Assembly (NCBI GenBank): GCA_016184225.1
Contig: JACPDA010000005.1
Span: 3,590-67,589, forward strand
From: Candidatus Daviesbacteria bacterium
GTDB lineage: Bacteria; Patescibacteriota; Microgenomatia; Daviesbacterales; UBA10151
Length of the DNA: 64,000 bases
Direction: 5' to 3'
The notes under the pieces were generated by a model. The model did not search any database. It had not been told where the DNA came from and saw nothing but the letters and a program-made list of their open reading frames with translations. Position 1 is the first letter of the stretch. Every line of letters starts with the position of its first letter. The translations under genes were made by a program, and so were the position numbers. This document shows positions 1-64,000 of this stretch, one piece after another.

Positions 1-487
1 GAAATTTGCTAGAAAATTATTCAATTTTTTGATGCATCTTTTGATAGTTAATAGTATTAAAATATACTTTGATAAGTTTAGCACTTTCATTTTAGAATCA
101 TTTTCTATTTTGAAAAGGCATCCAAAAGATCTAAGCTTGATGCTGGGGTTGACAGTCTTAGGATACGCTGGCGATGCAGCCATTTGGTATTTTACCTTTG
201 CGGCCTTAGGTGTAAGAGAGGACTTTCTGAAAATGTACCTGGGTCAGCTTTTGTCAGCCCTAACCTACCTGATACCTGCGGCACCTGGGTATGTTGGTTC
301 AGCCGAGGCATCAGGACTCTTGATACTGTCCGGCCTCTTCGGGATCCAGGCTGATTTAGCCTCAGCCATGATAGTTTTATTCCATATAGCCTCCGCCCTA
401 TTTGTTTTGGTTTTTGGTTTAATTTCCATTTATAGCTTAAAGATTAAAGTCGGAAGCTTATTAAAGAAGGTTTTAAAGCGAGGCTAA
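1..487 (+). CDS. UPF0104/flippase-like (lysylphosphatidylglycerol-synthase-TM-like) membrane protein, C-terminal part; likely continues upstream of the window
   Basis: Hydrophobic multi-TM sequence resembling the UPF0104 family; no in-frame stop between position 2 and the first ATG at 32, so the gene is probably truncated by the window edge. Confidence 0.45.
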   Translation, partial: KFARKLFNFLMHLLIVNSIKIYFDKFSTFILESFSILKRHPKDLSLMLGLTVLGYAGDAAIWYFTFAALGVREDFLKMYLGQLLSALTYLIPAAPGYVGSAEASGLLILSGLFGIQADLASAMIVLFHIASALFVLVFGLISIYSLKIKVGSLLKKVLKRG

Positions 488-1357
488 ATTTATTTTAACT
501 GACGGTCCCATGGTGGGGGAAAGGGTAATTTTTTTGACTCGGGATTTGCCGATGGTTTGGTAAAGGGTTTTAATGTTGGCTATCAGTTCTTCGTTGGGTT
601 GGTTTAGCTTCCCTAGGGCCAGGTGTATCACAGGAGCCTTAGACTCGGTTTTATACTCGGTTTTTCCGGCCTGGAAGCCTTCTACGGCCTTTTTCAGTCC
701 GTCTTCGCCGGATATGATAGTATTGTTTTTCGGGTTAGGCATCAGGCCCCTGGGGCCTAAGATCCTGGCTACTTTGGCCAGTTTCGGCATCCACTCAGGG
801 GTGGTGACTACTAAATCAAAGTTGACCTTGCCCTTGTTAATTTCCTCAATGGCTTCATCAGAGCCAACCGTGTCAGCCCCTGAAGTGTCTGCTCCTTTGC
901 CAAAAGCTAAAATGCGAAGTTTCTTGCCGCTTAAAAAAGGCAGTGAAACTAGGCCCCGGATGCCGGTTTGTGCAGTGTTGACATGGGCTTCTAGGCTGCC
1001 TTCAAACTTGGAATAAGAGAGTTTTTTTAACAAGTCAACAGCTTCGGAAAGGGGATAAACCTTGGTTCTGTCAAGGTCTTTAGTGAGTTCCTGGTATTTT
1101 TTGGATCTGGGCTTGGCTTTGCCGGGCTTTTGGGGTTTTTTCTCTTTGTCATCGCGAGGAGAGTCGGATTTCGACTCGACGTGGCGATCTTTCTCTTCCG
1201 TGGAAGATTGTTTCCCCCGGATCAAGTCCGGGGTCGCAATGACGTCTGGAGTGGATGGTTGAGCCTTTACCTCAGGTTTTTCAGCCTTCTTTTTAGAAGC
1301 TTTCGCTTTAGCTTCTTCTTGTGCATCATCAATAATTTTTATTCTTGGTCTACCCAT
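473..1357 (-). CDS. rplA: 50S ribosomal protein L1 with a Lys/Glu-rich N-terminal extension
   Basis: Conserved L1 core (GPRGLMPNPK..., FDLVVTTPEWMPKLAKV...); lies immediately after rplK on the same strand. Confidence 0.9.
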   Translation of the reverse strand: MGRPRIKIIDDAQEEAKAKASKKKAEKPEVKAQPSTPDVIATPDLIRGKQSSTEEKDRHVESKSDSPRDDKEKKPQKPGKAKPRSKKYQELTKDLDRTKVYPLSEAVDLLKKLSYSKFEGSLEAHVNTAQTGIRGLVSLPFLSGKKLRILAFGKGADTSGADTVGSDEAIEEINKGKVNFDLVVTTPEWMPKLAKVARILGPRGLMPNPKNNTIISGEDGLKKAVEGFQAGKTEYKTESKAPVIHLALGKLNQPNEELIANIKTLYQTIGKSRVKKITLSPTMGPSVKINLASL

Positions 1358-1384
1358 AGTTTTATAGTGACTAGATTCTAGCGA

Positions 1385-1810
1385 CTAGCCACTAATTTTC
1401 ACTCCCATACTCTTAGCTGTGCCTTCTACAATCTTCATTGCGGCCTCTATATTTTTAGTATTTAAATCAGGCAGTTTTGCTTCGGCAATCTGTCTAACCT
1501 GTGCAGAGGTTAAAGTTCCCACCGGCTGTTTCATAGCAGTTCCGGAGCCTTTTTCCAGGCTCAAAGCCTTTTTAATCATTTCTGCCACAGGCGGCTCTTT
1601 GGTGATAAAGGCAAAAGTCCGGTCTTCATAAACCGTGATCACCACCGGCAAAATATTACCCTTTTTCTCTTGAGTTCTATCGTTAAAAGCTTTGACAAAC
1701 TCCATGATAGGGAGCCCATGCTGGCCCAAGGCCGGGCCCACCGGAGGAGCCGGTGTGGCCTCACCGGCCGGGATATTTAGTTTAATTAGTGTTTTAACTT
1801 TTTTAGCCAT
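1385..1810 (-). CDS. rplK: 50S ribosomal protein L11
   Basis: MAKKV...[20 protein letters not shown]..., canonical L11 N-terminus; sits in the secE-nusG-rplK-rplA cluster. Confidence 0.95.
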
Positions 1811-1816
1811 ATTCTT

Positions 1817-2575
1817 CTATATTTTCTGCACTTGCAGAAAATCCAACTCAACCGGGGTTTCCCTGCCAAAGATGGAAACCAGGACCCGGACTTTGCCTTT
1901 TTCGCCGTCAACCGAGTCAATCTTACCTATAAAATCAGCAAACGGCCCGTCCACAATCTTGACCGCATCGGAAACAGCGAAAACTTGTTTGTACATCGGT
2001 GCTTCTGTTTGGGTAAACTTGACAATTGTCTGTACTTCTGCCTCGGAAATAGGAGTTGGTTTGTTACCAATACCCACAAAGCCAGTTACCCCCTGAGTAG
2101 TTCTGACAGCCAGCCAGGAAATATCATCCAGGACCATTCTTACCAAAATATAGCCGGGAAAGATTTTTTCTTTAACATTAACTTTCTTGCCGCCCTTGAT
2201 CTCAATTTTATCCTGGGTGGGAACCAAAACTTCCAGGATTTTCTCTTCCAAATGCTCGGATTCAACCCGCTGCTTTAGGGTATGGGCTACTTTGTTTTCA
2301 TGGCCGGAATAGGTATGGACCACATACCATTTAGCATTGGGGTTTTGTTTTTTGTTGTCATCCTGAATTTCCTTTTTGTCATCCTGAACGATTAGTGAAG
2401 GATCTTCCGCGGATGCGGGTTGTTTTTCAGAAGACTCGGAAGGACTCGGAATACCGGATTGATCGGAATTGTCAGATGAAACCAGAGCGTCAGAAGTCTG
2501 ATTCTTTGACTTTTCTGAATCTCCGACATTCCGGCTCTCTGGGTTATTCTGATCCTTCTGATGATTATCGTCCAT
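1817..2575 (-). CDS. nusG: Transcription termination/antitermination factor NusG with a ~75 aa acidic/Ser-rich N-terminal extension
   Basis: KWYVVHTYSGHENKV... NGN domain and C-terminal KOW (GKVRVLVSIFGRETPVELDF); adjacent to secE. Confidence 0.9.
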   Translation of the reverse strand: MDDNHQKDQNNPESRNVGDSEKSKNQTSDALVSSDNSDQSGIPSPSESSEKQPASAEDPSLIVQDDKKEIQDDNKKQNPNAKWYVVHTYSGHENKVAHTLKQRVESEHLEEKILEVLVPTQDKIEIKGGKKVNVKEKIFPGYILVRMVLDDISWLAVRTTQGVTGFVGIGNKPTPISEAEVQTIVKFTQTEAPMYKQVFAVSDAVKIVDGPFADFIGKIDSVDGEKGKVRVLVSIFGRETPVELDFLQVQKI

Positions 2576-2576
2576 A

Positions 2577-2762
2577 TTATCTGTTTACAAAAAAAGCTGT
2601 AATGGCAGTTAAGATATAATCTAATCCTCCTAAGAACAACCCTACTACTACAGCCACCAGTACTACCAAAATGGTGTAGCGGATGGTTTGCTCCCGGCTG
2701 GGCCAGGCAACTTTTAGTAACTCTTCTTTAACCTCATTAAGAAAACTGAATATGTTGGGCAT
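2577..2762 (-). CDS. secE: Preprotein translocase subunit SecE
   Basis: 61 aa with a single C-terminal TM helix and SecE-like sequence; position upstream of nusG. Confidence 0.8.
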   Translation of the reverse strand: MPNIFSFLNEVKEELLKVAWPSREQTIRYTILVVLVAVVVGLFLGGLDYILTAITAFFVNR

Positions 2763-2770
2763 TTAGGTAT

Positions 2771-2794
2771 TAAAAAGCCTCCTACTTTGGAGGC
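2771..2794 (-). terminator. GC-rich hairpin (GCCTCC-6nt-GGAGGC) followed by a T-run on the minus strand, between ASCH/PBP1A and the secE start
   Basis: Seen in sequence; would terminate minus-strand read-through from the PBP1A transcript before the secE operon. Confidence 0.35.
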
Positions 2795-2835
2795 GTTTTG
2801 TCAAGTATAACAGAGGAAGTAGTATAATTGCAACA

Positions 2836-3228
2836 ATGAAAAAGCATCTGGCTATTTTTAAGGGAGAAACAGGGGAGGCAATTCTGGCCGGCAAAAAAAC
2901 AATTGAAATCCGCCTTTCCCGGGTCAAAAACCCGCCATTCGGGGTTATTTCTGTCGGAGATTTAATTTATATAAAGCCTTCCGGCAAAGATATAATTGGC
3001 CAATTTAGAGTAAAAAAAGTGATCTTTTATGATGGATTAACGGAGGATGATCTGAATGGTATTAAAAAAACATTTGGGTATGCGATCGCACAAGCAAATG
3101 ATTATTGGCAGAGAAACAAAGGCTCAAGGTATGGCACCCTGATTTTTATCGGAGATTCCTCCAGATTCATTACCTCTCCCATCAAATTTCCCAAAAAAGA
3201 CCTCAGAGGTTGGGTGGTGCTGGAATAA
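2836..3228 (+). CDS. ASCH (PUA-like) domain protein; possibly leaderless (TATAAT at 2823-2828, ATG at 2836)
   Basis: Sequence pattern AILAGKKTIEIRLSRVK...GDLIYIK typical of ASCH beta-barrel proteins. Confidence 0.5.
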   Translation: MKKHLAIFKGETGEAILAGKKTIEIRLSRVKNPPFGVISVGDLIYIKPSGKDIIGQFRVKKVIFYDGLTEDDLNGIKKTFGYAIAQANDYWQRNKGSRYGTLIFIGDSSRFITSPIKFPKKDLRGWVVLE

Positions 3229-5542
3229 CCTGGTTAGCCTGCTCGCCTTGCGGCGAAGCGGGTTGGGCAGCCGGGGTGGCATAATTTGAAAAGGGATCAG
3301 AAAAGATGAATCTGTCTTTAGTTTTTTGAATCCTGACCATGGACTTAGGGATCACTCCGGCAATCATTAGATCTTTTTTCCCATCAACCCTCGTCTCAAT
3401 TATTCCAGGAGGCCTTTCAAAAGCCACAGACCCTTTGCCATCCAGCAGTGTGTGCATGATTTTATTCCAGATTGGTGCCGCTCCTGTGACCCCGGAAGTC
3501 ATCGCCGGATTCATGGGTGAGCTGTCCGGGTTACCTACCCAAACTCCCACTACAAATTTAGGAGTGTATCCAAAAGTCCAATTATCCCTTTTGCTGTCAG
3601 AAGTGCCGGTTTTAACCGCTACTTCGTACCCGGGGATATTAAGGAGGGAATTAGGACCAAAGGCCGGTATGCGGGCTTTGTTATCCTTTAGGATATCCGT
3701 TATTAAATAAGCAATTCCCGCCTCCAGAATCTGCTGCCCGGAGTCTTGATATTCTTCCAAAACATTTCCACTCGAATCAGTCACTTTTAAAAATGGAGTT
3801 GGATACTTTTTAATCCCCAGATTTGCCAGACTGCCGTATACGGAAATCATATCAATCATTTTAATTTCCCCTCCGCCCAGAGTTAGGGACAAACCAAATC
3901 TTTCTGGTTCATTGAAAGTAGTGATACCTAGATCCTTGGCCGCCTTTAGCATTTCATCTAGACCGATTGTGGCCAGCATTTTTACAGCCGGTACATTATA
4001 GGATGAACCCAAAGCTGTCCGGATGGAAACAGGACCATGGAAAGTTCCGTCATAGTTGACCGGGGAATAACTTCTGACCCCATCTTTGAACGTGACGGGG
4101 ATATCTAAAATAGTGTTTCCCGGGCTAAAGCCCGCTTTAAAAGCTGCCGCATATGTGATGACTTTGATGGATGAGCCTGGCTGGCGCAGCGAAGTCGTGA
4201 CATTAAAATTGCCAAACCTTAGTTCATGATAATCTTTACTTCCCACCATAGCCAGGATTTGACCATTTGTATCTGCCACCAAAGCTGCACCGTTTTGCAC
4301 ATTCAAGGGAGCGAGTTTGTCTACCTCTTCCTTGACAATTTTCTCCACAGTTTCTTGAAGCTTAAGGTCTAAGGTGGTATAAACTTTTAAGCCTCCTTGG
4401 AAAACAACCCTGGGACCATATTTTTCTGTTAATAAATCCCGTGCGTACATGACAAAATGCGGTGCAAAGATATTATTGACTGGCGGTTTAATGTCTAGAT
4501 TTTGGGCAAAAGCCTCCTCTGCTTGTTGTTTAGTAACGTATTTATCTTTAACCATCCTGTCTAAAACTTCTCTTTGCCGCAGTTTAGCCAGATCCGGCCG
4601 GGAGCCGTAAGGAGAAAACTGGGTGGGGGAGGCAGGCAGGCCAGCCAGATACGCACTTTCCGCTAAATTAAGCTCCGGCGGGGATTTACCAAAATAGGTT
4701 TGTGAGGCGGCAGCGATACCCATATTAGATCCTCCATAAGGCGCTTCATTAAAATACATTTGCAGGATTTCCTCTTTTGAATAAATCCTCTCAGCCCATA
4801 AAGCCAGGATAATTTCTTTAAATTTGCGGATGTAGCTTTTTTCCGGAGTTAGCAGTGAGTTTTTAATCAGTTGTTGGGTGATAGTAGAAGCTCCTTCCTG
4901 AGTGTTATTTCTGAAGTTATGCTCAAGCGCGCGCGCAATTGCCACCGGATCAATGCCGATGTGGCGGTAGAAATTTTGATCCTCGGTAGCAATAGTGGCC
5001 TCGATCAAACTTTTAGGGACTTCTGACAGTTTAACCAGACTGCGATTGTTGCCCGCATAAAGTCTATAAAGCAGCTCACCATTTCTATCGTAAAATTCGG
5101 TAGTAACAGGCTGATTAGGGGAGATTAGTCTGGTAGGTGAAGGGAGCTGATAAGCGGCTGTTAGCAAGAAGACAGTGTAAGAGAAAACAAAGACCAAAAA
5201 TATGCCTGCGCCAAGTGCGATTTTGTACTTTCCGGAGAGCTGGAATTTTTTAGGCCGGCCTCTTTTGCGGCTAATCGCTCCAGTCGGCAACCCCACTCTC
5301 TTGCTCGCTAATGCAAGCATCCTGCGGTCCGATATGGATCGGACCTCGGATACGGTCCGCCTAGCGGCGGACTCTAGAGCTCGTTGCGCTCGGAGGTAGC
5401 CTCCTTTCGCAAAATAGGCCAGCAATTTCATTACCCATAAGGGTATATTGCCGAGCTTAATCAGGACAATTTTGACCAAAAGAAGGGTAATATTGAGAGG
5501 AGATGAGTTAAAATTGGTTTTTTTCGGTCGTCCTTTGGGCAT
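3203..5542 (-). CDS. Class A penicillin-binding protein (GT51 transglycosylase plus transpeptidase); true start probably the internal Met at ~5320
   Basis: GT51 motifs (ATEDQNFYRHIGIDP, GASTITQQL) and transpeptidase SxxK (SSIK), KTGT motifs; the N-terminal ~75 aa of the ORF look non-native. Confidence 0.85.
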   Translation of the reverse strand: MPKGRPKKTNFNSSPLNITLLLVKIVLIKLGNIPLWVMKLLAYFAKGGYLRAQRALESAARRTVSEVRSISDRRMLALASKRVGLPTGAISRKRGRPKKFQLSGKYKIALGAGIFLVFVFSYTVFLLTAAYQLPSPTRLISPNQPVTTEFYDRNGELLYRLYAGNNRSLVKLSEVPKSLIEATIATEDQNFYRHIGIDPVAIARALEHNFRNNTQEGASTITQQLIKNSLLTPEKSYIRKFKEIILALWAERIYSKEEILQMYFNEAPYGGSNMGIAAASQTYFGKSPPELNLAESAYLAGLPASPTQFSPYGSRPDLAKLRQREVLDRMVKDKYVTKQQAEEAFAQNLDIKPPVNNIFAPHFVMYARDLLTEKYGPRVVFQGGLKVYTTLDLKLQETVEKIVKEEVDKLAPLNVQNGAALVADTNGQILAMVGSKDYHELRFGNFNVTTSLRQPGSSIKVITYAAAFKAGFSPGNTILDIPVTFKDGVRSYSPVNYDGTFHGPVSIRTALGSSYNVPAVKMLATIGLDEMLKAAKDLGITTFNEPERFGLSLTLGGGEIKMIDMISVYGSLANLGIKKYPTPFLKVTDSSGNVLEEYQDSGQQILEAGIAYLITDILKDNKARIPAFGPNSLLNIPGYEVAVKTGTSDSKRDNWTFGYTPKFVVGVWVGNPDSSPMNPAMTSGVTGAAPIWNKIMHTLLDGKGSVAFERPPGIIETRVDGKKDLMIAGVIPKSMVRIQKTKDRFIFSDPFSNYATPAAQPASPQGEQANQVIPAPPNL

Positions 5543-5659
5543 AACAGTGTGCGCTTGGGACAGAAAATATATTTAGCCGCATTCTAAAAGATTTATCTCT
5601 GGCCCACAAGAGGGAAGATTGGACTTGACAAATCAGGTCCCATAGTGTAAAGTAGAATT

Positions 5660-6037
5660 ATGGAAAGATTTAAGGATAGAAGACCAAGAGTAGGAGAAAG
5701 TAAAAAAAGACCAGTTGCTCGTTTTGTGGTAGTAGGTTTGGCTGTCCTAGGGGGCACTTTTGGAGTAGAAGCAGCAACAGGAGTAGTAAGCCAAACTGCT
5801 GGTAAGGTGGCGGTAGCAGGAAAAGATTTGCTCAAAAATGGAGTACAAGCTGTGATAGAATGGGACGATCGTGGTTTTAATGCCAGTTCTGCCGGTATTC
5901 CAGCACAAGAGCTGGGAGGAGCGATGAAGAAGAGGGACGAAGCAGACCGCCGAGCTCAAGAACAAACAGAACAGGATCGGATTGAAAGCGAAGCTCTCAG
6001 ACAGGCATTAAACCCAGGTCCAAAACAATTCCCTTAA
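5660..6037 (+). CDS. Hypothetical small protein with one TM segment
   Basis: ORF only; no recognisable domain. Confidence 0.3.
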   Translation: MERFKDRRPRVGESKKRPVARFVVVGLAVLGGTFGVEAATGVVSQTAGKVAVAGKDLLKNGVQAVIEWDDRGFNASSAGIPAQELGGAMKKRDEADRRAQEQTEQDRIESEALRQALNPGPKQFP

Positions 6038-6103
6038 CACCTTCGAAACAATACTCACAGAATTTGAGTTGACTGTAAGTCACAAAAGTATTATTATCCC
6101 GTA

Positions 6104-6940
6104 ATGAAAAAAAGAGGTGCAGAAAGAGGCGCTTTTTCAGGACCGCTAGTTGAGGTTATCGCAGGTCTTTCAAAGGCTGCAGACGCAGTAGATCCTAAAT
6201 ATCAAGACGAACTAGCAAGAGATGGTAGTTTATTTATTGACCGTCTGATAGAAGAGATGAAAAGTGTACGAAACAATCCATTAAAGAAGCCTTACCAAAT
6301 TTGGCTAGATAGCTCCCGAGACGGATTAGATGGTAACAGCGATGGTAAATATAGTAAATGGGGAAGGTTTGTAAAAATGTATAAAGCCACATCTGTTCAT
6401 TGTAGAGAATTGTTTAGTTCTGGTGTGGCTATTTTGGATTTACCATCCCTTCCGCCTTATCAATCTGTTAAATGTGAGCCTGTAACTGATGAGGAAAGAC
6501 TGCAAAGCAGTATTGCCTTACAGACAAATTTTGCCAGGGAGTTAGGTGTTTTAGGAGAGGATGAAGCATGGGGGGATTTCATAAGGCGTTCAGATATTAG
6601 GTGTGTCAATATGAATGACAATGAAATAGTGGTTGAGGCATTGAGAAAAGATCCAGCATGTTTGGTCCGTATGAGCCATCATGATATAGGTATGATCGAA
6701 TTTCCTGCGGTGCTTTCCAAAAAGCATCCCGGTGTTGCAGTTCACATGAGGTTGTACCCGCTAAAAGGAGATCAACCCATTTCTACTGAGCAGGCAATAG
6801 CAGAAAGAAGAGCTTTAATTTTGATGTCTATGTTTATTTCGACAGGTCTTTTTTCAGGTGATTCTTCTAGCCGCTTGCAAACGCCAGCAGGTAAAGACCA
6901 ATTCCTAGAAGACCTATGCCGGCTAGTTTCGATAGCATAA
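6104..6940 (+). CDS. Hypothetical protein (278 aa)
   Basis: ORF only; composition looks somewhat more GC-rich than its neighbours. Confidence 0.35.
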   Translation: MKKRGAERGAFSGPLVEVIAGLSKAADAVDPKYQDELARDGSLFIDRLIEEMKSVRNNPLKKPYQIWLDSSRDGLDGNSDGKYSKWGRFVKMYKATSVHCRELFSSGVAILDLPSLPPYQSVKCEPVTDEERLQSSIALQTNFARELGVLGEDEAWGDFIRRSDIRCVNMNDNEIVVEALRKDPACLVRMSHHDIGMIEFPAVLSKKHPGVAVHMRLYPLKGDQPISTEQAIAERRALILMSMFISTGLFSGDSSSRLQTPAGKDQFLEDLCRLVSIA

Positions 6941-7766
6941 CCACTGGAGTATATTTTTCCTCAAAAATTTGGGGATATTTTTTGCTCAAGAATATGGCAA
7001 AAAGCAGTAAGAAGACATATTGAACGCCTTGCAATGAATTTACCAAAGCCGGATTAGCTAAAGAAATGGAAAAAAGCAGCAAGAATTCTGATGAAGCCCC
7101 GCTTATTTGCCCTCCTAAAAACACTAAGCCTGCCTTAGAAAAAAAGTTAATTCTTAAGCCATTAGAAGTGAATATCTTCTTTCTGAGTGCCGGAATAACC
7201 AGCATAAAAATACAAAGAGGCAATAAAATTAACCTTGACCAAACAATCACTGAGAAGAAATCCGAGTTAAGATAAGCCTCCCTTAAAACAATATAAGAGA
7301 TGGCAAAAAAACCGCCGGAGAGGACTTCAAACATGATTTCTCTGATGCTCAATTTCCCTGCCCAGTCCGTAATGGTGATAAATACTATTCCGGCTATTAG
7401 CAGCCAAACCGCCCAGGTTTGGGTAGTGCTAATGGCATGGGTTTCTGTGGCAAAAACCAACAGGATCAGGGGGATTAAAGTGCCGATGATAGGGATAACC
7501 CTTGAAACATTCCCCAATTTTAAGGCTTTAAACATGAAGTAGGCTCCTAAAGTCCAAAGAACAGTAGAGACGGATGCCAGATAAAAGGTGGAAAGAGTTG
7601 GGGTATTGGTAAAGGGTAGGACTAAAATTGCCAATAAGGAAACAATACTGATGTAAAAAACATAAACCAGGGGATCTGGAATAGTTTTTTGCAGCAAAAA
7701 TTTATTGGCCAAAACTGCTATGGCATTAAAAAGATAGGCAGTAATGGTAAAGGGTAGGTGGTTCAT
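6867..7766 (-). CDS. DMT/EamA-like 10-TM transporter
   Basis: Ten hydrophobic helices in a duplicated 5+5 arrangement typical of EamA domains. Confidence 0.5.
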   Translation of the reverse strand: MNHLPFTITAYLFNAIAVLANKFLLQKTIPDPLVYVFYISIVSLLAILVLPFTNTPTLSTFYLASVSTVLWTLGAYFMFKALKLGNVSRVIPIIGTLIPLILLVFATETHAISTTQTWAVWLLIAGIVFITITDWAGKLSIREIMFEVLSGGFFAISYIVLREAYLNSDFFSVIVWSRLILLPLCIFMLVIPALRKKIFTSNGLRINFFSKAGLVFLGGQISGASSEFLLLFSISLANPALVNSLQGVQYVFLLLFAIFLSKKYPQIFEEKYTPVVMLSKLAGIGLLGIGLYLLAFASG

Positions 7767-7791
7767 GATAATAGTCGTCAGCTGTCAGCTT

Positions 7792-9156
7792 TCAGTCGTC
7801 AGATTTATTTTTAGTCTGAGAGCTATTTATTTCTTTTTCTATCTCCTTTTGCCGTTTTTCCAGGACTTCTTCTGCCTGGACCGTATGGCCGATAAACCGC
7901 AGCAGGGAATGGGGAATGCCGTTGTGCTGGATAATATCGGTATATACTAGTGCAGAAGGCCTGATATGCCTGGCTTGGGTTTTAAGATCTACCTCCACCA
8001 GGCCAAACTTGGGCTCAAAACCTAAATGCCACTCAAAGTTATCCAGCAGCGACCAGTAAAAAAATCCCCTGACATTAACTCCACTCTTGATGGCTCTGGC
8101 TACCTCCTGCAAATAAGAAATTAAGAATCGGTTCCTTCTGTCATCATTGGTTGAGGCAATGCCGCATTCCGTAATGTAAATAGGGATATCATCGGCCAGA
8201 TCAGTCAATACTTCAAAAATCCCTTCCGGGTAAACTTCCCATCCCAGGTCGGAAGCATCGTGAGTTTGTCCTACCATATTCTGTTTTTGGGCTGTCAAAT
8301 TTTTGTCCCTGAATCGAATATGAAAATAGTAATTGATCCCCAGAAAATCGTGTGTGCCGCGGGTAAACATATAGAATAAGTGGTTAGCGAAAAGATCATT
8401 CAAAGAAACTGCAATTTGTTCTTTAAAAGAATGCTTGTGGTAGGATTCAAAAGAGAGAATGTTATTGGCAATGCCGACAGGTTTGCCTGCAGGAAAAAGA
8501 GAATGCAAGTATTTGTAAGCCCTTTTATGGGCAGATGTAAGATTAAGAAAGGTTTTTATTTGTCCCAGCCAGCTTTTTTTTGAGTGGGGCCAAACCCTGT
8601 CAATATATGTTTCATAAATATACACTCCCGGCTCATTAAGTGTAACCCATAAATCAACGTAAGTAGCAATTTCCGGGACCACCCTCCTCGCAAACCTTTC
8701 AAAATACCCAACTGTTGCCCCATTTTCCCAGCCGCCTTTATCTGCTACCCACTTCGGCAGGGTAAAGTGCCAGAGGGTGAGCATGACGGTAAACTTAAGT
8801 GACTTAAGGTATTTGAGTAACTTAACGTAATGTTCGATTTCGCGCTCATCAAACTCTCCCTCCCGGGGTTCAATCCTGGACCATTCAATAGAAAGCCGGT
8901 GGGCATTATGGTTTAGACTTTTAATAAGGTCAAAGTCTTGTTCAAAAAGGTTATATTGGTTGCAAGCTGCCCCGGAGCGAAGGTGCGGTGGTTGTTGAGT
9001 TTGCTCCCAAGCCCACCAGTCATTGTTTACATTATTGCCCTCTACCTGATGGGCACTGGTAGCGGCCCCCCAGAGGAAACCATCGGGAAATTTTAAAGTT
9101 TCATGATCATGGCGTTCCTGAGGGTGTTTTTGTGGCGCTGTTCCTTTTTGAGGCAT
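7792..9156 (-). CDS. Glycoside hydrolase family 1 (beta-glucosidase-like)
   Basis: N-terminal FPDGFLWGAATSAHQVEG, acid/base TLNEP and nucleophile region YITECG (Cys replaces the usual Asn of ITENG). Confidence 0.85.
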   Translation of the reverse strand: MPQKGTAPQKHPQERHDHETLKFPDGFLWGAATSAHQVEGNNVNNDWWAWEQTQQPPHLRSGAACNQYNLFEQDFDLIKSLNHNAHRLSIEWSRIEPREGEFDEREIEHYVKLLKYLKSLKFTVMLTLWHFTLPKWVADKGGWENGATVGYFERFARRVVPEIATYVDLWVTLNEPGVYIYETYIDRVWPHSKKSWLGQIKTFLNLTSAHKRAYKYLHSLFPAGKPVGIANNILSFESYHKHSFKEQIAVSLNDLFANHLFYMFTRGTHDFLGINYYFHIRFRDKNLTAQKQNMVGQTHDASDLGWEVYPEGIFEVLTDLADDIPIYITECGIASTNDDRRNRFLISYLQEVARAIKSGVNVRGFFYWSLLDNFEWHLGFEPKFGLVEVDLKTQARHIRPSALVYTDIIQHNGIPHSLLRFIGHTVQAEEVLEKRQKEIEKEINSSQTKNKSDD

Positions 9157-9229
9157 AGTTTCATATTAGGATAGAGTATACACATTTGTAAAGCATTGTT
9201 GACAAGATATACAACGATCGTGGTATATT

Positions 9230-9736
9230 TTGTATATGGGGAAAAAAGAAAGTATTGGGAAATTAGTCCTTCTAGCTTTGGAAAAAGCGATTGATGGTTA
9301 TGTGAGACTTGAGGATTTTGCTTATCACCATTATCGTTACCATTATGGAATCCCTGAGCTTAAAAAAGCTTCCCTTGCTCAAGCTTTGAAGAGACTGCGT
9401 GAGAAAGGGTTTATTGAGAAAGTTGCGGAAAAAGATGAGGGCAAAATTATTTTAAGATTAACAGAAGCCGGCCGGGAATTTCTTTTGTTTTCAAAGCCTG
9501 AAGATGAAATTAAATGGGACAGAAAGTGGAGAATTGTAGTTTTTGATATTCCTGAGAGCAAAAGACAAGTGCGTGATGTCTTGCGGAGAAGATTAAAACT
9601 GTGGGATTTTAAACCCTGGCAAAAGAGTGTCTGGGCCTCCAAGAAAAATGTTACAGATAAACTCCGCAGCCTAATAAAAGAATTGGATATTGCCGATTGG
9701 GTATTGGTAATTGAATCTGATAATGTGGGTCGATGA
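9230..9736 (+). CDS. PaaX-like small regulator: N-terminal winged HTH plus C-terminal Cas2-like/ferredoxin-like domain (paralog 1 of 3)
   Basis: LLALEKAIDGYVRLEDF... then WDRKWRIVVFDIPESKRQVRDVLRRRLKLWDFKPWQKSVW, which resembles the Cas2 core pattern; flanked by ~27 bp direct repeats at 9211-9240 and 9745-9773. Confidence 0.5.
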   Translation: MYMGKKESIGKLVLLALEKAIDGYVRLEDFAYHHYRYHYGIPELKKASLAQALKRLREKGFIEKVAEKDEGKIILRLTEAGREFLLFSKPEDEIKWDRKWRIVVFDIPESKRQVRDVLRRRLKLWDFKPWQKSVWASKKNVTDKLRSLIKELDIADWVLVIESDNVGR

Positions 9737-9768
9737 CAATTTTTGCAACGATCGTTGGGTATTTTGTA

Positions 9769-10539
9769 TTAAGATTGTTTGGTTTCAAGCTTCTGAATTA
9801 AGCTTTCCACAGCTTCTCTGTCTGTTTCAGCCAAGGTTTCGATTCCGGATATAACTTCTAAAGTAAGAGGTTTTCGGCTGTGGATTAAAATTTCATCTTC
9901 TGATTCAAAACCTTCCCGTATTTGATTTCGGAGTAGCTTTTCATTGTAGTAGATGATGGTTCCTCGTCGGGCAATGGATTGGGTCAGAATTCCTTTTAGC
10001 TCAAGGATTGACATGCTAGAGTTTTCAAAACCAAAAAGCGGTGGATGCTGCCAGTCTGCCGCATCTTGAAACCAGTGGAAGGTAAAATCTAGAAAGGCAT
10101 CATCTTTGTACTGAGTCACTGAAGTTGGAAAGAGCAGGTAAGTTAGCGCAACAATTTGTGTTTCATCGAGTAGTTTTGTTCCTATTAGAGATTCAAAATG
10201 GTGCTCGATTGCCTGCCATCCAGCATGAGTTTTGAGTCGTCTTCTCATAGAATCATGGGATAGATCAGAAATCTCACGAAGTCTTCGGACCAGGCTAGGT
10301 TTATAATGCTCCAGATTTTCAGCAAAGGGATATGCGAAATAGAGATAGCCACCACTGGTTAGAATGTCTTTTTGGTAAGCTAACAGATTCTGGTCAGTGT
10401 AGGAAGCGCCCCAAGGTATTTGACCGGAGGTTACGGCTCGTTCTAAAAATTCCACACTGGTTCCGTAACCAGCTATAGCTTGGTTGCTAAAACCATCTGA
10501 TACCCAGTGTCTTAATAGTTCGGCTGTTTTTCTTGGCAT
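9769..10539 (-). CDS. Hypothetical protein (256 aa)
   Basis: ORF only. Confidence 0.35.
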   Translation of the reverse strand: MPRKTAELLRHWVSDGFSNQAIAGYGTSVEFLERAVTSGQIPWGASYTDQNLLAYQKDILTSGGYLYFAYPFAENLEHYKPSLVRRLREISDLSHDSMRRRLKTHAGWQAIEHHFESLIGTKLLDETQIVALTYLLFPTSVTQYKDDAFLDFTFHWFQDAADWQHPPLFGFENSSMSILELKGILTQSIARRGTIIYYNEKLLRNQIREGFESEDEILIHSRKPLTLEVISGIETLAETDREAVESLIQKLETKQS

Positions 10540-10542
10540 AAC

Positions 10543-11211
10543 TTAATTTAGCTCAACCACCGATACTTTTACTTTATTGTCATTGTACTCAAACCTAAAA
10601 GAAATAGGCTTGGCTTTATTATTGGTAATATAAAGATTCTGGAGCGTGCTGGACCCTTTTACAAATGGATTTGAATAAATAGAGACCCCGAACTCTTTGG
10701 GAACATCGGGGATATTGGCAAAATTGTGGTTAGTAGGGGCTTCTACCGAAAGGCCGGCATCTTTCGCCACCCAATTTATTAGAGAAGCCAAGTGGCAAAC
10801 CCCGTCACCGAACAAGTACCCGTCTGTTTTAAAGCCTTCAGCAGCATTAAAATGGGCATTAGTAGTTTTAACCAGCAGATCCTTATACTCCGCCTTTACG
10901 TCAGAGTGGAAAGCAAAGGTTTTATTGGGTAGCAATTTAAACTCATACCGGAATGGTTTTTCAATCTCATCCCAGTTAATGTCGGAAGCCTTATTAACCC
11001 TGCCTTCCATATAGGCGAGGTTTAGCAGGATATTTTTCTTAAAAACATCATTAACAAACCGGTCCGGCTGGCGGTTATCCAGGGAGATCTGCCGGTAGGC
11101 CAATAAATGATCGTTCCCAATAACTCCCAGCAGTGAGCCAAATGTCAGGGGAATAAGGGCAAAGATTTGTATGGGTTTTTTCATATTAGTACAAAGTGCG
11201 TATTTTATCAT
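10543..11211 (-). CDS. VanW-like protein with N-terminal signal/TM
   Basis: Core GDGVCHLASLINWVAKDAGL...NHNF resembles the VanW GGGVCQ...H motif region. Confidence 0.4.
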   Translation of the reverse strand: MIKYALCTNMKKPIQIFALIPLTFGSLLGVIGNDHLLAYRQISLDNRQPDRFVNDVFKKNILLNLAYMEGRVNKASDINWDEIEKPFRYEFKLLPNKTFAFHSDVKAEYKDLLVKTTNAHFNAAEGFKTDGYLFGDGVCHLASLINWVAKDAGLSVEAPTNHNFANIPDVPKEFGVSIYSNPFVKGSSTLQNLYITNNKAKPISFRFEYNDNKVKVSVVELN

Positions 11212-11260
11212 ACTATGGGTTCAAAAGTCAAGGTGGAATACTGTATGGTATGATTAATTT

Positions 11261-11983
11261 GTGATACGGCTTCTGCCCTTTATTTTGGTGCCTATTTTAA
11301 TAGTGGCCGGTTTAGGTTACTGGCGGCTTACCGGAAGCAAAACCAGCTCTCCTGCTGCCAAGGCAGAGCAAGTAGCGGACAAAGGCCCGGTAGAGGTCCC
11401 CAAGACCTTGCCTGAGGCAACCGTAGAAGATAGACTAAAAAGTCTGGAAGATATAGTCGCCAAATTGGCATCGAAGGTTAATAACCTTAAGCCCTCAAAA
11501 TCCGATACTACAACCGGTTCCCTGGATTCCAATGTCAAGGATCTTGAATCTGCAGTCACAGAGCTAAAGGCTCGGGTTTCGAGCTTAGAAAAAGCCACCC
11601 AGGCACCTGCTACTGCTTCCAAATCGCCTTTGTATATTCCTCTTGGCGGCGGCGGCGGACCCTGGGCAGACCAGGACTATAATACCCTAAATGAATACCA
11701 GGCAGCCATAAATTCTGATAACTACTCCGGCTATTCCAGCATGCAGCTGGAAGTAAATTTTAGGTTGGCAGAAGCAGCCGGGACAGGGTATGTAAGATTG
11801 TATAATGTGACTGATGGTAGTTCAATTTCTTCGGAGGTTTCTACTACCGGAACCGCTTTTGGTTTACAGACTTCCGGTACTTTTAAGCTGCCCGGTGGAC
11901 AAAAAACCTATACCATTCAGGTTAAGAGCAGCCAGGGTAAAAACCTGTTTGTCCAATCAGCCAGGATTAAGGTGAATTTCTAA
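11261..11983 (+). CDS. Hypothetical membrane-anchored/secreted protein with coiled coil and a beta-rich C-terminus
   Basis: N-terminal TM, heptad-like middle region, Gly-rich linker; non-ATG start. Confidence 0.35.
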   Translation: MIRLLPFILVPILIVAGLGYWRLTGSKTSSPAAKAEQVADKGPVEVPKTLPEATVEDRLKSLEDIVAKLASKVNNLKPSKSDTTTGSLDSNVKDLESAVTELKARVSSLEKATQAPATASKSPLYIPLGGGGGPWADQDYNTLNEYQAAINSDNYSGYSSMQLEVNFRLAEAAGTGYVRLYNVTDGSSISSEVSTTGTAFGLQTSGTFKLPGGQKTYTIQVKSSQGKNLFVQSARIKVNF

Positions 11984-12044
11984 AAGATGGAATAGATTTG
12001 AATTAATATGGTTTACCACAATCATGAACGAACTGAACTGATTG

Positions 12045-12118
12045 TGGCAGGGGTGGAAGGAATCGAACCCTCGTTAGCAGATTTGGAGTCTGCAGGCCTA
12101 CCACTGACCGACACCCCT
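12045..12118 (-). tRNA. trnW: tRNA-Trp (anticodon CCA), 3' CCA encoded
   Basis: Cloverleaf folded by hand from the reverse complement; anticodon loop CUCCAAA; T-loop TTCGATT. Confidence 0.85.
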
Positions 12119-12211
12119 AAACTTTCCAATTGTACCTAAAATTTACTGATAAGACAATGCAAGCTATCGAAGTTATAGACAAACATTATACGGCCGTGAT
12201 ATAAATGTCTA

Positions 12212-12730
12212 ATGGGGAAGTTACCACAAACTAAGAAAGGAGCAGTTACAAACTTAATTCTTTTGGCTCTAGAGAAAGCAATTGACGGCTACGTCAGGCT
12301 GGAAGATTTTCTCTATAATCCCGGATATTACGCCTATGGTGATGGTTGGAATTACCCATTAAATAAAGCATCTTTAGCAAAAGCGCTGCAAAGGCTCAGA
12401 CAAGCAGGGTTTATTGAACTTTTAGAAGATAAAGATTTAATACTAAGGTTGACTGATAAAGGTAGAGAAAGGGCTGTCTTGGCAGAGCTTCAAAGTCTGG
12501 CTGGAGAATGGGATGGAAGATGGAGGATAGTAATCTTTGATGTTCCAGAAAAAAGAAGGTCAGCCAGAGATTTGTTAAGGCACAATCTTAAGACCTGGGG
12601 ATTTACACCCTGGCAGCAAAGTGTTTGGGTGACAAAGAAAAATTGTACTGCACCGCTAAGGAAATATATTAAAAATGTGGGAATAGAGGATTGGGTGTTG
12701 GTAATTGAATCAGATGATATTGGTCGTTAG
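12212..12730 (+). CDS. PaaX-like wHTH plus Cas2-like-fold protein (paralog 2 of 3)
   Basis: Same architecture and motifs as 9230-9736 (WDGRWRIVIFDVPEKRRSARDLLRHNLKTWGFTPWQQSVW); flanked by direct repeats 12177-12209 and 12728-12761. Confidence 0.5.
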   Translation: MGKLPQTKKGAVTNLILLALEKAIDGYVRLEDFLYNPGYYAYGDGWNYPLNKASLAKALQRLRQAGFIELLEDKDLILRLTDKGRERAVLAELQSLAGEWDGRWRIVIFDVPEKRRSARDLLRHNLKTWGFTPWQQSVWVTKKNCTAPLRKYIKNVGIEDWVLVIESDDIGR

Positions 12731-12763
12731 ACAAACATTATACGGCTGTTGTATACTTGTCTT

Positions 12764-12931
12764 TTAAAGTTTAATTTCCTTATGTTCGGTACTTCGGCGG
12801 CAATGTTTACAAAATTTACTCAGAGTCAGCTTTTCTTTGATATTTACCGTGTTTTTCGTCGCAGTATAATTCTTAGCTTTACAAACAGAACACTGGAATA
12901 TAAATAATTGCCGGTTGCCTTTTTTAGCCAT
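12764..12931 (-). CDS. rpmG: 50S ribosomal protein L33 (Cys4 zinc-ribbon type); absent from the ORF track because it is under 60 aa
   Basis: Hand translation of the minus strand: MAKKGNRQLFIFQCSVCKAKNYTATKNTVNIKEKLTLSKFCKHCRRSTEHKEIKL, which fits the L33 pattern; classic position near tRNA-Trp. Confidence 0.75.
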   Translation of the reverse strand: MAKKGNRQLFIFQCSVCKAKNYTATKNTVNIKEKLTLSKFCKHCRRSTEHKEIKL

Positions 12932-12964
12932 ACGACTTAATACATAATACTAAATACTAAAGAC

Positions 12965-13321
12965 TTAGGATTTTAGCTTTCTGCTAAAGCCATAAAGTCT
13001 TTTAACAATAGATTCGCATTTTAACATAAATTTCTGATGTGTTGAAGTATTAATATATTTTAGATCGAAACTAATATCTAATATGGCTACGATCTCACTT
13101 ACTGAACCTATCGAAATCATCAAAAATCGATTAAACTCTGCATCAGATCTCTTCATGGATCCTTCAGCTAGGTTAAGTAATACGGAAGTAGAAGCCCTTC
13201 TCAGTTGAGAAGCTAATTCAAATTGTTCTTGTTTTGGCAACTTGCTGCACAGTTGGTAAATCTCTTTTACAAAGCTACGAATATCTTGATAAATGGAGAA
13301 ATCTCTGAATCTAAATGACAT
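12965..13321 (-). CDS. Four-helix-bundle protein (23S rRNA IVS protein / Avd-like family), paralog 1 of 4
   Basis: Family signature ...EQFELASQLRRASTSVLLNLAEGSMK...EFNRFL... Confidence 0.7.
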   Translation of the reverse strand: MSFRFRDFSIYQDIRSFVKEIYQLCSKLPKQEQFELASQLRRASTSVLLNLAEGSMKRSDAEFNRFLMISIGSVSEIVAILDISFDLKYINTSTHQKFMLKCESIVKRLYGFSRKLKS

Positions 13322-13380
13322 TTGTATCAGGTATTAAGTATTTAAGTTAGGCTTTAGGTCTTAAGTCTTAAGTCAATTCT

Positions 13381-13454
13381 GAGCCGACAGCGGGAATTGA
13401 ACCCGCGACCCCGTTCTTACCAAGAACGTGCTCTACCACTGAGCCATGTCGGCA
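13381..13454 (-). tRNA. trnT: tRNA-Thr (anticodon GGT)
   Basis: Reverse complement GCCGACATGGCTCAGTGGTAGAGCACGTTCTTGGTAAGAACG...TTCAATTCC...; anticodon loop UUGGUAA. Confidence 0.85.
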
Positions 13455-13466
13455 CAAATAACCTCA

Positions 13467-13576
13467 AGAACGTGCTCTTCCTGGGTGAATTTCATTATTA
13501 TATTTCTGCTTCGCAGATAAAATGTTATTCACCCGTTCCGACACTTTATGTCGGAACCCACTGAGCCATGTCGGCA
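13467..13576 (-). pseudogene. tRNA-Thr-derived partial copy: acceptor/D arm plus the 5' anticodon stem of the GGT tRNA, interrupted after G19 by an ~80 nt hairpin-containing insert, with no 3' half
   Basis: Segments CAAGAACGTGCTCT and CACTGAGCCATGTCGGCA are copied from the adjacent tRNA-Thr(GGT) but separated by 80 nt containing the hairpin GTTCCGACA...TGTCGGAAC. Confidence 0.4.
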
Positions 13577-13577
13577 A

Positions 13578-13652
13578 TGGAGCCGAGACCGGGATTTGAA
13601 CCCGGGACCTACTGTTTACAAAACAGTTGCTCTACCACTGAGCTATCTCGGC
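13578..13652 (-). tRNA. trnT: tRNA-Thr (anticodon TGT), CCA encoded
   Basis: Reverse complement GCCGAGATAGCTCAGTGGTAGAGCAACTGTTTTGTAAACAGT...GGTTCAAATCC...CTCGGCTCCA. Confidence 0.85.
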
Positions 13653-14078
13653 ACAGGGTATATTTTACCAAGTTTAAAGTTTAAAGTGCAAAGTTTAAAA
13701 TGGAAATTTAACAAATAGAGGTAGAAATGGACTTTTCTGTCTACAGAGTCCATTTAGAAGTATTAGGTCGATCAGAAAATGTCCAAAACAAAAAAATATA
13801 CTTCCTTCGGAAGACTATTTTCTCTCTAACGTTCGAAAATAATTCCTCCCTACCATAGTCGTCAGCCAAATTTTCTCCTCAGGAAACCTAAGGTGGGTAT
13901 CCTGTCACGTTCATGTAAACTGAACGTGAACTCCGGATTCCCGTAAAGTATCAAATCAGTGAAGAAAAATATTTTGGCTTTAAACGTGCTAAGTAGGGAT
14001 GCCTTTTTAGGCAGTCCTTCAGGCCATCTACTTATTATGTCCTTTAGGATAATTTAATAGTAATACTGATGGTTTTAT

Positions 14079-15290
14079 TTGTCAAGTCGTCCAGCCTTAA
14101 GATATACTGTTTGGATGGAAAAAGCTCGGAGGCCGCATTTGTTTTTTATCTACTTAGCCATCTTTGTCAATATTTTAGGGTTCGGGATGATTTTTCCGCT
14201 GCTGCCTTTCTATGCGCAACAATTCAATGCCAATGAGACTACAATCGGGCTTTTGGCAGCCAGTTTTGCCATAGCGCAATTTATCCTGTCTCCGATTTGG
14301 GGCAGGCTTTCCGATAGATACGGCAGGAAACCAATTATCGCGATTGCCCTCTTGGGTTTAAGCTTCTCTTTCCTGCTTTTTGGCCTGTCAAACAGCCTAC
14401 CTTGGCTTTTTGTTTCCAGGATCTTGCAAGGTATCTTCTCAGGAGCAGCCATGCCTGTAGCGCAAGCATATGTGGCTGATGTGACTACTAAAGAGAACCG
14501 GATCAAAGGCATGGGTAACTTGGGAGCATCTTTGGCAGCCGGTTTTATCTTTGGCCCGGGGATGGGCGGGGTTTTATCGGGAGTCCACCTGTCATTCCCA
14601 TTTTTCGTGGCTTCAGTTTTAGCACTTTTGAACCTGATATCAGTACTTATATTTTTGCCCGAATCTTTAAGCCAAAAAGCAGAGAAGTTTTTGATCAAAG
14701 AAGGTTTTTTTAATATCAAACATATGTACCAGGGTTTATACGGAGAACTTGGATCGTTCTTTATTCTGGCTTTCTTTTGGTCTTTTGCTCTTACCAATAA
14801 TGAGGTGGCAGTGCCGCTTTTTGGTATGGAAAAATTGAATTTGTCTGTTTCAACAATCGGCTACTTTTTCTCTGCCCAAGGGCTTTTGGCCATGTTCATG
14901 CAGTCCATTTTAATCTACAGAATTACTCATATCTTCGGTGAACGCAGAACCGTTGTTTTAGGGTTATCCATTATGGCTCTGGGTTTATTTTTAGTGCCTT
15001 TTGCCAAAATTCCGGTATTCCTGTTAAGTTTCATGGTCTTGATGACTTTGGGATCTTCGATGACCAGGCCAACCTTGGCCACACTGGTTTCCAAGGAGAC
15101 TCACGAAGGACAGGGAACCACCATGGGAATCTTTACTTCATTTGAATCATTAGGCAGGGTTTTTGGACCTTTACTGGGAGGTTGGCTTTTTTCTACATTT
15201 GATTTTCACTCACCTTTTACCGTATCTGCCATTTTAATCCTGATAACTTTGCTCTTTGTGGTGCAGATTAAAGGATTTTTCCGGGGTTGA
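14079..15290 (+). CDS. MFS transporter (12 TM); first ATG at 14115
   Basis: MFS motif GRLSDRYGRKP between TM2 and TM3; 12 hydrophobic segments. Confidence 0.8.
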   Translation: MSSRPALRYTVWMEKARRPHLFFIYLAIFVNILGFGMIFPLLPFYAQQFNANETTIGLLAASFAIAQFILSPIWGRLSDRYGRKPIIAIALLGLSFSFLLFGLSNSLPWLFVSRILQGIFSGAAMPVAQAYVADVTTKENRIKGMGNLGASLAAGFIFGPGMGGVLSGVHLSFPFFVASVLALLNLISVLIFLPESLSQKAEKFLIKEGFFNIKHMYQGLYGELGSFFILAFFWSFALTNNEVAVPLFGMEKLNLSVSTIGYFFSAQGLLAMFMQSILIYRITHIFGERRTVVLGLSIMALGLFLVPFAKIPVFLLSFMVLMTLGSSMTRPTLATLVSKETHEGQGTTMGIFTSFESLGRVFGPLLGGWLFSTFDFHSPFTVSAILILITLLFVVQIKGFFRG

Positions 15291-15326
15291 CAAAAATATC
15301 TTGGCAAAAAGTTGTATAATAAAGTC

Positions 15327-15515
15327 ATGAAAGCAGATATCCTATTAAAATATGAGAATAAATGGGTAGCCCTAAGCAAAAGTAGAGATAAAGTTCTTTA
15401 CGCGGCTCCGTCAATAGATTCTTTGCTTAAAAAAATCTCCGGAAGAAAGAAGAAAGAAGTTATCCTGCATTTTGTACCGCCTTTTGATGGCACTCTTTCT
15501 TTATGGCTAAGATAA
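15327..15515 (+). CDS. Small protein (DUF5678-like?) upstream of a retropepsin-like gene; the ORF-track TTG start at 15312 lies inside an extended -10 (TGTATAAT), so the start is set at ATG 15327
   Basis: 62 aa; overlaps the next gene by 13 nt; pattern YENKWVAL resembles small partner proteins of retropepsin-like proteases. Confidence 0.35.
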   Translation: MKADILLKYENKWVALSKSRDKVLYAAPSIDSLLKKISGRKKKEVILHFVPPFDGTLSLWLR

Positions 15516-15976
15516 CCGGCTACTCATATATTCCTCAAGTCTACCAAAATCCAAATATCAATCAGTTTGTCCAAGTCTACCTGCCCATGATTCCTGTTAG
15601 ATTATCTTACGCCTGGGGACAATTGTCCCCATTTTTTGACGCGGTGATAGATTCCGGATCTGATAGAAATCTGTTCCCCATGATGCTTGCCAGATATATT
15701 GGAATTGAGTTTGGAAAAATAAAATCTAATAAAGTCTACGGCATCGGCCAGGGCTATATTCAGGTTTACCCGGCAAAAATAAATATCTGGCTGGGAAACA
15801 ACAAGTACGAGACAGATGCAGACTTTAGCGATAACCAGAGTATCCCTATATTAGGTAGAAATGGATTTTTCAATCTTTTTAAATCCATCAAGTTTGATGA
15901 AAAAGGCCAGTTTGTTTATTATAGAAGAGTAATGATTTCGTTAGAAGGATCTAGCTGGTTTATCGTCAAAATTTGA
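15503..15976 (+). CDS. Retropepsin-like (clan AA) aspartic protease
   Basis: Catalytic AVIDSGSDRNLFP (D-S/T-G) and a downstream ILGRNGFF motif typical of retropepsin-fold proteins. Confidence 0.6.
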   Translation: MAKITGYSYIPQVYQNPNINQFVQVYLPMIPVRLSYAWGQLSPFFDAVIDSGSDRNLFPMMLARYIGIEFGKIKSNKVYGIGQGYIQVYPAKINIWLGNNKYETDADFSDNQSIPILGRNGFFNLFKSIKFDEKGQFVYYRRVMISLEGSSWFIVKI

Positions 15977-16010
15977 CTTTGAACTGTCGTTTCGGTAAAC
16001 TATAGGTTCT

Positions 16011-17177
16011 ATGATTAGTTCAGTGGAAAGACCTTTGTGGATTCCCATGCAAGAAATGGTTTCCCCGGGCAGTATCGGTGAAGAACTCCTGAAAGAGATT
16101 CCTGGTTTGGGAGAACGTCTTCGTCCGGAAACGATTTTAGGACAACCTTTAAAACCATCTCTATTTGTACCGGAAAACCCCGGTCTTGCTACTTATGCGG
16201 ATATCTTAGGGCTTTCGGCTGAGGAGTTTGCCAAATTCAATCCGAGACTTAAGTTATCAGAAAAATTAGATATTTATCTTAAGAACCTTTCGATTCTTCC
16301 GCACAGCAGACTTTTAGCAGCAATTTACGGTTTACCGCTATTTCCGGCTCCGCCGGATCGGGAACAGGAGATTGTTGAAGGCGTAGAAGATGCGTTTTAT
16401 AAGATGCCTTATCAAACGGCAGTTCCTGTTTTAGTGTTGCGTTTTGGCTTACATGATGGATTCCGGCGAAGCCCAGAAGAAACAGGTAGACAGCTTGAGC
16501 GATCCGTAACTAGAGCAAGAGTTCGGCAGGTAGAAGGAGAAGGCTTGAGATATTTACGTCATGAAACCCGTATAAAAGAATATCTTATATTACCGGAGGC
16601 CAGTTTGGGAAAAGAAATTTTTGGAGCTGTCCTGGTCAATAATTTACCCGACTTAAACGGGAGAGTCTCTACACAAGCTTTAAAGCTGCCAGCTGGTATC
16701 ATTAGGGAAGCAAGCTACTTGTTCAACAGGGTTTTATCTATAGAAGATTTAGTAATTGAGGATTTAAGTAGAGCTGAAAATCCAATCCCCGAAGAGGTAA
16801 AGCATGAGGTTTCTTTGGTTTTACAAAGAAGAGTAAGAGAGGTAGCGGATAAGCGTATAATAGCAGCCGAGCAGAGAGTTCAAGTTGAAACGGTAGCCAA
16901 AGCAGCAAAAGACAACGAGAGACGATCACAAGTAGAAGAACCAAAAGACAATTTTATCTCTGAATATAAATTAACCCTTTTGCAACTTGAAAGAGCTGAT
17001 GAGATGCCGCTTACAAATCTGGGGTTAACCACGCGCTCGCGTAATGCCCTAAAGAGGGCTGGTATTAAAACTGTTGGCGCATTGCTGAGAATGAATAGAC
17101 AAGATCTTCAAGGTATCCGAAATGTGGGTATTAAATTAGGAGCAGAGATCGTATCTAGAATCCCAATAAATTACTAA
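16011..17177 (+). CDS. Putative transcription-associated protein with a sigma-70 region-4-like HTH and a C-terminal RNAP alpha-CTD-like HhH domain
   Basis: PEETGRQLERSVTRARVRQVEGEGLRYLRH (sigma region 4 pattern) and LTNLGLTTRSRNALKRAGIKTVGALLRMNRQDLQGIRNVGIKLGAEIVSRI (alpha-CTD pattern). Confidence 0.45.
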   Translation: MISSVERPLWIPMQEMVSPGSIGEELLKEIPGLGERLRPETILGQPLKPSLFVPENPGLATYADILGLSAEEFAKFNPRLKLSEKLDIYLKNLSILPHSRLLAAIYGLPLFPAPPDREQEIVEGVEDAFYKMPYQTAVPVLVLRFGLHDGFRRSPEETGRQLERSVTRARVRQVEGEGLRYLRHETRIKEYLILPEASLGKEIFGAVLVNNLPDLNGRVSTQALKLPAGIIREASYLFNRVLSIEDLVIEDLSRAENPIPEEVKHEVSLVLQRRVREVADKRIIAAEQRVQVETVAKAAKDNERRSQVEEPKDNFISEYKLTLLQLERADEMPLTNLGLTTRSRNALKRAGIKTVGALLRMNRQDLQGIRNVGIKLGAEIVSRIPINY

Positions 17178-17844
17178 ACAATCCTACTAAAAATCCCAGG
17201 ATGGTTGTGAGTAGGGAACCGCGACCGAAAGGTACCATTAATAATATTAAAAGAATGAAAAAGCCATACGGCTCAATTCTCTGGTAGGTTTTTGCCAGGT
17301 TATATGGCAGCTGTGACAGAAGTATCTTTGACCCGTCCAAAGGGGGAATGGGGAATAGATTAAAAATCCCCAAAACCAGGTTAATTAAGACAGTGAAGCG
17401 AAGAAGTGAGCCCACAATGGCCGGAAAAGTTTGCGGCAGGGCATTTAAAAGATGATAAATTAAGGCAGCTGCAATGGCCAGACTGAAATTAGCCAAAATT
17501 CCGGCTGCAGAAACCATTAGTTCCCCTTTCCTTAAATTGGAAAAATTCAAAGGATTAACCGGCACAGGCTTGGCCCAGCCAAAAAGTATTGGTGAGCCGG
17601 TAAAAATGAGGAGTGCTGGCAAGAGGATTGTCCCAAACAGGTCAATATGGGGGAGAGGATTTAAGGTCAGTCTGCCGGCACGTTCTGCTGTATGGTCGCC
17701 AAATTTTAAAGCCACTATCCCATGCATGACTTCATGGATAATGACTGAAAAAAGTAGAATTATGATAGATATGGCAAAAAACTCAGGCATGATTACGATT
17801 GTATATACACTTGTTAATACATAGTTTATACGATTGTCATACAA
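17155..17844 (-). CDS. M50 site-2 protease family (SpoIVFB-like) membrane metalloprotease; start possibly the internal Met at ~17790
   Basis: HEVMHG (HExxH) in a TM helix and FNLFPIPPLDG (LDG motif). Confidence 0.75.
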   Translation of the reverse strand: MYDNRINYVLTSVYTIVIMPEFFAISIIILLFSVIIHEVMHGIVALKFGDHTAERAGRLTLNPLPHIDLFGTILLPALLIFTGSPILFGWAKPVPVNPLNFSNLRKGELMVSAAGILANFSLAIAAALIYHLLNALPQTFPAIVGSLLRFTVLINLVLGIFNLFPIPPLDGSKILLSQLPYNLAKTYQRIEPYGFFILLILLMVPFGRGSLLTTILGFLVGLFSNLLGF

Positions 17845-17847
17845 TTG

Positions 17848-18237
17848 TCACTCAACTGATTTTGATCTTTTAATAATCACTGATATGAAATTGTTTAACT
17901 TCACTTCTAAGTTTTTCAGGTCTTTCAGTATTTGAGAATATTCCTCATATTTACTTTTTGGTATTTGCCCTAGTTTTTCAGCAACTAGCAGGTGCGAGCG
18001 TGATTCCTGTAAAGATCCACGGGCATTGTATAAAAACTTTACAGAATCCTTATAATGAAATCTTCCAAAACTTTCTGCTATGTTTGCTGAAATGGAGACG
18101 ATAGCGCGTTTTAATTGATCTATGATTCCATATTTTTCTTCCTTAGGAAAAAACGAGAGTAATTGGTAAATCTTCACTGCTAACTCTACGGATAGCTGCC
18201 AGACTTCTAAATCCTCAAAGCTTTTGATTGTGGCCAT
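17848..18237 (-). CDS. Four-helix-bundle protein (23S rRNA IVS / Avd-like), paralog 2 of 4
   Basis: DLEVWQLSVELAVKIYQLLSFFPKEEKYGIIDQLKRAIVSISANIAESFGR... Confidence 0.75.
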   Translation of the reverse strand: MATIKSFEDLEVWQLSVELAVKIYQLLSFFPKEEKYGIIDQLKRAIVSISANIAESFGRFHYKDSVKFLYNARGSLQESRSHLLVAEKLGQIPKSKYEEYSQILKDLKNLEVKLNNFISVIIKRSKSVE

Positions 18238-18315
18238 TTTACAATTGTATCAACAACTGTGTAACTATGGTATAACCATTGTGTAACTACTGCGTCTATG
18301 TTAAACTATACGCTT

Positions 18316-18573
18316 ATGTTAGTCTGCAGTAGGTGTGGAAAAGGCAAAAATACTGTTAACTTCTCCAGGCACAAAAAGGGATCTTCCGGAGCCGGTGGAA
18401 ATTGGGCGCTGCGCGCCCCGATTCATAAAAGGGTACAAAGACCAAATCTTCATATTTTTAAAGGAGCAAAATACTGCACTAAGTGTCTCCGGATAGTTAA
18501 AAAGCCTACATTCTTTGGGTTACGGCATGAAACATCGGATAAAGAGGTTGTGGCCACCAATGCCAGGGTATAA
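18316..18573 (+). CDS. Possible ribosomal protein L28-like zinc-ribbon protein (weak call); 3' end overlaps the convergent methyltransferase gene
   Basis: CSRCGKGKNTVNFSRHKK...RPNLH resembles the L28 core; extra Cys pair downstream. Confidence 0.35.
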   Translation: MLVCSRCGKGKNTVNFSRHKKGSSGAGGNWALRAPIHKRVQRPNLHIFKGAKYCTKCLRIVKKPTFFGLRHETSDKEVVATNARV

Positions 18574-27843: not shown

Positions 27844-28338
27844 ATGAAAATTAGATTGGATGAAGATTATTTCAGAAGTGTGATGTTTGGACTCCAGGAT
27901 GGGTTGGTTTCTACCACCGGGGTGGTGGTAGGGATTTCTGCCGGGGTCTCCGATCCGGCAATTATTATTATGGCATCATTCGTGGCAATTTCCGTGGAAG
28001 CGTCTTCCATGGCAGCCGGTGAATATTCTTCAGAGAAAGCTGTTCATGAACTGGATAAAAGACACAGGCATAAGGATGATTTGCTGATGGGGGCTTTGCT
28101 GATGTTTGTTTCTTATTTTGTGGCCGGTATGGTGCCGATTTTGCCATTTTTAATCCTGCCGGTAGATATTGCCAGGGTTGTAAGTGTGGCAGCTGCGCTG
28201 GTAAGCCTTTTTGTTGTAGGTTACCTCAAGGGTAAAATAGTCAAAGAGATAGCTTTTAGGAGCGCAGCCGAGATGTTAACTATTGGAGGGTTGGCCACAG
28301 CAATTGGGTTATTGGTAGGTACTTTCTTAAAAGTTTAA
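27844..28338 (+). CDS. VIT1/CCC1-family membrane protein
   Basis: MFGLQDGLVSTTGVVVGISAG... family signature plus TM helices. Confidence 0.65.
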   Translation: MKIRLDEDYFRSVMFGLQDGLVSTTGVVVGISAGVSDPAIIIMASFVAISVEASSMAAGEYSSEKAVHELDKRHRHKDDLLMGALLMFVSYFVAGMVPILPFLILPVDIARVVSVAAALVSLFVVGYLKGKIVKEIAFRSAAEMLTIGGLATAIGLLVGTFLKV

Positions 28339-28358
28339 AAGTGTGTTAAACTCCCATC

Positions 28359-29423
28359 ATGTTTGGGAAACTCTGGGAGCTTTTGTCATTTGATGTCGGC
28401 ATAGATTTGGGTACTGTTAATACTCTGGTGTTGGTCAAAGGCAAAGGAATTGTCATCCGGGAGCCCACTGTGGTAGCACTTCATAAAAAAACCCGGCAGG
28501 TTTTAGCCATCGGGCGGGAGGCCAAAAGAATGTTAGGCCGCACCCCGGCAGCAATAGAGGCAGTCAGGCCCTTGCGGGACGGAGTCATCTCCGATTTTGA
28601 CACCACCGAGGCCATGCTTCGCTATTTTATCCATAAAGTCCACAATAATCCGGGAAGGGGAATGTTTTCACTACCCCGAATCCCTAGGCCCAGGGTGGTA
28701 GTCGGTATCCCCTCAGGCGTGACTGCAGTGGAAAGACGTGCCGTGCAGGATGCTTGTCTTTCGGCCGGAGCCAGGGAGGCATACCTTATTGAAGAACCGA
28801 TGGCAGCGGCAATCGGCGCGAAACTGCCGGTTGAAGATCCGGAAGGGGTAATGGTTGTGGATATCGGGGGAGGCACGACCGAGATTGCAGTTATATCCTT
28901 AGGCGGGATGGTTTTAAATAAATCCCTTCGGATTGCCGGGGATGAATTGGATGAAGAGATTATAAATTATATGCGGGTGAGGTACGGCATGTTGATTGGG
29001 GAGAGAACAGCAGAAGACGTCAAGATAGAAATAGGCTCTGCTTACCCAAATAAGGATAAAGATGAAGCGGCTACAGTGATCCGGGGGAGAGACTTGTCCA
29101 ATGGACTGCCAAAATCACTAAAGGTAACAGCAGCCGAGATCAGGGAAGCGCTGGCTCCAACTGTTTCACAAATGATTTCCGGAGTTCAGGAGATCTTGGA
29201 AGAAACCCCGCCGGAACTTTTGACCGATATAGTGGAAAGAGGAATATTTTTAACAGGCGGGGGGTCGCTTATTCGGGGTTTGGATAAAAGGATTGCTGAA
29301 GAAACAAAACTGCCGGTTTATATCTCAGATGATCCGCTGACTACAGTAGTGCGGGGTTGCGGGGAAGTCTTAGATAATCTGAATTTGCTGTCTAAGGTTA
29401 AAGTAACAGGTGGATTAAGGTAG
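28359..29423 (+). CDS. mreB: Rod shape-determining protein MreB
   Basis: DLGTVNTLV, VVDIGGGTTEIAVISLGG actin-fold motifs. Confidence 0.9.
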   Translation: MFGKLWELLSFDVGIDLGTVNTLVLVKGKGIVIREPTVVALHKKTRQVLAIGREAKRMLGRTPAAIEAVRPLRDGVISDFDTTEAMLRYFIHKVHNNPGRGMFSLPRIPRPRVVVGIPSGVTAVERRAVQDACLSAGAREAYLIEEPMAAAIGAKLPVEDPEGVMVVDIGGGTTEIAVISLGGMVLNKSLRIAGDELDEEIINYMRVRYGMLIGERTAEDVKIEIGSAYPNKDKDEAATVIRGRDLSNGLPKSLKVTAAEIREALAPTVSQMISGVQEILEETPPELLTDIVERGIFLTGGGSLIRGLDKRIAEETKLPVYISDDPLTTVVRGCGEVLDNLNLLSKVKVTGGLR

Positions 29424-29442
29424 GCCAGGATTGTTGTCTTAC

Positions 29443-29556
29443 GTCATTGCGAGGAACGAGTCATCGAGTGACGTGGCAATCTTGATATGAGATTTATTCC
29501 CACTAAGATTGCTTCGCTAATCCCGATTGAATCGGGACTAATCGCTCGCAATGACG
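29443..29556. promoter_or_regulatory. Palindromic leader element: long inverted repeat (ACGTCATTGCGAG ... CTCGCAATGACG) enclosing a 48 nt motif TTGCTTCGCTAATCCCGATTGAATCGGGACTAATCGCTCGCAATGACGA, nearly identical to 49261-49308
   Basis: Seen in sequence; 47/48 nt identity with the copy upstream of dcd; both copies lie directly upstream of pyrimidine-metabolism genes. Confidence 0.5.
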
Positions 29557-29580
29557 ATTTTTATATGTTAAAATTTGATC

Positions 29581-30651
29581 ATGTTGCAGATGCCTTTCTA
29601 CGATCCGAATAAAAGCTATGAAGATAATTATGACCAGGGGCCGTTTGGGGCTTTTGTCGAAGGGGAAATCCTCGAGCAAACAGGGGAGCCAAAAGAGGAT
29701 TTTTTAGGGCAAAAAGTTTTTACTCCATTCGGAATTCCGGCAGGTCCACTGATAAATGCTAAGTTTTGTAAGGCTGCTTTTGAGAAGGGCTTTGATATTT
29801 GTGTTTATAAAACAGTCAGAAGCTCTGTCTTCCCCTGCCATCCTTTCCCCAATATTTTGGCTGTAAAACTCGAAGGCGATTTAACCTCTGAGAAGGCTAA
29901 AACTAAGCTTATTGCAGACAATAATTACTCCGAGCCTCTGTCCATTACCAACTCCTTTGGAGTGCCTTCCAAGAAGCCTAATGTTTGGCAGGAAGATGTT
30001 AAAAAGGCTTTTTTCTCTGCCGGAGCCGGCCAGGTTTTGGTTTTAAGCTTTATGGGTACTGTCCGGGAAGGTCAAACTGCGGAAGAGTTTGTGGCTGATT
30101 ATGCTTTGGCTGCCAAGCTCTCAAAAGAAACCGGTGCCAAAGTGCTGGAAGCCAATTTGTCCTGCCCAAATATAGGTAATGAAGGCTTAGTTTGTTATAA
30201 CTTGGAAATGACGGAAAAGGTTTGTGAAGCCATCAGGAAAGAAATTGGCGACACCCCTTTGGTCCTAAAAGTTGGTTACTATACCTCTGATGAAGATTTG
30301 AAAAAGCTGGTGGAAATAGCCGGAAAATATGCCAATGCTATTGCGGCCATTAATACCATTTCAGCTGAAGTGGTGAATCAGGAAGGTAAGCAGGCATTAC
30401 CGGGAAATAATAGGCTCCGTTCAGGGGTTTGTGGAGCTGGGATTAAGTGGGCCGGCCTGGATATGGTCAAAAGACTGAGAAAGGTAACAGGGTACAGGGT
30501 ACAGGGTACAGTAAAAATTATAGGTGTGGGTGGAGTAACTAAGCCGGAAGATTATTTTGAATACAGGCAAGCCGGGGCAGATGCTGTAATGTCGGCCACC
30601 GGAGCCATGTGGAACCCCTATTTAGCAAAGGAAATTAAAGAAAAAATCTGA
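29581..30651 (+). CDS. pyrD: Dihydroorotate dehydrogenase-family flavoenzyme (class 1 DHODH / dihydropyrimidine dehydrogenase-like)
   Basis: ANLSCPN active-site loop, IIGVGGV, FMN-binding pattern; next to pyrE and pyrF; contains an in-frame GGGTACA x3 repeat at 30488-30510. Confidence 0.7.
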   Translation: MLQMPFYDPNKSYEDNYDQGPFGAFVEGEILEQTGEPKEDFLGQKVFTPFGIPAGPLINAKFCKAAFEKGFDICVYKTVRSSVFPCHPFPNILAVKLEGDLTSEKAKTKLIADNNYSEPLSITNSFGVPSKKPNVWQEDVKKAFFSAGAGQVLVLSFMGTVREGQTAEEFVADYALAAKLSKETGAKVLEANLSCPNIGNEGLVCYNLEMTEKVCEAIRKEIGDTPLVLKVGYYTSDEDLKKLVEIAGKYANAIAAINTISAEVVNQEGKQALPGNNRLRSGVCGAGIKWAGLDMVKRLRKVTGYRVQGTVKIIGVGGVTKPEDYFEYRQAGADAVMSATGAMWNPYLAKEIKEKI

Positions 30652-30659
30652 ATTTACTA

Positions 30660-30688
30660 TTGACAAGGTGTACATTAGGTGGTATTAT
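30660..30688 (+). promoter_or_regulatory. Sigma-70-like promoter TTGACA-17-TATTAT, 7 nt upstream of the phd-like ATG (leaderless or near-leaderless)
   Basis: Seen in sequence. Confidence 0.45.
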
Positions 30689-30695
30689 ATTAAAT

Positions 30696-30977
30696 ATGAG
30701 TACTATCAGAGTTTCCGCTACAGCTGCCAGGAATAGATTTTTTGAACTGCTTAACCAGGTAGCGATGGGAACACAGGTAATTATAGAAAGGGATGCTAAA
30801 GAAGTGGCAGTTATGTCTCCTAAAAAGCAAAAAATTAATTGGGTAGAGTTTAGAAAAGCTTCTGAAGCGGTTCGTGGCATTTGGAAAGATTATGATGAAA
30901 AGGACAATCCACTTAGAAGACCCGGCGCGTGGCCGACAATGGGAAAATGGGACAAGGGACTAAAATTTAAGAAGTAA
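30696..30977 (+). CDS. Phd/YefM-like antitoxin
   Basis: MSTIRVSATAARNRFFELLNQVAMGTQVIIERDAKEVAVM matches the Phd/YefM N-terminal pattern; followed by a PIN gene. Confidence 0.5.
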   Translation: MSTIRVSATAARNRFFELLNQVAMGTQVIIERDAKEVAVMSPKKQKINWVEFRKASEAVRGIWKDYDEKDNPLRRPGAWPTMGKWDKGLKFKK

Positions 30978-30985
30978 TTTAAGAA

Positions 30986-31372
30986 GTGAAGATCGTAGTA
31001 GATAGCAGCATTATTATTGATTACCTGCGTGGTGGTAAAAAATGGGATGATTTCCTTTCTGCCGCTGAGGCGGAAGGTGCTCTGCAATTGCTCTTACCAA
31101 CAATCGTTATTTTTGAACTATATTCTGGTTCCAGCACAAAAAGCATTAGGAAACTTCAGGACATGACTTACTTTATCAGTCAGTTTGACAGAATAGATCT
31201 GAGCGAAAATATTGCCAGGCTGGCAGGTGAGTTGGCTCGGGATGTCAAACAACATATTCAAGCACCTGATTATATTATTGCCGCTTCGGCGCTGCAGGTA
31301 AATGCTTCATTGGTAACCCTTAATCAAAAACATTTTGCCCAAATCCCCAACCTTTCCGTATATCCATTGTGA
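30986..31372 (+). CDS. PIN-domain toxin (VapC-like), second TA module
   Basis: MKIVVDSSIIIDYL..., conserved acidic residues. Confidence 0.7.
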   Translation: MKIVVDSSIIIDYLRGGKKWDDFLSAAEAEGALQLLLPTIVIFELYSGSSTKSIRKLQDMTYFISQFDRIDLSENIARLAGELARDVKQHIQAPDYIIAASALQVNASLVTLNQKHFAQIPNLSVYPL

Positions 31373-31416
31373 TTTTAGGGAGTGCCACCGGCGCCATCTG
31401 GAATCCTTATTTGGGT

Positions 31417-32139
31417 TTAAATTTTTGATTTGGAGAGATATTCAATACTTTTTTGATATTGCTCTTTTGTAATCATCTGCTTTTCCATATAATAATCCAA
31501 AATATCAGTTAACTTCATGGCTGCATAAACTCTGCAGCCTTCTTTTTTCACCTGTTCTATCCCGCCTTGTTCCCGGTCAATTAAAACCAGCATATTGACA
31601 TAAAAACCCACTTGTTTAGCAGCTTCCAGAGCTTCCAGTTTAGATTTTCCGTGAGCTATGACATCATCTAAAACCAAGAGTTTAGTGTCCGGTTTAGGCT
31701 CGATTCCTTCTTTAATAACAATTTTCCGATCGGTATTTTGGCCAATTTTTTCAAATACATCTATAAAAGGGATATCGGATGCTTCTGAAAATTTTTGGGC
31801 AATCACCAAAGCAGCTTTCGGCACTCCGGTGCAATAATCTTGAGGAGTTTCCAGTTGAACTTCAGATAAAACCTGGGCAATTTTGGTTAAAAGTTCATCC
31901 GGCAGGTTTCTTAAATTGACATAAATAGGTGAAAGTGGAGCGTCTGGTTTGATCTCATGAACTTTTAGGGCAAATTCCCCGGGACCCTGGCTAAAATCAA
32001 TAGGGCTGGTGGGCCTTTGGGTTTCTTCCAGGTAGTATGTGCCGTCCTGTCGCTGCTGGCGCCTGATAACTTTAGCCTCAATTTTAGTGTTTAACAGGAG
32101 ATCTGCCAGTTCTTCTTGGTTTTTTGTAAGATTAGACAT
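31417..32139 (-). CDS. pyrE: Orotate phosphoribosyltransferase-like protein (divergent PRTase motif)
   Basis: PRTase-like LLVLDDVIAHGKS...; context next to pyrF and pyrD. Confidence 0.5.
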   Translation of the reverse strand: MSNLTKNQEELADLLLNTKIEAKVIRRQQRQDGTYYLEETQRPTSPIDFSQGPGEFALKVHEIKPDAPLSPIYVNLRNLPDELLTKIAQVLSEVQLETPQDYCTGVPKAALVIAQKFSEASDIPFIDVFEKIGQNTDRKIVIKEGIEPKPDTKLLVLDDVIAHGKSKLEALEAAKQVGFYVNMLVLIDREQGGIEQVKKEGCRVYAAMKLTDILDYYMEKQMITKEQYQKSIEYLSKSKI

Positions 32140-32914
32140 TTGCTAAGATCTCCTGGATTTGTGAATGTAAGGTTTGGGTAGCTTCTCGGGGGTTGGGGGC
32201 AAAAATAATTCCTCTGGAGGAGGAAATTATTAATCCTTGCTTCTGACTATTTAAACCATTTTTTATGGTGGCTTCCAAATCTCCGCCCTGGGCTCCGATA
32301 CCCGGTACTAAAATCGGCATGTCTCCTATAATCTCACGGACCTTTTTGATTTCATCAGGATACGTAGCTCCTACCACCACGGCACAATTGTTGTTTTGAT
32401 TCCACTCTTTGGCTACATGCTCAGCCACAACCTGGTAAAGCGGTTTTCCCCTTCGACTTCGCTCAGGGTAAACTTCTAAATCCTGAAATTCTCCGGCCCC
32501 GGGGTTTGATGTTCTGACCAGTACGATAATGCCCTTTTCAGCCCTTTGTAAAAATGGTTCTACCGCTTCTTTCCCTAAATATGGATGGACGGTAACTGCG
32601 TCAACGCCTAAGTCATCAAAGATGGCTTTGACATAAGCCTCATTAGTGCTGCCAATATCACCCCTTTTGGCGTCCAAAATAATCGGAATATTAGGATCTT
32701 TTTCCCGGATATACTGGATAGTTTTTTTAAGAGCTTCCAGGCCGGCAGCTCCGTCTGCTTCATAAAAAGCGCTTTGGGGTTTGTAAGCTAAACTTAAGTC
32801 TGCGGTAGTATCAATGATATTTTTATTAAATTCAAAATCTGCTTTGTCCAAACCAATGCAGACAAACTTATTTTCTTCCCATTTACTCTTAAGCTTATCT
32901 AAAAAAGAATTCAT
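32132..32914 (-). CDS. pyrF: Orotidine 5'-phosphate decarboxylase (type 2, long form)
   Basis: ILDAKRGDIGSTNEAY catalytic motif. Confidence 0.8.
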   Translation of the reverse strand: MNSFLDKLKSKWEENKFVCIGLDKADFEFNKNIIDTTADLSLAYKPQSAFYEADGAAGLEALKKTIQYIREKDPNIPIILDAKRGDIGSTNEAYVKAIFDDLGVDAVTVHPYLGKEAVEPFLQRAEKGIIVLVRTSNPGAGEFQDLEVYPERSRRGKPLYQVVAEHVAKEWNQNNNCAVVVGATYPDEIKKVREIIGDMPILVPGIGAQGGDLEATIKNGLNSQKQGLIISSSRGIIFAPNPREATQTLHSQIQEILANV

Positions 32915-33031
32915 AAGTGCCTAGACTATATCTCAAAGATTAAAAGCTTTGCAAGTGGACTTTTAAAAGCTGAAGTTTTGATACATTTAATATATCTTGA
33001 AACTTTATCAAAGTTTTCATAATATGAAAGC

Positions 33032-33478
33032 ATGAGTAAAGACGATACAAAGAAACTGGAAGATCTTCTGAAAGGCGCAATAAGACCACTCAAAGAATTA
33101 GTAGAAGTGCTTAAGAGTAAAGTTGATCACCAGGAACTTTATTTAGTTGCAACATCTTCTAACGTTAAATCACTAAAGGAACAGCAATCTGTAATTAATG
33201 AAAAATTAGATGCCCAGGGTGAAAAGCTGGATTCCCAGGGGAAACAATTAAATGATCAAGGCAGAAAGCAGGTCATTCTGTGGGATCAGGTCGAGAAGGT
33301 TACAATGAGCCTTGAAGATATTAAAGATACACAGGATTTACATACAGCTACTTTAAAAAGAATTGAAATGAAAGCGGAAGGCAACTTTGATGATATCGGA
33401 AAAGAAGATAAAAGACTTACTAAGGTTGAGGATCGTTTGGGAATTGTTCCGTCTCCAGAGCTAACCGTTGTCAGATAA
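33032..33478 (+). CDS. Hypothetical coiled-coil protein
   Basis: ORF; heptad-rich. Confidence 0.3.
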   Translation: MSKDDTKKLEDLLKGAIRPLKELVEVLKSKVDHQELYLVATSSNVKSLKEQQSVINEKLDAQGEKLDSQGKQLNDQGRKQVILWDQVEKVTMSLEDIKDTQDLHTATLKRIEMKAEGNFDDIGKEDKRLTKVEDRLGIVPSPELTVVR

Positions 33479-33542
33479 ATCTTCATCGAAATGACAAAAT
33501 TTACTTGACTCCAGCCCCAAAATATACTATAAAACTTACATT

Positions 33543-34337
33543 ATGGGATTTTTGGAAGGATTAGAGCCAGAATTAACACGAAGAGCTACAGAAAGAGAAG
33601 AAAGAGAAGTTGAAAGGCTGGGGAAAAGAAAACAAGAAGAAGAAGCACAAGAGAGGATAAGACAAGAAATGGAGTGGGCACTGGGGGTCTTTGATAGGTT
33701 GGGGGTTGTAGCGATGCTGGAAAAAATCAAGAGAGAAGTCTGGAGGGGTGGTATCGTAAGTGTAAAAGAATACCATGATCCTAAAGAACGGCATAAAACT
33801 AGCATTTATACCTGGGTAGAAGGAAGATCAAAACACGCATCTTTAACTTATGAATATCAGGAGCCATGGTCAAAATATGAAGAAGTCTATGAGAGAAGGT
33901 TTGGGTTTCATAAGGAGAGGGAAACATACTGGGCGAACACACAACTACCAGGAGATAGTTATCAAGTGTCTGGCTCCGAAAGAACTAAATTTGGTCGGCA
34001 TCTTGAACACGTCGGATATAGGCTCGTGTTAGATTGGTCTTCACATAGTGAAAATCTCTATTTATATGTAGGTTGTACACAAACTACAAAGTTGAGAGGT
34101 TCGGACGATCTATCCTTTAATCTAGAATCTGGGTTACATGTAAGCGGTTTTGCTGAAGGGACTCTCTCGTTAACCCCCAGGGTAGATGATGCAACAATAA
34201 AAAATTTTTTAGAAACTAACCTGTTGCAAGACTGTGTTTTGAGAAAAGAGGCCAAACGTTTACCTTATCAGATAGATATAGCTATGCAAGAAAAATTGGC
34301 ACGAGTTAATCAAGAGATATCCCGTAACTCTAAATAA
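33543..34337 (+). CDS. Hypothetical protein (264 aa), charged N-terminal coiled coil
   Basis: ORF only. Confidence 0.3.
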   Translation: MGFLEGLEPELTRRATEREEREVERLGKRKQEEEAQERIRQEMEWALGVFDRLGVVAMLEKIKREVWRGGIVSVKEYHDPKERHKTSIYTWVEGRSKHASLTYEYQEPWSKYEEVYERRFGFHKERETYWANTQLPGDSYQVSGSERTKFGRHLEHVGYRLVLDWSSHSENLYLYVGCTQTTKLRGSDDLSFNLESGLHVSGFAEGTLSLTPRVDDATIKNFLETNLLQDCVLRKEAKRLPYQIDIAMQEKLARVNQEISRNSK

Positions 34338-34767
34338 AACCAAGTCTTAGAGTCATAAATTGTGATTTTCATTTCATCTAGCCGAATTAAAGGGGTAGAC
34401 CCCCGGCTTCGGGTAGAGATGTCTTCCACCGGGGAGGTGGCTTGTTTTGGTGATGATGAGGACTTGTGTTGATTTAGGAATACCCCTGATCACTAATTTA
34501 CAAGCAGCAGAACTGTTGGTTTCAGCATTAACTAATAAGAAAATGTAAGAAAATGGCAGATCTGGAGATCAAAAGTTGGGATGAATATTTAAGTAATGGT
34601 ATTTAGATTAAATCTTTTGTACCTGGACTTAATTCTGTAGAAAGTGGCATGGTGAATACCAAAAAGCCTGCATAAATACCGGACATTTTTAGAAGAATGT
34701 GTTGCATATGTGTTTACACAATTCGCAAGTTTGTAGCTAGTGGCAAGCTGTGGTATATTGATCCGCA

Positions 34768-35556
34768 GTGACTAAGGTTATCCCTGATATTAAAGCATTC
34801 CTGATTTTAATATTTTTTAGTTTGTTAATTTTTTTCTTGGACACTGTTAAACTTTTAGATTTGCCAAAAAGGTCCTTTTATTATGTTACTAATCCGATTT
34901 CTTTTGGGATTTATAATACCAACAGAAATATTGGCAAGCAATTTCATTTTATTTTCCAGGCCCGTTTTGCTGCCCAGGAAAACAAGGCTTTAAAGCAGCA
35001 GATCGGAAAACTGCTTTCGGAAAATGCCGAGCTTCGGAAAAAGCTGGCAGAAACCGAAAGTTTAATTTCTCAGGAAAGACATCTTGATCCCGGGACTTAT
35101 AATCTCCTGCCGGCCAGGCCGATTGGACTGGGCAGATACTTAAAAATAGATAAGGGTACAGCCTCCGGTATTAAGGTAAACCAGGCAGTTGTGTTTGAAG
35201 ATAACTTTGTGGGTAAAGTGGTTGCTGTTTCTTCTGCATCTTCAAATATAGAGTTGCCGACAGATCCGAGCTCAAAAGTAGCCGCATTCTCGCAAAATAA
35301 TGAAGGCAGGGCAAAAGGGGTAGTCGTAGGACAATTCGGGACTGAAGTTTTAATGGATAAGATATTGCATGAAGAGAAGATAACAGAGGGGGATTTGGTT
35401 TATTCGGAAGGACTGGAAGGATTCTTGCCCCGGGGGCTTATTTTAGGCCGGGTGACAAAAGTGCTGGAGAGGGAAAATGAAGTGTTTAAGCAGGCAAAGG
35501 TTCAACCTGTATTTGATATCAGGGATTTGGAGTTAGTGTTTGTGATCCAGGAATAG
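34768..35556 (+). CDS. mreC: Rod shape-determining protein MreC (GTG start; possibly leaderless behind an extended -10 TGGTATATT)
   Basis: TM plus coiled coil, then beta-domains with GDLVYSEGLEGFLPRGLILGRV. Confidence 0.7.
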   Translation: MTKVIPDIKAFLILIFFSLLIFFLDTVKLLDLPKRSFYYVTNPISFGIYNTNRNIGKQFHFIFQARFAAQENKALKQQIGKLLSENAELRKKLAETESLISQERHLDPGTYNLLPARPIGLGRYLKIDKGTASGIKVNQAVVFEDNFVGKVVAVSSASSNIELPTDPSSKVAAFSQNNEGRAKGVVVGQFGTEVLMDKILHEEKITEGDLVYSEGLEGFLPRGLILGRVTKVLERENEVFKQAKVQPVFDIRDLELVFVIQE

Positions 35557-35624
35557 CTATCAGTCATCAGTCTTCAGCTATCAGACAAATAAGTCTGACG
35601 ACTGAAGGCTGACAGCTGACGACT
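35557..35624. repeat. Family-A heptamer-periodic palindromic element filling the whole mreC-mreD spacer (stop to start)
   Basis: CTATCAGTCATCAGTCTTCAGCTATCAGAC-loop-GTCTGACGACTGAAGGCTGACAGCTGACGACT. Confidence 0.8.
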
Positions 35625-35630
35625 CTAATT

Positions 35631-36074
35631 ATGAAGACCTTAATCATTACATTAATAGTAGCTGCTTTCTTGCAAACTACAATTTTGCCGATAGACTTAT
35701 GTCTGTTAATTCTAATTTGCCGGGCATATATAAAATCCGACAAGAGTAATCTTTATCTTGCCTTTGCTTTTGGCCTTTTAACTGCCCATTTAAACTTAAG
35801 TGCATTAGGCCTTCAGAGTTTAATCTACTTAAGTATTGTCCAAGTGACCCAAATGTTGTCAAAAATCCGGCTGGCAGGAAACCCGTTACTTATCGTGCCA
35901 ATAACTGCAGTATTTTTATCTTTAAACCAGGTTATAAATTCACTCCTCCGCCACAGTGTATGGGAATTTTCCGGAGTAATTCTTGTTTCTTTCTTGTCTT
36001 TGCCAACTCTTTACATAATTAGATTTTGGGAAGAGCGATTTATTGTTAGAAAAGAAATTAAATTAAGAATCTAG
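35631..36074 (+). CDS. mreD: Rod shape-determining protein MreD (polytopic membrane protein)
   Basis: Position between mreC and mrdA; 5 TM helices. Confidence 0.5.
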   Translation: MKTLIITLIVAAFLQTTILPIDLCLLILICRAYIKSDKSNLYLAFAFGLLTAHLNLSALGLQSLIYLSIVQVTQMLSKIRLAGNPLLIVPITAVFLSLNQVINSLLRHSVWEFSGVILVSFLSLPTLYIIRFWEERFIVRKEIKLRI

Positions 36075-36137
36075 TGACTAGAGTCAAGAGTCAAGGAAAA
36101 TAAATTCTAGACTCTAGATTCTAGCGACTAGTCCCTA
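36072..36137. repeat. Family-C palindromic element (GAGTCAA/GAGTCTA heptamers, CTAGAGTCTAG cores) filling the mreD-mrdA spacer
   Basis: TAGTGACTAGAGTCAAGAGTCAAGG...TTCTAGACTCTAGATTCTAGCGACTAGTCCC. Confidence 0.8.
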
Positions 36138-36141
36138 ACTT

Positions 36142-37989
36142 ATGGTGAAAAAAAGAAAATCCTTAGGTCCTGGTTTTTCCGAAGAGGTGGTAAAAGTAAC
36201 GGTTAAAACTGGGCATTTTAAAAGATCGGAGTTTTCTCACTGGACTGATGTCCTTTTACCAAATTTTCGGCCCGATGAGCAGCAAACAGCCGAAAAGCCT
36301 GTTTGGAGGTTAATATTTTTTTCCGCCGTCTGTTTGGTATCTTTTTTTATTATATTTTTGCGGCTTTTTCACCTGCAGATAGTCCGAGGCAGTGAAAACA
36401 GAAGTTTGGCAGACGGAAACCGTGTTCAAGTTAAGGTAGTTCATGCCCCCCGCGGGGTGATCTACGACCGAAACGGAAAGATTTTGGCAGCCAATTCACC
36501 AGCCTTTCGTTTAAATGAGCAGAAAACAAATGGAGGCAAAGTCAGATTGGTGACAAGAGAAGAGGCTCTGGAGTGGGAAGTTAAGAAAGATCCCCGGTTT
36601 TTAGATTTGGAGGTTGATAATGTCAGGAATTACCCGTTAGGCGCCGCATTTGCTCATGTTTTGGGATTTTTAGGAGAGATTTCTAAGGAGCAACTTAAAG
36701 ATGATAAATTTAAGGGGTACCGTCAAGGGGATCAAATTGGCCAAATGGGGGTGGAGGCGCAGTACCAGGGAACCTTGCGCGGAGTAGATGGTGGTGAGAT
36801 TATCGAGGTGGATTCTTTAGGCCGAAAAGTCCGGACTTTAAGATTTAAGCCCTCTATCCCGGGACAAAATGTGTATTTGTCGATTGACGCCTCCTTGCAA
36901 GAGAGGCTTTTTGCTTTAATGCAAGAGGCTCTTCAAAAATCAGGTAGCTGTTGCGGCGGCGCAGTAGCCTTGGATCCCGGCAGTGGCAAGATTTTGGCGC
37001 TTGTATCGTTTCCTTCTTTTGACCCAAATTTGTTTACCCAAAATCCTGATGACAGTATCATTAGTGAGATTTTTTCCAGCGAAACTGCCCCGATCCTAAA
37101 CCGTATAATAGGAGGTACTTATCCGCCGGGTTCCACCTTTAAGATTGTCTCGTCCCTCGCTGCCTTGGCATCCGGTAAAGTAACTGAAAACACCACCTTT
37201 CAGGATAACGGGGTATTGTTTCTGGGGCCATACAAGTTTAGTAACTGGTACTTTAACCAATACGGAAAGGTAGAAGGTTCTGTTAATTTGTTAAAGGCGT
37301 TGCAGCGCTCAAACGATATTTATTTTTATGAAATCGCCAGGCTTATTGGGGAGAAGGCGCTGGTTGAATGGTCAAAGAAATTATATTTAGGAAAAAAACT
37401 TACAATTGATTTGCCGGGTGAGGATCAAGGATTGGTGCCGGATAATGAATGGAAAGAAAAAACTTTCGGACTGCCTTGGTATCCGGGAGACACACTGCAT
37501 ATGGCAATAGGACAGGGGTTTGTTTTGACCACGCCTTTGCAGATCTTGGGAATAACCTCCTATATTGCAGCTGATGGGGTTTTATATAAACCACAACTTC
37601 TTCTTTCCGGCAAGCCAAAGGTTTTAGTTTCCAATTTGTTTCCAAAAGAGAAGATTGATTTAGTAAAGAAAGGGTTAAAATTAGTTCCAAAAGCAGGTGG
37701 GACAGCCTGGCCGTTTTTCACCTTTCCTGTTGAAACAGCCGGCAAAACAGGGACAGCGGAGTATGGCGATCCAAAAAATAGAACTCATGCTTGGTACACT
37801 TCATTTGCCCCGGCTAATGATCCCAAGATTGCTTTAACGATTTTGATAGAAGGCGGAGGAGAAGGTTCTTCCGTGGCCGCCCCAATTGCCAAAGAATTAT
37901 ACCGATATTATTTTTCTCCGGATAAAAGTAAGCTGGTACAAGATGTTTATACTGTTGCTACAGAATCAGCTAAAAGTTTGGGGGAATAG
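36142..37989 (+). CDS. mrdA: Penicillin-binding protein 2 (elongation-specific transpeptidase)
   Basis: STFK, SND, KTGTA motifs; N-terminal TM; mre cluster context. Confidence 0.85.
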   Translation: MVKKRKSLGPGFSEEVVKVTVKTGHFKRSEFSHWTDVLLPNFRPDEQQTAEKPVWRLIFFSAVCLVSFFIIFLRLFHLQIVRGSENRSLADGNRVQVKVVHAPRGVIYDRNGKILAANSPAFRLNEQKTNGGKVRLVTREEALEWEVKKDPRFLDLEVDNVRNYPLGAAFAHVLGFLGEISKEQLKDDKFKGYRQGDQIGQMGVEAQYQGTLRGVDGGEIIEVDSLGRKVRTLRFKPSIPGQNVYLSIDASLQERLFALMQEALQKSGSCCGGAVALDPGSGKILALVSFPSFDPNLFTQNPDDSIISEIFSSETAPILNRIIGGTYPPGSTFKIVSSLAALASGKVTENTTFQDNGVLFLGPYKFSNWYFNQYGKVEGSVNLLKALQRSNDIYFYEIARLIGEKALVEWSKKLYLGKKLTIDLPGEDQGLVPDNEWKEKTFGLPWYPGDTLHMAIGQGFVLTTPLQILGITSYIAADGVLYKPQLLLSGKPKVLVSNLFPKEKIDLVKKGLKLVPKAGGTAWPFFTFPVETAGKTGTAEYGDPKNRTHAWYTSFAPANDPKIALTILIEGGGEGSSVAAPIAKELYRYYFSPDKSKLVQDVYTVATESAKSLGE

Positions 37990-38064
37990 GAAAATCGCCT
38001 CTTGTTATTCTGATCCGCCAGCTGGCGGAGAAGAATCTCTCACGAATGTGAGATACTATGAGTA

Positions 38065-39147
38065 GTGAATAATATTCCGTATTTGTTGGCGCTTCATTCC
38101 ATTGATGGACTGGGGCCGATTAGGTTACGGGCCATTTTAGAATATTTTAAAGACCCGAAGCTGGCTTGGGAAGCAAATGAAAATGAGCTTCTGAAGCTGG
38201 GCATTTTTAGAAACACGGTTAATCTTTTGGTGGAAACCCGGAAAAAACTGGATCCGGAAACTTATGCCAAAAAGATTGCTGAAAGCGGTATAAAGTGGAT
38301 TACGATTTTTGATGAGGCTTACCCAAAATTATTAGCCCAAATCTATGATCCGCCGATAGTAATTTATTATAAAGGGGAGCCGGATTGGGATAAAAAAGCG
38401 ATCGGGGTGGTGGGAACCAGAAAAATAACTGGTTACGGTAAAGTTGTAACAGAGAAGTTTACAAAAGGCTTAAGTTTAGCCGGTTTAACTATTGTTTCCG
38501 GGTTGGCCCGGGGGGTAGATGCACAGGCACATTTGACAGCAGTCTCGGAGAATGGTAAGACAATTGCAGTAATGGGCGGAGGATTAAATAATATTTTTCC
38601 TCCGGAAAATAGGGGCCTGGCGGCAAAAATTGCAGATAACTTTGGAGCAGTTATTTCCGAGTTTCCGCCAAATTATCCATCACTCCCAGGGAATTTCCCG
38701 GCAAGGAACAGGATTATATCGGGACTATCTTTGGGAGTTTTGGTGATTGAAGCGGCAGAAGATTCCGGGTCGCTTATTACTGCTAGGCTTGCTTTAGAGC
38801 AGGGTCGTGAAGTTTTTGCTGTTCCCGGTCCAATTACTTCTGATTTGTCAAAAGGTCCGATTGATCTGATTCGGGAGGGGGCGAGGATCGTATTTAGTCC
38901 GGAAGAGATTTTGGAAGAGTTGGGAATTAATAGAGTCAAGAGTCTAGAGTCAAGAGTCAAGAACGAAAGGGATCTTTCGGAAGAAGAAAGACAAATCTTG
39001 GAAGTTTTAGAAAACGAGAGCAGACATATTGATGAGATTGGCAGACAGTTAAATTTTCCTTCCCCAAAAATTTCTGCTTTGCTACTGAAAATGGAGATTT
39101 CAGGACTTGTAGAGAGCATGGGTGCTGGGATATACTGCAAGAAGTAA
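38065..39147 (+). CDS. dprA: DNA processing protein DprA/Smf (GTG start); contains an in-frame family-C heptamer block at 38929-38965
   Basis: GVVGTRKITGYGK...SGLARGVDAQAH Rossmann-like DprA core; C-terminal winged-helix extension. Confidence 0.85.
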   Translation: MNNIPYLLALHSIDGLGPIRLRAILEYFKDPKLAWEANENELLKLGIFRNTVNLLVETRKKLDPETYAKKIAESGIKWITIFDEAYPKLLAQIYDPPIVIYYKGEPDWDKKAIGVVGTRKITGYGKVVTEKFTKGLSLAGLTIVSGLARGVDAQAHLTAVSENGKTIAVMGGGLNNIFPPENRGLAAKIADNFGAVISEFPPNYPSLPGNFPARNRIISGLSLGVLVIEAAEDSGSLITARLALEQGREVFAVPGPITSDLSKGPIDLIREGARIVFSPEEILEELGINRVKSLESRVKNERDLSEEERQILEVLENESRHIDEIGRQLNFPSPKISALLLKMEISGLVESMGAGIYCKK

Positions 39148-39166
39148 CTGCAACCAACAATTAATT

Positions 39167-39517
39167 ATGCCCAAACTAATCCTGTTTCTGATTGCTTTAA
39201 TTGTTGTTATCTTAACCGCTATCTTTACACTTATCTTCAATAATGCAGCACTGAAATCAACTTCTAAAAGTGAAATTGATACTGCTGTTAATCAAGCTCA
39301 ACATGTTTACCGTCAAAGGAAGAAAGTGAGTGAAGATTTCTCAACCGGCCCTTGTCTTTCAGATGCTTTAATGCCCGGGTGGGTGGCTGATATTGCCCAC
39401 AGTCCCCGCTTGCCTACCGACGACCTGCCGGAAAACCAATGCCCGGCATACCTGGAGGGAAGGGCAGAACATTTTGTAGAGCTTGATACAGAGGGGAATT
39501 TAATCAGAGCAAGATAG
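39167..39517 (+). CDS. Hypothetical membrane-anchored protein
   Basis: ORF with one N-terminal TM. Confidence 0.3.
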   Translation: MPKLILFLIALIVVILTAIFTLIFNNAALKSTSKSEIDTAVNQAQHVYRQRKKVSEDFSTGPCLSDALMPGWVADIAHSPRLPTDDLPENQCPAYLEGRAEHFVELDTEGNLIRAR

Positions 39518-39585
39518 AGTCAAGAGTCTAGAATCTAGAGTCTAGGAAAAAATTACTTGACTCTAGACTCTAGCGACTAGTCACT
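39515..39585. repeat. Family-C palindromic element filling the spacer before the Clp ATPase gene
   Basis: TAGAGTCAAGAGTCTAGAATCTAGAGTCTAGG...TTGACTCTAGACTCTAGCGACTAGTCACT. Confidence 0.8.
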
Positions 39586-42099
39586 ATGAAATACCTAACA
39601 CTGCCAATTAGTTTATTAAAATTTTGGTATCCGGACTCGTTTGCCTTTTTTATCCGGACCTGGAAAAATTTAATGCTCTTTTTAGAAGAGGATTTGGCAG
39701 TGGGACTCATGTGGAAGCTGCTTTTTACTCCGCTTTTTCATGACTGCTCGTTTGTGGGTAGAGTTTTGAGCCTGATATTTCGTTTAAGCAGGATTCTGCT
39801 GGGGCTTTTTGCTTTTGGGATCGTTACTGGAGTCCTGCTTTTGATAGGGGGTTATTGGTTAATACTGCCGGTACTGGCATTTACAGATACCCCTCACATT
39901 TTAAGCCGAGTATTGTTTTTTAGTGGCTTAGGCTTATTTTTCCTGGATATAGTCTTCAGTCCCCATAAGAAAATCTGGCAAATTGGTAAAAGTGCTGAAG
40001 ATCTTTGGAGGGCCTCATTAGTTAAACCGGAGAACTTAAACTTTAAAAAACTTTTGGAAAGCCGGGAAGTAGCAGATCTTTTATCTAATCTGGAAATTCA
40101 ACTAAATGGTTTTCCGGATTTTGAAATTGCCGATCCGGAGGAGGTGGCAAAGAAGGCTCTGGAGTTGGGTAAGCTTTACGGCAGTGAATATTTGCGTCCG
40201 ACCCATTTTTTTGTGGCTGCCCTTTCTGAGTTTCCCCACATTGATACCTATTTAACCAAGCTGGAACTTACACCGGATGATTTTAAACAGGCTTTAATGT
40301 ATCTGGAAAAGAAAAAAAATACCTGGAGAAGGGTATACATCTGGGACGGCGATTTTACGATCCGTCACTTAAAAGGAACTAATCGGGGATGGTTGGGAGT
40401 GCCGACACCAAATTTGGATCTAGTCAGCGTTGATTTAACAAAGGAAGCTAGCTCGAAAGGTTTTCCTGATTTAGTTCGCGAGCAGGACGTTTTGAAAGAA
40501 ATTGTCAACATTTTGTCCCAAACTAGCAGTAAAAATGTGATTTTGGTGGGACCACCTGGCTCCGGTAAAACAGCCACCTTGCGATATTTGGCAAAACTAA
40601 TACTGATTGGAGATGCGCCGGATGCTCTGGCTACCAAAAGAATTATCCTTTTGGATTTAACGAAGCTTTTATCAGGGATCAAAACTCAAGGGGAACTAGC
40701 TGAGCGGATTAAGGTAGTTTTTGAAGAAATAGGCTTTGCCCAAAATGTCATTATCGCCATAGAAGAGATTCATGAGCTGGGGATGGGTGAGGCAGGAGGC
40801 AGTTTAAATCTATATTCACTAATGCAGCCATACCTTGAATCTGATACTTTTCAATTTATCGGGACTACGGAAACGGAAAATTACAGTAGAATTTTAGAAA
40901 AAAATGGCAGTTTCAGCAGGCTTTTTATCAAGGTGGAGATCCTGCCGGCCACTGTAAATGATACTCTTAAAATCTTAGAAGACAGGGCGATTGAGGCAGA
41001 AAGAAAGAACAAAGTTAAAGTTACCTTTATAGCTTTAAAGACTGCAGTGGCACTTTCCCAGAAATTGATTCATGATCGTGTTTTACCGGATTCCGCCATC
41101 AGTGTTTTAAAAGAGGCTTTAACGCAACCCGTCAACAGATGGGTGACGAAGGAGGTCGTCAGAAGAGTTATTTCCCAAAGGGTTAAAGTTCCTTTAATGG
41201 AGGTAGGGACTGTTGATAAAAATAAGTTACTTAATTTGGAAGATGAAATACACCAGCGGTTAATCGACCAAGAGCAGGCGGTTAAAGCTGTAGCTGATAC
41301 CCTGCGGCGTTCTGTAACCGGCCTTCGTGAAGAGAGAAGACCGATCGGGTCATTTTTGTTTGTTGGCCCGACCGGAGTTGGTAAAACAGAGCTGGCTAAA
41401 ACTTTATCGGAAGTGTACTTCAAAGGAGCGGGTGCCTTCATCAGATTTGATATGTCTGAATATCAAAACAGTGAGTCAGTGAGTCGGTTGATTGGTGGGT
41501 CAGGGGAGGAAGGACAGTTAACAGAGGATATCAGGCAGCGGCCGTATGCATTACTGCTTTTGGATGAGTTTGAAAAAGCAGATGCTAAAATCTTAACTTT
41601 ATTTTTACAGGTTTTAGAAGACGGCAGATTAACTGATGCCGGGGGCCGGACAGTAGATTTTACCAATGCGATTATTATTGCTACTTCAAATGCCGGCAGT
41701 TTAACCATTGCCCAAGGTTTAGAACAGGGTCGGACCCTGGCGCAGATGGATAAACAGGTTAATGACGAGCTTCTCAAAGTTTTTAAACCGGAGCTGGTTA
41801 ATAGGTTTGATGCGGTAGTACTGTTTAAGCCGCTGTCTTCGGAAGACCTGCAAAAAATTGTGGCAATCAAACTCTCCGCTTTGCAAGCCCAGATGAAAGA
41901 AAAAGGGTATTTGGTGGAATTTGATCCCGGCTTGGTGGCAGAGTTTGCTAAAAGAGGCTTTGACCCGGTGATGGGAGCCCGCCCCATGCGCCGCCTGCTG
42001 CAAGATACCCTGGAAGCCAAACTTTCCAAATTAATTCTGCAGAATGAGCTTGTAAAGGGTCAACCTTTTCAAGCTACAGTGGATTTACTTTCTGCATAG
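39586..42099 (+). CDS. Two-AAA+ Clp/Hsp100-family ATPase (ClpB/ClpC-like) with an N-terminal polytopic membrane region
   Basis: Two Walker A sites (VGPPGSGKTA; FVGPTGVGKTELAK), Walker B LLLDEFEKA; ~130 aa N-terminus with 3-4 TM helices. Confidence 0.8.
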   Translation: MKYLTLPISLLKFWYPDSFAFFIRTWKNLMLFLEEDLAVGLMWKLLFTPLFHDCSFVGRVLSLIFRLSRILLGLFAFGIVTGVLLLIGGYWLILPVLAFTDTPHILSRVLFFSGLGLFFLDIVFSPHKKIWQIGKSAEDLWRASLVKPENLNFKKLLESREVADLLSNLEIQLNGFPDFEIADPEEVAKKALELGKLYGSEYLRPTHFFVAALSEFPHIDTYLTKLELTPDDFKQALMYLEKKKNTWRRVYIWDGDFTIRHLKGTNRGWLGVPTPNLDLVSVDLTKEASSKGFPDLVREQDVLKEIVNILSQTSSKNVILVGPPGSGKTATLRYLAKLILIGDAPDALATKRIILLDLTKLLSGIKTQGELAERIKVVFEEIGFAQNVIIAIEEIHELGMGEAGGSLNLYSLMQPYLESDTFQFIGTTETENYSRILEKNGSFSRLFIKVEILPATVNDTLKILEDRAIEAERKNKVKVTFIALKTAVALSQKLIHDRVLPDSAISVLKEALTQPVNRWVTKEVVRRVISQRVKVPLMEVGTVDKNKLLNLEDEIHQRLIDQEQAVKAVADTLRRSVTGLREERRPIGSFLFVGPTGVGKTELAKTLSEVYFKGAGAFIRFDMSEYQNSESVSRLIGGSGEEGQLTEDIRQRPYALLLLDEFEKADAKILTLFLQVLEDGRLTDAGGRTVDFTNAIIIATSNAGSLTIAQGLEQGRTLAQMDKQVNDELLKVFKPELVNRFDAVVLFKPLSSEDLQKIVAIKLSALQAQMKEKGYLVEFDPGLVAEFAKRGFDPVMGARPMRRLLQDTLEAKLSKLILQNELVKGQPFQATVDLLSA

Positions 42100-42122
42100 A
42101 TCTTTCAGATACACCCCATAGT

Positions 42123-42728
42123 TTGATTTCTCCACGCTTCCTTGCTATAATTCACTCTATGAATTGTGAATATAGTGGTAAAAAAGTCATTGTTGAAATT
42201 GGACCAGGAGATGCACCAGTCCTAGATTCTTTTCGTGAAGTTACAAGCCGAGTCGCAGGTGGAACAGCAAAGTATCTTGCTATAGATAAGTATAAACCTC
42301 GTGACTCTCTACTTAGGCCAAAATTGTTTGTCCAAGGTGCGATAAGCTCTATTCCTTTATTATCTGACACAGTAGACGAGCTCTGGTTGATGAATGTTTT
42401 TGCTGTGTTACGCTTGAAGGACGACTTTGATTGTTCTCCAGTTAGAAATCAGAGTGGTATTTCCTCGCAGGATCGACATTACTTGGGTGAACTGGCCCGT
42501 GTTACAAAATTAGGTGGAATAATAAATATTGGAGAATACTACAATCCTGATATTGTAAAATGGCTAATGGAGATTGACTATAAGGATTTTGCATTAGAAA
42601 AAACAGTTTTTACAGACGTTAACCTTGCGGAATTTCTTAAAAAGTATCAAATGATACCAGAACGCGTGTCATTATTCTTTAAACCCCCGTATCCAGACAC
42701 TTTCTTCATGACCCTCACAAAAGTATGA
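42123..42728 (+). CDS. Possible class I SAM-dependent methyltransferase-like protein
   Basis: VIVEIGPGDA (motif I-like) and a DELWLMNVF acidic-loop region; weak. Confidence 0.35.
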   Translation: MISPRFLAIIHSMNCEYSGKKVIVEIGPGDAPVLDSFREVTSRVAGGTAKYLAIDKYKPRDSLLRPKLFVQGAISSIPLLSDTVDELWLMNVFAVLRLKDDFDCSPVRNQSGISSQDRHYLGELARVTKLGGIINIGEYYNPDIVKWLMEIDYKDFALEKTVFTDVNLAEFLKKYQMIPERVSLFFKPPYPDTFFMTLTKV

Positions 42729-42923
42729 TTGATCGGGTTTTGTAATCGTTTTATAACTTCGGGAGTTGCAGGCTGAGTTGCAGGCTAAATTCCCCTTTTA
42801 TATCATTTCATGATGCGGTCGTACACTAAATTGGTTTGGTACAGACTTTAGCGTTTTGTAACGATCGTTAAGTTTTAGTAAAGTTTTCTTGGCCTGTTTT
42901 GTTAAAAATGCTATGCTAGAGTA

Positions 42924-43352
42924 GTGAAGAAAATAATTTTCCTCTTAGGAATACTGGCAGTTTTTGTACCAATAACTGTTTTTGCGGTCACAACTTCTGG
43001 AACAAGTCCAGAGATTCTTCGCTCCGCTCAGAATGACAAAGGGGGGTTAAATTCCTTATACCAAATAAACCAAAAAGTTTGTGACAGGTTTGAAACAGAC
43101 ATATTAAAGCTGGCGGCAATTATGGAAGAACTTAGAAGAAGAAAAGGAATTACGGAAACCAGGGTGGCTTTTGGGGGGACAGATACCCCGATTAAAAACG
43201 CTGATTATTGGGTGACTTACAGCGCAGAAGCGCTGGCCTTTCAACGGGCCCAAAAATATTCTTCCCAGGCCAGTTTGAGAAGCAGTTTGGAAGTTTTAAA
43301 AAATAAAATCTTAAGAGCTAAGAGTGAAGTAGGAAGGGCATTAAATGAATAA
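42924..43352 (+). CDS. Hypothetical secreted protein (signal peptide)
   Basis: ORF with an N-terminal hydrophobic segment. Confidence 0.3.
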   Translation: MKKIIFLLGILAVFVPITVFAVTTSGTSPEILRSAQNDKGGLNSLYQINQKVCDRFETDILKLAAIMEELRRRKGITETRVAFGGTDTPIKNADYWVTYSAEALAFQRAQKYSSQASLRSSLEVLKNKILRAKSEVGRALNE

Positions 43353-43605
43353 AAACAAAATACTGACGATCGTGATAGTTTTGTTGTTATTAGTTATATT
43401 ATTGACGATCGTTAGATATTTGTCTAATCAGAATGGGTTACTGATAAATCCCGGAGTTAAAAAAGCAACCGGGCAATCAACAGTGCAGCCATCAACTCCT
43501 GCCTACAATCCTCCCAAAGAAGTTAAATATGATGGCAGTACTGATTTACAAAAAGAACTGGATTCTATCGAGCCACAAGTTTTGGACAGCGATTTTCAGG
43601 ATTAA
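43345..43605 (+). CDS. Hypothetical small membrane protein
   Basis: ORF; contains two ACGATCGT palindromes. Confidence 0.3.
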   Translation: MNKNKILTIVIVLLLLVILLTIVRYLSNQNGLLINPGVKKATGQSTVQPSTPAYNPPKEVKYDGSTDLQKELDSIEPQVLDSDFQD

Positions 43606-43688
43606 AGATTTGACGACCTCCATATAATGGATCTTGCATTCGCAAGAGATTCTTCGTTACACTCGTAAGTGACAACAAAGAAAAGTTT

Positions 43689-45839
43689 ATGACTAATTTA
43701 GTAATTGTGGAATCACCTACAAAAGCAAGAACACTGCAAAGATTTCTGGGTGATAAATATCAAATTGAAGCTTCCATGGGGCATGTCAGGGACCTGCCCA
43801 AGTCTGAGCTGGGAGTGGATGTGGATAAAAACTTTGAGCCCCAGTATATTATCCCCCGCGATAAGAAAAAAAGGGTAAATGAGCTAAAAAAAGTGGCAAA
43901 GACAGCAGATACCCTTTGGCTGGCTACAGATCCTGATCGGGAAGGTGAGGCGATCGCCTGGCATTTGTCAGAATTGCTGCGCAATTCTGAAGTGAAAAGT
44001 GCAAAGTGCAAAGTGCAAAGTGGGGAAACAGATATTAAAAGAGTAGTGTTTCATGAGATTACAGAACAAGCCATTAAGGAAGCCTTTGAGAATCCCAGAA
44101 GTATCGATCTAAAGCTGGTCGATGCCCAGCAAGCCAGAAGGGTACTGGACAGGTTGGTAGGTTATAAACTTTCTCCCTTGCTATGGGAAAAAGTTAAAAG
44201 AGGGTTGTCTGCCGGAAGAGTGCAATCCGTGGCCCTGCGGCTGATAGTGGAAAGAGAAAGGGAAGTTGTTGCTTTTAAGGCAGAGGAGTATTGGAATATT
44301 GAGGTAGAGCTGGAAGGTAACAGTGGACAGGCAACAGGCGACAGTTTCATTGCCACTTTAATAGAGCAAAACGGCAAGAAACTGGAAATCGGCAGTAAAG
44401 AGGAAGCAGATGGGCATGTTAAAAATTTGGAAAAAGCGCAGTATCAAGTTTCTAAGGTTACCCAAAGAGAGGTTCGCCGTTTCCCTTATCCGCCGTTTAC
44501 CACTTCAACTATGCAGCAGGCGGCAGCAAATAAACTTGGAATGTCTGCCAAAAAAACCATGATGCTCGCCCAAGCTTTGTATGAACACGGGTTGATTACC
44601 TACATGAGGACAGATTCTGTTAATTTATCCTCTCAGGCAATCGGAGCAGTAAGAGACTATATTGGAAATTTTATTGGCAAACCTTATTTGCCAAGTGTGG
44701 CCAGGGTTTTTAAGTCTAAATCCAAAAATGCCCAGGAAGCGCATGAGGCGATCAGGGTCACAGACGTCAGTCGTCAGTCGTCAGTCGTCAGACAAATTTC
44801 AAGTATGAATAAAGATCATGCCCGGCTTTATGAGCTGATTTGGAAAAGGTTTGTGGCTTGTCAAATGAATGAGGCGGTGATAGATCAGACCACGGTGGAT
44901 GTGAGTGCCGGCAACAATGTCATTCTGGGGACGAAAGAAGTGAGGACTCCAGAATCTTTAAGGAAGGATTCTGGACAAGCCAGAATGACATGCAACTATC
45001 TCCTTCGGGCAACCGGTAGTGTAATTAAGTTCGATGGCTGGTTAAAGCTATATGGCAAGGGTACAGGTGACAGTGAACAGGGGACAGAAGAAGATAAAGA
45101 AAAAATACTGCCGAAACTTGCAGAAAAAGAGCCGCTTAACCTGATTCAGCTTTTACCAGGCCAGCATTTTACAGAACCTCCCCCGAGATATAATGAGGCT
45201 TCTTTGATTAAAAAACTGGAGGAACTGGGGATTGGCCGGCCTTCTACTTATGCGCCGATTTTATCTACCATTCAGGAGCGGTTTTATGTGGAAAAATTGG
45301 AGAGAAAATTTATTCCAACCTCACTGGGTACAACTGTCATTGATTTTTTGATGGAGTATTTTGCGGATATTATTGACTATGCTTTTACCGCTCAAATGGA
45401 GGATGAGCTGGATGAGATAGCCAGGGGGGAAAGGCAGTGGCGCCCAACCATTAAAACGTTTTATGAACCATTTGAGAAAAAGTTGATTGAGACGGAAAAG
45501 AAAGCTAAAAAAGTGAAAATGGAAGTAGAGTTTGCTGGTAAAAAGTGTCCTGAGTGCGGGAAAGAGCTGATTGTCAGAATTGGCAAGTTTGGCAAGTTCC
45601 TGGCTTGTTCCGGTTTTCCGGAGTGCAAGCATACGGAATCTTTGGAAGAAAAAATTAATGCCAAGTGTCCGGATGACGGTGGGGATATTGTGGTCAGGCA
45701 TACCAAAAGAGGAAAAACTTTTTACGGCTGCAAAAACTGGCCGGTCTGCAAATTTGCTTCTTGGACAAAACCCAAGACAGGCAACAGTGCGCAGGCGACA
45801 GGCGACAGTAACACAGACAGCAAAAATGAGAACGCATAA
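43689..45839 (+). CDS. topA: DNA topoisomerase I with C-terminal zinc ribbons; carries at least six in-frame repeat blocks
   Basis: TOPRIM N-terminus (LVIVESPTKARTL), core domains, CPECGKEL...C and ...CKNWPVC zinc fingers. Confidence 0.9.
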   Translation: MTNLVIVESPTKARTLQRFLGDKYQIEASMGHVRDLPKSELGVDVDKNFEPQYIIPRDKKKRVNELKKVAKTADTLWLATDPDREGEAIAWHLSELLRNSEVKSAKCKVQSGETDIKRVVFHEITEQAIKEAFENPRSIDLKLVDAQQARRVLDRLVGYKLSPLLWEKVKRGLSAGRVQSVALRLIVEREREVVAFKAEEYWNIEVELEGNSGQATGDSFIATLIEQNGKKLEIGSKEEADGHVKNLEKAQYQVSKVTQREVRRFPYPPFTTSTMQQAAANKLGMSAKKTMMLAQALYEHGLITYMRTDSVNLSSQAIGAVRDYIGNFIGKPYLPSVARVFKSKSKNAQEAHEAIRVTDVSRQSSVVRQISSMNKDHARLYELIWKRFVACQMNEAVIDQTTVDVSAGNNVILGTKEVRTPESLRKDSGQARMTCNYLLRATGSVIKFDGWLKLYGKGTGDSEQGTEEDKEKILPKLAEKEPLNLIQLLPGQHFTEPPPRYNEASLIKKLEELGIGRPSTYAPILSTIQERFYVEKLERKFIPTSLGTTVIDFLMEYFADIIDYAFTAQMEDELDEIARGERQWRPTIKTFYEPFEKKLIETEKKAKKVKMEVEFAGKKCPECGKELIVRIGKFGKFLACSGFPECKHTESLEEKINAKCPDDGGDIVVRHTKRGKTFYGCKNWPVCKFASWTKPKTGNSAQATGDSNTDSKNENA

Positions 45840-46179
45840 AGATCTAACTGTTTGGCAGAAGTCCATGGATCTTGTAGAGAAAATCTATAAAATAACAAAC
45901 AATCTGCCTAGATCTGAATTATCCGGACTTATATCACAAATGCAGCGTTCTGCTGTCGCTATTCCATCAAATATTGCGGAAGGTGCCAAGCGAGAACATA
46001 GAGCAGAATATATTCAATTCCTTTCTATAGCTAACGGGTCTGCTTCAGAATTAGAAACACAACTTATCCTTACCAGTAAATTGTATCCTAACTTCAAGAT
46101 CGAGGTTAAAGATGCAATGATTGTTCTAGATGAAATATTAAAGATGCTTTATTCTTTGATGAAATCTTTAAAGAACTAA
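45826..46179 (+). CDS. Four-helix-bundle protein (Avd-like), paralog 4 of 4; overlaps the topA stop by 14 nt
   Basis: MRTHKDLTVWQKSMDLVEKIYKITNNLPRSELSGLISQMQRSAVAIPSNIAEGAKR...; the ORF-track N-terminal extension (45571-) overlaps topA and is treated as spurious. Confidence 0.65.
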   Translation: MRTHKDLTVWQKSMDLVEKIYKITNNLPRSELSGLISQMQRSAVAIPSNIAEGAKREHRAEYIQFLSIANGSASELETQLILTSKLYPNFKIEVKDAMIVLDEILKMLYSLMKSLKN

Positions 46180-46219
46180 CTGTTGCCTGTAGCCTACTGC
46201 CTGTAACCTAAAAAGATGC

Positions 46220-46248
46220 TTGCAATTCGGCAGCCTTCTTGGTATTAT
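46220..46248 (+). promoter_or_regulatory. Sigma-70-like promoter TTGCAA-17-TATTAT upstream of pyrG
   Basis: Seen in sequence. Confidence 0.45.
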
Positions 46249-46305
46249 ATTGAGGGCCTCAAAATCCTTCGACTTCGCTCAGGACTATAGATCTCCCCCA
46301 GTTAT

Positions 46306-47967
46306 ATGAAATACATATTTGTCACAGGTGGTGTGATTAGTGGTTTAGGTAAGGGGATTGCCACCTCTTCAATTGCCCTGCTTTTGAAATCCGCAGGCTA
46401 TAAAGTTACCCCTATCAAGATGGATCCCTATTTAAATGTAGATGCCGGCACCATGAACCCGATTGAACACGGTGAAGTGTTTGTGCTGGATGACGGCACG
46501 GAAACTGATCAGGACTTAGGTCATTACGAGCGATTTTTGAATGAATCATTAAATGAAAAAAGTATAGCTACTCAAGGATCGATTTATCTTTCAGTAATTC
46601 AGCGGGAAAGAAATTTGGAATATGACGGGGAGTGCGTGGATGTTGTCACTTATGTGACAGAAGAAATCATCAAGCGGATTAAAGAAGCTGGTCGGGCCAG
46701 TAATGCTGATGTAGTGGTCATAGAAGTTGGCGGAACTACCGGCGAGTATCAAAATATCCTGTTTTTAGAAGCCAACAGGCTGATGAAATTAAAAAATCCG
46801 AGCGATGTCCTTCATGCCCACATTACTTATTTACCAATACCTGCCTCTATTGGTGAGATGAAGAGCAAGCCGGCCCAAATGTCTGTCCGGGATTTAAATG
46901 CCGTGGGAATCCAGCCTGATATCCTGTTGGCCAGAAGCGAGAAACCGCTGGACCAGCAAAGAATTAAAAAATTATCCATTTCCACCGGATTGGAACCGGC
47001 AGATATCATCTCTGCTCCTGATGTGGACAGTATTTATAAAGTGCCCCTGGGGTTTGATAATCAGAATCTAGCTCAGAGGTTACTGGATAAGTTGGGTTTG
47101 AAGAGGAAGAATGAAGACCTGCCTGCCGGCAGGCAGGTCATGAAGCAGTGGAAAGAATTTGTAGACAAAATTGATACTGCCAAAGATGTGGTCAAGATTG
47201 CCATTGTCGGCAAATACTTTTCTACCGGTGCTTTTACCCTGGCTGATTCATATATTTCTGTAATTGAAGCTGTCAAACATGCTGCCTGGGATCAAGGTTT
47301 AAAGCCGGAGATAACCTGGCTTGACAGCGGCAAAGTCTTGGATAATGTGGAAGTGCTCCGGAAATTCCAAGGTATTATTGTTCCCGGAGGGTTTGGTTCA
47401 AGGGATATTGAGGGTAAAATAGCTACTATCAAGTATGCCAGGGAAAATAAAATTCCCTATTTTGGACTCTGTTACGGCATGCAGCTTTCGGTAGTGGAAT
47501 ATGCCAGAAACGTATTGGAGCTCCCCGGAGCCCATACCACAGAGATTGACCCTGCTACTAAATATCCGGTCATTCATATTATGCCGGATCAAGAAAAGAA
47601 GATGCTAAATCGGGAATACGGGGCCACCATGAGGTTAGGGGCCTGGGATTGTAAGTTAAAAGAAGGTACGTATGTTTATAAATTGTATAAAGACTTTGCA
47701 CTTTCCACTTCACACTTTCCCCTTGTTTCTGAAAGGCACAGGCACAGGTTTGAGTTTAATAATGACTTTTTGGGCCAATTTATGAAAAAAGGGTTAACAA
47801 TTTCCGGTACTTCTCCTGACGGAAAGCTGGTAGAAATTATTGAACTGAAAGTCCATCCGTTTTTTGTGGGAACCCAGTTTCATCCTGAGTTAAAATCAAG
47901 GCCTCTGTCCCCGCATCCTTTGTTTGTGGGTTTCCTCAAAGCTGCTTCTAAGATCCATATAGCATGA
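46306..47967 (+). CDS. pyrG: CTP synthase
   Basis: MKYIFVTGGVISGLGKGI... synthetase domain plus a GATase domain (GLCYGMQ). Confidence 0.95.
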   Translation: MKYIFVTGGVISGLGKGIATSSIALLLKSAGYKVTPIKMDPYLNVDAGTMNPIEHGEVFVLDDGTETDQDLGHYERFLNESLNEKSIATQGSIYLSVIQRERNLEYDGECVDVVTYVTEEIIKRIKEAGRASNADVVVIEVGGTTGEYQNILFLEANRLMKLKNPSDVLHAHITYLPIPASIGEMKSKPAQMSVRDLNAVGIQPDILLARSEKPLDQQRIKKLSISTGLEPADIISAPDVDSIYKVPLGFDNQNLAQRLLDKLGLKRKNEDLPAGRQVMKQWKEFVDKIDTAKDVVKIAIVGKYFSTGAFTLADSYISVIEAVKHAAWDQGLKPEITWLDSGKVLDNVEVLRKFQGIIVPGGFGSRDIEGKIATIKYARENKIPYFGLCYGMQLSVVEYARNVLELPGAHTTEIDPATKYPVIHIMPDQEKKMLNREYGATMRLGAWDCKLKEGTYVYKLYKDFALSTSHFPLVSERHRHRFEFNNDFLGQFMKKGLTISGTSPDGKLVEIIELKVHPFFVGTQFHPELKSRPLSPHPLFVGFLKAASKIHIA

Positions 47968-48608
47968 AAAAAGGACAATTAATTGTTATAGAAGGAATTG
48001 ATGGGTCCGGTAAAACTACCCAAATCGATTTATTGGTAAAAGCTCTGGCAGAGAAAAATATTCCATATGAGGTAATTAGTTTCCCCAGATACGGAGATAA
48101 TATTTATGCAGATTTAGTGACAAGATATTTAGAAGGTGAGTTCGGTTCCCTAACGGAAGTGAATCCATATCTTTTGGCTTTAGCATTTGCAGGTGATAGG
48201 CTTTTGGCAAAACCGGAAATTGAAAAATGGCTTTCTGAGGGGAAGCTAGTGTTGGCCAACAGGTATGTTTCTGCCAATAAGGCCCACATGGGGGCTCATC
48301 TGTCGCAAGACCAAAGAGCAGAGTTTATTTCCTGGTTGGAAGAGCTGGAATACCAAACTAACCGGATGCCAAGAGAAGACTTAACAATTCTTTTGTCAGT
48401 TGATCCCAAAATAGGACAACAAAATGTTGCCGGCAGGCTGTCTGATCTTCATGAGGAAAATATTAAACACCTGGAGGAAGCAAATAAAATCTATTTGGAA
48501 TTATCTAGAAAAGAAGATAATTGGTGTGTAATTGATTGTATGAAAGATGGGAAAATGAGATCTGTGCAAGACATTCACCAAGAATTATTACCAATTTTGA
48601 CTTTTTAG
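47964..48608 (+). CDS. tmk: Thymidylate kinase
   Basis: LIVIEGIDGSGKTTQ P-loop; DRY-like region. Confidence 0.9.
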   Translation: MKKGQLIVIEGIDGSGKTTQIDLLVKALAEKNIPYEVISFPRYGDNIYADLVTRYLEGEFGSLTEVNPYLLALAFAGDRLLAKPEIEKWLSEGKLVLANRYVSANKAHMGAHLSQDQRAEFISWLEELEYQTNRMPREDLTILLSVDPKIGQQNVAGRLSDLHEENIKHLEEANKIYLELSRKEDNWCVIDCMKDGKMRSVQDIHQELLPILTF

Positions 48609-48638
48609 TATTTCTGTCATAGAATACTTAATCTATCT

Positions 48639-49190
48639 ATGCCAAAAATTGAAACAGCTGCAGAACTGGTTCAAACACTAACAACTAGTCTTTCAAGTTT
48701 AAATCGTGATACGTGTGTATCTAGACCAATGCCAGTTATAAGGTCTGAAGCAGAAAGCATGCAGATTTTCACAGAAGAGCTAAAAAGAAGCGACCTTCCG
48801 CATTTAGCTGAAGCAGTGGCTATTGTTCATAGGGGAGAATCAAAAGGAAAGGATGCAGGATTTAGTCTTACTGAAGCTGCTAGATTTAGAAGCCGCTTAA
48901 AAATAATGAGGGATTTTTATGCCGTAGCTTCTATGCCTAGCAATGTTTCTTTATTAGATGTTCCAGCTAAAGTAAAAAATGGTGAATATAGAGTAGGAGT
49001 AACAATAGGAGAAATAGCTGTAACACTCTATGAATTGGTCTTTGAAGCAGAGGGGATGGATTTTGATGGTACTGAGGCAACAGGTTACCGTGCACAGACT
49101 TTATCTGAACAAACAGGGATAGGAAAAAACCATTTAGATTTTGTTCTTTCGCCAATGATGGAAAGATTGCCTAATACCAGAATCGCTTAA
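48639..49190 (+). CDS. Hypothetical protein (183 aa)
   Basis: ORF only. Confidence 0.3.
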   Translation: MPKIETAAELVQTLTTSLSSLNRDTCVSRPMPVIRSEAESMQIFTEELKRSDLPHLAEAVAIVHRGESKGKDAGFSLTEAARFRSRLKIMRDFYAVASMPSNVSLLDVPAKVKNGEYRVGVTIGEIAVTLYELVFEAEGMDFDGTEATGYRAQTLSEQTGIGKNHLDFVLSPMMERLPNTRIA

Positions 49191-49260
49191 CAGTAATTTC
49201 CCACTTGAAAAAAGTGACAGATTGAATACAATTGTTTAATTCAGTCTCTAAAAATATAGA

Positions 49261-49308
49261 TTGCTACGCTAATCCCGATTGAATCGGGACTAATCGCTCG
49301 CAATGACG
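49261..49308. promoter_or_regulatory. Second copy of the 48 nt palindromic motif (TTGCTACGCTAATCCCGATTGAATCGGGACTAATCGCTCGCAATGACGA), directly upstream of dcd
   Basis: 47/48 identical to 29509-29556. Confidence 0.5.
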
Positions 49309-49320
49309 AAAGAAAAAACT

Positions 49321-50001
49321 ATGCCAAAGAAAAAGAAAAGATCCTGGACAAGCCAGGATGACAAAAATATTAGAGATGTTTTAGGAACCCTGCCTGATTG
49401 GGTTTTAAAAGAATATATTAAAAATGGCATTATCAAGATAGATCCGCTGCCGAAAGATTGGGAAAAAGCGGTGGACGAGGTGACTATTGATTTTCACTTA
49501 GGAAATAAACTGCGTGTTTTTACAGATGAGGGTTTAAACACCATAGATACCAGGTATGCCAGTAAAGAAGATATGGAATCTATGATGAGGTTGGTGGAAT
49601 TAAAACCAGGCCAACCGTTTATCCTGACAGAGCATGATTTTGTGATTGCCACGACTTATGAAAGGTTAAGCTTGCCGGATAATATTGTGGGGCACCTGCA
49701 TGGAAAAAGCTCCCTGGCTAGGTTAGGGGTGGTAGTCCATTCAACTGCTGCCAGATTTGATCCTGGTTGGGACGGGCATCCGGTTTTGGAATTTGGCACC
49801 TTTCTAAAAGGCAAGAAGCTGGTGATTTATGAGGGTAGCCCGATTTGCGCTTTTTCTTTTGAAAAGCTGGCAGCTCCTGTAGAGCGGTCTTATAAAAGCA
49901 GTCCTAATAACAGGTATGGGGGAAGTAATCTGCCGCAGGTTTCTAATTTGATGGGGAGGCGAGTGGCTCGTCACGTCACAAAGCACCGTTCGACCAGGTA
50001 A
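49321..50001 (+). CDS. dcd: dCTP deaminase-family protein (start set at MPKKKK, downstream of the palindromic motif)
   Basis: ...GKSSLARLGVVVH... and the dUTPase/dcd beta-barrel signature. Confidence 0.75.
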   Translation: MPKKKKRSWTSQDDKNIRDVLGTLPDWVLKEYIKNGIIKIDPLPKDWEKAVDEVTIDFHLGNKLRVFTDEGLNTIDTRYASKEDMESMMRLVELKPGQPFILTEHDFVIATTYERLSLPDNIVGHLHGKSSLARLGVVVHSTAARFDPGWDGHPVLEFGTFLKGKKLVIYEGSPICAFSFEKLAAPVERSYKSSPNNRYGGSNLPQVSNLMGRRVARHVTKHRSTR

Positions 50002-50068
50002 TCTGAAACATTAAGTAGTTCTCTGGTCTCACTATTTGAACATTTTGTGAATTAGATCTGCACACAAA

Positions 50069-50656
50069 ATGTTCCGAATGCAAAATATGAGTGTACTAGG
50101 ACTAGATGAAATACATAAAAGAATAAAGAAACATTCCCTAATCAAGAATTTAGGCCATAGGGATTTGAAAAACCCGGAAGGGGTAGGGATAGATTTGCGG
50201 TTAGGTTCTGTTCATAAAATCGTTAAAGGCGGGGCTTTTATTGAAGGCGACAGGCAACAGGCACTAGGCAGTAGAAAGGGAGTTAAGACAAAAGAGGTTG
50301 CTAAATTTCAGCAGGAAAAAGAAGAGCAAGAATGGATTGTAATAAAGCCCGGAGAATATTATTTAGCTCAGACTGTAGAAATAATCAATACCCCTTTGGA
50401 TTTAATGCCGGAAGTTTTCACCAGGACTTCACTTTTTAGAGCCGGACTATTGCTCTTGAATTCAAAAACAGATCCCGGTTACAATGGACAGCTGACAATG
50501 GGGTTAACTAATTTAAGTCCTTTTCCGGTTAAACTGCAGCTGGGGGCCAGGATTTGTAATATAATTTTTCATAAAATAAAGGGCAAAACAGTTTCTTACC
50601 AGGGACAGCATCAGGGTGGTAGGGTAAGTCCGAAGAAAGCAGAGAGACAAGTATGA
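50069..50656 (+). CDS. Second dCTP deaminase/dUTPase-superfamily paralog
   Basis: ...FTRTSLFRAGLLL...DPGYNGQLTMGL... dcd/dut pattern; contains a heptamer block GGCGACA GGCAACA GGCACTA GGCAGTA. Confidence 0.55.
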   Translation: MFRMQNMSVLGLDEIHKRIKKHSLIKNLGHRDLKNPEGVGIDLRLGSVHKIVKGGAFIEGDRQQALGSRKGVKTKEVAKFQQEKEEQEWIVIKPGEYYLAQTVEIINTPLDLMPEVFTRTSLFRAGLLLLNSKTDPGYNGQLTMGLTNLSPFPVKLQLGARICNIIFHKIKGKTVSYQGQHQGGRVSPKKAERQV

Positions 50657-51618
50657 GCAGACCGAAGCATCAAGAATATCAATATCTGGATTTACTAAAA
50701 GACATTCTAAAAAATGGCGTTAAAAAAATTGATCGGGGTACTGATGTAGCTTTGTATAGTGTTTTTGGCCGCCAGATCCGCTTTGATCTTTCGCAAGGGT
50801 TTCCGCTTTTAACCACCAAAAAAGTGTATTGGAAGGGAGTTTTGGAAGAACTTTATTGGTTTTTTTCAGGACAATCAAATATCAAATATTTGGTAGACCG
50901 TAATGTCCACATCTGGGATGATTATCCATATAAGATTTATAGTGCCAAGTGCCAAGTGCAAAGTGCAAAGTGTTTGACCAAGGAAAAATTTATAGAGAAG
51001 ATCAGGACTGATGAGCAATTTGCCAAGAAATGGGGAGAGTTACCAAGGATTTATGGTGAGATGTGGAGACGCTGGCCCACCAGAACAAAAAGAACCATTG
51101 ATCAACTGAAATGGATAGTCCAGGAATTAAAAGATGATCCTGATGCCAAAAATTTAATTGTTAATTCCTGGAATCCCGAATATTTATATACCATGGCTAC
51201 ATATGAAGATACTTCCCATTTTCCGATTTGTCACAATATGTTTCAGATTAACCAAAGAGCAGGTAAGCTTTCCTTGCAGCTTTATCATCGCAGCTGTGAT
51301 GTTTTCTTGGGTGTGCCTTTTAATATCGCAAGTTATGCATTACTGACTATGGTTTTAGCTAAAATTACGGGATATGAGCCGGGTGAATTTATTCATACTT
51401 TTGGTGATGTCCATATTTACGAAAATCATATGGCTCAAGTTAAAGAGCAGATTAAAAGAAAACCTAAGCATTTTCCCACCGTAAAAATAGATAAAGGCTT
51501 AAAAACAATTGAAGACTTTAAGCCGGAACTGGTAACTTTAGAAAATTATGATCCGCATCCGGTAATAAAAGCTGAGTTAACTGTGGCAGGTGGATATTAT
51601 GCAAAAACCAAAAGTTAG
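50653..51618 (+). CDS. thyA: Thymidylate synthase (ThyA type) with an insertion containing a heptamer tandem repeat (50941-50972)
   Basis: ...PICHNMFQINQRAGKLSLQLYHRSCDVFLGVPFNIASYALL... catalytic Cys region. Confidence 0.9.
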   Translation: MSRPKHQEYQYLDLLKDILKNGVKKIDRGTDVALYSVFGRQIRFDLSQGFPLLTTKKVYWKGVLEELYWFFSGQSNIKYLVDRNVHIWDDYPYKIYSAKCQVQSAKCLTKEKFIEKIRTDEQFAKKWGELPRIYGEMWRRWPTRTKRTIDQLKWIVQELKDDPDAKNLIVNSWNPEYLYTMATYEDTSHFPICHNMFQINQRAGKLSLQLYHRSCDVFLGVPFNIASYALLTMVLAKITGYEPGEFIHTFGDVHIYENHMAQVKEQIKRKPKHFPTVKIDKGLKTIEDFKPELVTLENYDPHPVIKAELTVAGGYYAKTKS

Positions 51619-52093
51619 TATTATTGTGGCCCTAGCCGGAAGCAAAAGAGTAATCGGCAAAAAGGGCGGCATGCCTTGGTATATTCCGGAGGAGCTAAAA
51701 AGGTTTAAAGAAATTACCATGGGTCACCCGATTATCATGGGAAGAAGGACCCATGGGTCTATCGGAAAAGTTTTGCCAGGAAGAGTAAATATTGTGATCA
51801 CTCGTGACTCCTCTTATCTGTCGGAGGGTATGAAAGTTACTCATTCGCTGGAAGAAGCTTTGCAGCTGGCAAAGGATCAACCTGGAAATGATGAGGTATT
51901 CGTGATCGGTGGAGGAGAAATCTACAAACAGGCTGTGCCTATTGCTGATAAGCTGTATCTGACAGTGATTGATATGGAAATAGAAGGAGACACATTTTTC
52001 CCGGATTATTCGGAGTTTAAAAGGATAGTCTGGCAGTCGCCGGAGCAGGAATCAGATGGGCTTAAATACAGGTTTTTGGAGTTGGAGCGATAA
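51590..52093 (+). CDS. folA: Dihydrofolate reductase
   Basis: ISIIVALAGSKRVIGKKGGMPWYIPEELKRFKEITMGHPIIMGRRT. Confidence 0.85.
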   Translation: MDIMQKPKVSIIVALAGSKRVIGKKGGMPWYIPEELKRFKEITMGHPIIMGRRTHGSIGKVLPGRVNIVITRDSSYLSEGMKVTHSLEEALQLAKDQPGNDEVFVIGGGEIYKQAVPIADKLYLTVIDMEIEGDTFFPDYSEFKRIVWQSPEQESDGLKYRFLELER

Positions 52094-52233
52094 ATAATTT
52101 ACTAATACCGATTGACAATCAATCTCTTATAAGTTAAACTGAGGCACATTACACATCTATCAGTTTACCCCGATTAGATCGGGGTTTAGGTTTTCCTGGA
52201 ACTATATTGCTGATAGAGAGGAACAAGGAAAAC

Positions 52234-53073
52234 ATGTACAAATTACCTAGTTTACAGGAATTGCTGGAAGCCGGGGTGCATTTTGGGCATCAGGTTCGGC
52301 GTGGCCACCCCCGGATGCGGCCCTATATTTATGGTGCCAGGGAGGGTGTCCATGTCATTGACTTAACCCAATCCGAGAAATACTTAAAAGAAGCCTGTGA
52401 ATTTGTTTATGAGCTGGGAAAATTCGGAAAAGTATTGCTTTTTGTGGGGACAAAAAAACAGGCAAAACCCGTTATTGAAGAGTTAGCAAAGGAATTTCAA
52501 GCGCCCTACTTGGTCCAGCGTTGGATGGGTGGGTTTTTAACTAATTTTGAGCAGATGCAGAAAAATATCAAGATCCTTAAAGAATACTTAGAACAAAAAG
52601 AAAAAGGCCAACTCTCCAAATATACTAAAAAAGAACAACTACTGCTGGATAGGAAAATGGGTAAACTGCAAAAAGATTTTGCCGGAGTGATGGATTTAGG
52701 TAAACTCCCGGATGCTTTGTTTGTGGTGGATGCTGTCTCAGACAATATTGCCATCAGGGAAGCTCGGAGGTTAAATATTAAGGTGGTAGCAATTACAGAT
52801 TCTAATTCCGATCCTACAGAAATAGATTATCCTATTCCCGGTAATGACGATGCGATAAAATCAATTAAAGTATTGGTAGGGGCGATAGCTTCGGCTTATG
52901 GTGAGGGTAAAAAAGAAGCAGGAAAAGTAGCTGAGAAGCTTTTGAAAAGCCAAGAAAAAGAGGCAGCTAAAAAGGAAGATGTGCTGCCGGAGGAATTAAA
53001 GGAAGAAGTGGCAGTAGCAGAAGAGATGGTGGAGAAAAAGGCGGTTAAAGAGTCAGAGAGGATAGTAGAGTAA
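52234..53073 (+). CDS. rpsB: 30S ribosomal protein S2 (ATG at 52234 with an AAGGAAA SD; C-terminal charged extension)
   Basis: LLEAGVHFGHQVRRGHPRMRPYIYG... Confidence 0.9.
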   Translation: MYKLPSLQELLEAGVHFGHQVRRGHPRMRPYIYGAREGVHVIDLTQSEKYLKEACEFVYELGKFGKVLLFVGTKKQAKPVIEELAKEFQAPYLVQRWMGGFLTNFEQMQKNIKILKEYLEQKEKGQLSKYTKKEQLLLDRKMGKLQKDFAGVMDLGKLPDALFVVDAVSDNIAIREARRLNIKVVAITDSNSDPTEIDYPIPGNDDAIKSIKVLVGAIASAYGEGKKEAGKVAEKLLKSQEKEAAKKEDVLPEELKEEVAVAEEMVEKKAVKESERIVE

Positions 53074-53239
53074 AGAGAGTCCGGCTCGTCTGGATCGCAA
53101 AGTACCGCTCGTGCGACCACGTCACTCGCTATTTGTTTGTTTCGCGCCGAGTGATGGCTGGGTCATGAAGTGATTAGTGTGCTCAACGGCACCGATTACT
53201 TTGTTGTCTTAAGACTTCGCCGTCCTACAAGGAGGATTT

Positions 53240-53689
53240 ATGAAGATTAATGATATAAAAAAATTAAGAGAAGAGACAGGGGCGGGGATTGCCGACTGTA
53301 AGGAGGCTCTGAGCTTGTCGAAGGGCGATATAGAGAAAGCCAAGGAGTGGTTAAAGCAGAAGGGTTTGGATAAAGCTTCTTCCAAACTTGCAAGGGAAGT
53401 TAAAGCCGGGATAGTGGAAGTTTATTCCCATGGTGGGAAAGTGGGGGTTTTGGTAGAAGTCCTCTGTGAGACTGATTTTGTGGCCAGAACCGAGGATTTC
53501 AAAAATTTAGCCCACGAACTTGCTTTGCAGATTGCTTCCATGAACCCGGCAAGCGTTGAAGAATTACTGGCGGAGGAGTATATTAGGGATAATTCTTTGA
53601 CTGTGGAGCAGTTGATTAAATCAGTGATAGGAAAGTTGGGAGAAAATATACAAGTTGGAAGGTTTGAGAGGATAGCTTTGGGAGAATAG
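53240..53689 (+). CDS. tsf: Elongation factor Ts, short form (149 aa)
   Basis: LREETGAGIADCKEAL...; GGAGG SD. Confidence 0.8.
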   Translation: MKINDIKKLREETGAGIADCKEALSLSKGDIEKAKEWLKQKGLDKASSKLAREVKAGIVEVYSHGGKVGVLVEVLCETDFVARTEDFKNLAHELALQIASMNPASVEELLAEEYIRDNSLTVEQLIKSVIGKLGENIQVGRFERIALGE

Positions 53690-53758
53690 AGTCTAGAGTC
53701 AAGAATCTAGAGTCTAGGAAAACAAAGTCTAGACTCTCGACTCTAGCAACTAGTCACT
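53687..53758. repeat. Family-C palindromic element filling the tsf-frr spacer (begins at the tsf TAG)
   Basis: TAGAGTCTAGAGTCAAGAATCTAGAGTCTAGG...GTCTAGACTCTCGACTCTAGCAACTAGTCACTAT. Confidence 0.8.
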
Positions 53759-53765
53759 ATTAAAC

Positions 53766-54320
53766 ATGGATCCGATTTTAAACGAACCGAATGAGAAAAT
53801 AGAGGCAGTATTGCACCACTTCAAAGTGGAAATTGCCGGTATCCGGGCTGGTAGGGCAAACCCGGCTTTGATAGAGAATATTTTGGTTAACGCTTATGGA
53901 TCCAACATGAAGCTTAACGAGGTGGGCAATATTTCTGCCCCGCAGCCCTCCCTTTTAACAATCCAGGTTTGGGATGCTTCTATTTTGGATAAAGTAATCA
54001 AGGCTATCCAGGAAGCAAATTTAGGTTTAAACCCTTCCAATGAAGGTACGTTAATCCGTTTGCCAATTCCTCCTTTGACTGCTGAAAGGCGTGAAGAATT
54101 TATTAAGCTGTTACATCAAAAGAGAGAGGAAGCGCATGTTTCCATCAGACAAATCAGGCATGATTTTAGAAACGGCTGGAAAAAGCAGTCAGACGAGGGT
54201 CAGTTTGGAGAGGATGAATTTTTCCGCAGGGAAAAAATTTTACAAGAGCTGGTGGACAAAAAAGTTGCAGAGATTGAAGAGTTAGGGAAAGCCAAGGCAG
54301 AAGAGCTAACACAAATATAG
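53766..54320 (+). CDS. frr: Ribosome recycling factor
   Basis: Canonical RRF sequence. Confidence 0.9.
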   Translation: MDPILNEPNEKIEAVLHHFKVEIAGIRAGRANPALIENILVNAYGSNMKLNEVGNISAPQPSLLTIQVWDASILDKVIKAIQEANLGLNPSNEGTLIRLPIPPLTAERREEFIKLLHQKREEAHVSIRQIRHDFRNGWKKQSDEGQFGEDEFFRREKILQELVDKKVAEIEELGKAKAEELTQI

Positions 54321-54393
54321 CTTTCAGTCATCAGTCTTCAGCTTTCAGACTTTTCTGATTTGTCTGACGACTGACAGCTGACAGCTGACGACT
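54321..54393. repeat. Family-A palindromic element filling the frr-rseP spacer
   Basis: CTTTCAGTCATCAGTCTTCAGCTTTCAGAC-11nt-GTCTGACGACTGACAGCTGACAGCTGACGACT, then ATTATG. Confidence 0.8.
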
Positions 54394-54396
54394 ATT

Positions 54397-55497
54397 ATGA
54401 TATTTTCCATCATCATTTTTATTATTACCCTGTTGGTTTTAGTCCTAATCCATGAATTTGGACACTTTTTAGTAGCCAAGAAATTTGGCATTAAAGTGGA
54501 AGAATTTGGATTTGGCATTCCTCCCAGAGCTTGGGGTAAAAAAATCGGTGAAACCATATACTCTATAAACTGGTTGCCTTTTGGAGGCTTTGTCAGACTA
54601 TTAGGAGAGGATGAGGAAGAATCTGAGGGCAAGAAAATTTCTGTAAAAAATAGCAGGGATTTTAGGACCAAGCCGGTAAGCAAAAGGATCATAGTTGTGG
54701 TGGCAGGGGTCATCATGAACTTAGTCCTGGCTTGGATACTGTTTTATACAGTAATTGTTTCCCAAAACTTTAAAGTTATTTATCCTGCTGCCCAACCGGC
54801 AGTTTACATTGCCAAAGTACAGCAGGATTTCCCAGCAGTCAAAGCCGGCATAAAAGTGGGAGAGAAGTTGGTAGCCATAGATAACCAACCAGCCATCGAT
54901 ATTGAACAAGCCAGGGAAGAGATTAAATCCAAAGACGAAAAACCGCTGATTTTAACCTTGGCTGACAGTGACGGAAACAACCCTAGAAAAGTGGAGGTGA
55001 CTCCTAAAAAGCAGCCAAACGGTGATGTGCTGATTGGGGTAATATTTAGTCCCATCCCTTTCCGGGATTATACAACTACCAGCCAAAAAGTCTTCTCCGG
55101 AATCACTTATTCCTGGGATTTAACCAGGCTTACCTTTGTTGGTCTGGGAGGCTTAATCAATGATTTAATTTCGGGGAATTTCGGGCAGGCTTCAAAGTCC
55201 GTAGCCGGGCCGGTAGGATTGGCTGTAGTGACGGGTGAAATTTTATCCGCCGGTTGGGCAGCTATTTTACCATTTCTGTGGTTTGTCGGAGTCATCTCCT
55301 TAACCTTAGCCATCTTTAATGTCTTACCCATTCCGGCACTGGATGGAGGCAGGTTACTGTTTTTGGTGATTGAGGCAATTAGCCGTAAAAAGGTCAGGGA
55401 AGATGTAGAAAAAATGGTTCATCAAGTCGGGTTTATGATCCTTCTTGCTTTGGCCTTACTTGTGACATTTTCAGATATCCGCAAACTGCTTCCATAG
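54397..55497 (+). CDS. rseP: RIP zinc metalloprotease RseP (M50 with PDZ)
   Basis: HEFGHFLVAKKFG, a PDZ domain, FNVLPIPALDGG. Confidence 0.85.
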   Translation: MIFSIIIFIITLLVLVLIHEFGHFLVAKKFGIKVEEFGFGIPPRAWGKKIGETIYSINWLPFGGFVRLLGEDEEESEGKKISVKNSRDFRTKPVSKRIIVVVAGVIMNLVLAWILFYTVIVSQNFKVIYPAAQPAVYIAKVQQDFPAVKAGIKVGEKLVAIDNQPAIDIEQAREEIKSKDEKPLILTLADSDGNNPRKVEVTPKKQPNGDVLIGVIFSPIPFRDYTTTSQKVFSGITYSWDLTRLTFVGLGGLINDLISGNFGQASKSVAGPVGLAVVTGEILSAGWAAILPFLWFVGVISLTLAIFNVLPIPALDGGRLLFLVIEAISRKKVREDVEKMVHQVGFMILLALALLVTFSDIRKLLP

Positions 55498-55506
55498 GGG
55501 ATTTTT

Positions 55507-56169
55507 ATGATTGAAAGAATTTGTCAGTGGTTAGAAAGAGGGGTAATGATAGGGACGGCAATTGTTAACCCTGCTGCAGCACCAGCCAGTAGTATTTCGG
55601 CAGAGGTCCTTGGGCAGTTAGCATCTCCTCAAGTTGTGGTTATACCAGGCTCTATGCCCTCACAAAGGCTAAGTACCATTAGCTCCAATTTGGATATTAG
55701 GCTCTTTCTTATCGGTAGTTTCCCCAATAGGCCCGAAAATCTCTTAGATGAATTGCCTTTAGAAAATGCCAAGGTTAATTTAGGCGATCAGGTTACACCC
55801 GGAGTCAGAATCTATGTTGTAAATAAAAAAGAAAGTTATCCTGCTGAACTTATTGTGGAGACAAAAGTACAGACTCAAGGAGTGGAAGCAAAAGCTTGTA
55901 CATTACCCCCAAGCATAGATTGTACGCTCAAAGCTCCGTTAGATGTCAGTGTTTCTCTTAGAACGGTAGCATTAGGCCTTCCAGGGGTAGGCTTGATCGA
56001 AGAGAATTCTCTTACCAGGATTGAGGCGATACGGGGATTTGGGAGGGAGCATATCATAATAAGAGTAAAGGATAAAGCTAATGAGAATGTACTCTTTGAA
56101 CAACAAGTAGATGTAACTGTATTACCGGAACAGACACAGTTTTTACCCCTTTTGCAAGTTAGCCGCTAA
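55507..56169 (+). CDS. Hypothetical protein (220 aa)
   Basis: ORF only. Confidence 0.3.
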   Translation: MIERICQWLERGVMIGTAIVNPAAAPASSISAEVLGQLASPQVVVIPGSMPSQRLSTISSNLDIRLFLIGSFPNRPENLLDELPLENAKVNLGDQVTPGVRIYVVNKKESYPAELIVETKVQTQGVEAKACTLPPSIDCTLKAPLDVSVSLRTVALGLPGVGLIEENSLTRIEAIRGFGREHIIIRVKDKANENVLFEQQVDVTVLPEQTQFLPLLQVSR

Positions 56170-56271
56170 ATTAATTATCTGAAAGTAGATAGAGTTGGTC
56201 ATGGTTACAACTAGTCGCTATAGCGATCCATTGTAACCTTAGTTAGAATCTGCTATTGTATATTTACACTT

Positions 56272-56832
56272 ATGAATGACAAAAAAATTCTAACAAGAGA
56301 GGTTTTAAAAGTGATTGCAGTAAGTGGGATATTAATCGGTTCTGCTTTTCTGCCCACCCTACCTATGGCTGCCGGGGCAGTTATCAAAGCCTGGAAAGAT
56401 ATAAATAAAAAGGATCTTGGAAGAATAATCAAAAGGCTTGAAAAGCAGGAGATGATCTTTATGGAAGAAAGGGCTGACGGTAAGATGGCAATACAGATTA
56501 CTGATAAAGGTAGGAAAAGGTTATTGGAATATGATTTTGAGAATATAGAACTGAAGACTAAAAGACGTGATGGGAAATGGAGGTTGGTGATATTTGATAT
56601 CCCGGAGGACAAGAAAAATGCCAGGGATGTTTTTAGAAGAAAACTTTTACAACTGGATTTTATCAGGCTTCAAGACAGTGTTTTTGCTAGTGCTTATCCT
56701 TGTAAGGCGGAAGTGGATTTTTTGTGTCATTTCTTGGGAATCTCAGATTTTGTAACCTTAGTTTCTTTAAATAAAATAGAAAGAGGGGAACAACTGATTT
56801 GGAAAAAGTATCGAGACTTTGGTGACAATTAG
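56272..56832 (+). CDS. PaaX-like wHTH plus Cas2-like-fold protein (paralog 3 of 3)
   Basis: ...TKRRDGKWRLVIFDIPEDKKNARDVFRRKLLQLDFIRLQDSVFAS...; flanked by direct repeats 56202-56237 and 56826-56856. Confidence 0.5.
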   Translation: MNDKKILTREVLKVIAVSGILIGSAFLPTLPMAAGAVIKAWKDINKKDLGRIIKRLEKQEMIFMEERADGKMAIQITDKGRKRLLEYDFENIELKTKRRDGKWRLVIFDIPEDKKNARDVFRRKLLQLDFIRLQDSVFASAYPCKAEVDFLCHFLGISDFVTLVSLNKIERGEQLIWKKYRDFGDN

Positions 56833-56864
56833 TCGCTATCGCGACTCAATGTAACCAGAAAAAT

Positions 56865-56893
56865 TTGACATGAGTCATGAGAATTGTTAATAT
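56865..56893 (+). promoter_or_regulatory. Sigma-70-like promoter TTGACA-17-TAATAT driving the T-box leader
   Basis: Seen in sequence. Confidence 0.5.
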
Positions 56894-56899
56894 AATAAT

Positions 56900-57144
56900 G
56901 TTAATAAAAGCGTTGAAGTTTGGTTTCCCGCCAAACAAGCTGCATACGATGAGTATGACGGAAGGATACCGTAAAAATAAATCCAAAGTGTGTCGGTAAC
57001 GGAGCACTAACAAGAAGTTTCTTGGAAGTTACTCCACCGCAAGGTGGATTTTTTAAGGCAAGAAATTAAAAACAAGGTGGTAACGCGAGAAGCCTCGCCC
57101 TTGTCCCGAACCAAGAAGGTTCAGGATTGGGGGGAGGTTTTTTT
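56900..57144 (+). ncRNA. T-box riboswitch-like leader: T-box sequence AAGGTGGTAACGCGAG at 57074-57089, terminator helix plus T7 run at 57092-57144; upstream of GNAT-proS
   Basis: T-box consensus core GGTGGNACCGCG recognised by eye (here GGTGGTAACGCG); alternative terminator hairpin followed by TTTTTTT immediately before the ATG; an AGTA box in the putative stem I. Confidence 0.5.
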
Positions 57145-57564
57145 ATGGTCAGAAAAGCAAAAAGATCAGATTTAAATAAAATTCTCAGGCTCTTAAAATA
57201 TGGGGCTAGCAGCGGCAAAGTTTTAACCAGGTCTAAGTCTGATATGCTGCAAAACATTAATAACTTCTTTGTTTGTGTGGAAGACAACTTAGTTATTGGT
57301 TGTGTTAGTTTGGATATCTATAGTCCAAAACTGGCAGAGATCAGGTCTTTAGTGGTTGATTTCGCTTACCAACGGAAAGGAATTGGATCCTTGCTGGTGC
57401 AAACTTGTTTGATGGAAGCTAAAAAACAAGGAATTTTTGAAATTTTGGCTATTACGGATAAAGATCAATTTTTTAAAGGATTGGGCTTTAGAAAAAGCAT
57501 AGAGGAAAAACATCCTATGTTCCTGAAGTTAGATGTTGGGTATAATAAAAGAGAGGTGATATGA
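57145..57564 (+). CDS. GNAT-family N-acetyltransferase (amino-acid N-acetyltransferase-like)
   Basis: ...VVDFAYQRKGIGSLLVQ... acetyl-CoA binding motif. Confidence 0.65.
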   Translation: MVRKAKRSDLNKILRLLKYGASSGKVLTRSKSDMLQNINNFFVCVEDNLVIGCVSLDIYSPKLAEIRSLVVDFAYQRKGIGSLLVQTCLMEAKKQGIFEILAITDKDQFFKGLGFRKSIEEKHPMFLKLDVGYNKREVI

Positions 57565-58817
57565 AATACTCAAGACTGTTTCCTAAAACTTTAAAACAGG
57601 TTCCGAGCGGAGCAGAGTCCTTAAACCACCAACTCTTAGTAAGAGCCGGATTTATCCATCAGGAAATGGCCGGGGTTTATACCTATTTGCCTTTAGGTTG
57701 GAAGGTGTTGGATAAAATTTCAGATATTGTCCGGGAAGAGATGAATGCTATTGGTGGGCAAGAGATATTCATGCCGGTTCTCCACCCCGGCGAAAATTGG
57801 AAGAAAACCGGGAGATTCAAAAGTTTTGATGTGTTATATAAATTAAAAGGAGCCGGGGATAAAGACTTGGTGCTTGGTCCTACCCATGAGGAAATCATCT
57901 ATCCTTTGCTTGCCGAGTATATAAATTCTTATAAAGATTTACCGCTTTATTTGTATCAAATCCAGACCAAATTCCGTGATGAGCCCAGGGCAAAAGCAGG
58001 CCTGCTCCGTGGCCGTGAATTTTTGATGAAAGATTTATACAGTTTTCATACCGACGATGATGACAGGGATGAGTATTACAAAAAAGTCCGAGAAGCATAT
58101 TTCAAAATTTTTAAAAGGATAGGGATTCCAGTTGTAAAGACAAAAGCCAGCGGGGGAACTTTTTCTGATCTTTCCGAAGAATTTCAGACACTTACTCCTT
58201 CAGGAGAAGATACAGTATTTGTCTGCAGCAAATGCGGGGCTGCTTTTAACGAAGAAATTATCAAAGGCAAAAATTGTCTTGATTGCGGTGGGGATTTGAA
58301 AAAAGAGAAGGCAATTGAGGTGGGAAATATTTTTCCGCTGAAGCGGGCATACGCAGAGGTCTTCAATCTGTATTTTACTGATAAGGCAGGAGAAAAGAGA
58401 ATTGTCTCTGCCGGCTGTTTTGGTCTGGGGATTTCCAGAACAATGGGAGCAATTGTAGAGGTTTCCCATGATGAGAAGGGAATTATCTGGCCGGAAAGCG
58501 TAGCTCCGTTTAAGGTTCATATAGTGGGGTTGGATCTGGAAGATAAAACAGTTATGGGTGAAGCTGAAAAGATTTACAAATTGCTTCAAGTCGCAGATCC
58601 TGAGCGTAGTCGAAGGACTGAAGGTGTGGAGGTATTGTTTGATGACAGGGTTAATGTGTCTGCCGGAGTTAAATTTGCAGATGCAGACCTAATTGGAATT
58701 CCATATCGGGTGGTTGTTTCCAAAAAGACTGGAGATAAATTAGAGGTGAAGAAAAGATCGGGAAAAGAAACGATGTTTAAAACTTTAGAGCAGCTGGTTG
58801 ATATAGTTTGTTCTTAA
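57561..58817 (+). CDS. proS: Prolyl-tRNA synthetase (short form without a large editing insertion)
   Basis: MKYSRLFPKTLKQVPSGAESLNHQLLVRAGFIHQ...YTYLPLGWKV... class II motifs; C-terminal anticodon-binding domain. Confidence 0.85.
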   Translation: MKYSRLFPKTLKQVPSGAESLNHQLLVRAGFIHQEMAGVYTYLPLGWKVLDKISDIVREEMNAIGGQEIFMPVLHPGENWKKTGRFKSFDVLYKLKGAGDKDLVLGPTHEEIIYPLLAEYINSYKDLPLYLYQIQTKFRDEPRAKAGLLRGREFLMKDLYSFHTDDDDRDEYYKKVREAYFKIFKRIGIPVVKTKASGGTFSDLSEEFQTLTPSGEDTVFVCSKCGAAFNEEIIKGKNCLDCGGDLKKEKAIEVGNIFPLKRAYAEVFNLYFTDKAGEKRIVSAGCFGLGISRTMGAIVEVSHDEKGIIWPESVAPFKVHIVGLDLEDKTVMGEAEKIYKLLQVADPERSRRTEGVEVLFDDRVNVSAGVKFADADLIGIPYRVVVSKKTGDKLEVKKRSGKETMFKTLEQLVDIVCS

Positions 58818-58909
58818 ATTCGACGATCGTACACCATATTGTCATTAAAGTTGGCGATGCATTTCGTAGTTGAAGCCTAGTATTTTATATGATAGGATGC
58901 TGGTAAAAT

Positions 58910-59314
58910 ATGGTAGAACAGCGAACAGAACTACACAATATCGAGCGGGGGGGGTCAGCATGTCACCCGCAATCCCTTCGACGGCCTAACCTCCCGATTG
59001 AAACCGTGTCTATAAACGCTCGTCATAGCGAAACTGGATGTGCATGTATGTTATGTGGAGGTCAAACGGAAAATATCTTCGGATCGGAGGAGTGTTGGGG
59101 GAAACACAACATAATCGAAGCTCCGCAGGTCCCATTTTACAAGTGTGGGCAATGCGGACTTGAGACAGCGGAGCTCAACGCAGTTGTGGAGTTCCTTTCC
59201 CTAGCACTCAAGAAAATGTTGGAAGTGGGCGACAGATCCACTGCCAGCGCCCTCCGACAGGAATTGAAGGCCGGTCTCAAGCATCAAAAACTCTTCAACG
59301 AATCTGCCAGGTGA
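58910..59314 (+). CDS. Hypothetical protein with two CxxC pairs (zinc-ribbon-like)
   Basis: CMLCGG...CGQCG; composition appears GC-richer. Confidence 0.3.
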   Translation: MVEQRTELHNIERGGSACHPQSLRRPNLPIETVSINARHSETGCACMLCGGQTENIFGSEECWGKHNIIEAPQVPFYKCGQCGLETAELNAVVEFLSLALKKMLEVGDRSTASALRQELKAGLKHQKLFNESAR

Positions 59315-59371
59315 GCTAAAGAGGTGAGCCATTGATTTTGGGCTCTATTTCTGGTACATTACCATCCATCA

Positions 59372-60493
59372 ATGATAGCTAAAAATATTGTTAAACAGCC
59401 AAAATCAATAGTTGAAGTAACGATTACTGTTCCCTGGAGTGATTTGCAGGTAACTTGGGATGCTACTCTGCAGCGAATGGCCGGCGAAGTTGAGTTGTCC
59501 GGTTTTAGAAAAGGGCAAGCGCCGCTTCCCATGGTAGAAGGCCAACTGGGAGTTAAACTTCAAGATGAGGTTTTGAAAGTAGCCATGCCCAATTTTCTAA
59601 TTGAAGCATTGAAAGGCACAGATATTATCCCGATTGATTATCCAAAATATGACCTGGTTTCTTTTGTGAAAGGCCAACAGTTGCAGTTTAAGGCAACCAT
59701 TACCAACAGGCCTGCCGTAACTGTCGGAAATTACAAAACTATAAAAGTTGCAAGACCGGCTCCAAAATCCGTTACTGAAGAAGAAGTCCAGAAAGTGATT
59801 GATGATTTATTTAAGAGATGGCAGACTAGGAATCCTATCAACAAGCAGGATTCTGGAGTCGCTGGCGCTCCCCAGAATGACAAAGCAGGACAAACTGGGT
59901 CGATTAGTTTTCAGGGGGGCAATCCTTCGGCAAGCTCAGGACCTGCGGCATCGGTCAATGGTCAGGCAGATGCGCCAAATGATGAGTTTGCCAAAGCCAT
60001 GGGAGCTTTAAGTTTGTCAGACTTAAAATCCAAAATCAGAAAAGACTTGGAATCCAATGTTACTTATAACAATGAATTAGATTTTGAAGAGGCGATTTTA
60101 CAGGAAGTAGAAAAAATGACAACAGTAGAACTGCCGGAAATTCTCATACAAGATGAATTAAACAGGATGTTGGTGTCTTTGCAAAGACGCGTGGCGGATA
60201 TGGGGCTTTTACTGGAGGATTACTTAAAAAGCCAAGGGAAAACTTTAGAGCAAATTAAAAGTGAGTGGAGGGTGCAGGCTGAGAAAAATGTCAGGATGGA
60301 ACTGGGTCTGGCGGAAGTGGCCAGGATGGAGAATGTGACAATTTCTGACAACGAACTCCAGGCAGAAGTAGATAAAATTCAGGACAATAAGGTTAAACAG
60401 CAATTTGAGGCTCAAGAACCAAGATTACATTTAAGACACGCTTTGCGACAAACCAGGACCCTGGATCTTCTCAAAAAGATGGTGGGAGGATAA
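59372..60493 (+). CDS. tig: Trigger factor-like chaperone lacking the PPIase domain, with a low-complexity insert
   Basis: N-terminal ribosome-binding domain ...ELSGFRKGQAPLPMVEGQLG... Confidence 0.7.
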   Translation: MIAKNIVKQPKSIVEVTITVPWSDLQVTWDATLQRMAGEVELSGFRKGQAPLPMVEGQLGVKLQDEVLKVAMPNFLIEALKGTDIIPIDYPKYDLVSFVKGQQLQFKATITNRPAVTVGNYKTIKVARPAPKSVTEEEVQKVIDDLFKRWQTRNPINKQDSGVAGAPQNDKAGQTGSISFQGGNPSASSGPAASVNGQADAPNDEFAKAMGALSLSDLKSKIRKDLESNVTYNNELDFEEAILQEVEKMTTVELPEILIQDELNRMLVSLQRRVADMGLLLEDYLKSQGKTLEQIKSEWRVQAEKNVRMELGLAEVARMENVTISDNELQAEVDKIQDNKVKQQFEAQEPRLHLRHALRQTRTLDLLKKMVGG

Positions 60494-60825
60494 TGGATGA
60501 TTGTATTTTTTGTAAGATAATCAGAAAAGAAATACCAAAGGAGTTCTCCTTTGAATCCGATACTTTGGTGGCTTTTCCGGATATCAACCCATCCGCAGAT
60601 ATTCATATTTTGATTGTGCCAAGAGAGCATATTGGCGGGATAGCAGATTTGAACGAGTCACACGGTAAATTGCTTACTGAAATTTACAAAGCAGTTAACC
60701 AGTTGGTAAAAAGTAATAATCTGCAAGATGATTTATACAGGGTAGTCGTGAATGGGGGAAAAGCGCAACATGTGCCTCATTTACATTTTCATCTTTTAGG
60801 TGGACAATGGAAAAAGATGGTCTGA
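60493..60825 (+). CDS. HIT-family (histidine triad) protein
   Basis: HVPHLHFHLL histidine-triad motif. Confidence 0.85.
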   Translation: MDDCIFCKIIRKEIPKEFSFESDTLVAFPDINPSADIHILIVPREHIGGIADLNESHGKLLTEIYKAVNQLVKSNNLQDDLYRVVVNGGKAQHVPHLHFHLLGGQWKKMV

Positions 60826-60854
60826 AGTTTAAACAAAAAGGAGGTGTTTTTTAA

Positions 60855-61052
60855 TTGAGTATTGTTGTCAAAGCAGGTCCGGGTGACAACACGGATTCTG
60901 TGATTAGAAAATTCCAAAAAAGAGTTGTAGCAGAAGGAATAGTTCAAGAAATTAGGGACAGGTCTGTTTATAGAAAACCATCTGAGCTTCGCCAAGAATA
61001 TCTAGCGGAGAAACGGCGAAAAATTATGCGGGCAAAAAGGTATAGTAGATAA
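60855..61052 (+). CDS. rpsU: 30S ribosomal protein S21 (TTG start behind an AAGGAGGTG SD)
   Basis: ...RKFQKRV...EIRDRSVYRKPSE...RRK... S21 pattern. Confidence 0.85.
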   Translation: MSIVVKAGPGDNTDSVIRKFQKRVVAEGIVQEIRDRSVYRKPSELRQEYLAEKRRKIMRAKRYSR

Positions 61053-61059
61053 ATACGCT

Positions 61060-61515
61060 ATGTTACTTGAAGAGTTACAAGCCGATTTAAAAAATGCTCA
61101 ACTGGCTCGTGACGCAGTTAAAGTTTCTACCCTAAGATTACTCTTGTCGGAAGTTAAAAACAAAGAAATTGAGAAGGGTAATCCGCCAGCTGGCGGATTA
61201 TCTGATGATGACATAATTTCTATTGTCCAACGGGAAGTGAAGAAAAGAAAAGAAGCGGCAGCAGGCTTTAGGTCCGGTGGCAGAGAGGAATCAGCGGTGC
61301 GGGAAGAAGCTGAACTTAAGGTTTTGGAGGCTTACCTTCCGGCACAGATGGGTAGTGAGGAGTTGACTAAACTAGTGGAAGAGACTATAAATGAGTTGGG
61401 GGCAAGCTCGCTTGCAGATATGGGGAAGGCAATAGGAGCGGTAATGAGTAAGACTAAGGGGCGGACTGATGGTGGGACGGTAAGTAATTTAGTAAGAGAA
61501 AAGCTGTCAAAATAA
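61060..61515 (+). CDS. GatB/YqeY domain protein
   Basis: YqeY family sequence. Confidence 0.8.
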   Translation: MLLEELQADLKNAQLARDAVKVSTLRLLLSEVKNKEIEKGNPPAGGLSDDDIISIVQREVKKRKEAAAGFRSGGREESAVREEAELKVLEAYLPAQMGSEELTKLVEETINELGASSLADMGKAIGAVMSKTKGRTDGGTVSNLVREKLSK

Positions 61516-61516
61516 T

Positions 61517-61933
61517 ATGGTTAATATCATCGTAAATTCAGACCCAAGATACAATATCAATAAGGCAAGCATCAGGGCTACAGTTTCGGAAATACTCGGA
61601 AAGCTTCGCATCTCCGGCCGTATTGAATTAGGGATTAATATTGTGGGGGATCGGAAGATGCACGAGCTTAATCGGAAATACCGAGGATTAGATACAACCA
61701 CCAACATTTTGTCTTTCGCCTTGGAAGACCCAACCCAACCTGCCAGCTTGCAACATGTTCCAAGAGTTGGTTTTGTGGCAGCACCCGATAAATGGTTAAG
61801 GTTAGGGGATATTGTTATTTCATACCCTCAAGCAGTCGAAGATGCTTCACTTGAGGGTATCTCTGTAGATGAAGAGGTGAAATACTTAGTGGAGCATGGG
61901 GTAAATCATCTCTTGGGAGTTCACCATAATTAA
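61517..61933 (+). CDS. ybeY: Endoribonuclease YbeY (rRNA maturation factor)
   Basis: ...ILSFAL... and HGVNHLLGVHH zinc-binding motif. Confidence 0.8.
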   Translation: MVNIIVNSDPRYNINKASIRATVSEILGKLRISGRIELGINIVGDRKMHELNRKYRGLDTTTNILSFALEDPTQPASLQHVPRVGFVAAPDKWLRLGDIVISYPQAVEDASLEGISVDEEVKYLVEHGVNHLLGVHHN

Positions 61934-63540
61934 TGGGAAATATAGCTTATTATTTAAAGTACCGCCCCCAGAGCCTTGACGACCTAATAGGTCAAGAGGT
62001 TGTAAAAAAAACACTTCTTTCGTCTTTTCAAAACAATAAGCTAGCTCATGCCTACCTTTTTAGAGGTCCCCGAGGTACAGGTAAAACATCCACTGCCAGA
62101 ATTTTGGCCAAGATGGTTAATTGTGAGTTAGCTCGTGATTCGTTTAACATTCCATGCAACAAATGTCCTACATGTATTTCAATGACCGATGGATCCAACC
62201 TGGATTTAATTGAGATTGATGCTGCCTCTAACCGTGGCATAGAAGATATTAGGTCTTTGCGGGATAAAATTAAACTTGCTCCAACAAGTTCGAAGAAAAA
62301 AGTATACATCATTGATGAAGTTCATATGTTAACTATGGAAGCTTTTAATGCCCTTCTTAAGACTTTGGAGGAACCCCCTGAGCATGCTTTGTTTATTCTG
62401 GCAACGACCGAAGTCGGGAAAATCCCGCAGACTATCCTATCTAGGGTACAACGGTTGGATTTTAAATTGGCTAAACCCCAGGAGATTTCGGAGGCACTAA
62501 GAAAAATTATCAAAGAGGAAAAAATCGATATTGAGGAGGAAGCACTTAAGATTTTGGTAAAGCGTGCAGATGGCAGTTTTAGAGACGGAGTAAAATTCTT
62601 GGATCAGGTAAGTTCTGAAAGAAACAAAATTACAGCCAAATCTTTGGAAGAAAATTTAAAACCAACCCAATTCGAAGACCTCTTTCTGCTGATAAAAAAT
62701 TTTTCGGAAAAGGATGCAGCCAAGAGTTTGCTTAGTGTTTCAAAACAAATTGACAGTGGGGTAGAGGTTAAAGAGTTGATGTTGTCCTTAATGGATATTT
62801 TGCGAAGCTTGGTATTTATTAAAAACGGACTGGGGGGGCAATTAGTAGAACCTCAATTCACAGAAGACAAATATGAGGAAGTTGTAATGTTGTCTGCTAA
62901 TTTTTCCAATCAGGATTTAGTAAAGATGCTGGATATTTTGCAGAAAGCTATGGAAAAATTGAAGTTTGCTTTAATTCTGTCATTGCCGCTGGAGTTGGCG
63001 GTGGTAGAGATATGCGGGGAACAGTCGTCAGTCATCAGTCCCGACGAATTTCATTCATCGAGGATCCTCGAGAATCGGGATCGTCAGTCATCAGCAAAGG
63101 AAGCATCAGTACGAGAGAAATTAGATGTTGGAAGCGAGAAGTTAGATGAAGAAGTTAGAAATTCTAATCTCCAACATCCAATATCTAATGATGATATCCT
63201 CAAGCTTAAGGAGAAGTGGACTTTTGTATTGGAGACTGTCCGATCATTTAATTATTCCTTAGAAGCGCTTCTGAGGTCTGTGAATATTACTGAATGTAGC
63301 GAGGACGCAGTCATAATGGAAGTTCCGTACTCTTTCCATCAAAGAATCCTGGAAGCTCCTAAAAATAGGGATCTTTTAGAAGGGGTGTTTTCCGATATTT
63401 TAGGAAGAACTATTAGAATCTCGGTCAGTTTAGGTAACCGTCCCGAAAGGCGCGAAGACATCGCCAATATAGAATTAGCAGCAGATGATGAAATTATCCG
63501 GGCCGCTGCCGAAATCTTCAATTCCGATACTATTAATTAA
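61933..63540 (+). CDS. dnaX: DNA polymerase III subunit gamma/tau; linker region carries an in-frame family-A repeat block (63030-63095)
   Basis: LFRGPRGTGKTSTARILAKMVNC Walker A, a C4 zinc module, DEVHML sensor region. Confidence 0.9.
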   Translation: MGNIAYYLKYRPQSLDDLIGQEVVKKTLLSSFQNNKLAHAYLFRGPRGTGKTSTARILAKMVNCELARDSFNIPCNKCPTCISMTDGSNLDLIEIDAASNRGIEDIRSLRDKIKLAPTSSKKKVYIIDEVHMLTMEAFNALLKTLEEPPEHALFILATTEVGKIPQTILSRVQRLDFKLAKPQEISEALRKIIKEEKIDIEEEALKILVKRADGSFRDGVKFLDQVSSERNKITAKSLEENLKPTQFEDLFLLIKNFSEKDAAKSLLSVSKQIDSGVEVKELMLSLMDILRSLVFIKNGLGGQLVEPQFTEDKYEEVVMLSANFSNQDLVKMLDILQKAMEKLKFALILSLPLELAVVEICGEQSSVISPDEFHSSRILENRDRQSSAKEASVREKLDVGSEKLDEEVRNSNLQHPISNDDILKLKEKWTFVLETVRSFNYSLEALLRSVNITECSEDAVIMEVPYSFHQRILEAPKNRDLLEGVFSDILGRTIRISVSLGNRPERREDIANIELAADDEIIRAAAEIFNSDTIN

Positions 63541-63575
63541 ATTTACCCTTGACAATTTAAGGTTACTGACTGACA

Positions 63576-64000
63576 ATGGTTTCTTCCATGGCATCCAAGG
63601 TTTTTAAATTAATTGCTGAAGAAGCCCGTCGTCAAAAGTATGGCTTGGAGATGATCCCTTCTGAAAATTATGTATCTTCTAATGTGTTAAGAGCCCTAGG
63701 TTCCATACTTACCAACAAATACTCGGAAGGTTTCCCTGGCAGAAGGTATTATGGTGGAAATGAGGTTATAGATAAGATAGAAAACTATGCTCAAGATTTA
63801 GCCAAAAAATTATTCGGTGTTCCTGTTGCGCTGGTTCAATCCTATTCCGGATCTCCTGCTAATATGGCAATAACCATGGCAGTTTGTAATCCCAGAGATA
63901 TAGTCATGGGACTTTCATTATCTTCCGGCGGGCATTTAACTCACGGCGCTCATTTAAGCTTCTCCAGTATTTTTTATACGGCTGTTAATTACTCGGTTGG
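63576..64000 (+). CDS. glyA: Serine hydroxymethyltransferase, N-terminal part (runs off the window end)
   Basis: ...GLEMIPSENYVSSNVLRALGSILTNKYSEGFPGRRYYGG... Confidence 0.9.
   Translation, partial: MVSSMASKVFKLIAEEARRQKYGLEMIPSENYVSSNVLRALGSILTNKYSEGFPGRRYYGGNEVIDKIENYAQDLAKKLFGVPVALVQSYSGSPANMAITMAVCNPRDIVMGLSLSSGGHLTHGAHLSFSSIFYTAVNYSV

Follow-up and report, generated by a model that had tools for sequence, protein, structure and literature searches.

The three paralogous genes p1, p2 and p3, located in the 64-kb window (the whole stretch of DNA analyzed here, from a Daviesbacteria genome of the CPR), probably encode short PaaX-type autorepressors, and the repeats bracketing each gene are, on comparison of their sequences, best taken as two predicted cognate operators. 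On the best reading of these comparisons, the three are members of a family of short PaaX-type repressors that is very large and occurs throughout the CPR, and the architecture of a repressor gene bracketed by its own two sites appears not to have been described previously. A sequence-only reading of this DNA had described three paralogous genes combining a winged helix-turn-helix (wHTH) with a Cas2-like, PaaX-like domain, each inside a copy-specific repeat and one lying between tRNA-Trp and rpmG, and had offered regulators as a fall-back idea; all of these points agree with the results below and with the coordinates in Table 1.

Table 1. Positions of the three genes, their bracketing sites, the neighbors of p2 and the solo sites in the window.
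Feature	Position	Strand	Description
p1	9236-9736	+	166-aa wHTH + PaaX_M/Cas2-like protein
p1 5' site	9200-9235	+	36-bp imperfect palindrome (14/18), center CGATCG
p1 3' site	9734-9769	+	begins with stop codon TGA
tRNA-Trp	12045-12118	-	on one side of p2
p2	12212-12730	+	172-aa paralog, flanked by tRNA-Trp and rpmG
p2 5' site	12176-12211	+	palindrome, center CGGCCG; ATG at 12212
p2 3' site	12728-12763	+	begins with stop codon TAG
rpmG	12764-12931	-	on the other side of p2
p3	56272-56832	+	186-aa divergent paralog; Cas2 Pfam match over cut-off
p3 5' site	56203-56238	+	GGTTACAA-N4-TCGCTATAGCGA-N4-TTGTAACC
p3 3' site	56821-56856	+	covers last four codons and stop of p3
Solo family-type site	3068-3103		28/36 to L062-clade site; palindrome 14/18; inside ORF 2836-3228
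Solo p3-type palindrome, third copy	21254-21289		in fmt coding region; 29/36 to p3 5' copy
Solo family-type site	42801-42836		30/36 to L060-clade site; intergenic, upstream of gene 42924-43352
Solo family-type site	42847-42882		31/36 to L071-clade site; intergenic, upstream of gene 42924-43352
Solo CGATCG-centered palindrome	43352-43387		13/18; 26/36 to a family site
Solo family-type site	43391-43426		28/36 to L066-clade site; inside ORF 43345-43605
Solo family-type site	58809-58844		26/36, L061 type on - strand; over proS stop codon (58815-58817)

All three proteins match the Pfam model PF20803 (PaaX_M, Cas2-like), with E-values of 5e-21, 7.6e-22 and 1.5e-19 for p1, p2 and p3 (70-78 bits against a cut-off of 24), whereas the Cas2 model PF09827 accepts only p3 (25.7 bits, versus 19.0 for p1 and 18.4 for p2; cut-off 23.8). 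TIGR01573 (Cas2) likewise recovers p3 (26.9 bits, cut-off 24.5) and leaves p1 and p2 below threshold, and the equivalog model for full-length PaaX, TIGR02277, gives 25.6, 31.5 and 28.1 bits for p1, p2 and p3 against a cut-off of 264.55. The chains stop after the Cas2-like domain (166-186 aa) and are without the PaaX_C effector domain; a relative, L077 (254 aa), does have a C-terminal extension. Pfam helix-turn-helix matches of the three proteins fall below the cut-offs and the PaaX N-terminal model gives no match; an AF2 model (pLDDT 77.5) has a helix-strand-helix-helix-wing topology at residues 6-94. Foldseek searches with this model return PaaX (8A39, E 6e-6) as the best match, followed by Rv0674 (3KFW) and 3L09; its N-terminal half resembles PadR-type winged helices, with PadR/MarR matches at both the structural and the profile level, and its C-terminal half resembles Cas2 (5XVN_F, 5ZYF). 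Pairwise identity is 56% between p1 and p2 and 32-36% between p3 and either, and tblastn across the window finds no further paralogs. The neighbors are a GH1 glycosidase, a VanW-like protein, tRNA-Trp, rpmG, a T-box-like leader and proS; no paa (phenylacetate catabolism) genes adjoin p1, p2 or p3, no cas genes, including cas1, occur among the neighbors inspected, and Tandem Repeats Finder detects no CRISPR-like array in the window.

Two hallmarks of Cas2, the Asp with which strand 1 ends and the QxS motif, do not vary, and the family's 'ivifDiP...QkSvw' aligns with 'IVFFDLP...QKSVY' of the Cas2 structure 6JHZ; with these residues invariant a catalytic role is conceivable, which counts against the operator reading. 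We consider it very unlikely that the genes are selfish nuclease or toxin-like modules, in which the winged helix would anchor an active Cas2/VapD-like nuclease and the sites on either side of the gene would be targets of cleavage or self-protection, of a homing type or in the manner of a single-chain toxin-antitoxin. The invariant Asp and QxS motif, a weak match to VapD (3UI3), fast-diversifying specificities and the absence of an evident target gene within 3 kb of most family members would suit such a module, but the counterpart region of PaaX is described as a dimerization motif (PMC9493321), PADLOC yields only weak Cas2 matches, no conserved partner gene lies alongside, and family orthologs are more conserved than their neighbors and hold stable positions (p2 orthologs are 74% identical, where GH1 reaches 57% and rpmG 62%). 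The Cas2 E-values are weak, at 0.02 and weaker except for p3 against Pfam. The family shares its ferredoxin-like fold and motifs with Cas2 and VapD, and the fold also with PaaX. Cas2 is a protein of about 90-100 aa that stands alone, with cas1 and a CRISPR array next to its gene; in the family the domain is fused to a winged helix. A type II toxin-antitoxin module of two adjacent small genes was rejected, as the unit is a single gene and no neighbor on either side is conserved across the family.

The repeats around p1, p2 and p3 are 35-37 nt long and copy-specific, with 0.00 matches expected in shuffles of the window. Identity is 81% between 9200-9235 and 9734-9769, 86% between 12176-12210 and 12728-12762, and 84% between 56202-56238 and 56820-56856. 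Every one of these repeats is an imperfect palindrome, a property overlooked in the sequence-only reading, as were the third p3-type copy inside fmt and the solo sites of other specificity types. The p1 5' site, with the divergent GH1 gene starting 44 nt away, contains the gene's promoter (-35 TTGACA at 9199-9204, and TGn plus -10 TATATT at 9224-9229); ATG 9236 is more likely the start codon than TTG 9230, and since it lies 6 nt past the -10 box the mRNA is probably leaderless. Downstream, the 3' site occupies the entire gap up to the stop codon of the convergent gene 9769-10539. The p2 promoter is embedded in the same manner (-35 TAGACA, an 18-nt spacer and -10 TATAAA at 12200-12205), and the p2 3' site ends 1 nt short of the rpmG stop codon. 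The p3 5' site lies 34 nt 5' of the ATG, on or slightly upstream of the -35 region, and 8 nt separate the end of its 3' site from the downstream -35 box (56865) that serves the T-box-like leader/proS operon.

This layout recurs across the family, in which several paralogs per genome are found and many members adjoin tRNA genes. A cognate pair of sites brackets at least 68 of the 83 family genes in genomes (about 77 by eye) and at least 66 of the 77 in metagenomes, compared with 8 of 341 neighboring genes that reach as high a pair score. Long palindromes coincide with 45% of CG[AG][TC]CG hexamers and with about 2% of control hexamers. Dyad and start codon are 17-19 nt apart in 33 of 68 loci, and the promoter score is 10.1 for the 5' copy and 8.75 for the 3' copy against a background of 7.4; the 3' value is alike for co-directional (8.70) and convergent (8.88) neighbors, and the 3' copy is not promoter-like. 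It overlaps the stop codon or the end of the ORF in 51 of 68 loci, and in the second (metagenome) set mostly lies 5-50 nt beyond the stop codon; its position, on the stop or a few tens of bases after it, is independent of the orientation of the next gene.

We favor autorepression through two operators as the probable function of the unit. Each operator would be a dyad-symmetric site of roughly 36 bp, comprising a conserved core and clade-specific outer arms, and the 5' copy would be fused to the gene's own promoter, with the -35 box in the left arm and the -10 box in the right arm; the start codon abutting this site implies a leaderless mRNA. Given where the site lies, a dimer bound there would occlude RNA polymerase and so repress its own gene, and at p1 it may also act on the divergent GH1 beta-glucosidase gene. 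The 3' copy, having lost promoter features, would be a second operator closing the transcription unit. Its role could be auxiliary, by raising the repressor concentration locally or looping to the promoter, or that of a protein roadblock to transcription out of or into the gene; at loci where the site lies on the stop codon, transcript truncation of the kind LacI brings about at O3 could result. No helical phasing is seen in the distance between the two sites (Rayleigh R <= 0.12, n = 68), which leaves looping without support, though about 546 bp is a weakly phase-dependent distance, and because the 3' sites of the second set usually lie 5-50 nt past the stop codon, truncation before it is not the general role.

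Precedents come from PaaX and from roadblocks. PaaX of E. coli recognizes TGATTC-N27-GAATCA and autorepresses through steric hindrance at its promoter, and its Cas2-like region is described as a dimerization motif (PMC9493321). PaaX proteins of E. coli and Pseudomonas (8A39, 3L09), which respond to phenylacetyl-CoA, share with the family an N-terminal winged helix followed by a Cas2-like middle domain and a long dyad operator with widely spaced half-sites over the regulator's own promoter, the family operators being predicted. Unlike p1, p2 and p3, PaaX has the effector domain; the family differs further in that no paa genes lie nearby, genomes hold several paralogs of distinct specificity, the core is conserved and of CGATCG type, and a second predicted operator lies at the 3' end of the gene; E. 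coli paaX has no such bracket of sites. The lacI transcript is truncated when LacI occupies O3, its operator at the 3' end of lacI, and the product receives an SsrA tag and is degraded (PMC3711431); C.Kpn2I provides another roadblock precedent (PMC6237814). LacI is, however, an unrelated protein whose O3 serves mainly looping at the lac promoter, whereas the 3' operator of the family is a near-copy of the 5' one, is found family-wide, and in the second set lies mostly past the stop codon.

The palindromes could in principle work as RNA hairpins or DNA cruciforms, acting as bidirectional terminators or insulators and not as sites for the encoded protein, which we judge improbable. Differences between the two copies of a locus are mirrored such that dyad symmetry itself is kept (35 versus 6-13 and 45 versus 3-7 in controls), a pattern left unexplained by one protein reading both sites that would call for hairpin or cruciform constraints or for template-switch correction. 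Several sites are perfect palindromes of 36-47 nt, p1 and p2 are followed by no canonical intrinsic terminators, sites take up the space from one stop codon to the convergent one, and the stop codons of both proS and gene 42924-43352 carry solo sites, all as a structural role would have it. However, the best-conserved, G+C-rich part of the site is its center, where a hairpin would have its loop instead of its stem, the non-complementary positions of the 3' copies lack a strand-specific G-U bias (60 versus 46), and transcription is predicted to start downstream of the 5' copy. Structure alone also leaves unexplained why paralog-specific arms track the protein tree, and the geometry of the sites fits the known type of PaaX operator.

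The core of the site is CGATCG or CGGCCG in the p1/p2 branch and GCTATAGC-like in the p3 branch, and is near-invariant in the first (genome) set; the clade-specific outer arms extend about 11-15 bp on each side of the dyad, and identity at positions ±11 to 15 is 0.8-0.94 within a pair and 0.35-0.55 between loci. The alternative that the repeats might be generic intergenic elements is half right, since the arms are truly copy-specific, whereas the core is family-wide and solo sites occur elsewhere. Sites follow the protein clades, the positional groups are the clades, and among orthologs the 5' and 3' copies each retain their own features; in one clade TGACAATT always opens the 5' copy and TACCATTT the 3' copy. 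The mutual information that links protein columns to site arms does not localize to the recognition helix, which argues against the operator reading. If the two-operator reading holds, protein and sites must match, and the site-gene-site block would consequently diversify and be swapped as one specificity unit.

Comparison of different genomic contexts indicates such exchange, with homology beginning and ending at the outer edges of the two sites. In one topA-dprA slot, the gene and its sites are replaced between near-identical flanks: DprA is 94% identical and the family protein only 56%, the palindromes differ and there are extra ORFs. From these comparisons the site-gene-site unit is exchanged as one block, and the cassette-like aspect of the sequence-only reading survives in this form. 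The same reading's view of the repeats as terminal duplications made by insertion does not: the repeats are palindromic and operator-like, pairs of both orientations occur in the family (some clades are clearly inverted, and the inverted alignment is the better one in 22 of the 65 pairs of the second set, with 11 tied), and loci lacking p1 or p2 show no solo site. Mixed orientation keeps both target duplication and a simple excision pair from fitting the entire family, and together with the copy-specific features among orthologs and sites that track clades it led us to reject target-site duplication and recent insertion.

A unit of palindrome, gene and palindrome that moves by recombination or transposition at its palindromic ends, these being att-, TIR- or hairpin-like termini instead of regulatory sites, with the Cas2-like domain possibly the catalyst at the core, is unlikely. 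It would account for the bounded homology and the topA-dprA replacement, for a site-gene-site-gene-site array at L046 (58 nt at 98% identity), and for several pairs that are 100% identical over 30-47 nt, which exceeds operator needs. The mirrored compensated changes together with asymmetric cores found flipped would fit hairpin intermediates, the many members beside tRNA genes, the several paralogs per genome and the invariant Cas2-type Asp are in keeping with it, and solo sites could be footprints of lost units. Yet p1, p2 and p3 contain only wHTH and PaaX_M/Cas2-like domains, with no recombinase, transposase or HUH motif detected by Pfam, NCBIfam, PADLOC or PHROGs; there are no family copies in viral contigs and no near-identical copies in different contexts among 171 loci; and the 5' end is the gene's promoter. 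The mixed orientation, the coincidence of positional groups with clades, the separate features of the 5' and 3' copies and the lack of a solo site where the gene is absent also speak against it.

It is similarly unlikely that the unit is a new, self-contained exchangeable specificity cassette, in which the winged helix would read the variable arms and the Cas2-like dimer would read and possibly nick the conserved core. Were this true, the element, its 36-bp palindromes being able to fold into hairpins, could renew itself or relocate via hairpin or recombination intermediates, which would cover the flipped cores, mirrored compensated changes, perfectly identical pairs and slot replacement, and a Cas2-fold protein would be tied to repeat-like palindromes outside CRISPR.

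Known mobile or exchangeable units resemble these loci in part. In the immunity region of lambdoid phages, cI is flanked by OL and OR, and both operator sets control outward promoters; there too the repressor is bracketed and co-varies with its operators, the whole being swapped as one block as in the topA-dprA slot, whereas in the family the 3' copy lacks promoter character and there is no phage context. RAYTs belong to the HUH/Tyr transposases, and REPs occur scattered, in tens to hundreds of copies. REP/RAYT systems (REPINs) share with the family a gene flanked by cognate palindromes of ~35 nt, paralog-specific types and few extra copies elsewhere, but the family has no HUH/Tyr motif and its flanking copies outnumber solo ones (120 versus about 12 in 559 kb). 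In integron cassettes a single attC stands at the 3' end, a promoter is usually missing and an integrase is required, and target-site duplications are always direct and derived from the target. Like the family, integron cassettes and IS elements are gene-sized units bordered by short repeated or palindromic sequences; unlike them, the family has a 5' copy that is the promoter, mixed orientation, and gene-less loci without the sequence. An integron gene cassette was rejected because a site lies on both sides, the promoter is in the 5' copy and the units are single, scattered with one family gene per locus, and a transposon with target-site duplications was rejected because the repeats are not always direct, empty loci lack the sequence and no transposase or recombinase was found.

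The solo cognate or family-type sites located elsewhere, in the window (Table 1) and at family loci, suggest that, as autorepressors with two predicted operators, these proteins may also control small regulons. The palindrome at 43352-43387 begins at the last stop-codon base of the gene preceding it, and at locus L030 a promoter-operator of the L020 type stands ahead of a non-family gene.

The three paralogous genes p1, p2 and p3, for which the sequence-only reading had proposed a winged helix-turn-helix (wHTH) joined to a Cas2-like, PaaX-like fold, are all present as open reading frames (ORFs) on the + strand, and profile and structure searches bear out that architecture. All three match Pfam PF20803 (PaaX_M, 'central Cas2-like domain') with E values of 1e-19 to 1e-22, p3 alone among them also passes the Cas2 model PF09827, and all score 25-31 bits against the full-length PaaX equivalog TIGR02277, far under its cut-off of 264.55. 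The best match of an AlphaFold2 model of p2 (pLDDT 77.5) is E. coli PaaX (8A39, E 6e-6), followed by Rv0674 3KFW and 3L09; the N-terminal half of the model is covered by PadR-type winged helices and the C-terminal half by Cas2 chains. In a profile of the C-terminal domain, the family's 'ivifDiP...QkSvw' aligns with 'IVFFDLP...QKSVY' of Cas2 6JHZ; a single-sequence PDB search with this domain gave no useful match. While p1 and p2 are 56% identical, p3 shares 32-36% identity with each, and tblastn across the window found no further paralog. We conclude that the family is a shortened PaaX that lacks the effector domain. A relative at locus L077 is a full-length PaaX-like protein of 254 aa with a C-terminal helical extension, and its gene is likewise bracketed by near-perfect 36-bp palindromes, CGGACAACTCATGGACGATCGTCCATGAGTTGTCCG (flanks at L077 2770-3764).

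A protein identical to the window's is HYU45_04405, and public records label family members as hypothetical or as 'CRISPR-associated endonuclease Cas2'. The latter label is probably misleading, as genomic context gives it no support: no CRISPR array was found in the window, and a CRISPR link was rejected on that ground. Also rejected were a defence system, for which PADLOC gave weak Cas2 matches only, and a phage or plasmid origin, since the viral contigs of IMG/VR hold no family relative and the PHROGs matches were to generic wHTH regulators only.

Family genes, bracketing repeat pairs and solo sites in the window
Feature	Position	Strand	Remark
p1	ATG 9236 more likely start than TTG 9230	+	ORF check
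p2	12212-12730	+	ORF check
p3	56272-56832	+	ORF check
p1 repeat pair	9200-9235 / 9734-9769		81% identical
p2 repeat pair	12176-12210 / 12728-12762		86% identical
p3 repeat pair	56202-56238 / 56820-56856		84% identical
Solo p3-type palindrome, full third copy	21254-21289		inside fmt coding region (21018-21719, -), 35 kb from p3
Two adjacent solo sites, different specificity types	42801-42882		upstream of gene 42924-43352
Two solo sites	43352-43426		stop codon of 42924-43352 and next ORF's start, just upstream of topA
Solo family-type site	58809-58844		exactly over proS stop codon; position mirrors family 3' sites

The repeats reported to bracket each gene were recovered in place and are slightly longer than first described; shuffles of the window lead us to expect zero such pairs. 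The earlier reading had missed that each repeat is an imperfect palindrome in its own right: ACAAnATATnCAACGATCGTTGnATATnTTGT at p1, TAGACAAAnAT.ATACGGCCGT.AT.TTTGTCTA at p2, and GGTTACAA-N4-TCGCTATAGCGA-N4-TTGTAACC at p3. At p1 and p2 the gene converges on its downstream neighbour, and the copy after the gene (the 3' site) takes up all the sequence between the two stop codons; no intrinsic terminator was found downstream of either gene. At p3, 8 nt separate the end of the 3' site from the -35 box of a downstream promoter (56865-56893).

This bracketed layout is a trait of the family, which confirms and generalises the observation. Our first set was a genome scan of 80 loci from Daviesbacteria, Curtissbacteria, Blackburnbacteria, Yanofskybacteria and other Patescibacteria, where one genome can hold several paralogs (at least four on chromosome CP066688.1). 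At about 66 of these loci, a repeat shared by the two flanks of the gene exceeded every one of ~200 random windows from the same locus. A stricter, dyad-based search found a pair with at least 22/36 identities in 68 of 83 loci (~77 by eye), and about five first-set loci kept the 5' site alone. The second set comprised 80 independent metagenome loci with p3-like and more distant members, and 66 of the 77 testable loci gave a significant pair; as a control, the same score was reached by only 8 of 341 neighbouring genes, the top cases of which were other phenomena. Long palindromes were present at 45% of 294 CG[AG][TC]CG hexamers in 559 kb, versus ~2% for thirteen control hexamers. Clustered at 50% identity, the family numbers 6008 clusters at E <= 1e-3 and 3547 at E <= 1e-10. 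The same layout in canonical PaaX was rejected, as a flanking pair was looked for at E. coli K-12 paaX and is absent. Separately, two non-family neighbours, at L033 616-1485 (228 aa) and L047 936-2941 (605 aa), lie within direct repeats of 73-77 nt (79-88% identity) that look like duplicated coding sequence, suggesting insertion of a gene into another gene.

Does the bracket record an insertion? To the sequence-only reading the repeats had suggested a mobile or duplicative cassette mechanism, and target duplications from insertion are always direct. In the second set, the inverted orientation of the pair fitted better in 22 cases, the direct in 32 and neither in 11, and the clade of L119, L123, L126 and L151 has an asymmetric core, GCGATAGG, that plainly runs in opposite directions in the 5' and 3' sites. 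The 5' and 3' copies are moreover conserved separately among orthologs, because in a clade of five loci (L056, L060, L062, L065 and L069) the 5' copies all start with TGACAATT (the -35 box) and most of the 3' copies with TACCATTT, the symmetric arm. Relatives lacking the gene at the same position, which had been suggested as a check, have no solo palindrome left there, neither in genomes with GH1 (the glycosidase gene divergent from p1) but without p1, nor between tRNA-Trp and rpmG, the neighbours of p2, in one genome with a different gene in between. The family proteins were found to contain no recombinase domain. We therefore reject a target-site duplication or insertion scar, on the mixed orientation, the gene-less loci without a solo copy and the separate conservation of copies; the insertion-duplication mechanism is not supported. 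In a neighbour-joining tree the proteins cluster by position (beside GH1, tRNA-Trp, tRNA-Leu or tRNA-Pro/Arg), and the site sequences track these clades. p2 is 74% identical to its CP066688.1 ortholog, compared with 57% for GH1 and 62% for rpmG, and in a strain-level presence/absence check all six contigs with an identical p2 protein had the same arrangement.

Some features would fit a mobile or exchangeable cassette. The closest p2 homologs, with 82% and 74% identity, are found in other contexts, and their homology to the window begins and stops at the outer edges of the sites. In a hypervariable topA-dprA slot of two related genomes (L119 1500-3431 and L149 2357-3118), the flanks are ~90% and DprA 94% identical, the family protein is only 56% identical, the palindrome differs, and two additional small ORFs, one with a P-loop-like product, are present in L119; such a replacement resembles the swapping of phage immunity regions. 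Some site pairs are 100% identical over 30-47 nt. The two copies at a locus often differ at mirrored positions, each copy staying symmetric (35 such cases versus 6-13, and 45 versus 3-7, in shifted controls), and at L166 both are perfect 42-nt palindromes. These mirrored differences are not explained by one protein reading both sites; hairpin or cruciform constraints would account for them, as would quasi-palindrome template-switch correction. A Cas2-type Asp is invariant in the family, so a catalytic role is conceivable. Set against a cassette are the lack of a recombinase domain, of a viral relative and, across 171 loci, of nearly identical copies in separate contexts, and we give the mobile or exchangeable cassette a low probability.

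The anatomy of the sites points instead to regulation. The operator bound by E. coli PaaX is a long dyad whose half-sites are far apart, TGATTC-N27-GAATCA; the protein represses its own promoter by steric hindrance, and its middle region is described as a dimerisation motif (PMC9493321). The family sites are of the same design and the 5' copy spans the -35 and -10 boxes, although E. coli paaX is without the bracket of palindromes. The dyad core in the p1/p2 branch, C-G-(A/G)-(T/C)-C-G, is close to invariant, and identity within pairs peaks at positions +-11 to 15 (0.8-0.94, versus 0.35-0.55 between loci), which we therefore take as specificity arms. APC-corrected mutual information between the recognition helix and the arms gave no localisation. 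The 5' site opens with a -35 box (TTGACA, TGACAA or TAGACA) and carries a -10 box, often with TGn, in its right arm; mean promoter scores are 10.1 at the 5' site, 8.75 at the 3' site and 7.4 in the background. The distance from the dyad to the first in-frame start codon is 17-19 nt at 33 of 68 loci, so that the codon abuts the 5' site; since the -10 box is 6-7 nt upstream, leaderless mRNAs are predicted. An RNA hairpin on the coding strand was rejected, there being no strand-specific G-U bias and the conserved core falling in what would be the loop.

From site design and placement, we think it fairly likely that the family proteins are autorepressors, each with the two flanking palindromes as its own operators, in keeping with the earlier suggestion of a regulator. 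Occupancy of the 5' operator, over the promoter boxes, would repress the protein's own gene as PaaX does. The p1 5' site and the divergent GH1 gene are separated by 44 nt, and four other genomes have kept this arrangement; p1 may therefore also co-regulate GH1.

Our confidence in any single role for the 3' operator is lower. It could be an auxiliary operator, acting via looping or local concentration, or a site at which bound protein would form a roadblock and close the transcription unit. Centre-to-centre spacing is 516-572 bp in 66 of 68 pairs (outliers 618 and 647; mean 546), and the 68 pairs show no helical periodicity; helically phased looping was thus not upheld, a result that is uninformative and not decisive. 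Service as the next gene's promoter was rejected as a general role, since in 24 of 82 cases, p1 and p2 among them, that gene points towards the family gene, and the promoter score of the 3' site does not depend on the neighbour's orientation (8.70 co-directional, 8.88 convergent). At 51 of 68 loci the 3' site runs over the stop codon or ORF end, and at sixteen the dyad follows the stop by exactly 15 nt, which makes TGA, TAG or TAA the first three bases of the site. LacI is a roadblock at O3, at the end of lacI, producing truncated transcripts and SsrA-tagged products (PMC3711431), and the controller protein of a restriction-modification (R-M) system acts likewise (PMC6237814). For the Daviesbacteria branch, overlap with the stop codon is consistent with a LacI-like variant. 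Most 3' sites of the second set, however, lie 5-50 nt beyond the stop codon, and any general role would thus be to terminate or insulate, not to truncate.

Sites also occur away from family genes, in a pattern that looks like small regulons. The p3-type copy in fmt, also missed by the earlier reading, could be a distant target or a roadblock site. Six solo sites of other specificity types (3068, 42801, 42847, 43352, 43391 and 58809) agree with family sites at 26-31 of 36 positions, where the 99th percentile of the null is 24, and the cognate regulators of the four between 42801 and 43426 are not encoded in the window. A candidate trans target is a 268-aa non-family gene at locus L030, directly preceded by a promoter-operator (3871-3906) that nearly duplicates the 5' site of a family gene from another genome (L020). 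At L046 (2071-3541) one palindrome occurs three times in direct orientation: before a 221-aa unknown gene, between that gene and the family gene, and after the family gene. Its first and second copies have 58 nt in common at 98% identity.

CPR/Patescibacteria have very small genomes and, to our knowledge, their gene regulation is almost unknown. With 6008 clusters and several paralogs per genome, the family may be a main set of CPR DNA-binding regulators. A predicted operator on either side of each gene would provide hundreds of protein-site pairs for studying how DNA-recognition specificity evolves, as well as orthogonal repressor/operator parts. A roadblock at the 3' site would mean protein-dependent closing of transcription units where canonical terminators are not evident, and a Cas2-like domain presumed to lie at the dyad of a repeat-sized palindrome would bear on ideas about the origin of Cas2. 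Full-text searches on PaaX with Cas2 or Cas2-like domains, PaaX in CPR and CPR transcription-factor palindromes turned up nothing on the family or its layout, and we found no description, for PaaX-type autorepressors, of a fixed architecture of promoter-operator, leaderless ORF and 3' operator on or after the stop.

Other features were noted near the family loci. Downstream of the promoter beside p3 (TTGACA-N17-TAATAT) is a T-box-leader-like element (56904-57105, +; Rfam RF00230, 38.4 bits, E 2.6e-7, under the gathering score of 93; fold z-score -3.85), followed by a GNAT-like gene (57127-57564) and proS (57561-58817). Two paralogous four-helix-bundle genes lie at 12965-13321 and 22940-23305 (-); the former, wedged between rpmG and tRNA-Thr, matches Pfam 23S_rRNA_IVP via an identical metagenome contig. 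The window also contains seven separate tandem arrays of 7-nt units, with 3.6-4.7 copies each, at 23946-23977, 25390-25414, 30487-30511, 38932-38962, 43990-44022, 44761-44791 and 50941-50972 (units ATAGGGT, TCAGTCG, ACAGGGT, AGAGTCA, AAGTGCA, CAGTCGT and AGTGCAA), at least one of them inside topA.

Follow-up and report, generated by a model that had tools for sequence, protein, structure and literature searches.

Why do short tandem arrays of 7-nt units recur throughout a stretch of a Candidatus Daviesbacteria genome, both between genes and inside housekeeping genes? The stretch analyzed, hereafter the window, comprises 64,000 nt of contig JACPDA010000005.1. The arrays are probably the arms of a family of small hairpin elements, the full-length copies of which carry a PF05635 gene. 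How the elements are built, their dispersal in sequence families, and the fact that orthologous junctions of relatives lack them are all observed directly, and PF05635 genes are bracketed by such arms across phyla, two classical intervening sequences (IVSs) of 23S rRNA included.

Period-7 Arrays in the Window

An earlier note, made from the sequence alone, had reported recurrent short heptanucleotide arrays in intergenic DNA and in ORFs. The arrays are real, and essentially every block listed there is found by TRF. In a mismatch-tolerant scan, the only enriched tandem period of the window is 7 (18 arrays versus 0.1 in shuffles); the 11 arrays of period 14 are its harmonic, and at other periods the count is about 0. 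At period 7 there are 13 perfect runs of 2.5 copies or more (0.15 expected) and 5 of 3 copies or more (0 expected), with none in the window at periods 8–15. The density is 2.8 arrays per 10 kb versus ~0.05 in unrelated bacteria; Daviesbacteria relatives have 0–3.4, likewise of period 7 only. Eighty unrelated TopA loci (1.4 Mb) contain 21 arrays, 14 of which come from two other Patescibacteria loci; one of these two, L029, also has inverted pairs at gene junctions. About half of the window arrays are intergenic or at gene edges, in a window of which only 11% is noncoding. The thyA array is 100% identical between the window and four independent Logan contigs, which rules out an assembly artifact.

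Nearly all window arrays have 3–4.7 units, with a mode of 4 and a maximum of 4.7 (n = 32), and four units is also the commonest size in relatives (28 of 65 arrays). Four unit families recur, frequently as inverted pairs: TCAGNNN (family A), CTAGAGT/AGAGTCA (family B), ACAGGNN, and AAAGTGC. Across the window one can identify dispersed families (D1–D8) and inverted matches (I1–I25). Among 87 units with the TCAG core, CAG is invariant (the units were selected on spaced CAG), T occupies position 1 in 81, and positions 5–7 are variable. A separate RPE-like palindrome (GTCATTCTGG...CCAGAATGAC) is present in the window too.

PF05635 Cassettes

The window has four PF05635 (S23p/Avd-like) genes, three of them between inverted heptamer arms (Table 1); arrays at both ends are found for 3 of the 73 window genes in all, versus 3 of the 4 PF05635 genes. 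In the family A cassette, the left arm, (TCAGNNN)x4 at 23345–23306, abuts the ATG of the PF05635 ORF (22940–23305), and the right arm, (NNNCTGA)x4 at 22960–22925, includes its stop codon, the end reading ...ACTATT-ATG of the following gene; the product matches PDB 2GSC (5 chains, E = 1e-18). In the second cassette, the left arm, (ACAGGNN)x5 at 45776–45812, encodes the last ~20 residues of TopA, the PF05635 ORF (45826–46179) overlaps the topA stop codon, and the right arm is (CTGTNNC)x4 at 46180–46212. This ORF has 84% amino acid identity with L081 12006–12359, whose arms match. The third cassette has arrays at 13347–13374 (GACTTAA-type on the minus strand; TRF 13354–13374) and 12938–12965, with weak arm complementarity, and the fourth gene is flanked by inverted repeats of 11-nt period, not 7 (TRF 17828–17850 and 18258–18287). 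None of the cassettes found has family B or AAAGTGC arms, so that two of the four families are tied to PF05635 by analogy only. Genes for transposase, reverse transcriptase, and RNase III were not found in the window. The earlier note described neither the inverted-pair (hairpin) organization nor the PF05635 genes.

Table 1. Cassettes, hairpins, and heptamer arrays of the window
Feature	Position	Strand	Evidence or remark
Family A full-length cassette	22925..23345	-	Pfam PF05635 E=1e-36; sequence; alignment with ORF-less hairpins
Second cassette	45776..46212	+	tblastn; TRF rows 45776-45808 and 46184-46210
Third cassette	12938..13374	-	PF05635 ORF 12965-13321, Pfam E=7.5e-32
Fourth PF05635 gene (17848-18237)	17816..18290	-	Pfam E=7.9e-33; sequence
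Family A hairpin, frr/rseP junction	54318..54396	+	Fold -30.2 kcal/mol, z=-4.5; aligns with cassette ends
Family A hairpin, mreC/mreD junction	35554..35630	+	Fold z=-5.5
Family A hairpin, def/fmt junction	21720..21802	-	Fold z=-5.3; neighbor genes by Pfam
Family A hairpin, 400-nt divergent spacer, directly upstream of Wzy-type start codon	25390..25464	-	Fold z=-3.2
Family A copy, left arm truncated	7767..7815	-	Matches D6, I3
Family B hairpin, hyp131/clpB junction	39515..39585	+	Fold z=-3.1
Family B hairpin, tsf/frr junction	53687..53765	+	Matches D1 (95%), D4; folded
Family B hairpin, mreD/pbp2 junction	36075..36141	+	Fold z=-4.9
Family B right-arm-like copy upstream of L1 gene start codon	1358..1399	-	Matches D4, I24
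Solitary AAAGTTT/AAAGTGC array, intergenic, adjoining tRNA-Thr	13670..13711	+	TRF 13670-13699; D16, D20
topA site 1, (AAAGTGC)x4.7	43990..44022	+	Variable-length insertion hot spot after Toprim domain
topA site 2, ACAGGNN-type	44311..44344	+	TRF; D5
topA site 3, (CAGTCGT)x4.4, encodes SRQSSVVRQ	44761..44791	+	TRF; ortholog comparison
topA site 4, degenerate ACAGGNN-type, 69%	45058..45087	+	TRF; D5
dprA linker, (AGAGTCA)x4.4	38932..38962	+	Between DprA and winged-helix domains
thyA patch, (AGTGCCA/AGTGCAA)x4.6	50941..50972	+	Variable small domain; length of native segment in relatives
dcd patch, AGGCGAC-type	50245..50274	+	TRF 50245-50263; length equal to relatives'
pyrD-like, (ACAGGGT)x3.6, 100%	30487..30511	+	TRF; ortholog comparison
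pyrG, +8-aa insertion, ACTTTGC-type (reverse complement of AAAGTGC)	47693..47717	+	Ortholog comparison
Wzy-type gene, ACCCTAT on sense strand x4.6, 100%	23946..23977	-	TRF; +5-aa insertion
dnaX, (CAGTCGT/CAGTCAT)x2.7	63022..63040	+	Linker, domain III to C-terminal domain

PF05635 Genes in Other Taxa

Short-period arrays lie on one or both sides of 23 of the 25 PF05635 genes examined. Bracketing by heptamer arms is also found in other Daviesbacteria and in an Omnitrophica MAG: homologs at 91–58% identity (L137, L139, L140, L148 of Omnitrophica, and L285) all have TCAGNNN/NNNCTGA arms, in different gene neighborhoods. The plasmid PF05635 loci fetched, mostly cyanobacterial, have flanking arrays in 14 of 14 cases, namely inverted heptamer pairs in eight, inverted octamer pairs in three, a heptamer array downstream only in two (Nostoc PCC 7120, same protein), and heptamer arrays in direct orientation on both sides in one (Pseudanabaena). 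The Azospirillum copy lies within the 23S rRNA gene, and its arms are two of only four period-7 arrays in 50 kb. At L287 the flanks have no clear period. This, the 11-nt flanks of one window gene, and the 8-nt periods of three plasmid copies count against reading the arrays as arms of PF05635 hairpin elements.

The reverse association fails. At least 120 IMG/VR stretches have (TCAGNNN)5, and a search of 80 such loci (685 kb) revealed no PF05635 ORF, so heptamer arrays are widespread without the gene. L029 and L014, both heptamer-rich Patescibacteria loci, likewise lack a PF05635 gene within 22 kb.

Arrays inside Coding Sequence

That blocks lie inside intact housekeeping ORFs was correctly noted before. 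They are lineage-specific and located in variable regions: the dprA interdomain linker, the dnaX linker, loops and the C-terminal tail of topA, and the variable small domain of ThyA. The coding arrays belong to the same unit families as the hairpin arms, sit in linkers, loops, and tails, and show lineage-specific units at fixed sites in ortholog comparisons. The proposal that three copies add 21 nt, and hence a small peptide, applies to some sites only: the insertion at topA site 1 is variable, pyrG has gained 8 aa (L092 has an independent +8-aa insertion at the same site), and the Wzy-type gene 5 aa. It does not apply to thyA, dcd, topA site 3, and dprA, where the array takes the place of native sequence of equal length. 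At topA site 3 there is a constant-length loop whose heptamers differ among lineages. The block reported in dnaX is confirmed in part, as an array of 2.7 copies; 63116–63160 is 61% periodic. Those reported in a "ligase-like gene" are also present, with weaker AT-rich arrays at 24119–24186, 24744–24770, and 25207–25238, the last placed by TRF at 25214–25239 (TRF 73%–88%), in a gene coding for an O-antigen ligase/Wzy_C membrane protein; identity as a DNA ligase is rejected. Arms in ORFs have stop-free orientations only, and arms upstream of start codons have TGA or TAG in three of three frames.

Could these be ordinary long simple-sequence repeats (SSRs), made by in-place replication slippage with a 7-nt preference (Mrazek's polymerase-contact idea) and followed by selection, the PF05635 genes and hairpins being incidental? 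In many prokaryotes, the long-SSR class reported to be most abundant is that of heptanucleotide repeats (PMC4679880), and the copy number of the Coxiella heptamers differs between strains (PMC4990558). At two sites, the dprA linker and topA site 3, each lineage has its own homogeneous unit, as expected of concerted evolution by slippage, and viral contigs have such arrays without PF05635. However, slippage predicts arbitrary units and falling lengths, not four recurrent families with a preferred size and a ceiling, and a step of one unit shifts the reading frame of topA, thyA, and dnaX. Slippage predicts neither inverted pairing at junctions nor the bracketing of nearly all PF05635 genes examined. 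Furthermore, between-locus identity reaches into nonrepeat bases, as in the exact matches of topA 44767–44797 with the family A hairpin at 25390 (31 nt) and of the dprA array with the family B hairpin at ~39515 (19 nt). In-place slippage is therefore an unlikely explanation. Of the two mechanisms suggested earlier, slippage on a 7-nt unit and a mobile micro-element, the second fits better than plain slippage, because unit families recur with nonrepeat flanks and intergenic copies are inserted relative to orthologous junctions.

ORF-less Hairpins at Gene Junctions

Seven hairpins of 70–85 nt span window junctions from stop codon to start codon. At frr/rseP the order is TAG stop, (TCAGNNN)x4, loop, (NNNCTGA)x4, ACTATT, ATG. 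At hyp131/clpB, (CTAGAGT/CAAGAGT)n and its inverse are found, the first TAG being the stop codon of the upstream gene. The truncated family A copy has the right arm (NNNCTGA)x4, ending in ...ACTATTATC-ATG of an EamA-like gene. Aligned over their full length, the ORF-less hairpins are collinear with the PF05635 cassette minus its ORF. Insertion was assessed at the three hairpin junctions whose orthologous junctions could be compared, mreC/mreD, mreD/pbp2, and hyp131/clpB, which measure 67–74 nt in the window. The orthologous junctions measure −4 to +2 nt in seven of nine relatives, −7 to +10 nt in most, and −4 to +12 nt in most, respectively; being so tight (−7 to +12 nt), they indicate that the window hairpins there are insertions. 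Different heptamer-periodic inserts occupy the same junctions in L092, L089, and L085. Stem mismatches comprise 8 G-U versus 11 A-C, showing no RNA wobble bias, and the covariation term is ~0; hence there is no evidence here of selection on RNA structure.

The arrays could also be read as cis-regulatory binding sites, with heptamers upstream of start codons recruiting or blocking ribosomes or binding an RNA-binding protein, and hairpins tuning the downstream gene. Each of the six family A right arms stops 3–9 nt short of an ATG, always in one orientation, and the arm in the 400-nt divergent spacer is among them. Just ahead of the start codon, the arms introduce stops in each of the three frames, and 59 of 73 window genes lack a Shine-Dalgarno sequence. 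The conserved core with variable spacer resembles protein-binding repeats, such as the (UAG-N4)n recognized by HutP, and TAACTGA repeats (reverse complement TCAGTTA), for which a comparable role has been proposed in Beggiatoaceae, are alike in position and core. Nevertheless, close relatives lack the elements at the corresponding junctions, and hence the elements are not conserved regulators of those genes. The same units also occur inside coding regions and around PF05635 genes in unrelated neighborhoods, and no candidate binding protein was identified except the PF05635 product itself, leaving a regulatory explanation quite improbable.

It is also rather improbable that the hairpins are the primary selfish element, MITE- or REPIN-like and mobilized in trans by an enzyme encoded elsewhere, with PF05635 genes as passengers landing in or captured by the loops: the window indeed has about nine ORF-less copies to three that carry the gene, gene-free arrays are known from L029, L014, and viral contigs, and "TA" is found at both borders of the three compared insertions (too short to be counted as a target-site duplication), but the ORF-less copies keep the cassette's post-arm "TCAGAC-AT" and, ahead of the right arm, "TTAA-GTCTGA," which argues for ORF deletion rather than capture, the arms covary with PF05635 lineage, the TCAG core being kept to 58% protein identity, and the window lacks a transposase.

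Relation to Known Systems

The earlier note did not recognize the arrays as a described repeat class, which proves mistaken at the level of the repeat. According to the summary of Mrazek 2007 in PMC4679880, heptanucleotide tandem repeats are a recognized overrepresented class in prokaryotes. Cyanobacterial STRRs and TAACTGA repeats are known cases, and heptamers ahead of a PF05635 ORF have been described for the Coxiella IVS (PMC4990558). The latter has GACAGAT x3–4 before the S23p ATG and a 28-bp terminal stem, which RNase III cuts at the first repeat (PMC4990558). More generally, in 23S rRNA IVSs with an S23p/PF05635 ORF (Coxiella burnetii, Leptospira, Azospirillum), the ORF likewise lies in the loop of a terminal-inverted-repeat stem of ~28 bp, with heptamers in the arm directly before the ATG (GACGGAT/GACAGAG and inverse in Azospirillum). 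In contrast, the window cassettes occupy sites between protein-coding genes or overlap their ends, and are not in 23S helix 25 or 45, and the window elements include many ORF-less derivatives and solitary arms in coding sequence.

Cyanobacterial STRRs, reportedly described by Mazel in 1990 as tandem heptanucleotides, and long heptanucleotide SSRs are similar in that 7-nt units of many sequences are strongly overrepresented in particular lineages; the plasmid PF05635 homologs, almost all cyanobacterial, have such flanking arrays. STRR arrays can be long (13–15 copies in Pseudanabaena), unlike those of the window, with their ceiling of ~4.7 units. Vioque 1997, as cited in PMC2858038, belongs to this literature. 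The searchable literature yielded no link of STRRs to either PF05635 or IVS elements.

Rickettsia palindromic elements and Neisseria Correia/REP-type elements are small dispersed palindromes, the Correia stems being RNase III substrates. Like the window elements, they are spread across a reduced genome at junctions and in frame at tolerant sites; they are not known to have 7-nt tandem units or a PF05635-bearing full-length form. The TAACTGA direct repeats of marine Beggiatoaceae, cyanobacteria, and Bacteroidetes (MacGregor 2015, PMC4679880) share with the window CTGA-core heptamers, in 2–6 copies a few nucleotides upstream of start codons, stops in all three frames, rarity of Shine-Dalgarno sequences, and reverse-orientation copies in frame at protein ends. 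They differ in having one fixed unit and mostly direct repeats (one indirect in 169 sets), with no PF05635 association reported (PMC4679880), whereas the window has variable spacers, frequent inverted pairs, and copies internal to essential genes. Borg tandem repeats (PMC9879509) are also recent and lineage-specific, adding disordered peptide segments to proteins; every in-ORF Borg unit is divisible by three, whereas the 7-nt unit of the window is read in all three frames.

A Model for the Hairpin Elements

In this model, an arm consists of about four tandem heptamers (28–33 nt), each a conserved core plus a variable spacer (e.g., TCAG + NNN), and the two arms are inverted. In the full-length form, the loop holds the PF05635 gene, whose product, S23p or "23S rRNA intervening-sequence protein," is a four-helix bundle resembling Avd, with the left arm leading into its ATG and the right arm spanning its stop codon; the 70–85-nt ORF-less hairpins would be internal-deletion derivatives of such copies. 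The coding patches may result from one-step copying of a preformed arm, by ectopic conversion or template switching, rather than from unit-by-unit slippage, because an intermediate of ±7 nt would frameshift an essential gene. Conversion or multi-unit slippage may then keep arrays homogeneous within a lineage. Solitary arms in coding sequence would survive only in a stop-free orientation, in frame, and in tolerant loops, linkers, or tails. In transcripts, the arms would pair and RNase III would cleave them, as it has been demonstrated to do in 23S IVSs, so that insertion into an operon would be nearly harmless.

Enrichment and Distribution of Heptamer Arrays

Period 7 accounts for 40 of the 74 rows that Tandem Repeats Finder returns for the window, and these include essentially all the heptamer blocks listed in the earlier note. 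The enrichment over shuffled sequence on which that note depended is also observed: there are 13 perfect runs of at least 2.5 copies at period 7, against 0.15 in dinucleotide-preserving shuffles, and none at periods 8–15. A mismatch-tolerant self-shift scan finds 18 arrays at period 7 (0.1 expected), 11 at the harmonic period 14, and close to none at other periods. The block reported in dnaX is present and weak, and the gene that had been called ligase-like is in fact a Wzy_C O-antigen ligase. No array in the window exceeds 33 nt (4.7 units); the mode is four units (n = 32), there are no open-ended long arrays, and four units is again the commonest class in the relatives.

The arrays are not assembly artefacts, because across the thyA array the window is matched at 100% identity by four independent Logan contigs derived from other sequencing runs. 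The comparison covers a single population: these contigs do not differ from the window, and each 90% protein cluster has one member. The window belongs to a Candidatus Daviesbacteria (Patescibacteria/CPR) metagenome-assembled genome, and its TopA is 100% identical to MBI2196857.1. Length differences in protein cluster 8, considered as strain variation, are start-site artefacts. Logan unitigs of the same population (L133 and L134) start at the dcd array or immediately past it (50237, 50280), and one terminates within a hairpin (53716) of the CTAGAGT family defined below, a pattern consistent with heptamer repeats breaking de Bruijn graph (short-read) assemblies.

The density is 2.8 arrays per 10 kb in the window versus 0.15 per 10 kb in the negative control, 80 unrelated bacterial TopA loci (1.4 Mb) among the matches listed in a TopA-alignment scan, which listed no Daviesbacteria. 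Fourteen of the 21 control arrays come from two Patescibacteria loci (L029 and L014, among the matches listed). Syntenic loci of other Daviesbacteria have 0 to 3.4 arrays per 10 kb, with only period 7 and its harmonic 14 enriched. From this contrast between the window or other Daviesbacteria and the unrelated loci, the trait is therefore lineage-specific; its intensity varies inside the clade and it recurs elsewhere in CPR.

Hairpins between Genes

The repeat units are not arbitrary. The window arrays sort into a few families: TCAGNNN with its inverse NNNCTGA (family A), CTAGAGT/AGAGTCA (family B), ACAGGNN, and AAAGTGC. Non-coding DNA makes up 11% of the window, and roughly half of the arrays are located within it or at its edge. 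Non-coding arrays form inverted pairs that fold into hairpins of 70–85 nt (z from −2.7 to −5.5), and families A and B are present as dispersed ORF-less copies with inverted ends, 81–95% identical to one another.

Each hairpin takes up all of the space between two co-directional genes: the element opens with the upstream stop codon TAG, the right arm ends 3–9 nt 5′ of the next ATG, and no T-run follows. The arm adjoining the start codon has TGA or TAG in all three frames, because the unit length is coprime with 3. All six family A right arms combine heptamers a few nucleotides from the start codon, stops in three frames, and the lack of a Shine-Dalgarno motif. A Shine-Dalgarno-like motif is missing in 59 of the 73 window ORFs, and many have a TAnnnT box 5–12 nt upstream of the ATG, a combination that suggests widespread leaderless or Shine-Dalgarno-independent initiation in the window genes. 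An outward sigma-70 promoter in the right arm (CTGACA-N16-TATTAT) was rejected, as its −10 box would overlap the ATG.

Stem mismatches have no G-U bias (8 G-U vs 11 A-C), and covariation in RNAalifold is negligible (covariation term −0.12, two compensatory pairs), results that speak neither for nor against selection on the stems at the RNA level. An Rfam scan of the window returns tRNAs only, with no rRNA, and the hairpins match no known RNA family.

At orthologous sites the hairpins behave as insertions. The mreC–mreD, mreD–pbp2, and hyp131–clpB junctions hold hairpins of 67–74 nt in the window and measure −7 to +12 nt in most relatives, where these three sites are thus empty. Three relatives (L092, L089, and L085) have other heptamer-periodic inserts at junctions where the window has hairpins. 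TA is found at both borders of all three compared insertions; at 2 nt it is too short to be called a target-site duplication. There is no transposase in the window.

PF05635 Cassettes

The same arms bracket genes. Four window ORFs encode four-helix-bundle proteins of the PF05635 family (S23p/Avd-like, "23S rRNA intervening-sequence protein"; Pfam E from 1e-36 to 7.5e-32; see table). The ORF at 22940–23305, expected to be a small RAYT-like transposase in a hairpin loop, proved on its Pfam match to be a bAvd-like PF05635 protein; the closest solved structure is PDB 2GSC, a five-chain entry (1e-18). Arrays are found at both ends of only 3 of the 73 window genes, two of which are PF05635 genes. 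The cassette at 45826–46179 has the same arms in its ortholog in L081, a Daviesbacteria relative. These cassettes sit between protein-coding genes, not in a 23S rRNA gene (helix 25 or 45), the window being without rRNA. The ORF-less family A hairpins are collinear in alignment with the two ends of the 22940–23305 cassette, left and right, and look like cassettes that have lost their ORF. The analysis turned up no cassette whose arms belong to family B or to the AAAGTGC type. No reverse transcriptase domain occurs in the 60 window ORFs scanned, nor any long TR/VR-type repeat in the window repeat comparison, so that the Avd, RT, and TR/VR combination of a diversity-generating retroelement is not found.

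Coordinates and context of features in the window
Feature	Position	Strand	Context
PF05635 gene	22940–23305		TCAGNNN inverted heptamer arms, family A left and right
PF05635 gene	45826–46179		ACAGGNN inverted arms; left arm translated as the last ~20 TopA residues
PF05635 gene	12965–13321		Heptamer arrays on both sides; inverted complementarity weaker
PF05635 gene	17848–18237		Inverted flanks with an 11-nt period rather than a heptamer
Coding array, DprA			Inter-domain linker (variable region)
Coding array, DnaX			Linker (variable region)
Coding arrays, TopA	including sites 1–4 (43990–44022, 44311–44344, 44761–44791, 45058–45087)		Post-Toprim hot spot, internal loops, and C-terminal tail (variable regions)
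Coding array, ThyA			Variable small domain of L. casei-type ThyA
In-frame palindromic element GTCATTCTGG...CCAGAATGAC	44918–44990		topA; encodes VILG..TPES..DSGQARMT
Same element	24612–24677	minus	Wzy-type gene
Same element	49334–49369		dcd paralogue
Palindromic intergenic repeat, 52 nt	29506–29557, 49258–49309		Copies 98% identical; ends ...CGCTCGCAATGAC
HTH + PaaX_M/Cas2-like proteins (three paralogues)	9230–9736, 12212–12730, 56272–56832
Ribosomal protein L1	473–1357	minus	~110-aa N-terminal extension before the Pfam domain
NusG	1817–2575	minus	~80-aa N-terminal extension before the Pfam domain
Period-10 and period-12 repeats	639–664 and 2433–2451		L1/NusG region
Period-21 and period-15 tandem repeats	33199–33254 and 33626–33668		Inside ORFs 33032–33478 and 33543–34337, without Pfam match

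The association extends well beyond this genome. The 22940–23305 protein has homologues at 91, 85, 79, 59, and 58% identity, the last of them in an Omnitrophica MAG. In every one of these, (TCAGNNN)n leads directly into the ATG and (NNNCTGA)n covers the stop codon. Their neighborhoods differ: argS–phosphoesterase, hypothetical–pilin, uppS and a further neighbor, glycosyltransferase–glycosyltransferase, and PD-(D/E)XK–mazE. The closest homologue is 91% identical, against 79% for TopA in what is apparently the same genome pair; this excess, taken with the differing locations, indicates that the cassette is mobile. A homologue from P0194 at 63% identity (L287) has no clear period in its flanks. 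Among 87 units from TCAGNNN-armed copies, a set picked by spaced CAG, the CAG of the TCAG core is invariant, T comes first in 81, and positions 5–7 vary freely.

A tblastn search of 72,556 plasmids gives a PF05635 match in 28 records, almost all cyanobacterial. Short-period tandem arrays adjoin the PF05635 gene in all 14 fetched plasmid loci, as inverted heptamer pairs in eight and inverted octamer pairs in three; both Nostoc PCC 7120 copies have a heptamer array downstream only, and in the Pseudanabaena copy arrays of 13–15 copies flank the gene on each side and run in direct orientation. The plasmid genes are often wedged inside operons (L149, L159, L157, L161), for example CRISPR-cas (cas6–cas4 in Pseudanabaena and Anabaena sp. 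90, cas10–cmr3 in Picosynechococcus) or between ribonucleotide reductase (RNR) subunit genes. In Azospirillum lipoferum the PF05635 copy lies inside the 23S rRNA gene as a classical intervening sequence (IVS), and its arms are two of only four period-7 arrays in 50 kb. In the published Coxiella burnetii IVS, three to four GACAGAT repeats, strain-variable in copy number, precede the S23p start codon, and RNase III cuts the 28-bp terminal stem at the first repeat (PMC4990558). Altogether, 20 of the 25 PF05635 loci examined have heptamer arms, three have octamer arms, and two do not fit; short-period arrays are thus physically linked to the gene in 23 of 25 loci, from at least six phyla.

The reverse association fails. 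Viral contigs from IMG/VR (L165–L284) contain at least 120 stretches with (TCAGNNN)5 arrays, whose spacers vary inside one array. Among the matches listed, an inverted partner lies within 120 nt in 46 of 244 arrays, and there is no PF05635 ORF in the 685 kb around them. L029 and L014 also have no PF05635 gene locally. Because of these viral contigs and two loci, the claim is limited to PF05635 cassettes bearing such arms, with which the arrays of this genome share families; it does not extend to a cassette origin for all heptamer arrays.

Arrays inside Coding Sequences

Coding arrays are built from the same unit families as the hairpin and cassette arms. A stretch of topA (44767–44797) matches the hairpin at 25390 exactly over 31 nt, including seven non-repeat bases, and the dprA array has 19 nt in common with the hairpin at 39514. 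The blocks had been interpreted as small tolerated peptide insertions. This holds for topA site 1, for pyrG (+8 aa), and for wzy (+5 aa), and not for thyA, dcd, and topA site 3, where same-length patches replace native sequence. One relative (L092) has an independent +8 aa at the window's insertion site in pyrG, with a different unit.

The dprA linker contains, in nearly all relatives, a heptamer-periodic tract of about 30 nt, equal in length and with a lineage-specific unit, a case of concerted evolution. In L083 and L081, where other lineages have heptamers, the linker holds a 9-nt-periodic tract (AGGTCCAAT x2) one codon shorter. The window and L082 have an identical 28-nt core in common at topA site 3, in genes that are only 77% identical and that use identical codons at only 56% of same-amino-acid positions. 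Because a single 7-nt step would be a frameshift in an essential gene, we infer that dispersed arms are copied into the coding sites as ready-made blocks, through ectopic conversion or template switching, and that the patches do not grow unit by unit.

Other Repeats and Genes

Rickettsia palindromic elements insert in frame within genes, and the in-frame palindromic element of the window resembles them. It is missing in most TopA orthologues, and other lineages have other palindromic inserts at that site (SEAKQS...PRND). The 52-nt repeat lies just upstream of the pyrD-like gene and of the dcd-paralogue gene, and in the relative L107 the hyp131–clpB junction is filled by a related GGAATGAC-type palindrome. 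A conserved 35-nt palindrome (TAGACAAACATTATACGG...TGTCT) at 12176 and 12728 closely flanks the second HTH gene of the table on both sides.

Relation to Known Elements

Heptamer repeats as a class, start-codon TAACTGA repeats, IVS elements with an S23p ORF, and in-frame palindromic elements are already known. STRR, reportedly described in 1990, and long heptanucleotide SSRs share with the window the over-represented head-to-tail 7-nt units, yet the window has no long open-ended arrays. At the level of the repeat, the earlier suggestion that the class may be undescribed does not hold, since heptanucleotide tandem repeats have been described as over-represented (Mrazek 2007, as cited in PMC4679880), STRR among them. 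The TAACTGA repeats adjoin start codons (PMC4679880), and the window arms share this position, the three-frame stops, and the lack of a Shine-Dalgarno motif, but their units are NNNCTGA with a variable NNN and not TAACTGA. As in 23S IVSs, there is an S23p ORF with terminal inverted repeats around it that can pair into a stem of some 20–30 bp, whereas the location is outside 23S. Dispersed ORF-less copies with inverted ends and empty orthologous sites recall MITEs and REPINs. In Borg elements all in-ORF repeat units are multiples of three (PMC9879509), unlike the 7-nt unit of the window. In the searchable literature, no link between heptamer repeats and PF05635 was found except in the Coxiella study (PMC4990558), and neither a general bracketing of PF05635 genes by tandem-heptamer arms nor a spread of these genes or arms through protein-coding operons or into CPR coding loops.

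Mechanism and Significance

PF05635 genes in several phyla are flanked by arms of roughly four heptamers, and this genome contains dispersed single arms and derivatives without the ORF. On the model of 23S IVSs, the arms may pair in the transcript and then be cleaved by RNase III. Such cleavage would detach the cassette from its neighbors and make insertion at operon junctions nearly neutral. Translational coupling may also be preserved, as the stem brings the stop and start codons together at its base. The conserved core with variable spacer, the ceiling of 4–5 units, and the pentameric protein fold lead us to speculate that the PF05635 protein may bind its own arms. A broader scheme, to be taken as tentative and rather doubtful, is that PF05635 pentamers and arms of 4–5 heptamers would form one functional unit, a small cross-phylum gene cassette whose protein recognizes its own arms, one repeat per subunit, for spread or processing. 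STRR in cyanobacteria, TAACTGA in Beggiatoaceae, and the CPR heptamers would then largely be cassette footprints or ORF-less derivatives, and the 23S rRNA IVS the best-tolerated insertion site.

The link between PF05635 and the arms joins two long-open puzzles, the commonness of 7-nt repeats in some bacteria (a bias noted in 2007) and the role of the PF05635/23S-IVS four-helix-bundle genes, and it opens experiments on protein–arm binding and on RNase III cleavage of the stem. The arms also lengthen annotated proteins. A reduced CPR genome tolerates the arms of a repeat element in TopA, ThyA, DnaX, DprA, and PyrG, read in all three frames, and such in-gene arms are an uncommon way for loops and tails to gain lineage-specific sequence.

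Follow-up and report, generated by a model that had tools for sequence, protein, structure and literature searches.

Heptamer-armed hairpins between stop and start codons in Candidatus Daviesbacteria as probable gene-less derivatives of a stem-loop cassette with a four-helix-bundle gene

In a 64,000-nucleotide stretch of a Candidatus Daviesbacteria contig (JACPDA010000005.1, positions 3,590 to 67,589; hereafter the window), three spacers are each filled from the stop codon of one gene to the start codon of the next by copies of one repeat family, family C, which raises the question of what these copies are and how they came to sit there. A sequence-only reading of the window had proposed either site-specific insertion at TAG or selection for a structured spacer, and a possible new class of intergenic element. 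It overlooked the many other heptamer families and the link to a four-helix-bundle gene described below.

Table 1. Hairpins, cassettes and heptamer arrays of the window (dG in kcal/mol)
Feature	Position	Strand	Sequence, basis or remarks
C1, probable mreD / mrdA spacer	36066-36141 (TAG-to-ATG part 36072-36141)	+	Motif counts, predicted fold (dG -28.6, z -6.9); TAG TGACTA GAGTCAA GAGTCAA GGAAAATAAATT CTAGACTCTAGATTCTAGCGACTAGTCCCTAACTT then ATG
C2, ORF 39122-39517 / ClpB-like gene spacer	39515-39585	+	Motif counts, predicted fold (dG -25.3, z -4.7); TAG AGTCAAGAGTCTAGAATCTAGAGTCTAG GAAAAAATTA CTTGACTCTAGACTCTAGCGACTAGTCACT then ATG
C3, tsf / frr spacer	53687-53765	+	Motif counts, fold, comparison with L001; TAG AGTCTAGAGTCAAGAATCTAGAGTCTAG GAAAACAAAG TCTAGACTCTCGACTCTAGCAACTAGTCACTATTAAAC then ATG
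Family-C half copy, rplK / rplA	1358-1395	-	3' arm only
Family-A hairpin, mreC / probable mreD	35554-35630	+	dG -31.5, z -6.3; TAG CTATCAG TCATCAG TCTTCAG CTATCAG AC..GT CTGACGA CTGAAGG CTGACAG CTGACGACTCTAATT then ATG
Family-A hairpin, frr / rseP	54318-54396	+	77-nt insert relative to empty L001 site
Family-A hairpin, def (21800-22372) / fmt (21018-21719)	21720-21802	-	Fold, family match
Family-A hairpin, immediately 5' of ATG of gene 23336-25390	25391-25460	-	Divergent intergenic region, no upstream stop codon
Family-A hairpin overlapping 3' end of GH1 gene (7792-9156)	7767-7825	-	GH1 stop is TGA within 3' arm; end ..CTGACGACTATTATC, then ATG at 7766
Full cassette, family-A arms	22925-23338	-	TAG stop upstream; arms 23306-23335 (5') and 22925-22958 (3') around TIGR02436 four-helix-bundle gene 22940-23305; then ATG of 86-aa ORF (22664-22924)
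Cassette, TIGR02436 gene 12965-13321	12935-13375	-	Inverted arrays ACTAAAT x4.4, TTAAGTC x3; downstream of tRNA-Thr
Cassette, TIGR02436 gene 45826-46179	45776-46210	+	Heptamer arms; 5' arm (GACAGGC x4.7) is topA C-terminal coding end; 3' arm GCCTGTA/GCCTACT at 46184-46210
Cassette, TIGR02436 gene 17848-18237	17828-18260	-	Inverted repeats GATACAATTGTA / CAATTGTATGAC, non-heptamer arms
dprA in-frame GAGTCAA/GAGTCTA array, 4.4 units	38932-38962	+	About aa 289-299
topA in-frame arrays	AAGTGCA 43989-44024; family-A unit TCGTCAG 44760-44794	+	
Further in-frame arrays/hairpins: thyA; pyrG; dnaX	50939-50974; 47693-47724; 63116-63186		
Further in-frame arrays/hairpins: gene 23336-25390; one other	23944-23980, 24127-24186; 30482-30513		

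The three full copies of family C (70-79 nt) each span from a TAG, which is the stop codon of the upstream open reading frame in C1, C2 and C3 as had been described, to the next ATG. C1 comprises the stop (36072-36074), a 5' arm (about 36066-36095), a loop with GGAAAA (36096-36105) and a 3' arm (36106-36136), with the downstream ATG at 36142, while C2 is limited by its TAG at one end and by the base preceding ATG (39586) at the other. The tail is close to the ATG, as claimed, but does not always abut it, lying 0-7 nt away (C1 ends ...GTCCCTAACTT, C3 ...CACTATTAAAC). The 'related short palindrome' between rplK and rplA does belong with family C, in the form of a half copy; read on the minus strand, as for both genes, it runs ..GTGGC TAG TCGCTAGAATCTAGTCACTATAAAACT then ATG, has the rplK stop TAG (1385-1387) inside it, and finishes with ..CTAGTCACTATAAAACT ahead of the rplA ATG (1357). 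The perfect palindromes ascribed to each copy did not hold up, since CTAGAGTCTAG is imperfect (reverse complement CTAGACTCTAG) and GTCTAGAC occurs in C3 only. In the window, CTAGAGTCTAG has 23 matches at up to one mismatch (0.73 expected), the 3' tail GCGACTAGTCACT has 6 at up to two mismatches (0.43 expected), and CTAG, scarce elsewhere (103 vs 233 expected), is clustered at 7-nt spacing within family-C copies. The full copies, the half copy and the dprA block are all far above chance. Among the names given to flanking genes, Pfam confirms PBP2/mrdA, ClpB-like, EF-Ts, RRF, L11, L1, DprA and RseP; 'mreD' has a weak, sub-cutoff match (TIGR03426, E = 2e-4) and synteny 3' of MreC.

Empty sites, which the earlier reading had proposed to seek in relatives, are present in the closest relative, L001, at both junctions where it had correctly placed a family-C copy (tsf-frr) and a family-A copy (frr-rseP). 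Its junctions read TAAATG (tsf-frr) and TAATG (frr-rseP), against which the window carries clean inserts of 76 nt (C3; empty site GGGGAGTAA then ATG) and 77 nt, and the window copies are therefore insertions. The tsf and frr genes overlap or are spaced by at most 3 nt in about 27 of 48 relatives, and the frr-rseP spacer is at most 12 nt in about 25; other relatives have unlike heptamer hairpins at these junctions, L007, L011 and L017 share family A at frr-rseP, and the distribution of hairpins on an Frr tree, built from one short gene, is patchy. Of site-specific insertion at TAG, the insertion thus stands, supported also by dispersed families, but not TAG as the target: at its simplest, the junction is TA|ATG and the G belongs to the element, TAA is found with other families at the same site, and in 3'-arm-only copies the arm itself contains the stop, a TGA. 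Nor do copies always abut TAG or lie between genes, being found also between the Shine-Dalgarno sequence and ATG of rpsU (L023, L026) and in frame in DnaX, ThyA, TopA and DprA. Tails of family C recur at sites that are not orthologous, in at least 8 Daviesbacteria loci and on many metagenome contigs; once redundancy is removed, 55 tails remain, of which 19-20 are followed by a gene start at a distance of 0-7 nt (to 12 nt) and 10-11 lie in frame within coding sequence. Even the non-repeat parts of the element (loop GGAAAACAAAG, tail CTCTAGCGACTAGTCACT) are common to different loci and genomes. The analysis found no mobilising enzyme and could define no target-site duplication.

Family C is one among many heptamer families of a clade-wide Candidatus Daviesbacteria trait, hairpins with tandem-heptamer arms. 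Arrays of period 7 number 21 in the window, where chance predicts about 0.3 and no other period between 4 and 12 exceeds 4 arrays. In 819 kb of Daviesbacteria DNA there are 110, and periods 5, 6 and 8-10 each reach no more than 17; no period-7 array was found in the Omnitrophota or Planctomycetota loci compared. In-frame copies lie within essential genes (DnaX zinc loop, ThyA, TopA), and the dprA block, already recognized as in frame, encodes N R V K S L E S R V K N, part of the linker that joins the DprA domain to the winged-helix domain. The ThyA array substitutes for an existing segment of about 10 aa, adding none, so that some arrays at least arise in place and not by insertion.

Inverted arms also enclose genes of the four-helix-bundle family TIGR02436/PF05635 ("23S rRNA intervening-sequence"), which occupy the loop in 4 of 4 cases in the window and 8 of 8 scorable cases in other loci, with inverted arms on both sides of 14 of 15 HMM hits. 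The window's four genes all score above the TIGR02436 cutoff, with a match to PDB 2GSC at E = 1e-18. Flank complementarity has a median of 12 for 12 scorable genes, compared with 6.5 (95th percentile 9.5) for 1741 control genes (Mann-Whitney p = 3.6e-9). No gene-carrying family-C cassette occurs within the window, and the link to family C comes from other contigs together with family A here. L093, L103 and L161 have family-C arms on either side of the gene. Upstream of the gene start, L093 reads ..CTAGGAAAACAAA then GTG, identical to the C3 loop; the C3 stretch CTAGGAAAACAAAG recurs unchanged there as the end of the 5' arm plus the loop, ahead of the start codon, and after the gene stop L093 reads TGA CTCTAGACTCTAGCGACTAGTCACT.. 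then ATG. The loops of gene-less copies match the ribosome-binding region of the four-helix-bundle gene, and the C2 loop GGAAAAAATTACTTGA is similar both to this region and to the gene's last codons and stop. The thyA-folA junction, empty (TAATG) in most relatives, shows a decay series in three stages: L010 has a full 130-aa gene, L016 the same gene truncated by an in-frame deletion of 60 codons, and L026 a gene-less hairpin that keeps the start codon and a 29-nt 5'-arm stretch 28/29 identical to L010. The gene could instead have been inserted into pre-existing hairpin loops, and the decay series counts against this reverse derivation. The explanation that we favour, and consider reasonably probable, is that family-C copies are gene-less 'solo stem' derivatives of a selfish stem-loop cassette with a four-helix-bundle gene, similar to the intervening sequences (IVS) of rRNA.

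The copies might instead be selected regulatory RNA elements, acting in translational coupling, with stop and start at the stem foot, or as processing or stability signals tuning the downstream gene. Precedents exist in phage T4 gene 38 and in the intercistronic RNase III sites of T7, and the stop-to-start geometry agrees with such a role, as do strong spacer folding (dG -24 to -33 kcal/mol, z -4 to -7 for the window inserts), the lack of a Shine-Dalgarno sequence between 3' arm and ATG, the use of GGAGA of the tsf 3' end as the frr ribosome-binding site at empty sites, and the rpsU hairpins. Similar roles, transcript stabilisation or translation coupling, were proposed for the 7-bp STRR hairpins between hupS and hupL in cyanobacteria (PMC2670836). 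However, the hairpins are absent from the same junctions in most relatives and occur also in frame within coding sequence, and no Rfam family matches them. The start codon is unpaired in every predicted fold, and hence not masked. Two RNA-level tests gave no support to a selected structured spacer, the antisense strand folding equally well and G.U not exceeding A.C mismatches (17 vs 27); because these tests show no sense-strand signature, a transcript role is unsupported by sequence alone, and we regard this explanation as unlikely.

The strand-symmetric folding and mismatch types suit a DNA-level process, such as the in-place origin and expansion of purely local microsatellites by polymerase slippage, with arm complementarity arising by quasi-palindrome template switching, likeness between copies by convergence or gene conversion and not movement, and the four-helix-bundle gene a bystander. 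According to passages in PMC4692102 and PMC4679880 citing Mrazek 2007, many bacteria have heptamers as their most over-represented class of long simple repeat, an excess ascribed to slippage. The ThyA array, in an existing variable segment, has lineage-specific units (AAAGTCA, AAAGTGC, AAAGTTC and others), as expected from concerted evolution in place. Convergence is an unlikely source of the shared loop and tail, though, and the clean inserts, without any intermediate, and the strong gene association also count against this account, which is unlikely.

Classical MITEs mobilised in trans by a transposase encoded elsewhere, for example a TA-targeting IS630/Tc1-type enzyme or a RAYT acting on REP-like hairpins, are somewhat less plausible still. 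The fullest copies (C1, L107, L119, L162) do have terminal inverted repeats (TAGTGACTAG / CTAGTCACTA), the junctions lie at TA, presence is polymorphic, and REPs too occur within replication and repair genes (PMC3733652). But the junctions TA[G...CACT]ATG and TAATG are a poor match to a TA duplication, the hairpins have no GTAG or CGTC tag, the longer versions carry the four-helix-bundle gene and not a transposase, and a transposase, RAYT or integrase domain is present in 0 of 72 window ORFs. Least credible are DNA-level protein-binding arrays, for instance for a regulator, nucleoid protein or methylation system that reads GANTC or CTAG every 7 bp, for although GANTC is present in all family-C units and CTAG recurs at 7-bp spacing, GANTC is neither avoided nor enriched elsewhere in the window (204 vs 233 expected) and the units of other families that occupy the same sites are AT-rich and unrelated.

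The proposal of a new element class was only partly right, as the arms are STRR-type heptamers known from cyanobacteria (PMC2670836, PMC4692102) and the layout matches rRNA intervening sequences with an S23p ORF (PMC4990558). Like STRRs, the elements are built of tandem 7-nt units, fall into many sequence families per genome, lie between genes of the same operon and include inverted arrays that can fold into a hairpin (PMC2670836, PMC4692102); the host, by contrast, belongs to the CPR and has a very compact genome. A tblastn search with the window protein against 72,556 plasmids matched 24 records, nearly all cyanobacterial. Complementary STRR-type heptamer arrays surround the gene from stop to start in 11 of 16 fetched cyanobacterial plasmid loci, the other 5 lacking complementary flanks; the mismatched-pair control for these loci is noisy (95th percentile 12). 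The layout is present on Nostoc, Calothrix, Aulosira and Trichormus plasmids, for example N. punctiforme pNPUN01 (TAA ATCAGGAGTCAGGAGTC..AATAA|ATG ... TGA CTCCTGACTTCTGAATTCTAATT|ATG). N. punctiforme GGAGTCA is one base away from family-C GAGTCAA; to our knowledge, the units here are unlike the three published STRR units. No paper in the literature searched combines a four-helix-bundle gene term with an STRR or heptamer term.

The 23S rRNA IVS of Coxiella and Leptospira are likewise selfish stem-loops with terminal inverted repeats, a stem of about 28 bp cut by RNase III, a PF05635/TIGR02436 (S23p) ORF in the loop, sporadic distribution and ORF decay (PMC4990558). The elements here differ in lying in protein-coding operons, 5' regions and coding sequences and not in rRNA helices, in having mostly heptamer arrays as arms, and in having lost the ORF in many copies. 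REP/REPIN-RAYT systems share short dispersed palindromes between co-directional genes, some within replication or repair genes, and an associated gene itself bracketed by inverted repeat copies (PMC3116915, PMC3733652), whereas the hairpins here are longer (65-80 nt vs 20-40 nt), untagged and periodic in their arms, and bracket a four-helix bundle and not a Y1 transposase. Rickettsia palindromic elements also lie in frame in housekeeping genes of reduced genomes, where surface loops tolerate them (PMC10969869), but are about 100-150 bp, encode a conserved peptide, and lack both heptamer periodicity and the stop-to-start habit. The TAACTGA arrays of marine Beggiatoaceae are heptamer arrays a few bases 5' of SD-less start codons, including in ribosomal protein operons, but consist of one unit repeated directly and hardly ever inverted, with no hairpin or associated gene reported (PMC4679880).

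The full cassette from which family C would derive consists, in order, of a tandem-heptamer 5' arm, a ribosome-binding site, a gene of about 120 aa for the four-helix bundle (TIGR02436/PF05635, 'S23p') and an inverse-heptamer 3' arm. The 7-nt periodicity and arm complementarity are probably maintained in the DNA itself, through slippage or templated correction, and their evolution in concert would account for the lineage-specific heptamer families. Copies would spread without a canonical transposase. In the polycistronic RNA, arm pairing would set the stop beside the start, so that coupled or SD-less initiation could survive, and the stem would probably be an RNase III substrate, as in rRNA intervening sequences. 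Both the cassettes and the gene-less derivatives occupy the few bases between a stop and the next start (TA|ATG), the stop being completed by the first base of the arm (TA+G) and the 3' arm ending 0-7 nt 5' of the ATG, and in such compact operons these gaps are probably almost the only sites where an insert is harmless.

The family-C elements belong to an insertion class with heptamer arms that is tied to a four-helix-bundle gene, decays to gene-less hairpins and sits at TA/ATG junctions. The three window copies (C1, C2 and C3) lie where the sequence-only reading had placed them, each opening with the TAG stop of the upstream ORF, and that observation is confirmed. They are 65-80 nt long, begin with ATAG or CTAG, end 0-7 nt before the next ATG, and consist of a 5' heptamer run (GAGTCAA, GAGTCTA, GAATCTA), a loop of ~10 nt beginning GGAAAA, and a 3' part of inverse heptamers (GACTCTA, GATTCTA, GCGACTA, GTCACTA). 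In the window the core motif has 23 matches against 0.73 expected and the tail motif 6 against 0.43; CTAG recurs every 7 nt within the copies and is depleted elsewhere. The predicted folds (dG -24 to -29 kcal/mol, z -4 to -7) place the stop codon at the 5' foot and leave the start codon unpaired immediately beyond the 3' foot, and heptamer hairpins between window operon genes have predicted folds of dG -24 to -33 kcal/mol (z -4 to -7). Pfam supports the flanking genes as PBP2/mrdA, DprA, ClpB-like ATPase, EF-Ts, RRF, RseP, L11 and L1, and also MreC; 'mreD' is supported by synteny, following MreC, its profile match being weak and below the cutoff. The piece between rplK and rplA is related to family C, as had been proposed, being a half copy with the 3' arm only, read on the minus strand, and the dprA block is in frame and translated, within a domain linker. 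Of two sequences described as perfect palindromes in every copy, CTAGAGTCTAG is not palindromic and GTCTAGAC is present in the tsf-frr copy only.

Site-specific insertion at TAG had been offered as one explanation of this placement. Insertion is borne out by 48 related loci retrieved via RRF, a retrieval that also assigned the window to Candidatus Daviesbacteria (CPR/Microgenomates). Between tsf and frr, ~27 of the 48 have overlapping or abutting stop and start codons (GGAGAATAATG), the tsf 3' end GGAGA at such empty sites being the frr ribosome-binding site, and 8 carry a heptamer hairpin of other sequence. The frr-rseP junction is empty in ~25 relatives and is occupied by family A, a second heptamer-hairpin family, in the window and three relatives (L007, L011, L017), by family C in two (L012, L033; TAG AGTCAAG...CTCTAGCGACTAGCCACT directly before ATG), and by other heptamer hairpins in ten further loci (z -3 to -5 for most). 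Empty sites, for which a comparison with related genomes had been suggested, occur in relatives: against the closest (L001), the window has clean inserts of 76 and 77 nt precisely between TA and ATG. Filled and empty states are patchy on the Frr tree, whose resolution is weak because it is built from a single short gene. The stop codon gets its last base, G (A in other families), from the start of the arm. TAG thus results from the insertion and does not mark its target, so that the insertion part of the earlier interpretation stands and the target part falls. All eight window elements that have a 5' arm and follow a gene begin at a TAG stop (window stop codons: TAA 33, TAG 22, TGA 17); in copies with a 3' arm only, the upstream gene stops at a TGA within the arm.

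Searching metagenome contigs for the family-C 3' tail turned up many of low GC with complete family-C copies. Among 55 non-redundant tails, 19-20 lie 0-7 nt (to 12 nt) upstream of a gene start, and 10-11 are in frame within coding sequence, all sense-oriented. Convergence would be the alternative to copying; the loop and tail, which are not repeats, are common to unrelated loci and argue for dispersal of family C by copying.

The TIGR02436/S23p four-helix-bundle protein is a toroidal pentamer and a distant relative of Avd of diversity-generating retroelements. A Pfam scan of the window ORFs identified four genes of this kind (PF05635, '23S rRNA intervening sequence protein'), all four above the TIGR02436 'four helix bundle protein' cutoff, and the single product tested matches PDB 2GSC (E = 1e-18). 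Each lies in the loop between inverted arms, an arrangement hereafter called a cassette, and one window cassette has family-A arms. An HMM built from the four genes found 11 further genes in other loci, and 14 of the 15 in total are bracketed by inverted arms. The median flank complementarity is 12 for the 12 scorable genes, against 6.5 (95th percentile 9.5) for 1741 control genes (p = 3.6e-9). In three loci (L093, L103, L161) the gene is bracketed by family-C arms; the sequence 5' of its start codon, CTAGGAAAACAAA, is that of the loop of the window tsf-frr copy, and its stop is followed by CTCTAGACTCTAGCGACTAGTCACT..ATG. The three window family-C copies have no ORF in the loop. In a locus from Patescibacteria outside Daviesbacteria (L052), the gene lies between inverted arrays built from 9-nt units (GTATCAAAG / TTTGATACT), and the six period-9 arrays of this locus indicate that the period of the arms depends on the lineage and need not be 7.

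The thyA-folA junction, which is empty (TAATG) in most relatives, carries a decay series. One relative (L010) has a 130-aa gene between arms, a second (L016) has the same gene minus 60 codons, deleted in frame, and a third (L026) has a gene-less hairpin with a 29-nt 5'-arm stretch, including the retained start codon, in common with the first (28/29 identical). From these sequences, gene-less hairpins can therefore derive from cassettes by internal deletion.

Heptamer repeats are a wider trait of these genomes. Tandem Repeats Finder reports dozens of period-7 arrays in the window, with unrelated units including GAGTCWA and CTGACRR; by a uniform count there are 21, against at most 4 for each other period from 4 to 12 and ~0.3 expected by chance. 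Daviesbacteria sequence totalling 819 kb has 110, with no more than 17 at periods 5, 6 and 8-10, and the non-CPR loci lack them. Family A (CTTTCAG TCATCAG .. CTGACGA CTGACAG .. CTGACGACTATT, then ATG) has the same design as family C. Family-A hairpins can be nested or mosaic, as at frr-rseP, where one relative (L007) has an extra small hairpin, GAGCGAAGCTCGCAAGCTTAGCTT, within the 3' arm and another (L017) has its centre swapped for CCCGATTTAATCGGG.

Copies also occur outside spacers between stop and start. In two relatives (L023, L026) hairpins lie between the rpsU Shine-Dalgarno sequence and ATG. In DnaX the loop that separates the first two zinc-ligand cysteines is 5 to 38 aa long, depending on the genome, between near-invariant flanks, and in several genomes the additional residues are a translated family-C hairpin (..SLTLATS..). 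ThyA has an array at a variable segment in ~13 relatives, with a complete family-C hairpin in L007, and in-frame arrays are also found in TopA, PyrG and DprA. The DnaX coding arrays of L014 and L016 use the stop-free unit GAGTCAA, and where units containing TAG lie in coding sequence (dprA, L127) the TAGs are out of frame.

Positions of the elements and genes discussed
Feature	Locus	Position	Remark
Family-C copy C1	window	36072-36137	mreD-mrdA
Family-C copy C2	window	39515-39585	ORF39167-clpB-like
Family-C copy C3	window	53687-53758	tsf-frr
Family-C half copy	window	1358-1395	rplK-rplA
Family-C block	window	38932-38962	in dprA
Family-A hairpins	window	35554-35630, 54318-54396, 21720-21802, 25391-25460, 7767-7825	
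PF05635/TIGR02436 gene in inverted-arm loop	window	22940-23305	family-A arms (22925-23338); compared with 2GSC
PF05635/TIGR02436 genes in inverted-arm loops	window	12965-13321, 45826-46179, 17848-18237	
Gene between 9-nt-unit arrays	L052	802-1158	
Four-helix-bundle gene	L207, Pseudanabaena plasmid		between cas6 and cas4
Four-helix-bundle gene	L217, Anabaena sp. 90		adjoins cas4
Four-helix-bundle gene	L208		between ribonucleotide reductase genes
Palindrome ACGATCGT	window	9202-9233, 9737-9768, 12176-12211, 12731-12760, 56203-56238, 56833-56860; also 42861, 43366, 43405, 58823, 5865	
ACGGCCGT	window	12190	
HIP1-like GCGATCGC	window	~3083	
PaaX_M genes	window	9230-9736, 12212-12730, 56272-56832	
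GTCATTGCGAGG...CCTCGCAATGAC element	window	29424-29574, 49237-49315	
GTCATTGCGAGG...CCTCGCAATGAC element	L002, L006		frr-rseP spacers
GTCATTGCGAGG...CCTCGCAATGAC element	L030	481-768	
GTCATTGCGAGG...CCTCGCAATGAC element	L054	4825-5115	
TATAAT-like boxes (examples)	window	2815-2838, 22335-22357, 11243-11263, 12193-12214, 33012-33034, 42905-42926	
AGGAGG sites (examples)	window	60493	also tsf
L1 gene	window	473-1357	minus strand

Cyanobacterial STRR repeats (short tandemly repeated repetitive heptamers) have been known since 1990, and the S23p gene in rRNA intervening sequences (IVS) since about 1993; the origin and role of both are old puzzles. A tblastn search of 72,556 plasmids with a window four-helix-bundle protein matched 24 records, nearly all from cyanobacteria (Nostoc 10, Calothrix 3, Trichormus 2). 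Complementary heptamer arrays flank the gene in 11 of the 16 cyanobacterial plasmid loci fetched, and in 14 of the 16 a period-7 array is present on one or both sides. Five Nostocales loci have arms of the AGGAGTC type, and in these the arrays reach from the stop codon of the preceding gene to the ATG of the following one. The N. punctiforme unit GGAGTCA differs by one base from the family-C unit GAGTCAA. Cyanobacterial four-helix-bundle genes also lie within otherwise tight operons, CRISPR-cas included, and at one such gene (L207) the flanking arrays, TAAAAGC x8 and CAAAAGC x9, are direct and not inverted.

The published STRR units of heterocystous cyanobacteria are STRR1 CCCCAGT, STRR2 TTGGTCA and STRR3 CAACAGT. 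Like STRRs, the present elements are dispersed tandem 7-nt units, in the window and Daviesbacteria, and form inverted arrays predicted to fold as hairpins between operon genes, as at hupS-hupL; they differ in host (Candidatus Daviesbacteria) and, as far as the units listed by Tandem Repeats Finder go, in unit sequence. The hupS-hupL hairpins have been suggested to stabilise the transcript or couple translation (PMC2670836), and heptamer repeats are over-represented in many bacteria for reasons unknown (PMC4692102, PMC4679880). The IVS elements are selfish, RNase III-cut stem-loops with an S23p ORF, which by an old idea aids mobility (PMC4990558). Terminal inverted repeats forming a long stem are found here too; a PF05635/TIGR02436 ORF occupies the loop in the four window cassettes and in the family-C cassettes of L093, L103 and L161, but not in the three window family-C copies. 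No copy sits in a 23S or 16S rRNA helix: all are in operons of protein genes or within coding sequence, and the window contains no rRNA gene. REPs are 20-40-bp palindromes with an unpaired GTAG/CGTC tag, unlike the window copies with their greater length and ATAG/CTAG ends; REPs flank their own RAYT gene and can occur inside replication genes (PMC3116915, PMC3733652), and Rickettsia palindromic elements insert in frame in genes (PMC10969869). As in MITEs, shorter forms derive from a longer element that shares their ends, by loss of its interior (the thyA-folA series, and the C3 loop, which equals the L093 ribosome-binding region), the longer element encoding the four-helix bundle and being putatively autonomous. 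The fullest copies have terminal repeats; their junctions, compared with empty sites, fit a simple insertion at TA/ATG and not a TA duplication. The elements are a variant of two known kinds, STRR hairpins and IVS-type cassettes, and their cross-phylum tie to a gene seems not to have been described before: literature searches of incomplete coverage, and hence weak evidence of novelty, found nothing linking the four-helix-bundle family to heptamer repeats or describing such repeats in CPR bacteria.

Other explanations of the hairpins fare less well. A phage origin might be suggested by the family-C pattern in 2 viral contigs, yet the ~45 nt shown 5' of each match lack family-C heptamers, a blastn comparison of C2 with phages gave a 24-nt chance match only, and the four-helix-bundle protein has no phage match. 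A promoter role has one weak match, in a family-A 3' arm, with its -10 box overlapping ATG. A known RNA family would be expected to reach an Rfam gathering threshold, which in the window only three tRNAs do, a permissive scan remaining far below it. Masking of the start codon by the stem conflicts with the unpaired start codons of every predicted fold, and a TA target-site duplication does not fit the observed junctions. Intrinsic (Rho-independent) terminators, with their GC-rich stem and ensuing T run, are contradicted by the lack of a terminator-like site at any copy (tails ..CACTATG and ..CTATTATG), and methylation or restriction targeting of GANTC/CTAG by a GANTC frequency that is as expected. 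A Pfam scan of the 72 window ORFs found no transposase, RAYT (Y1 transposase) or integrase.

Several further features of the window were recorded. With 7 occurrences where 0.16 are expected, the palindrome ACGATCGT sits just 5' of -10-like boxes, and longer inverted repeats of it bracket three paralogous PaaX_M (Cas2-like domain) genes; PaaX_M-like genes with such flanks also occur in five other loci (L021, L027, L033, L034, L159). ACGGCCGT and the HIP1-like GCGATCGC are also present (positions in the table). An unrelated second palindromic element has the ends GTCATTGCGAGG...CCTCGCAATGAC and an inner CCCGATTGAATCGGG hairpin; ends of this type bracket a GIY-YIG-like gene (N-terminus ..YVYILTN..LYIG.T.NL..R..EH) in other CPR loci, which suggests another pairing of full element and miniature. 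Many window genes have a TATAAT-like box 6-8 nt before the start codon and no Shine-Dalgarno sequence, which suggests that leaderless mRNAs are frequent; other genes have clear AGGAGG sites. L1 has a charged, low-complexity N-terminal extension of ~85 aa ahead of the canonical ..SKKYQE..YPLSEAV domain start, its Pfam domain covering aa 110-285 of 294. GC skew is strongly positive over most of the window, with a steadily climbing cumulative skew and most genes on the plus strand, and CCGG is ~3-fold over-represented while ACGT, CGCG and TCGA are strongly depleted.

In the operon transcript the arms of the inserted hairpins would pair, holding stop and start together, and RNase III probably cleaves the stem, by analogy with the rRNA IVS. 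The TA/ATG placement may be what selection tolerates in a compact genome. Sense and antisense folding energies are alike, and G.U and A.C pairs in 1x1 mismatches of 91 structured spacers number 17 and 27 (p = 0.17); with no sense-strand RNA signature, the arms seem to be kept complementary by a process at the level of DNA. A broader proposal, which we consider unlikely, is that the TIGR02436/S23p protein is the dedicated partner of transposase-less mobile stem-loops spanning CPR bacteria and cyanobacteria, that STRR-type hairpins, rRNA IVS and gene-less junction hairpins are footprints of this one system, and that the stop-to-start placement works by reinitiation across the hairpin bridge or by RNase III cleavage of the operon transcript.

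The window and its relatives connect the STRR and S23p puzzles, in that heptamer arrays are the arms of an S23p-family cassette and many 'orphan' hairpins are probably leftovers of it that have lost the gene, and both puzzles become testable in a tractable organism, e.g. Nostoc punctiforme. For annotation, repeat arms supply stop codons, C-terminal tails and some start sites in such genomes. Streamlined CPR genomes of ~1 Mb tolerate dozens of inserts that split overlapping stop and start signals and that also lie in the DnaX zinc-binding loop, ThyA and TopA.

Follow-up and report, generated by a model that had tools for sequence, protein, structure and literature searches.

Heptanucleotide arrays and a palindromic hairpin element within an intact topA gene of Candidatus Daviesbacteria

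The topA gene of this Candidatus Daviesbacteria contig encodes a type IA DNA topoisomerase I, carries small-repeat features at six sites and is followed by a gene of the PF05635 family. All positions below are those of the window, the whole 64-kb stretch of DNA that was analyzed.

43689..45839, + strand: topA, type IA DNA topoisomerase I; open, intact ORF, 716 aa
43990..44022, + strand: site 1, AAGTGCA x4.7 array (TRF, 96% matches), aa 101-112 (KSAKCKVQSGE), in a loop of the Toprim domain
44326..44355, + strand: site 2, degenerate array GGTAACA GTGGACA GGCAACA GGCGACA GT (TRF), aa 213-223 (GNSGQATGDS), in a beta-hairpin turn
44761..44791, + strand: site 3, CAGTCGT x4.4 array (TRF, 95% matches), aa 358-368 (VSRQSSVVRQ), directly after the conserved HEAIR motif
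44917..44991, + strand: site 4, palindromic hairpin element of 75 nt (terminal inverted repeats, fold), aa 410-435 (NVILGTKEVRTPESLRKDSGQARMTC), in a beta-hairpin turn of the arch domain
45058..45087, + strand: site 5, weak degenerate array GGTACAG GTGACAG TGAACAG GGGACAG (TRF x4.3, score 32, 69% matches), aa 457-467 (GTGDSEQGT), in a loop
45776..45820, + strand: site 6, GACAGGC-type array (TRF 45776-45808, x4.7, 78% matches, decaying to 45820), encoding the C-terminal tail (TGNSAQATGDSNTDS)
45826..46179, + strand: gene for a PF05635 "23S rRNA-intervening sequence protein" (Pfam, 1.7e-34), a bAvd-like four-helix bundle; overlaps the topA stop by 14 nt
46184..46210, + strand: 3' arm of the PF05635 cassette, CTGTTGCCTGTAGCCTACTGCCTGTAACC, which is an ACAGGCN array in reverse complement (TRF period 14, sequence comparison)

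The initial annotation had claimed six repeat features in topA, and every one of them is present at or beside the positions it gave. It had also called the ORF intact, and the frame is open from start to stop. The Pfam domains of the product are those of a topoisomerase alone (Toprim, PF01751; Topoisom_bac, PF01131; two copies of the Zn ribbon PF01396), with no splicing domain or intein. An Rfam search of the whole window at the gathering threshold returned three tRNAs, no other RNA family and no intron in topA. An NCBI Candidatus Daviesbacteria protein has the identical sequence (100%), and E. coli TopA matches the product with E = 6e-159. A 76-sequence alignment of the TopA family shows no variation at residues E8, D81, D83, E85, Y305, R307 and H352. 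The hallmarks of a type IA TopA, namely the DxDxE cluster with the N-terminal Glu, the catalytic Tyr and the C-terminal Zn ribbons, were thus found by Pfam, alignment and fold. An AlphaFold (AF2) model built on this alignment, which was gathered by profile search, has a pLDDT of 80.9, and its core superposes on E. coli TopA with TM 0.93-0.95 (Foldseek to 1mw9/1ecl: TMt 0.93-0.94, rmsd 1.7-2.3 Å). It supersedes an earlier AlphaFold model from 29 close homologues, which had a pLDDT of 57 and an unusable Toprim domain. Judging from sequence and model, topA looks functional despite its repeats.

The open ORF, the conserved catalytic residues and the confident fold argue against insertions that disrupt the core, and with them against a pseudogene. 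The unusual look of the sequence is all that speaks for a pseudogene or an assembly artefact. The arrays are at most 33 nt, which is below the length of a sequencing read, and they recur in independent assemblies (CAGTCGT in L003, L041 and L017; GGCAACA in L004 and L008). We regard a pseudogene or artefact as effectively refuted.

The low-pLDDT segments of the TopA model (101-112, 214-216, 411-432, 459-469 and 698-716) coincide with sites 1, 2, 4, 5, and 6, and the query-only stretches in the alignment to E. coli TopA fall in the same places. The mapping onto E. coli TopA that had been proposed as a check places sites 1, 2, 4, 5, and 6 in loops or in the tail, with a core that is conserved and superposes. 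The model therefore supports the view that the extra segments are surface loops or tail of TopA and that the catalytic core is spared. Site 1 is predicted to lie between helix 84-97 and strand 115-118 with pLDDT below 50; neither E. coli TopA (a 12-residue gap) nor the closest orthologues (L001, L003, and L004) have it. Site 2 is placed at the turn between strands 200-210 and 219-227, with pLDDT below 50 at 214-216. TRF reported it as 44311-44344 (period 14/7, GGCAACA type, 81-85% matches), and we re-read its bounds as 44326-44355. Orthologue L004 has a perfect GGCAACA x4 array at the same position. The array of site 5 (modeled with pLDDT below 50 at 459-469) falls below the shuffle threshold when taken alone; its only support is that unit family and frame are those of sites 2 and 6 and that L011 and also P0008 have a matching array. 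For the gene as a whole, four period-7 arrays scoring at least 8 were observed against a mean of 0.05 per gene in 2000 codon shuffles of topA, and none of the 2000 shuffles reached four.

The initial annotation had counted six insertions. The repeats themselves are real, and two of them are not insertions in that sense, as site 3 adds no length and site 6 is read-through into a flank. The site 3 segment appears structured in the model (pLDDT ~88, helix 364-369), and among 39 orthologues its length has a minimum, median and maximum of 54, 57 and 87 nt, with a repeat unit that depends on the lineage. From sequence and model, site 3 is a length-neutral native segment with 7-nt periodicity.

Site 4 is a different kind of feature. 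The initial annotation had placed a palindromic element at 44945-44990; the element is there, and its true extent is larger, 75 nt from 44917 to 44991. Its termini are inverted repeats of 12 nt without a mismatch (ATGTCATTCTGG/CCAGAATGACAT), and inside them lies a further 12-nt hairpin. The predicted RNA fold has -32.5 kcal/mol (z = -5.5). The element is missing from E. coli TopA (junction 421|422) and in the model lies between strands 396-408 and 436-448, with pLDDT below 50 at 411-432. MITEs have terminal inverted repeats and a target-site duplication and lack coding capacity. The terminal inverted repeats of the element match 12/12, and a target-site duplication is at best ambiguous, with GCAACAA/GCAACTA in the flanks of the topA element (GCAAC on both sides) and nothing comparable at the copy at 24612-24676.

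Site 6 belongs with the downstream gene. Its reverse complement recurs at 46184-46210, and the downstream PF05635 gene is found in five of the six loci with the site 6 tail and in none of the 33 without it. Site 6 thus reads in the sequence as a C-terminal extension of topA into the 5' arm of inverted arrays around the PF05635 gene. The window has four PF05635 genes, all of them flanked by mutually reverse-complementary arrays, one with period-11 arms. Period-7 arrays occur on both flanks of 5/10 PF05635 genes versus 7/594 control ORFs (Fisher p = 3e-7), in a test of ten genes of which three are orthologous. Flank complementarity is also higher for PF05635 genes than for controls (Mann-Whitney p = 5.5e-4), and a local-alignment flank score separates the two only moderately, with two of the ten PF05635 genes above the control 95th percentile, less clearly than the count of arrays on both flanks. 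Three inverted AGAGTCT/AGACTCT array pairs follow gene ends and enclose no gene.

A cassette origin of the arrays could be read from this arrangement. On that view PF05635 cassettes, whose arms resemble the stems of rRNA intervening sequences, would have left solo arrays and gene-less pairs behind as remnants or as non-autonomous derivatives. The inverted arrays around all four window genes, the excess of both-flank arrays with the raised complementarity, the co-occurrence of tail and gene, and the three gene-less pairs are each in line with it. We nevertheless consider it rather unlikely as the origin of the arrays at large. The flank test covers only ten genes, three of them orthologous, and one of the four window cassettes has period-11 arms. 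Most arrays, sites 1-5 included, are not near a PF05635 gene, and we know of no DNA-moving enzymatic activity in this family.

The repeats are not a peculiarity of topA; the arrays are genome- and clade-wide. Period 7 is the sole enriched tandem period in the window, with 13 exact arrays of at least 17 nt against none expected and no such array for periods 8-15. Besides topA, the genes thyA and dprA carry in-frame arrays or elements, and so do two dCTP deaminase genes, a DHODH-like gene and the genes of a Wzy_C/TPR protein and of trigger factor. Four of these are the following.

24612..24676, - strand: sister copy of the site 4 element, within the reading frame of a Wzy_C/TPR membrane protein (aa 239-260)
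38932..38962, + strand: AGAGTCA array within the dprA reading frame, at the linker that joins the DprA domain to the winged helix
50941..50972, + strand: AGTGCAA/AGTGCCA array, in frame in the thymidylate synthase gene thyA (SAKCQVQSAKC), with unit and frame as in topA site 1
59850..59885, + strand: half copy from the site 4 element family, within the reading frame of trigger factor (aa 160-172), between the N and C domains

Microgenomates loci often contain exact period-7 arrays; the loci of other phyla have almost none, the single case being in L059. The 77 arrays in 0.96 Mb reduce to 38 canonical units, and ACGACTG, AAAACTC, AAGAGTC and AAAGTGC recur in four to eight genomes. The DNA units of the arrays also occur in intergenic DNA.

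All 39 Daviesbacteria orthologues of topA are in frame. A period-7 array occupies site 1 in 15 of them, site 2 in 10 and site 3 in 17, compared with 1.4% of background windows; other periods are nearly absent. At sites 1-3, arrays at one site carry different units in different lineages. About half of the 39, the sister L001 among them, have nothing at site 4, and where the site is occupied it holds, at the identical codon junction, at least four unrelated hairpin families or CAGTCGT arrays. Small hairpin inserts are nested in arrays at sites 1, 2, and 3 (L002, L006, L009, L021, and L029), and inserts at sites 1 and 4 are also found in other CPR TopA (L047, L056, L060, and L065). The insertions had been called independent. 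They do occupy separate sites, but most of these are recurrent hot spots shared patchily among orthologues and not private events.

The sharing of arrays is patchy on the tree, and the nearest neighbor in a sliding window switches at each repeat site. With the repeat segments removed, the flanks showed no raised identity to the array-sharing partner, a result compatible with ancient retention, convergence and recombination alike. Length variants within 90% clusters are mostly start-site or C-terminal differences. The pair P0193/P0195 (95% identical) is a clear mosaic around site 1; P0195 comes from the "SRC" source alone, has no contig and is possibly chimeric, so we did not use the pair as evidence for gain or loss in situ. 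The L004 array is perfect over four units in a set of orthologues whose core nucleotide identity is ~77-80%, and we list it in support of a process that may be ongoing.

Hot spots of this kind could result from targeted insertion, in which arrays or DNA motifs are preferred targets, as is reported of cyanobacterial heptamer arrays for small dispersed repeats; this reading is compatible with a selection filter. The hairpins nested in arrays at sites 1, 2, and 3 point this way, as do locus L136, in which a heptamer array directly abuts a hairpin element, and the different families at the exact site 4 codon junction. Site 4 is empty and array-free in about half of the orthologues, however, which leaves no obvious pre-existing repeat target there, and the insertion borders show no conserved target motif. 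The hot spots are also permissive loops, as selection alone would predict. Targeting is possible, and on balance we doubt it.

The same loops are lengthened in many lineages, by hydrophilic peptides and, at sites 1 and 4, in the other CPR TopA as well. The peptides might accordingly be selected as flexible, charged or disordered loops, for partner binding or solubility, and Borg proteins offer a precedent (PMC9879509). One and the same site carries unrelated peptides in different lineages, however, and many orthologues, including the sister L001, do without them. The identical DNA units are found between genes, and a 7-nt periodicity has no meaning at the protein level, where the units of Borg ORFs are divisible by three. 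Adaptive loop extension therefore seems quite unlikely to us. A role as contingency loci, in which gain or loss of a 7-nt unit toggles the reading frame (phase variation), would fit a unit length not divisible by three, since one-unit slippage shifts the frame as it would not in Borg repeats. The hosts (topA, thyA, trigger factor and GatB-type genes) are housekeeping genes rather than genes for surface proteins or antigens. Each of the 39 orthologues keeps its frame, and the arrays are short (four to five units) and often degenerate. We judge phase variation highly improbable.

Site 3 raises a further question of mechanism. Across the 39 orthologues its unit is CAGTCGT, AAGGGNN, CAGGCAA or GTCAAAT, depending on the lineage, at near-constant length. 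Because slippage by one unit shifts the frame, turnover of units at constant length is not readily explained by ordinary slippage. It is conceivable, though we think it improbable, that an active process with a 7-nt register writes or homogenizes arrays in place in Daviesbacteria and related Microgenomates, essential genes included, with length unchanged and possibly in connection with PF05635. If true, this would be a new cassette or templated repeat-writing system and not ordinary slippage.

The hairpin element of site 4 has relatives well beyond the window. A 22-nt module of it occurs on at least 120 metagenome contigs, counted regardless of taxonomy. About 80% of the copies are intergenic, and 17 of 96 testable copies (~17%) lie inside long ORFs, 10 of these 17 in the topA frame (DSGQARMT). 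The Pfam hosts of the embedded copies include DNA ligase, a class II aaRS, P-type ATPase, GatB, YchF, Mur ligase and RNase H, among others. A simple count of the motif GTCATYSY is only ~3-fold enriched in Daviesbacteria loci, which indicates a modest copy number per genome in the sampled regions. None of the ~70 ORFs of the 64-kb window encodes a RAYT/IS200-type (Y1_Tnp) or other transposase by Pfam.

Rickettsia palindromic elements (RPEs), reportedly described by Ogata et al. in 2000, are said to be palindromic repeats that lie in frame within many unrelated Rickettsia genes and whose peptides sit at surface loops. The likeness to RPEs drawn by the initial annotation fits the 75-nt element. 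It does not extend to the heptamer arrays, which resemble STRR-type arrays instead. The site 4 element is a dispersed palindrome, found both in intergenic DNA and in frame in unrelated conserved proteins, at surface loop positions compatible with the fold. Unlike RPEs, it comes from CPR, is shorter (~60-75 nt), is modular with GTCATTC/GAATGAC ends and is ~80% intergenic. The initial annotation judged its sequence unrelated to theirs. Since the host is Candidatus Daviesbacteria, we exclude membership among the RPEs on host grounds. The element works like an RPE, which does not make it one.

The short tandemly repeated repetitive sequences STRR1-3 have the units CCCCAGT, TTGGTCA and CAACAGT, and their hosts are heterocystous cyanobacteria. 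Mazel et al. reportedly described these cyanobacterial heptanucleotide arrays in 1990, and Elhai et al. are said to have found, in 2008, small dispersed repeats nested in cyanobacterial heptamer arrays. The Daviesbacteria arrays share the general traits of this type: 7-nt arrays of several unit families that are dispersed, with this period over-represented and with hairpin repeats nested inside them. One unit, GGCAACA (a rotation of CAACAGG), is a single base off the STRR3 unit CAACAGT. They are not STRRs in the strict sense, having units such as CAGTCGT, AAAGTGC, AGAGTCA and GGCAACA and a CPR host. They differ from STRRs further in that many lie in housekeeping genes, at orthologous hot spots and with turnover of units between lineages; to our knowledge this has not been described for STRRs.

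Other bacteria have heptamer repeats as well. TAACTGA direct repeats are found in Beggiatoaceae, Cyanobacteria and Bacteroidetes (MacGregor, 2015; PMC4679880), and G-rich heptamers in Xanthomonas and Nostoc (Rehm et al., 2015; PMC4692102). Common to these systems and to Daviesbacteria is a genome-wide excess of heptamers, mostly intergenic near gene ends, with a few in ORFs at the protein periphery. The TAACTGA and G-rich genomes have a single dominant unit, for which a regulatory role just upstream of start codons has been proposed (PMC4679880, PMC4692102), whereas Daviesbacteria has many units, with arrays in internal loops of essential enzymes and no evident G-quadruplex potential. Tandem repeats in Borg ORFs have units divisible by three and encode perfect amino-acid repeats (Schoelmerich et al., 2023; PMC9879509). 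As in Borgs, the in-ORF repeats here keep the frame and add a probably disordered peptide; unlike in Borgs, the frame is kept by total length alone, given the 7-nt unit, and the peptide is no simple repeat. REP/REPIN elements, which are mobilized by RAYT transposases (Bertels and Rainey, 2011; PMC3116915), share with the hairpin element short imperfect palindromes, a conserved terminal motif, hairpin-forming doublets and a mainly intergenic location. REPs are extragenic by definition, whereas ~17% of the present copies sit inside genes and keep their frame, and RAYT was not found in the 64-kb window.

The presence of the repeats in topA, their enrichment, loop location, recurrence at hot spots and nesting, and their spread to other proteins are observed. 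The explanation that we consider probable is that two classes of small repeats, STRR-like arrays and RPE/REP-like hairpins, colonized topA and were filtered by selection to permissive loops. Both classes are abundant in this genome and in its Microgenomates relatives. The first comprises ~4-5 tandem 7-nt units of recurring families (CAGTCGT, AGAGTCA, AAAGTGC, GGCAACA and others), which may arise and be homogenized locally via slipped-strand mispairing or gene conversion. The second consists of modular, REP/MITE-like hairpins with GTCATTC...GAATGAC termini that presumably spread in trans. Both classes are mainly intergenic. Coding copies would persist only where the frame is kept, no stop codon is introduced and the position is structurally permissive, and a few TopA loops would be occupied repeatedly across lineages because selection spares only such copies. 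The encoded peptides would be short, hydrophilic and probably disordered passengers, assumed to be neutral, with the core of the enzyme untouched. For two sites this account has to be adapted: at site 3 the DNA of a native segment became 7-nt periodic and stayed so at unchanged length, and site 6 reads through into an array arm of the PF05635 cassette.

Our literature search turned up no account of heptamer arrays, or of palindromic elements that lie in frame, from CPR, and searches with the motif strings gave unrelated primer or vector matches alone. Colonization of genes by small repeats thus appears to be undescribed in CPR; otherwise it is akin to the phenomena in Rickettsia and cyanobacteria.

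The genomes of CPR/Patescibacteria are small and are usually called streamlined. Even so, TopA, ThyA, trigger factor and DprA are among the essential enzymes in which the Daviesbacteria genome tolerates selfish repeats. The invasion of coding genes by selfish DNA, known mainly from Rickettsia, would thereby extend to a second, very different lineage with reduced genomes, and a second class of in-gene repeat would be added, one whose unit is not a multiple of three. Annotators and phylogeneticists should be aware that CPR marker proteins may owe differences in length, and stretches of low complexity, to repeats, and that such traits may be homoplastic. The link between PF05635 and arrays, together with the length-neutral turnover of units, may give a handle on the over-representation of heptanucleotides in some bacteria. 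The lineages in effect repeat one insertion experiment, and its outcome would map, as a natural record, which loops of conserved proteins are permissive; protein engineering could draw on such a map, and it would help in reading odd insertions in CPR proteins.

The product of the ORF at 43689-45839 (+) is 100% identical to the NCBI entry 'type I DNA topoisomerase [Candidatus Daviesbacteria bacterium]', a label carried by all of its close homologues; the source belongs to the CPR/Patescibacteria (Microgenomates), and the window has a G+C content of 41.7%. The protein matches E. coli TopA (E = 6e-159) and contains Toprim, Topoisom_bac and two zinc-ribbon domains (Pfam). A structural model built on only 29 close homologues was of low quality and was superseded by one from a 76-sequence alignment (pLDDT 80.9, pTM 0.77), the core of which matches the E. 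coli 67-kDa TopA fragment (TM 0.93-0.95, rmsd 1.7-2.3 Å). As the initial annotation had proposed, topA is intact: its 716 codons are uninterrupted, the catalytic residues E8, D81, D83, E85, Y305, R307 and H352 are invariant in the 76-sequence alignment, and the fold model is confident. A pseudogene reading was rejected on these grounds. The gene carries repeats at six sites.

Repeats within topA (43689-45839, + strand); arrays as called by Tandem Repeats Finder
43990-44022, site 1, array of AAGTGCA x4.7, 96% matches
44311-44344, site 2, array of GGCAACA type
44761-44791, site 3, array of CAGTCGT x4.4, 95% matches
44917-44991, site 4, hairpin element with 12-nt perfect terminal inverted repeats ATGTCATTCTGG/CCAGAATGACAT and an inner hairpin
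45058-45087, site 5, array, 69% matches
45776-45808, site 6, array of GACAGGC type

The repeats are real and well beyond chance expectation. Four arrays score at least 8, vs 0.05 expected from 2000 codon shuffles of the gene, and four were reached in 0/2000 shuffles; the 45058-45087 array, being so degenerate, fails this test on its own. A reading of the repeats as assembly artefacts was rejected. The site 4 element, which proved larger (44917-44991) than the palindrome first recognized there, is predicted to fold as RNA at -32.5 kcal/mol (z = -5.5). The repeats had been taken for at least six in-frame insertions resembling Rickettsia palindromic elements (RPEs). They are present at all six places, but sites 3 and 6 are not insertions, and the RPE likeness applies to a single feature among the six, the hairpin element; the rest belong to genome-wide heptamer arrays.

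The repeats are confined to loops and tails. Model segments with pLDDT below 50 are residues 33-42, 101-112, 214-216, 346-348, 411-432, 459-469 and 698-716, five of which are repeat sites. Site 1 lies between Toprim-domain helix 84-97 and strand 115-118, site 2 in the turn joining strands 200-210 and 219-227, site 4 in the turn joining strands 396-408 and 436-448, site 5 between helix 450-454 and strand 482-494, and site 6 in the C-terminal tail. The E. coli TopA alignment is gapped at these five sites, with a clean junction between 421 and 422 at site 4. Because the insert sites are such low-pLDDT, gapped segments and the catalytic residues are invariant, the insertions fall outside the catalytic core, counter to the outcome that the initial annotation had named as pointing to a pseudogene.

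A DNA-level comparison of the window gene with 38 orthologues (39 genes) indicates that the six sites are indel/repeat hot spots across Daviesbacteria. Period-7 arrays occur in 15/39 genes at site 1, 10/39 at site 2 and 17/39 at site 3, against a background of 1.4% of 60-nt windows elsewhere in topA; periods 5, 6, 8 and 9 combined are nearly absent. The same sites are repeatedly occupied by unrelated sequences, and the array units differ by lineage. At site 1 they are AAAGTGC in the window, AAAGTCA in L005, AAACTCA in L009 and CGAAATC in L014, with double arrays in L041 (TACCGAC + GAAGACG) and L058 (AAAGGGG + TTCACCC). At site 2 the unit is GGCAACA or AGAGTCA, with perfect four-unit arrays in L004 and L024, respectively. 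About half of the 39 genes, the sister locus L001 among them, have nothing at site 4; elsewhere it is occupied by a GTCATTCTGG element (window, L002), a GTCATTGCGAG...CTCGCAATGAC element (L004; half copy in L031), a CCACCTCGGAGG...CCTCCGAGGTG element (L005, L013, L014, L015, L030, L035), a GGGTCCTGCCGGCTC element (L034) or CAGTCGT arrays (L006, L007, L011). Small hairpins are nested in arrays at site 1 (L002, L006), site 2 (L009, L021) and site 3 (L029), and the site 4 element of L002 has two additional hairpins inside. Some arrays are recently homogeneous: a perfect four-unit array stands in a gene that shares only ~77-80% core nucleotide identity with any other orthologue, which implies that arrays are made or homogenised faster than species diverge. 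Orthologues may share arrays by retention, convergence or recombination. The Daviesbacteria TopA proteins P0193 and P0195 (95% identical; 90% cluster of P0027) are a mosaic around site 1, with 4 differences over residues 141-673 and 36 over residues 1-140, the latter reflecting in part whether the site 1 array is present. The mosaic may be an allele produced by recombination or an assembly chimera; P0195 comes from the 'SRC' source alone, with no contig on record.

Site 3 behaves differently from an insertion. Its segment is essentially constant in length among orthologues (54/57/87 nt, minimum/median/maximum), exceeds that of E. coli TopA by three residues only, and is assigned a structure with high confidence by the model (pLDDT about 88; helix 364-369). 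In many lineages its DNA nevertheless has a 7-nt period, the unit being CAGTCGT in the window, L003, L041 and L017, AAGGGNN in L001, L002, L004, L005, L011, L020 and L026, CAGGCAA in L009 and GTCAAAT in L006, with many partly homogenised intermediates, and a hairpin of the same length replaces the array in L007, L015, L030 and L033. From these sequences, site 3 looks like concerted evolution or in-place replacement. Since slippage by one 7-nt unit in an essential gene would be lethal, this length-neutral turnover is hard to explain.

Site 6 (45776-45820) is one arm of an inverted array pair around the next gene, a PF05635 '23S rRNA-intervening sequence protein' (45826-46179, +); the arm beyond that gene (46184-46210) is the reverse complement of the first. 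A GNSxQxTGDS tail is found in 6/39 topA loci, and a PF05635 gene directly follows topA in 5/6 loci with the tail and 0/33 without it. The tail thus comes from read-through of topA into the cassette arm. The window encodes four PF05635 proteins (four-helix-bundle, bAvd-like).

PF05635 genes in the window
12965-13321 (-), period-7 flanking arrays
17848-18237 (-), period-11 flanking arrays
22940-23305 (-), period-7 flanking arrays
45826-46179 (+), period-7 flanking arrays

All four are bracketed by mutually reverse-complementary short tandem arrays, a layout like that of an rRNA intervening sequence, with a stem around an ORF. Period-7 arrays flank both sides of 5/10 PF05635 genes vs 7/594 control ORFs. 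The window has three tRNA genes, all (-), at 13382-13453, 13581-13652 and 12048-12118; the 12965-13321 cassette adjoins one tRNA gene on its 3' side, an arrangement of tRNA end and cassette seen again in locus L135.

Both repeat classes are enriched and spread over many genes. The 64 kb contain 13 exact period-7 arrays of at least 17 nt vs 0 in Markov shuffles, and zero of periods 8-15, so that period 7 is the sole enriched tandem period. Allowing mismatches, there are 18 period-7 arrays, within genes, at gene ends and in intergenic positions.

Repeats within other genes and related fragments in the window
23946-23977 and 24158-24186, in-frame arrays, Wzy_C/TPR membrane protein
24612-24676, full sister copy of the site 4 element, in frame, Wzy_C/TPR protein
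30487-30511, in-frame array, DHODH-like gene
38932-38962, in-frame array, dprA, linker joining its two domains
42924-43352 (aa ~28-40), half hairpin element of GTCATTCTGAGCGGAGCGAAGAATC type, hypothetical signal-peptide protein, peptide ILRSAQNDKGG from CCAGAGATTCTTCGCTCCGCTCAGAATGACAAAGG
43004-43040, fragment related to the site 4 element
49343-49365, fragment related to the site 4 element
50245-50274, in-frame array, dCTP deaminase-like gene
50941-50972, in-frame array, thymidylate synthase, encoding SAKCQVQSAKC, unit and frame as at topA site 1
59850-59885, half copy of the site 4 element, trigger factor

Exact period-7 arrays are common in the 22-kb topA loci of other Daviesbacteria, Gottesmanbacteria and Levybacteria and nearly absent from those of other phyla (one, in L059). 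In 0.96 Mb of Daviesbacteria DNA there are 77 arrays with 38 canonical units, of which ACGACTG, AAAACTC, AAGAGTC and AAAGTGC recur in 4-8 genomes.

Several further features were observed in the window. Downstream of topA, 46306-52093 is a compact cluster of genes for nucleotide metabolism (pyrG, thymidylate kinase, two dCTP deaminase-like paralogues, thyA, DHFR) with in-frame repeats in several genes. In pyrG, a perfect 24-nt palindrome, GACCTGCCTGCCGGCAGGCAGGTC (47116-47139, aa 271-278), encodes DLPAGRQV in frame, within the linker that connects the N domain of CTP synthase to the GATase domain; the palindrome's LPAGRQ core is also inserted at topA site 5 in L021. GC-rich perfect hairpins number 14 vs 3.9 expected, others lying in PBP1 (5326-5345) and YqeY (61179-61200). 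Two near-identical 47-nt copies of AGATTGCTwCGCTAATCCCGATTGAATCGGGACTAATCGCTCGCAATGACGA (29508-29556, 49260-49308), directly upstream of the DHODH-like and first dCTP deaminase-like genes, belong to the ...CTCGCAATGAC hairpin family, the one present at topA site 4 of L004; rpsB is preceded by a related hairpin (52167-52185). In three near-identical ~65-75 nt elements (36072-36135, 39510-39582, 53683-53760), an AGAGTCT/AGAGTCA array precedes its reverse complement. All three stand directly past a gene end and ahead of the next gene and form hairpins of -24 to -26 kcal/mol (z -2.5 to -4.9), with a possible role in termination or RNA stabilisation. A further multi-copy family of small genes has three paralogues (9230-9733, 12212-12727, 56272-56829), in which Pfam detects PaaX_M, a Cas2-like domain, at E 1e-19 to 1e-22.

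The 22-mer ATTCTGGACAAGCCAGAATGAC of the site 4 element was matched on at least 120 metagenome contigs and represents one hairpin module; among the matches listed, a second, e.g., TGTCATTCCCGCTTGTCGGGAATCC or GTCATTCTGGGGAGCGAAGCGACTCCAGAATC, is the usual partner. Among these matches, 96 copies have sufficient flank, and 17 of them fall within open frames of 150 codons or more, 10 of the 17 in the frame DSGQARMT, as in topA. The listed hosts (Pfam) include ATP-dependent DNA ligase, class II aminoacyl-tRNA synthetase, P-type ATPase, GT2 glycosyltransferase, GatB, a DUF2298 membrane protein, Mur ligase, YchF, RNase H and cobalamin adenosyltransferase. In the GT2 glycosyltransferase of L136 (84-1064, aa ~190-235), both repeat classes are found together in one protein outside topA, the array peptide QKSKVKSQKFNSKFKS adjoining a VILGRREATTPES..DSGQARMT hairpin element.

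Arrays would arise and homogenise through slipped-strand mispairing or gene conversion, and hairpin elements would spread in trans, with purifying selection leaving only in-frame, stop-free copies in permissive places; the encoded peptides are probably passengers. No mobilising enzyme was found in the 64-kb window, and target-site duplication of the hairpin element is ambiguous. RPEs are the classical in-frame palindromes of Rickettsia, and cyanobacterial STRR heptamer arrays are known in Calothrix and Nostoc. The Daviesbacteria arrays are STRR-like; the hairpin elements are RPE/REP-like, the site 4 element resembling an RPE in behaviour. Heptameric repeats are over-represented in Xanthomonas and Nostoc (PMC4692102), and TAACTGA repeats in Beggiatoaceae, cyanobacteria and Bacteroidetes; those repeats are mostly intergenic, with few ORF copies, at protein ends (PMC4679880). 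Small dispersed repeats nested in cyanobacterial heptamer arrays are attributed to Elhai et al. 2008 as cited in PMC3116915. Borg tandem repeats make disordered regions and have unit lengths divisible by three (PMC9879509), unlike the 7-nt unit here. Literature searches on such repeats in CPR/Patescibacteria found nothing relevant, and we therefore class the finding as a variation on known repeat kinds. The repeats here lie in a new phylum, occupy essential genes unusually often and have clear orthologous hot spots. The topA repeats are accounted for by known selfish-repeat classes plus selection. The association of PF05635 genes with arrays and the length-neutral turnover of 7-nt units are not accounted for by known repeat classes and are worth following up.
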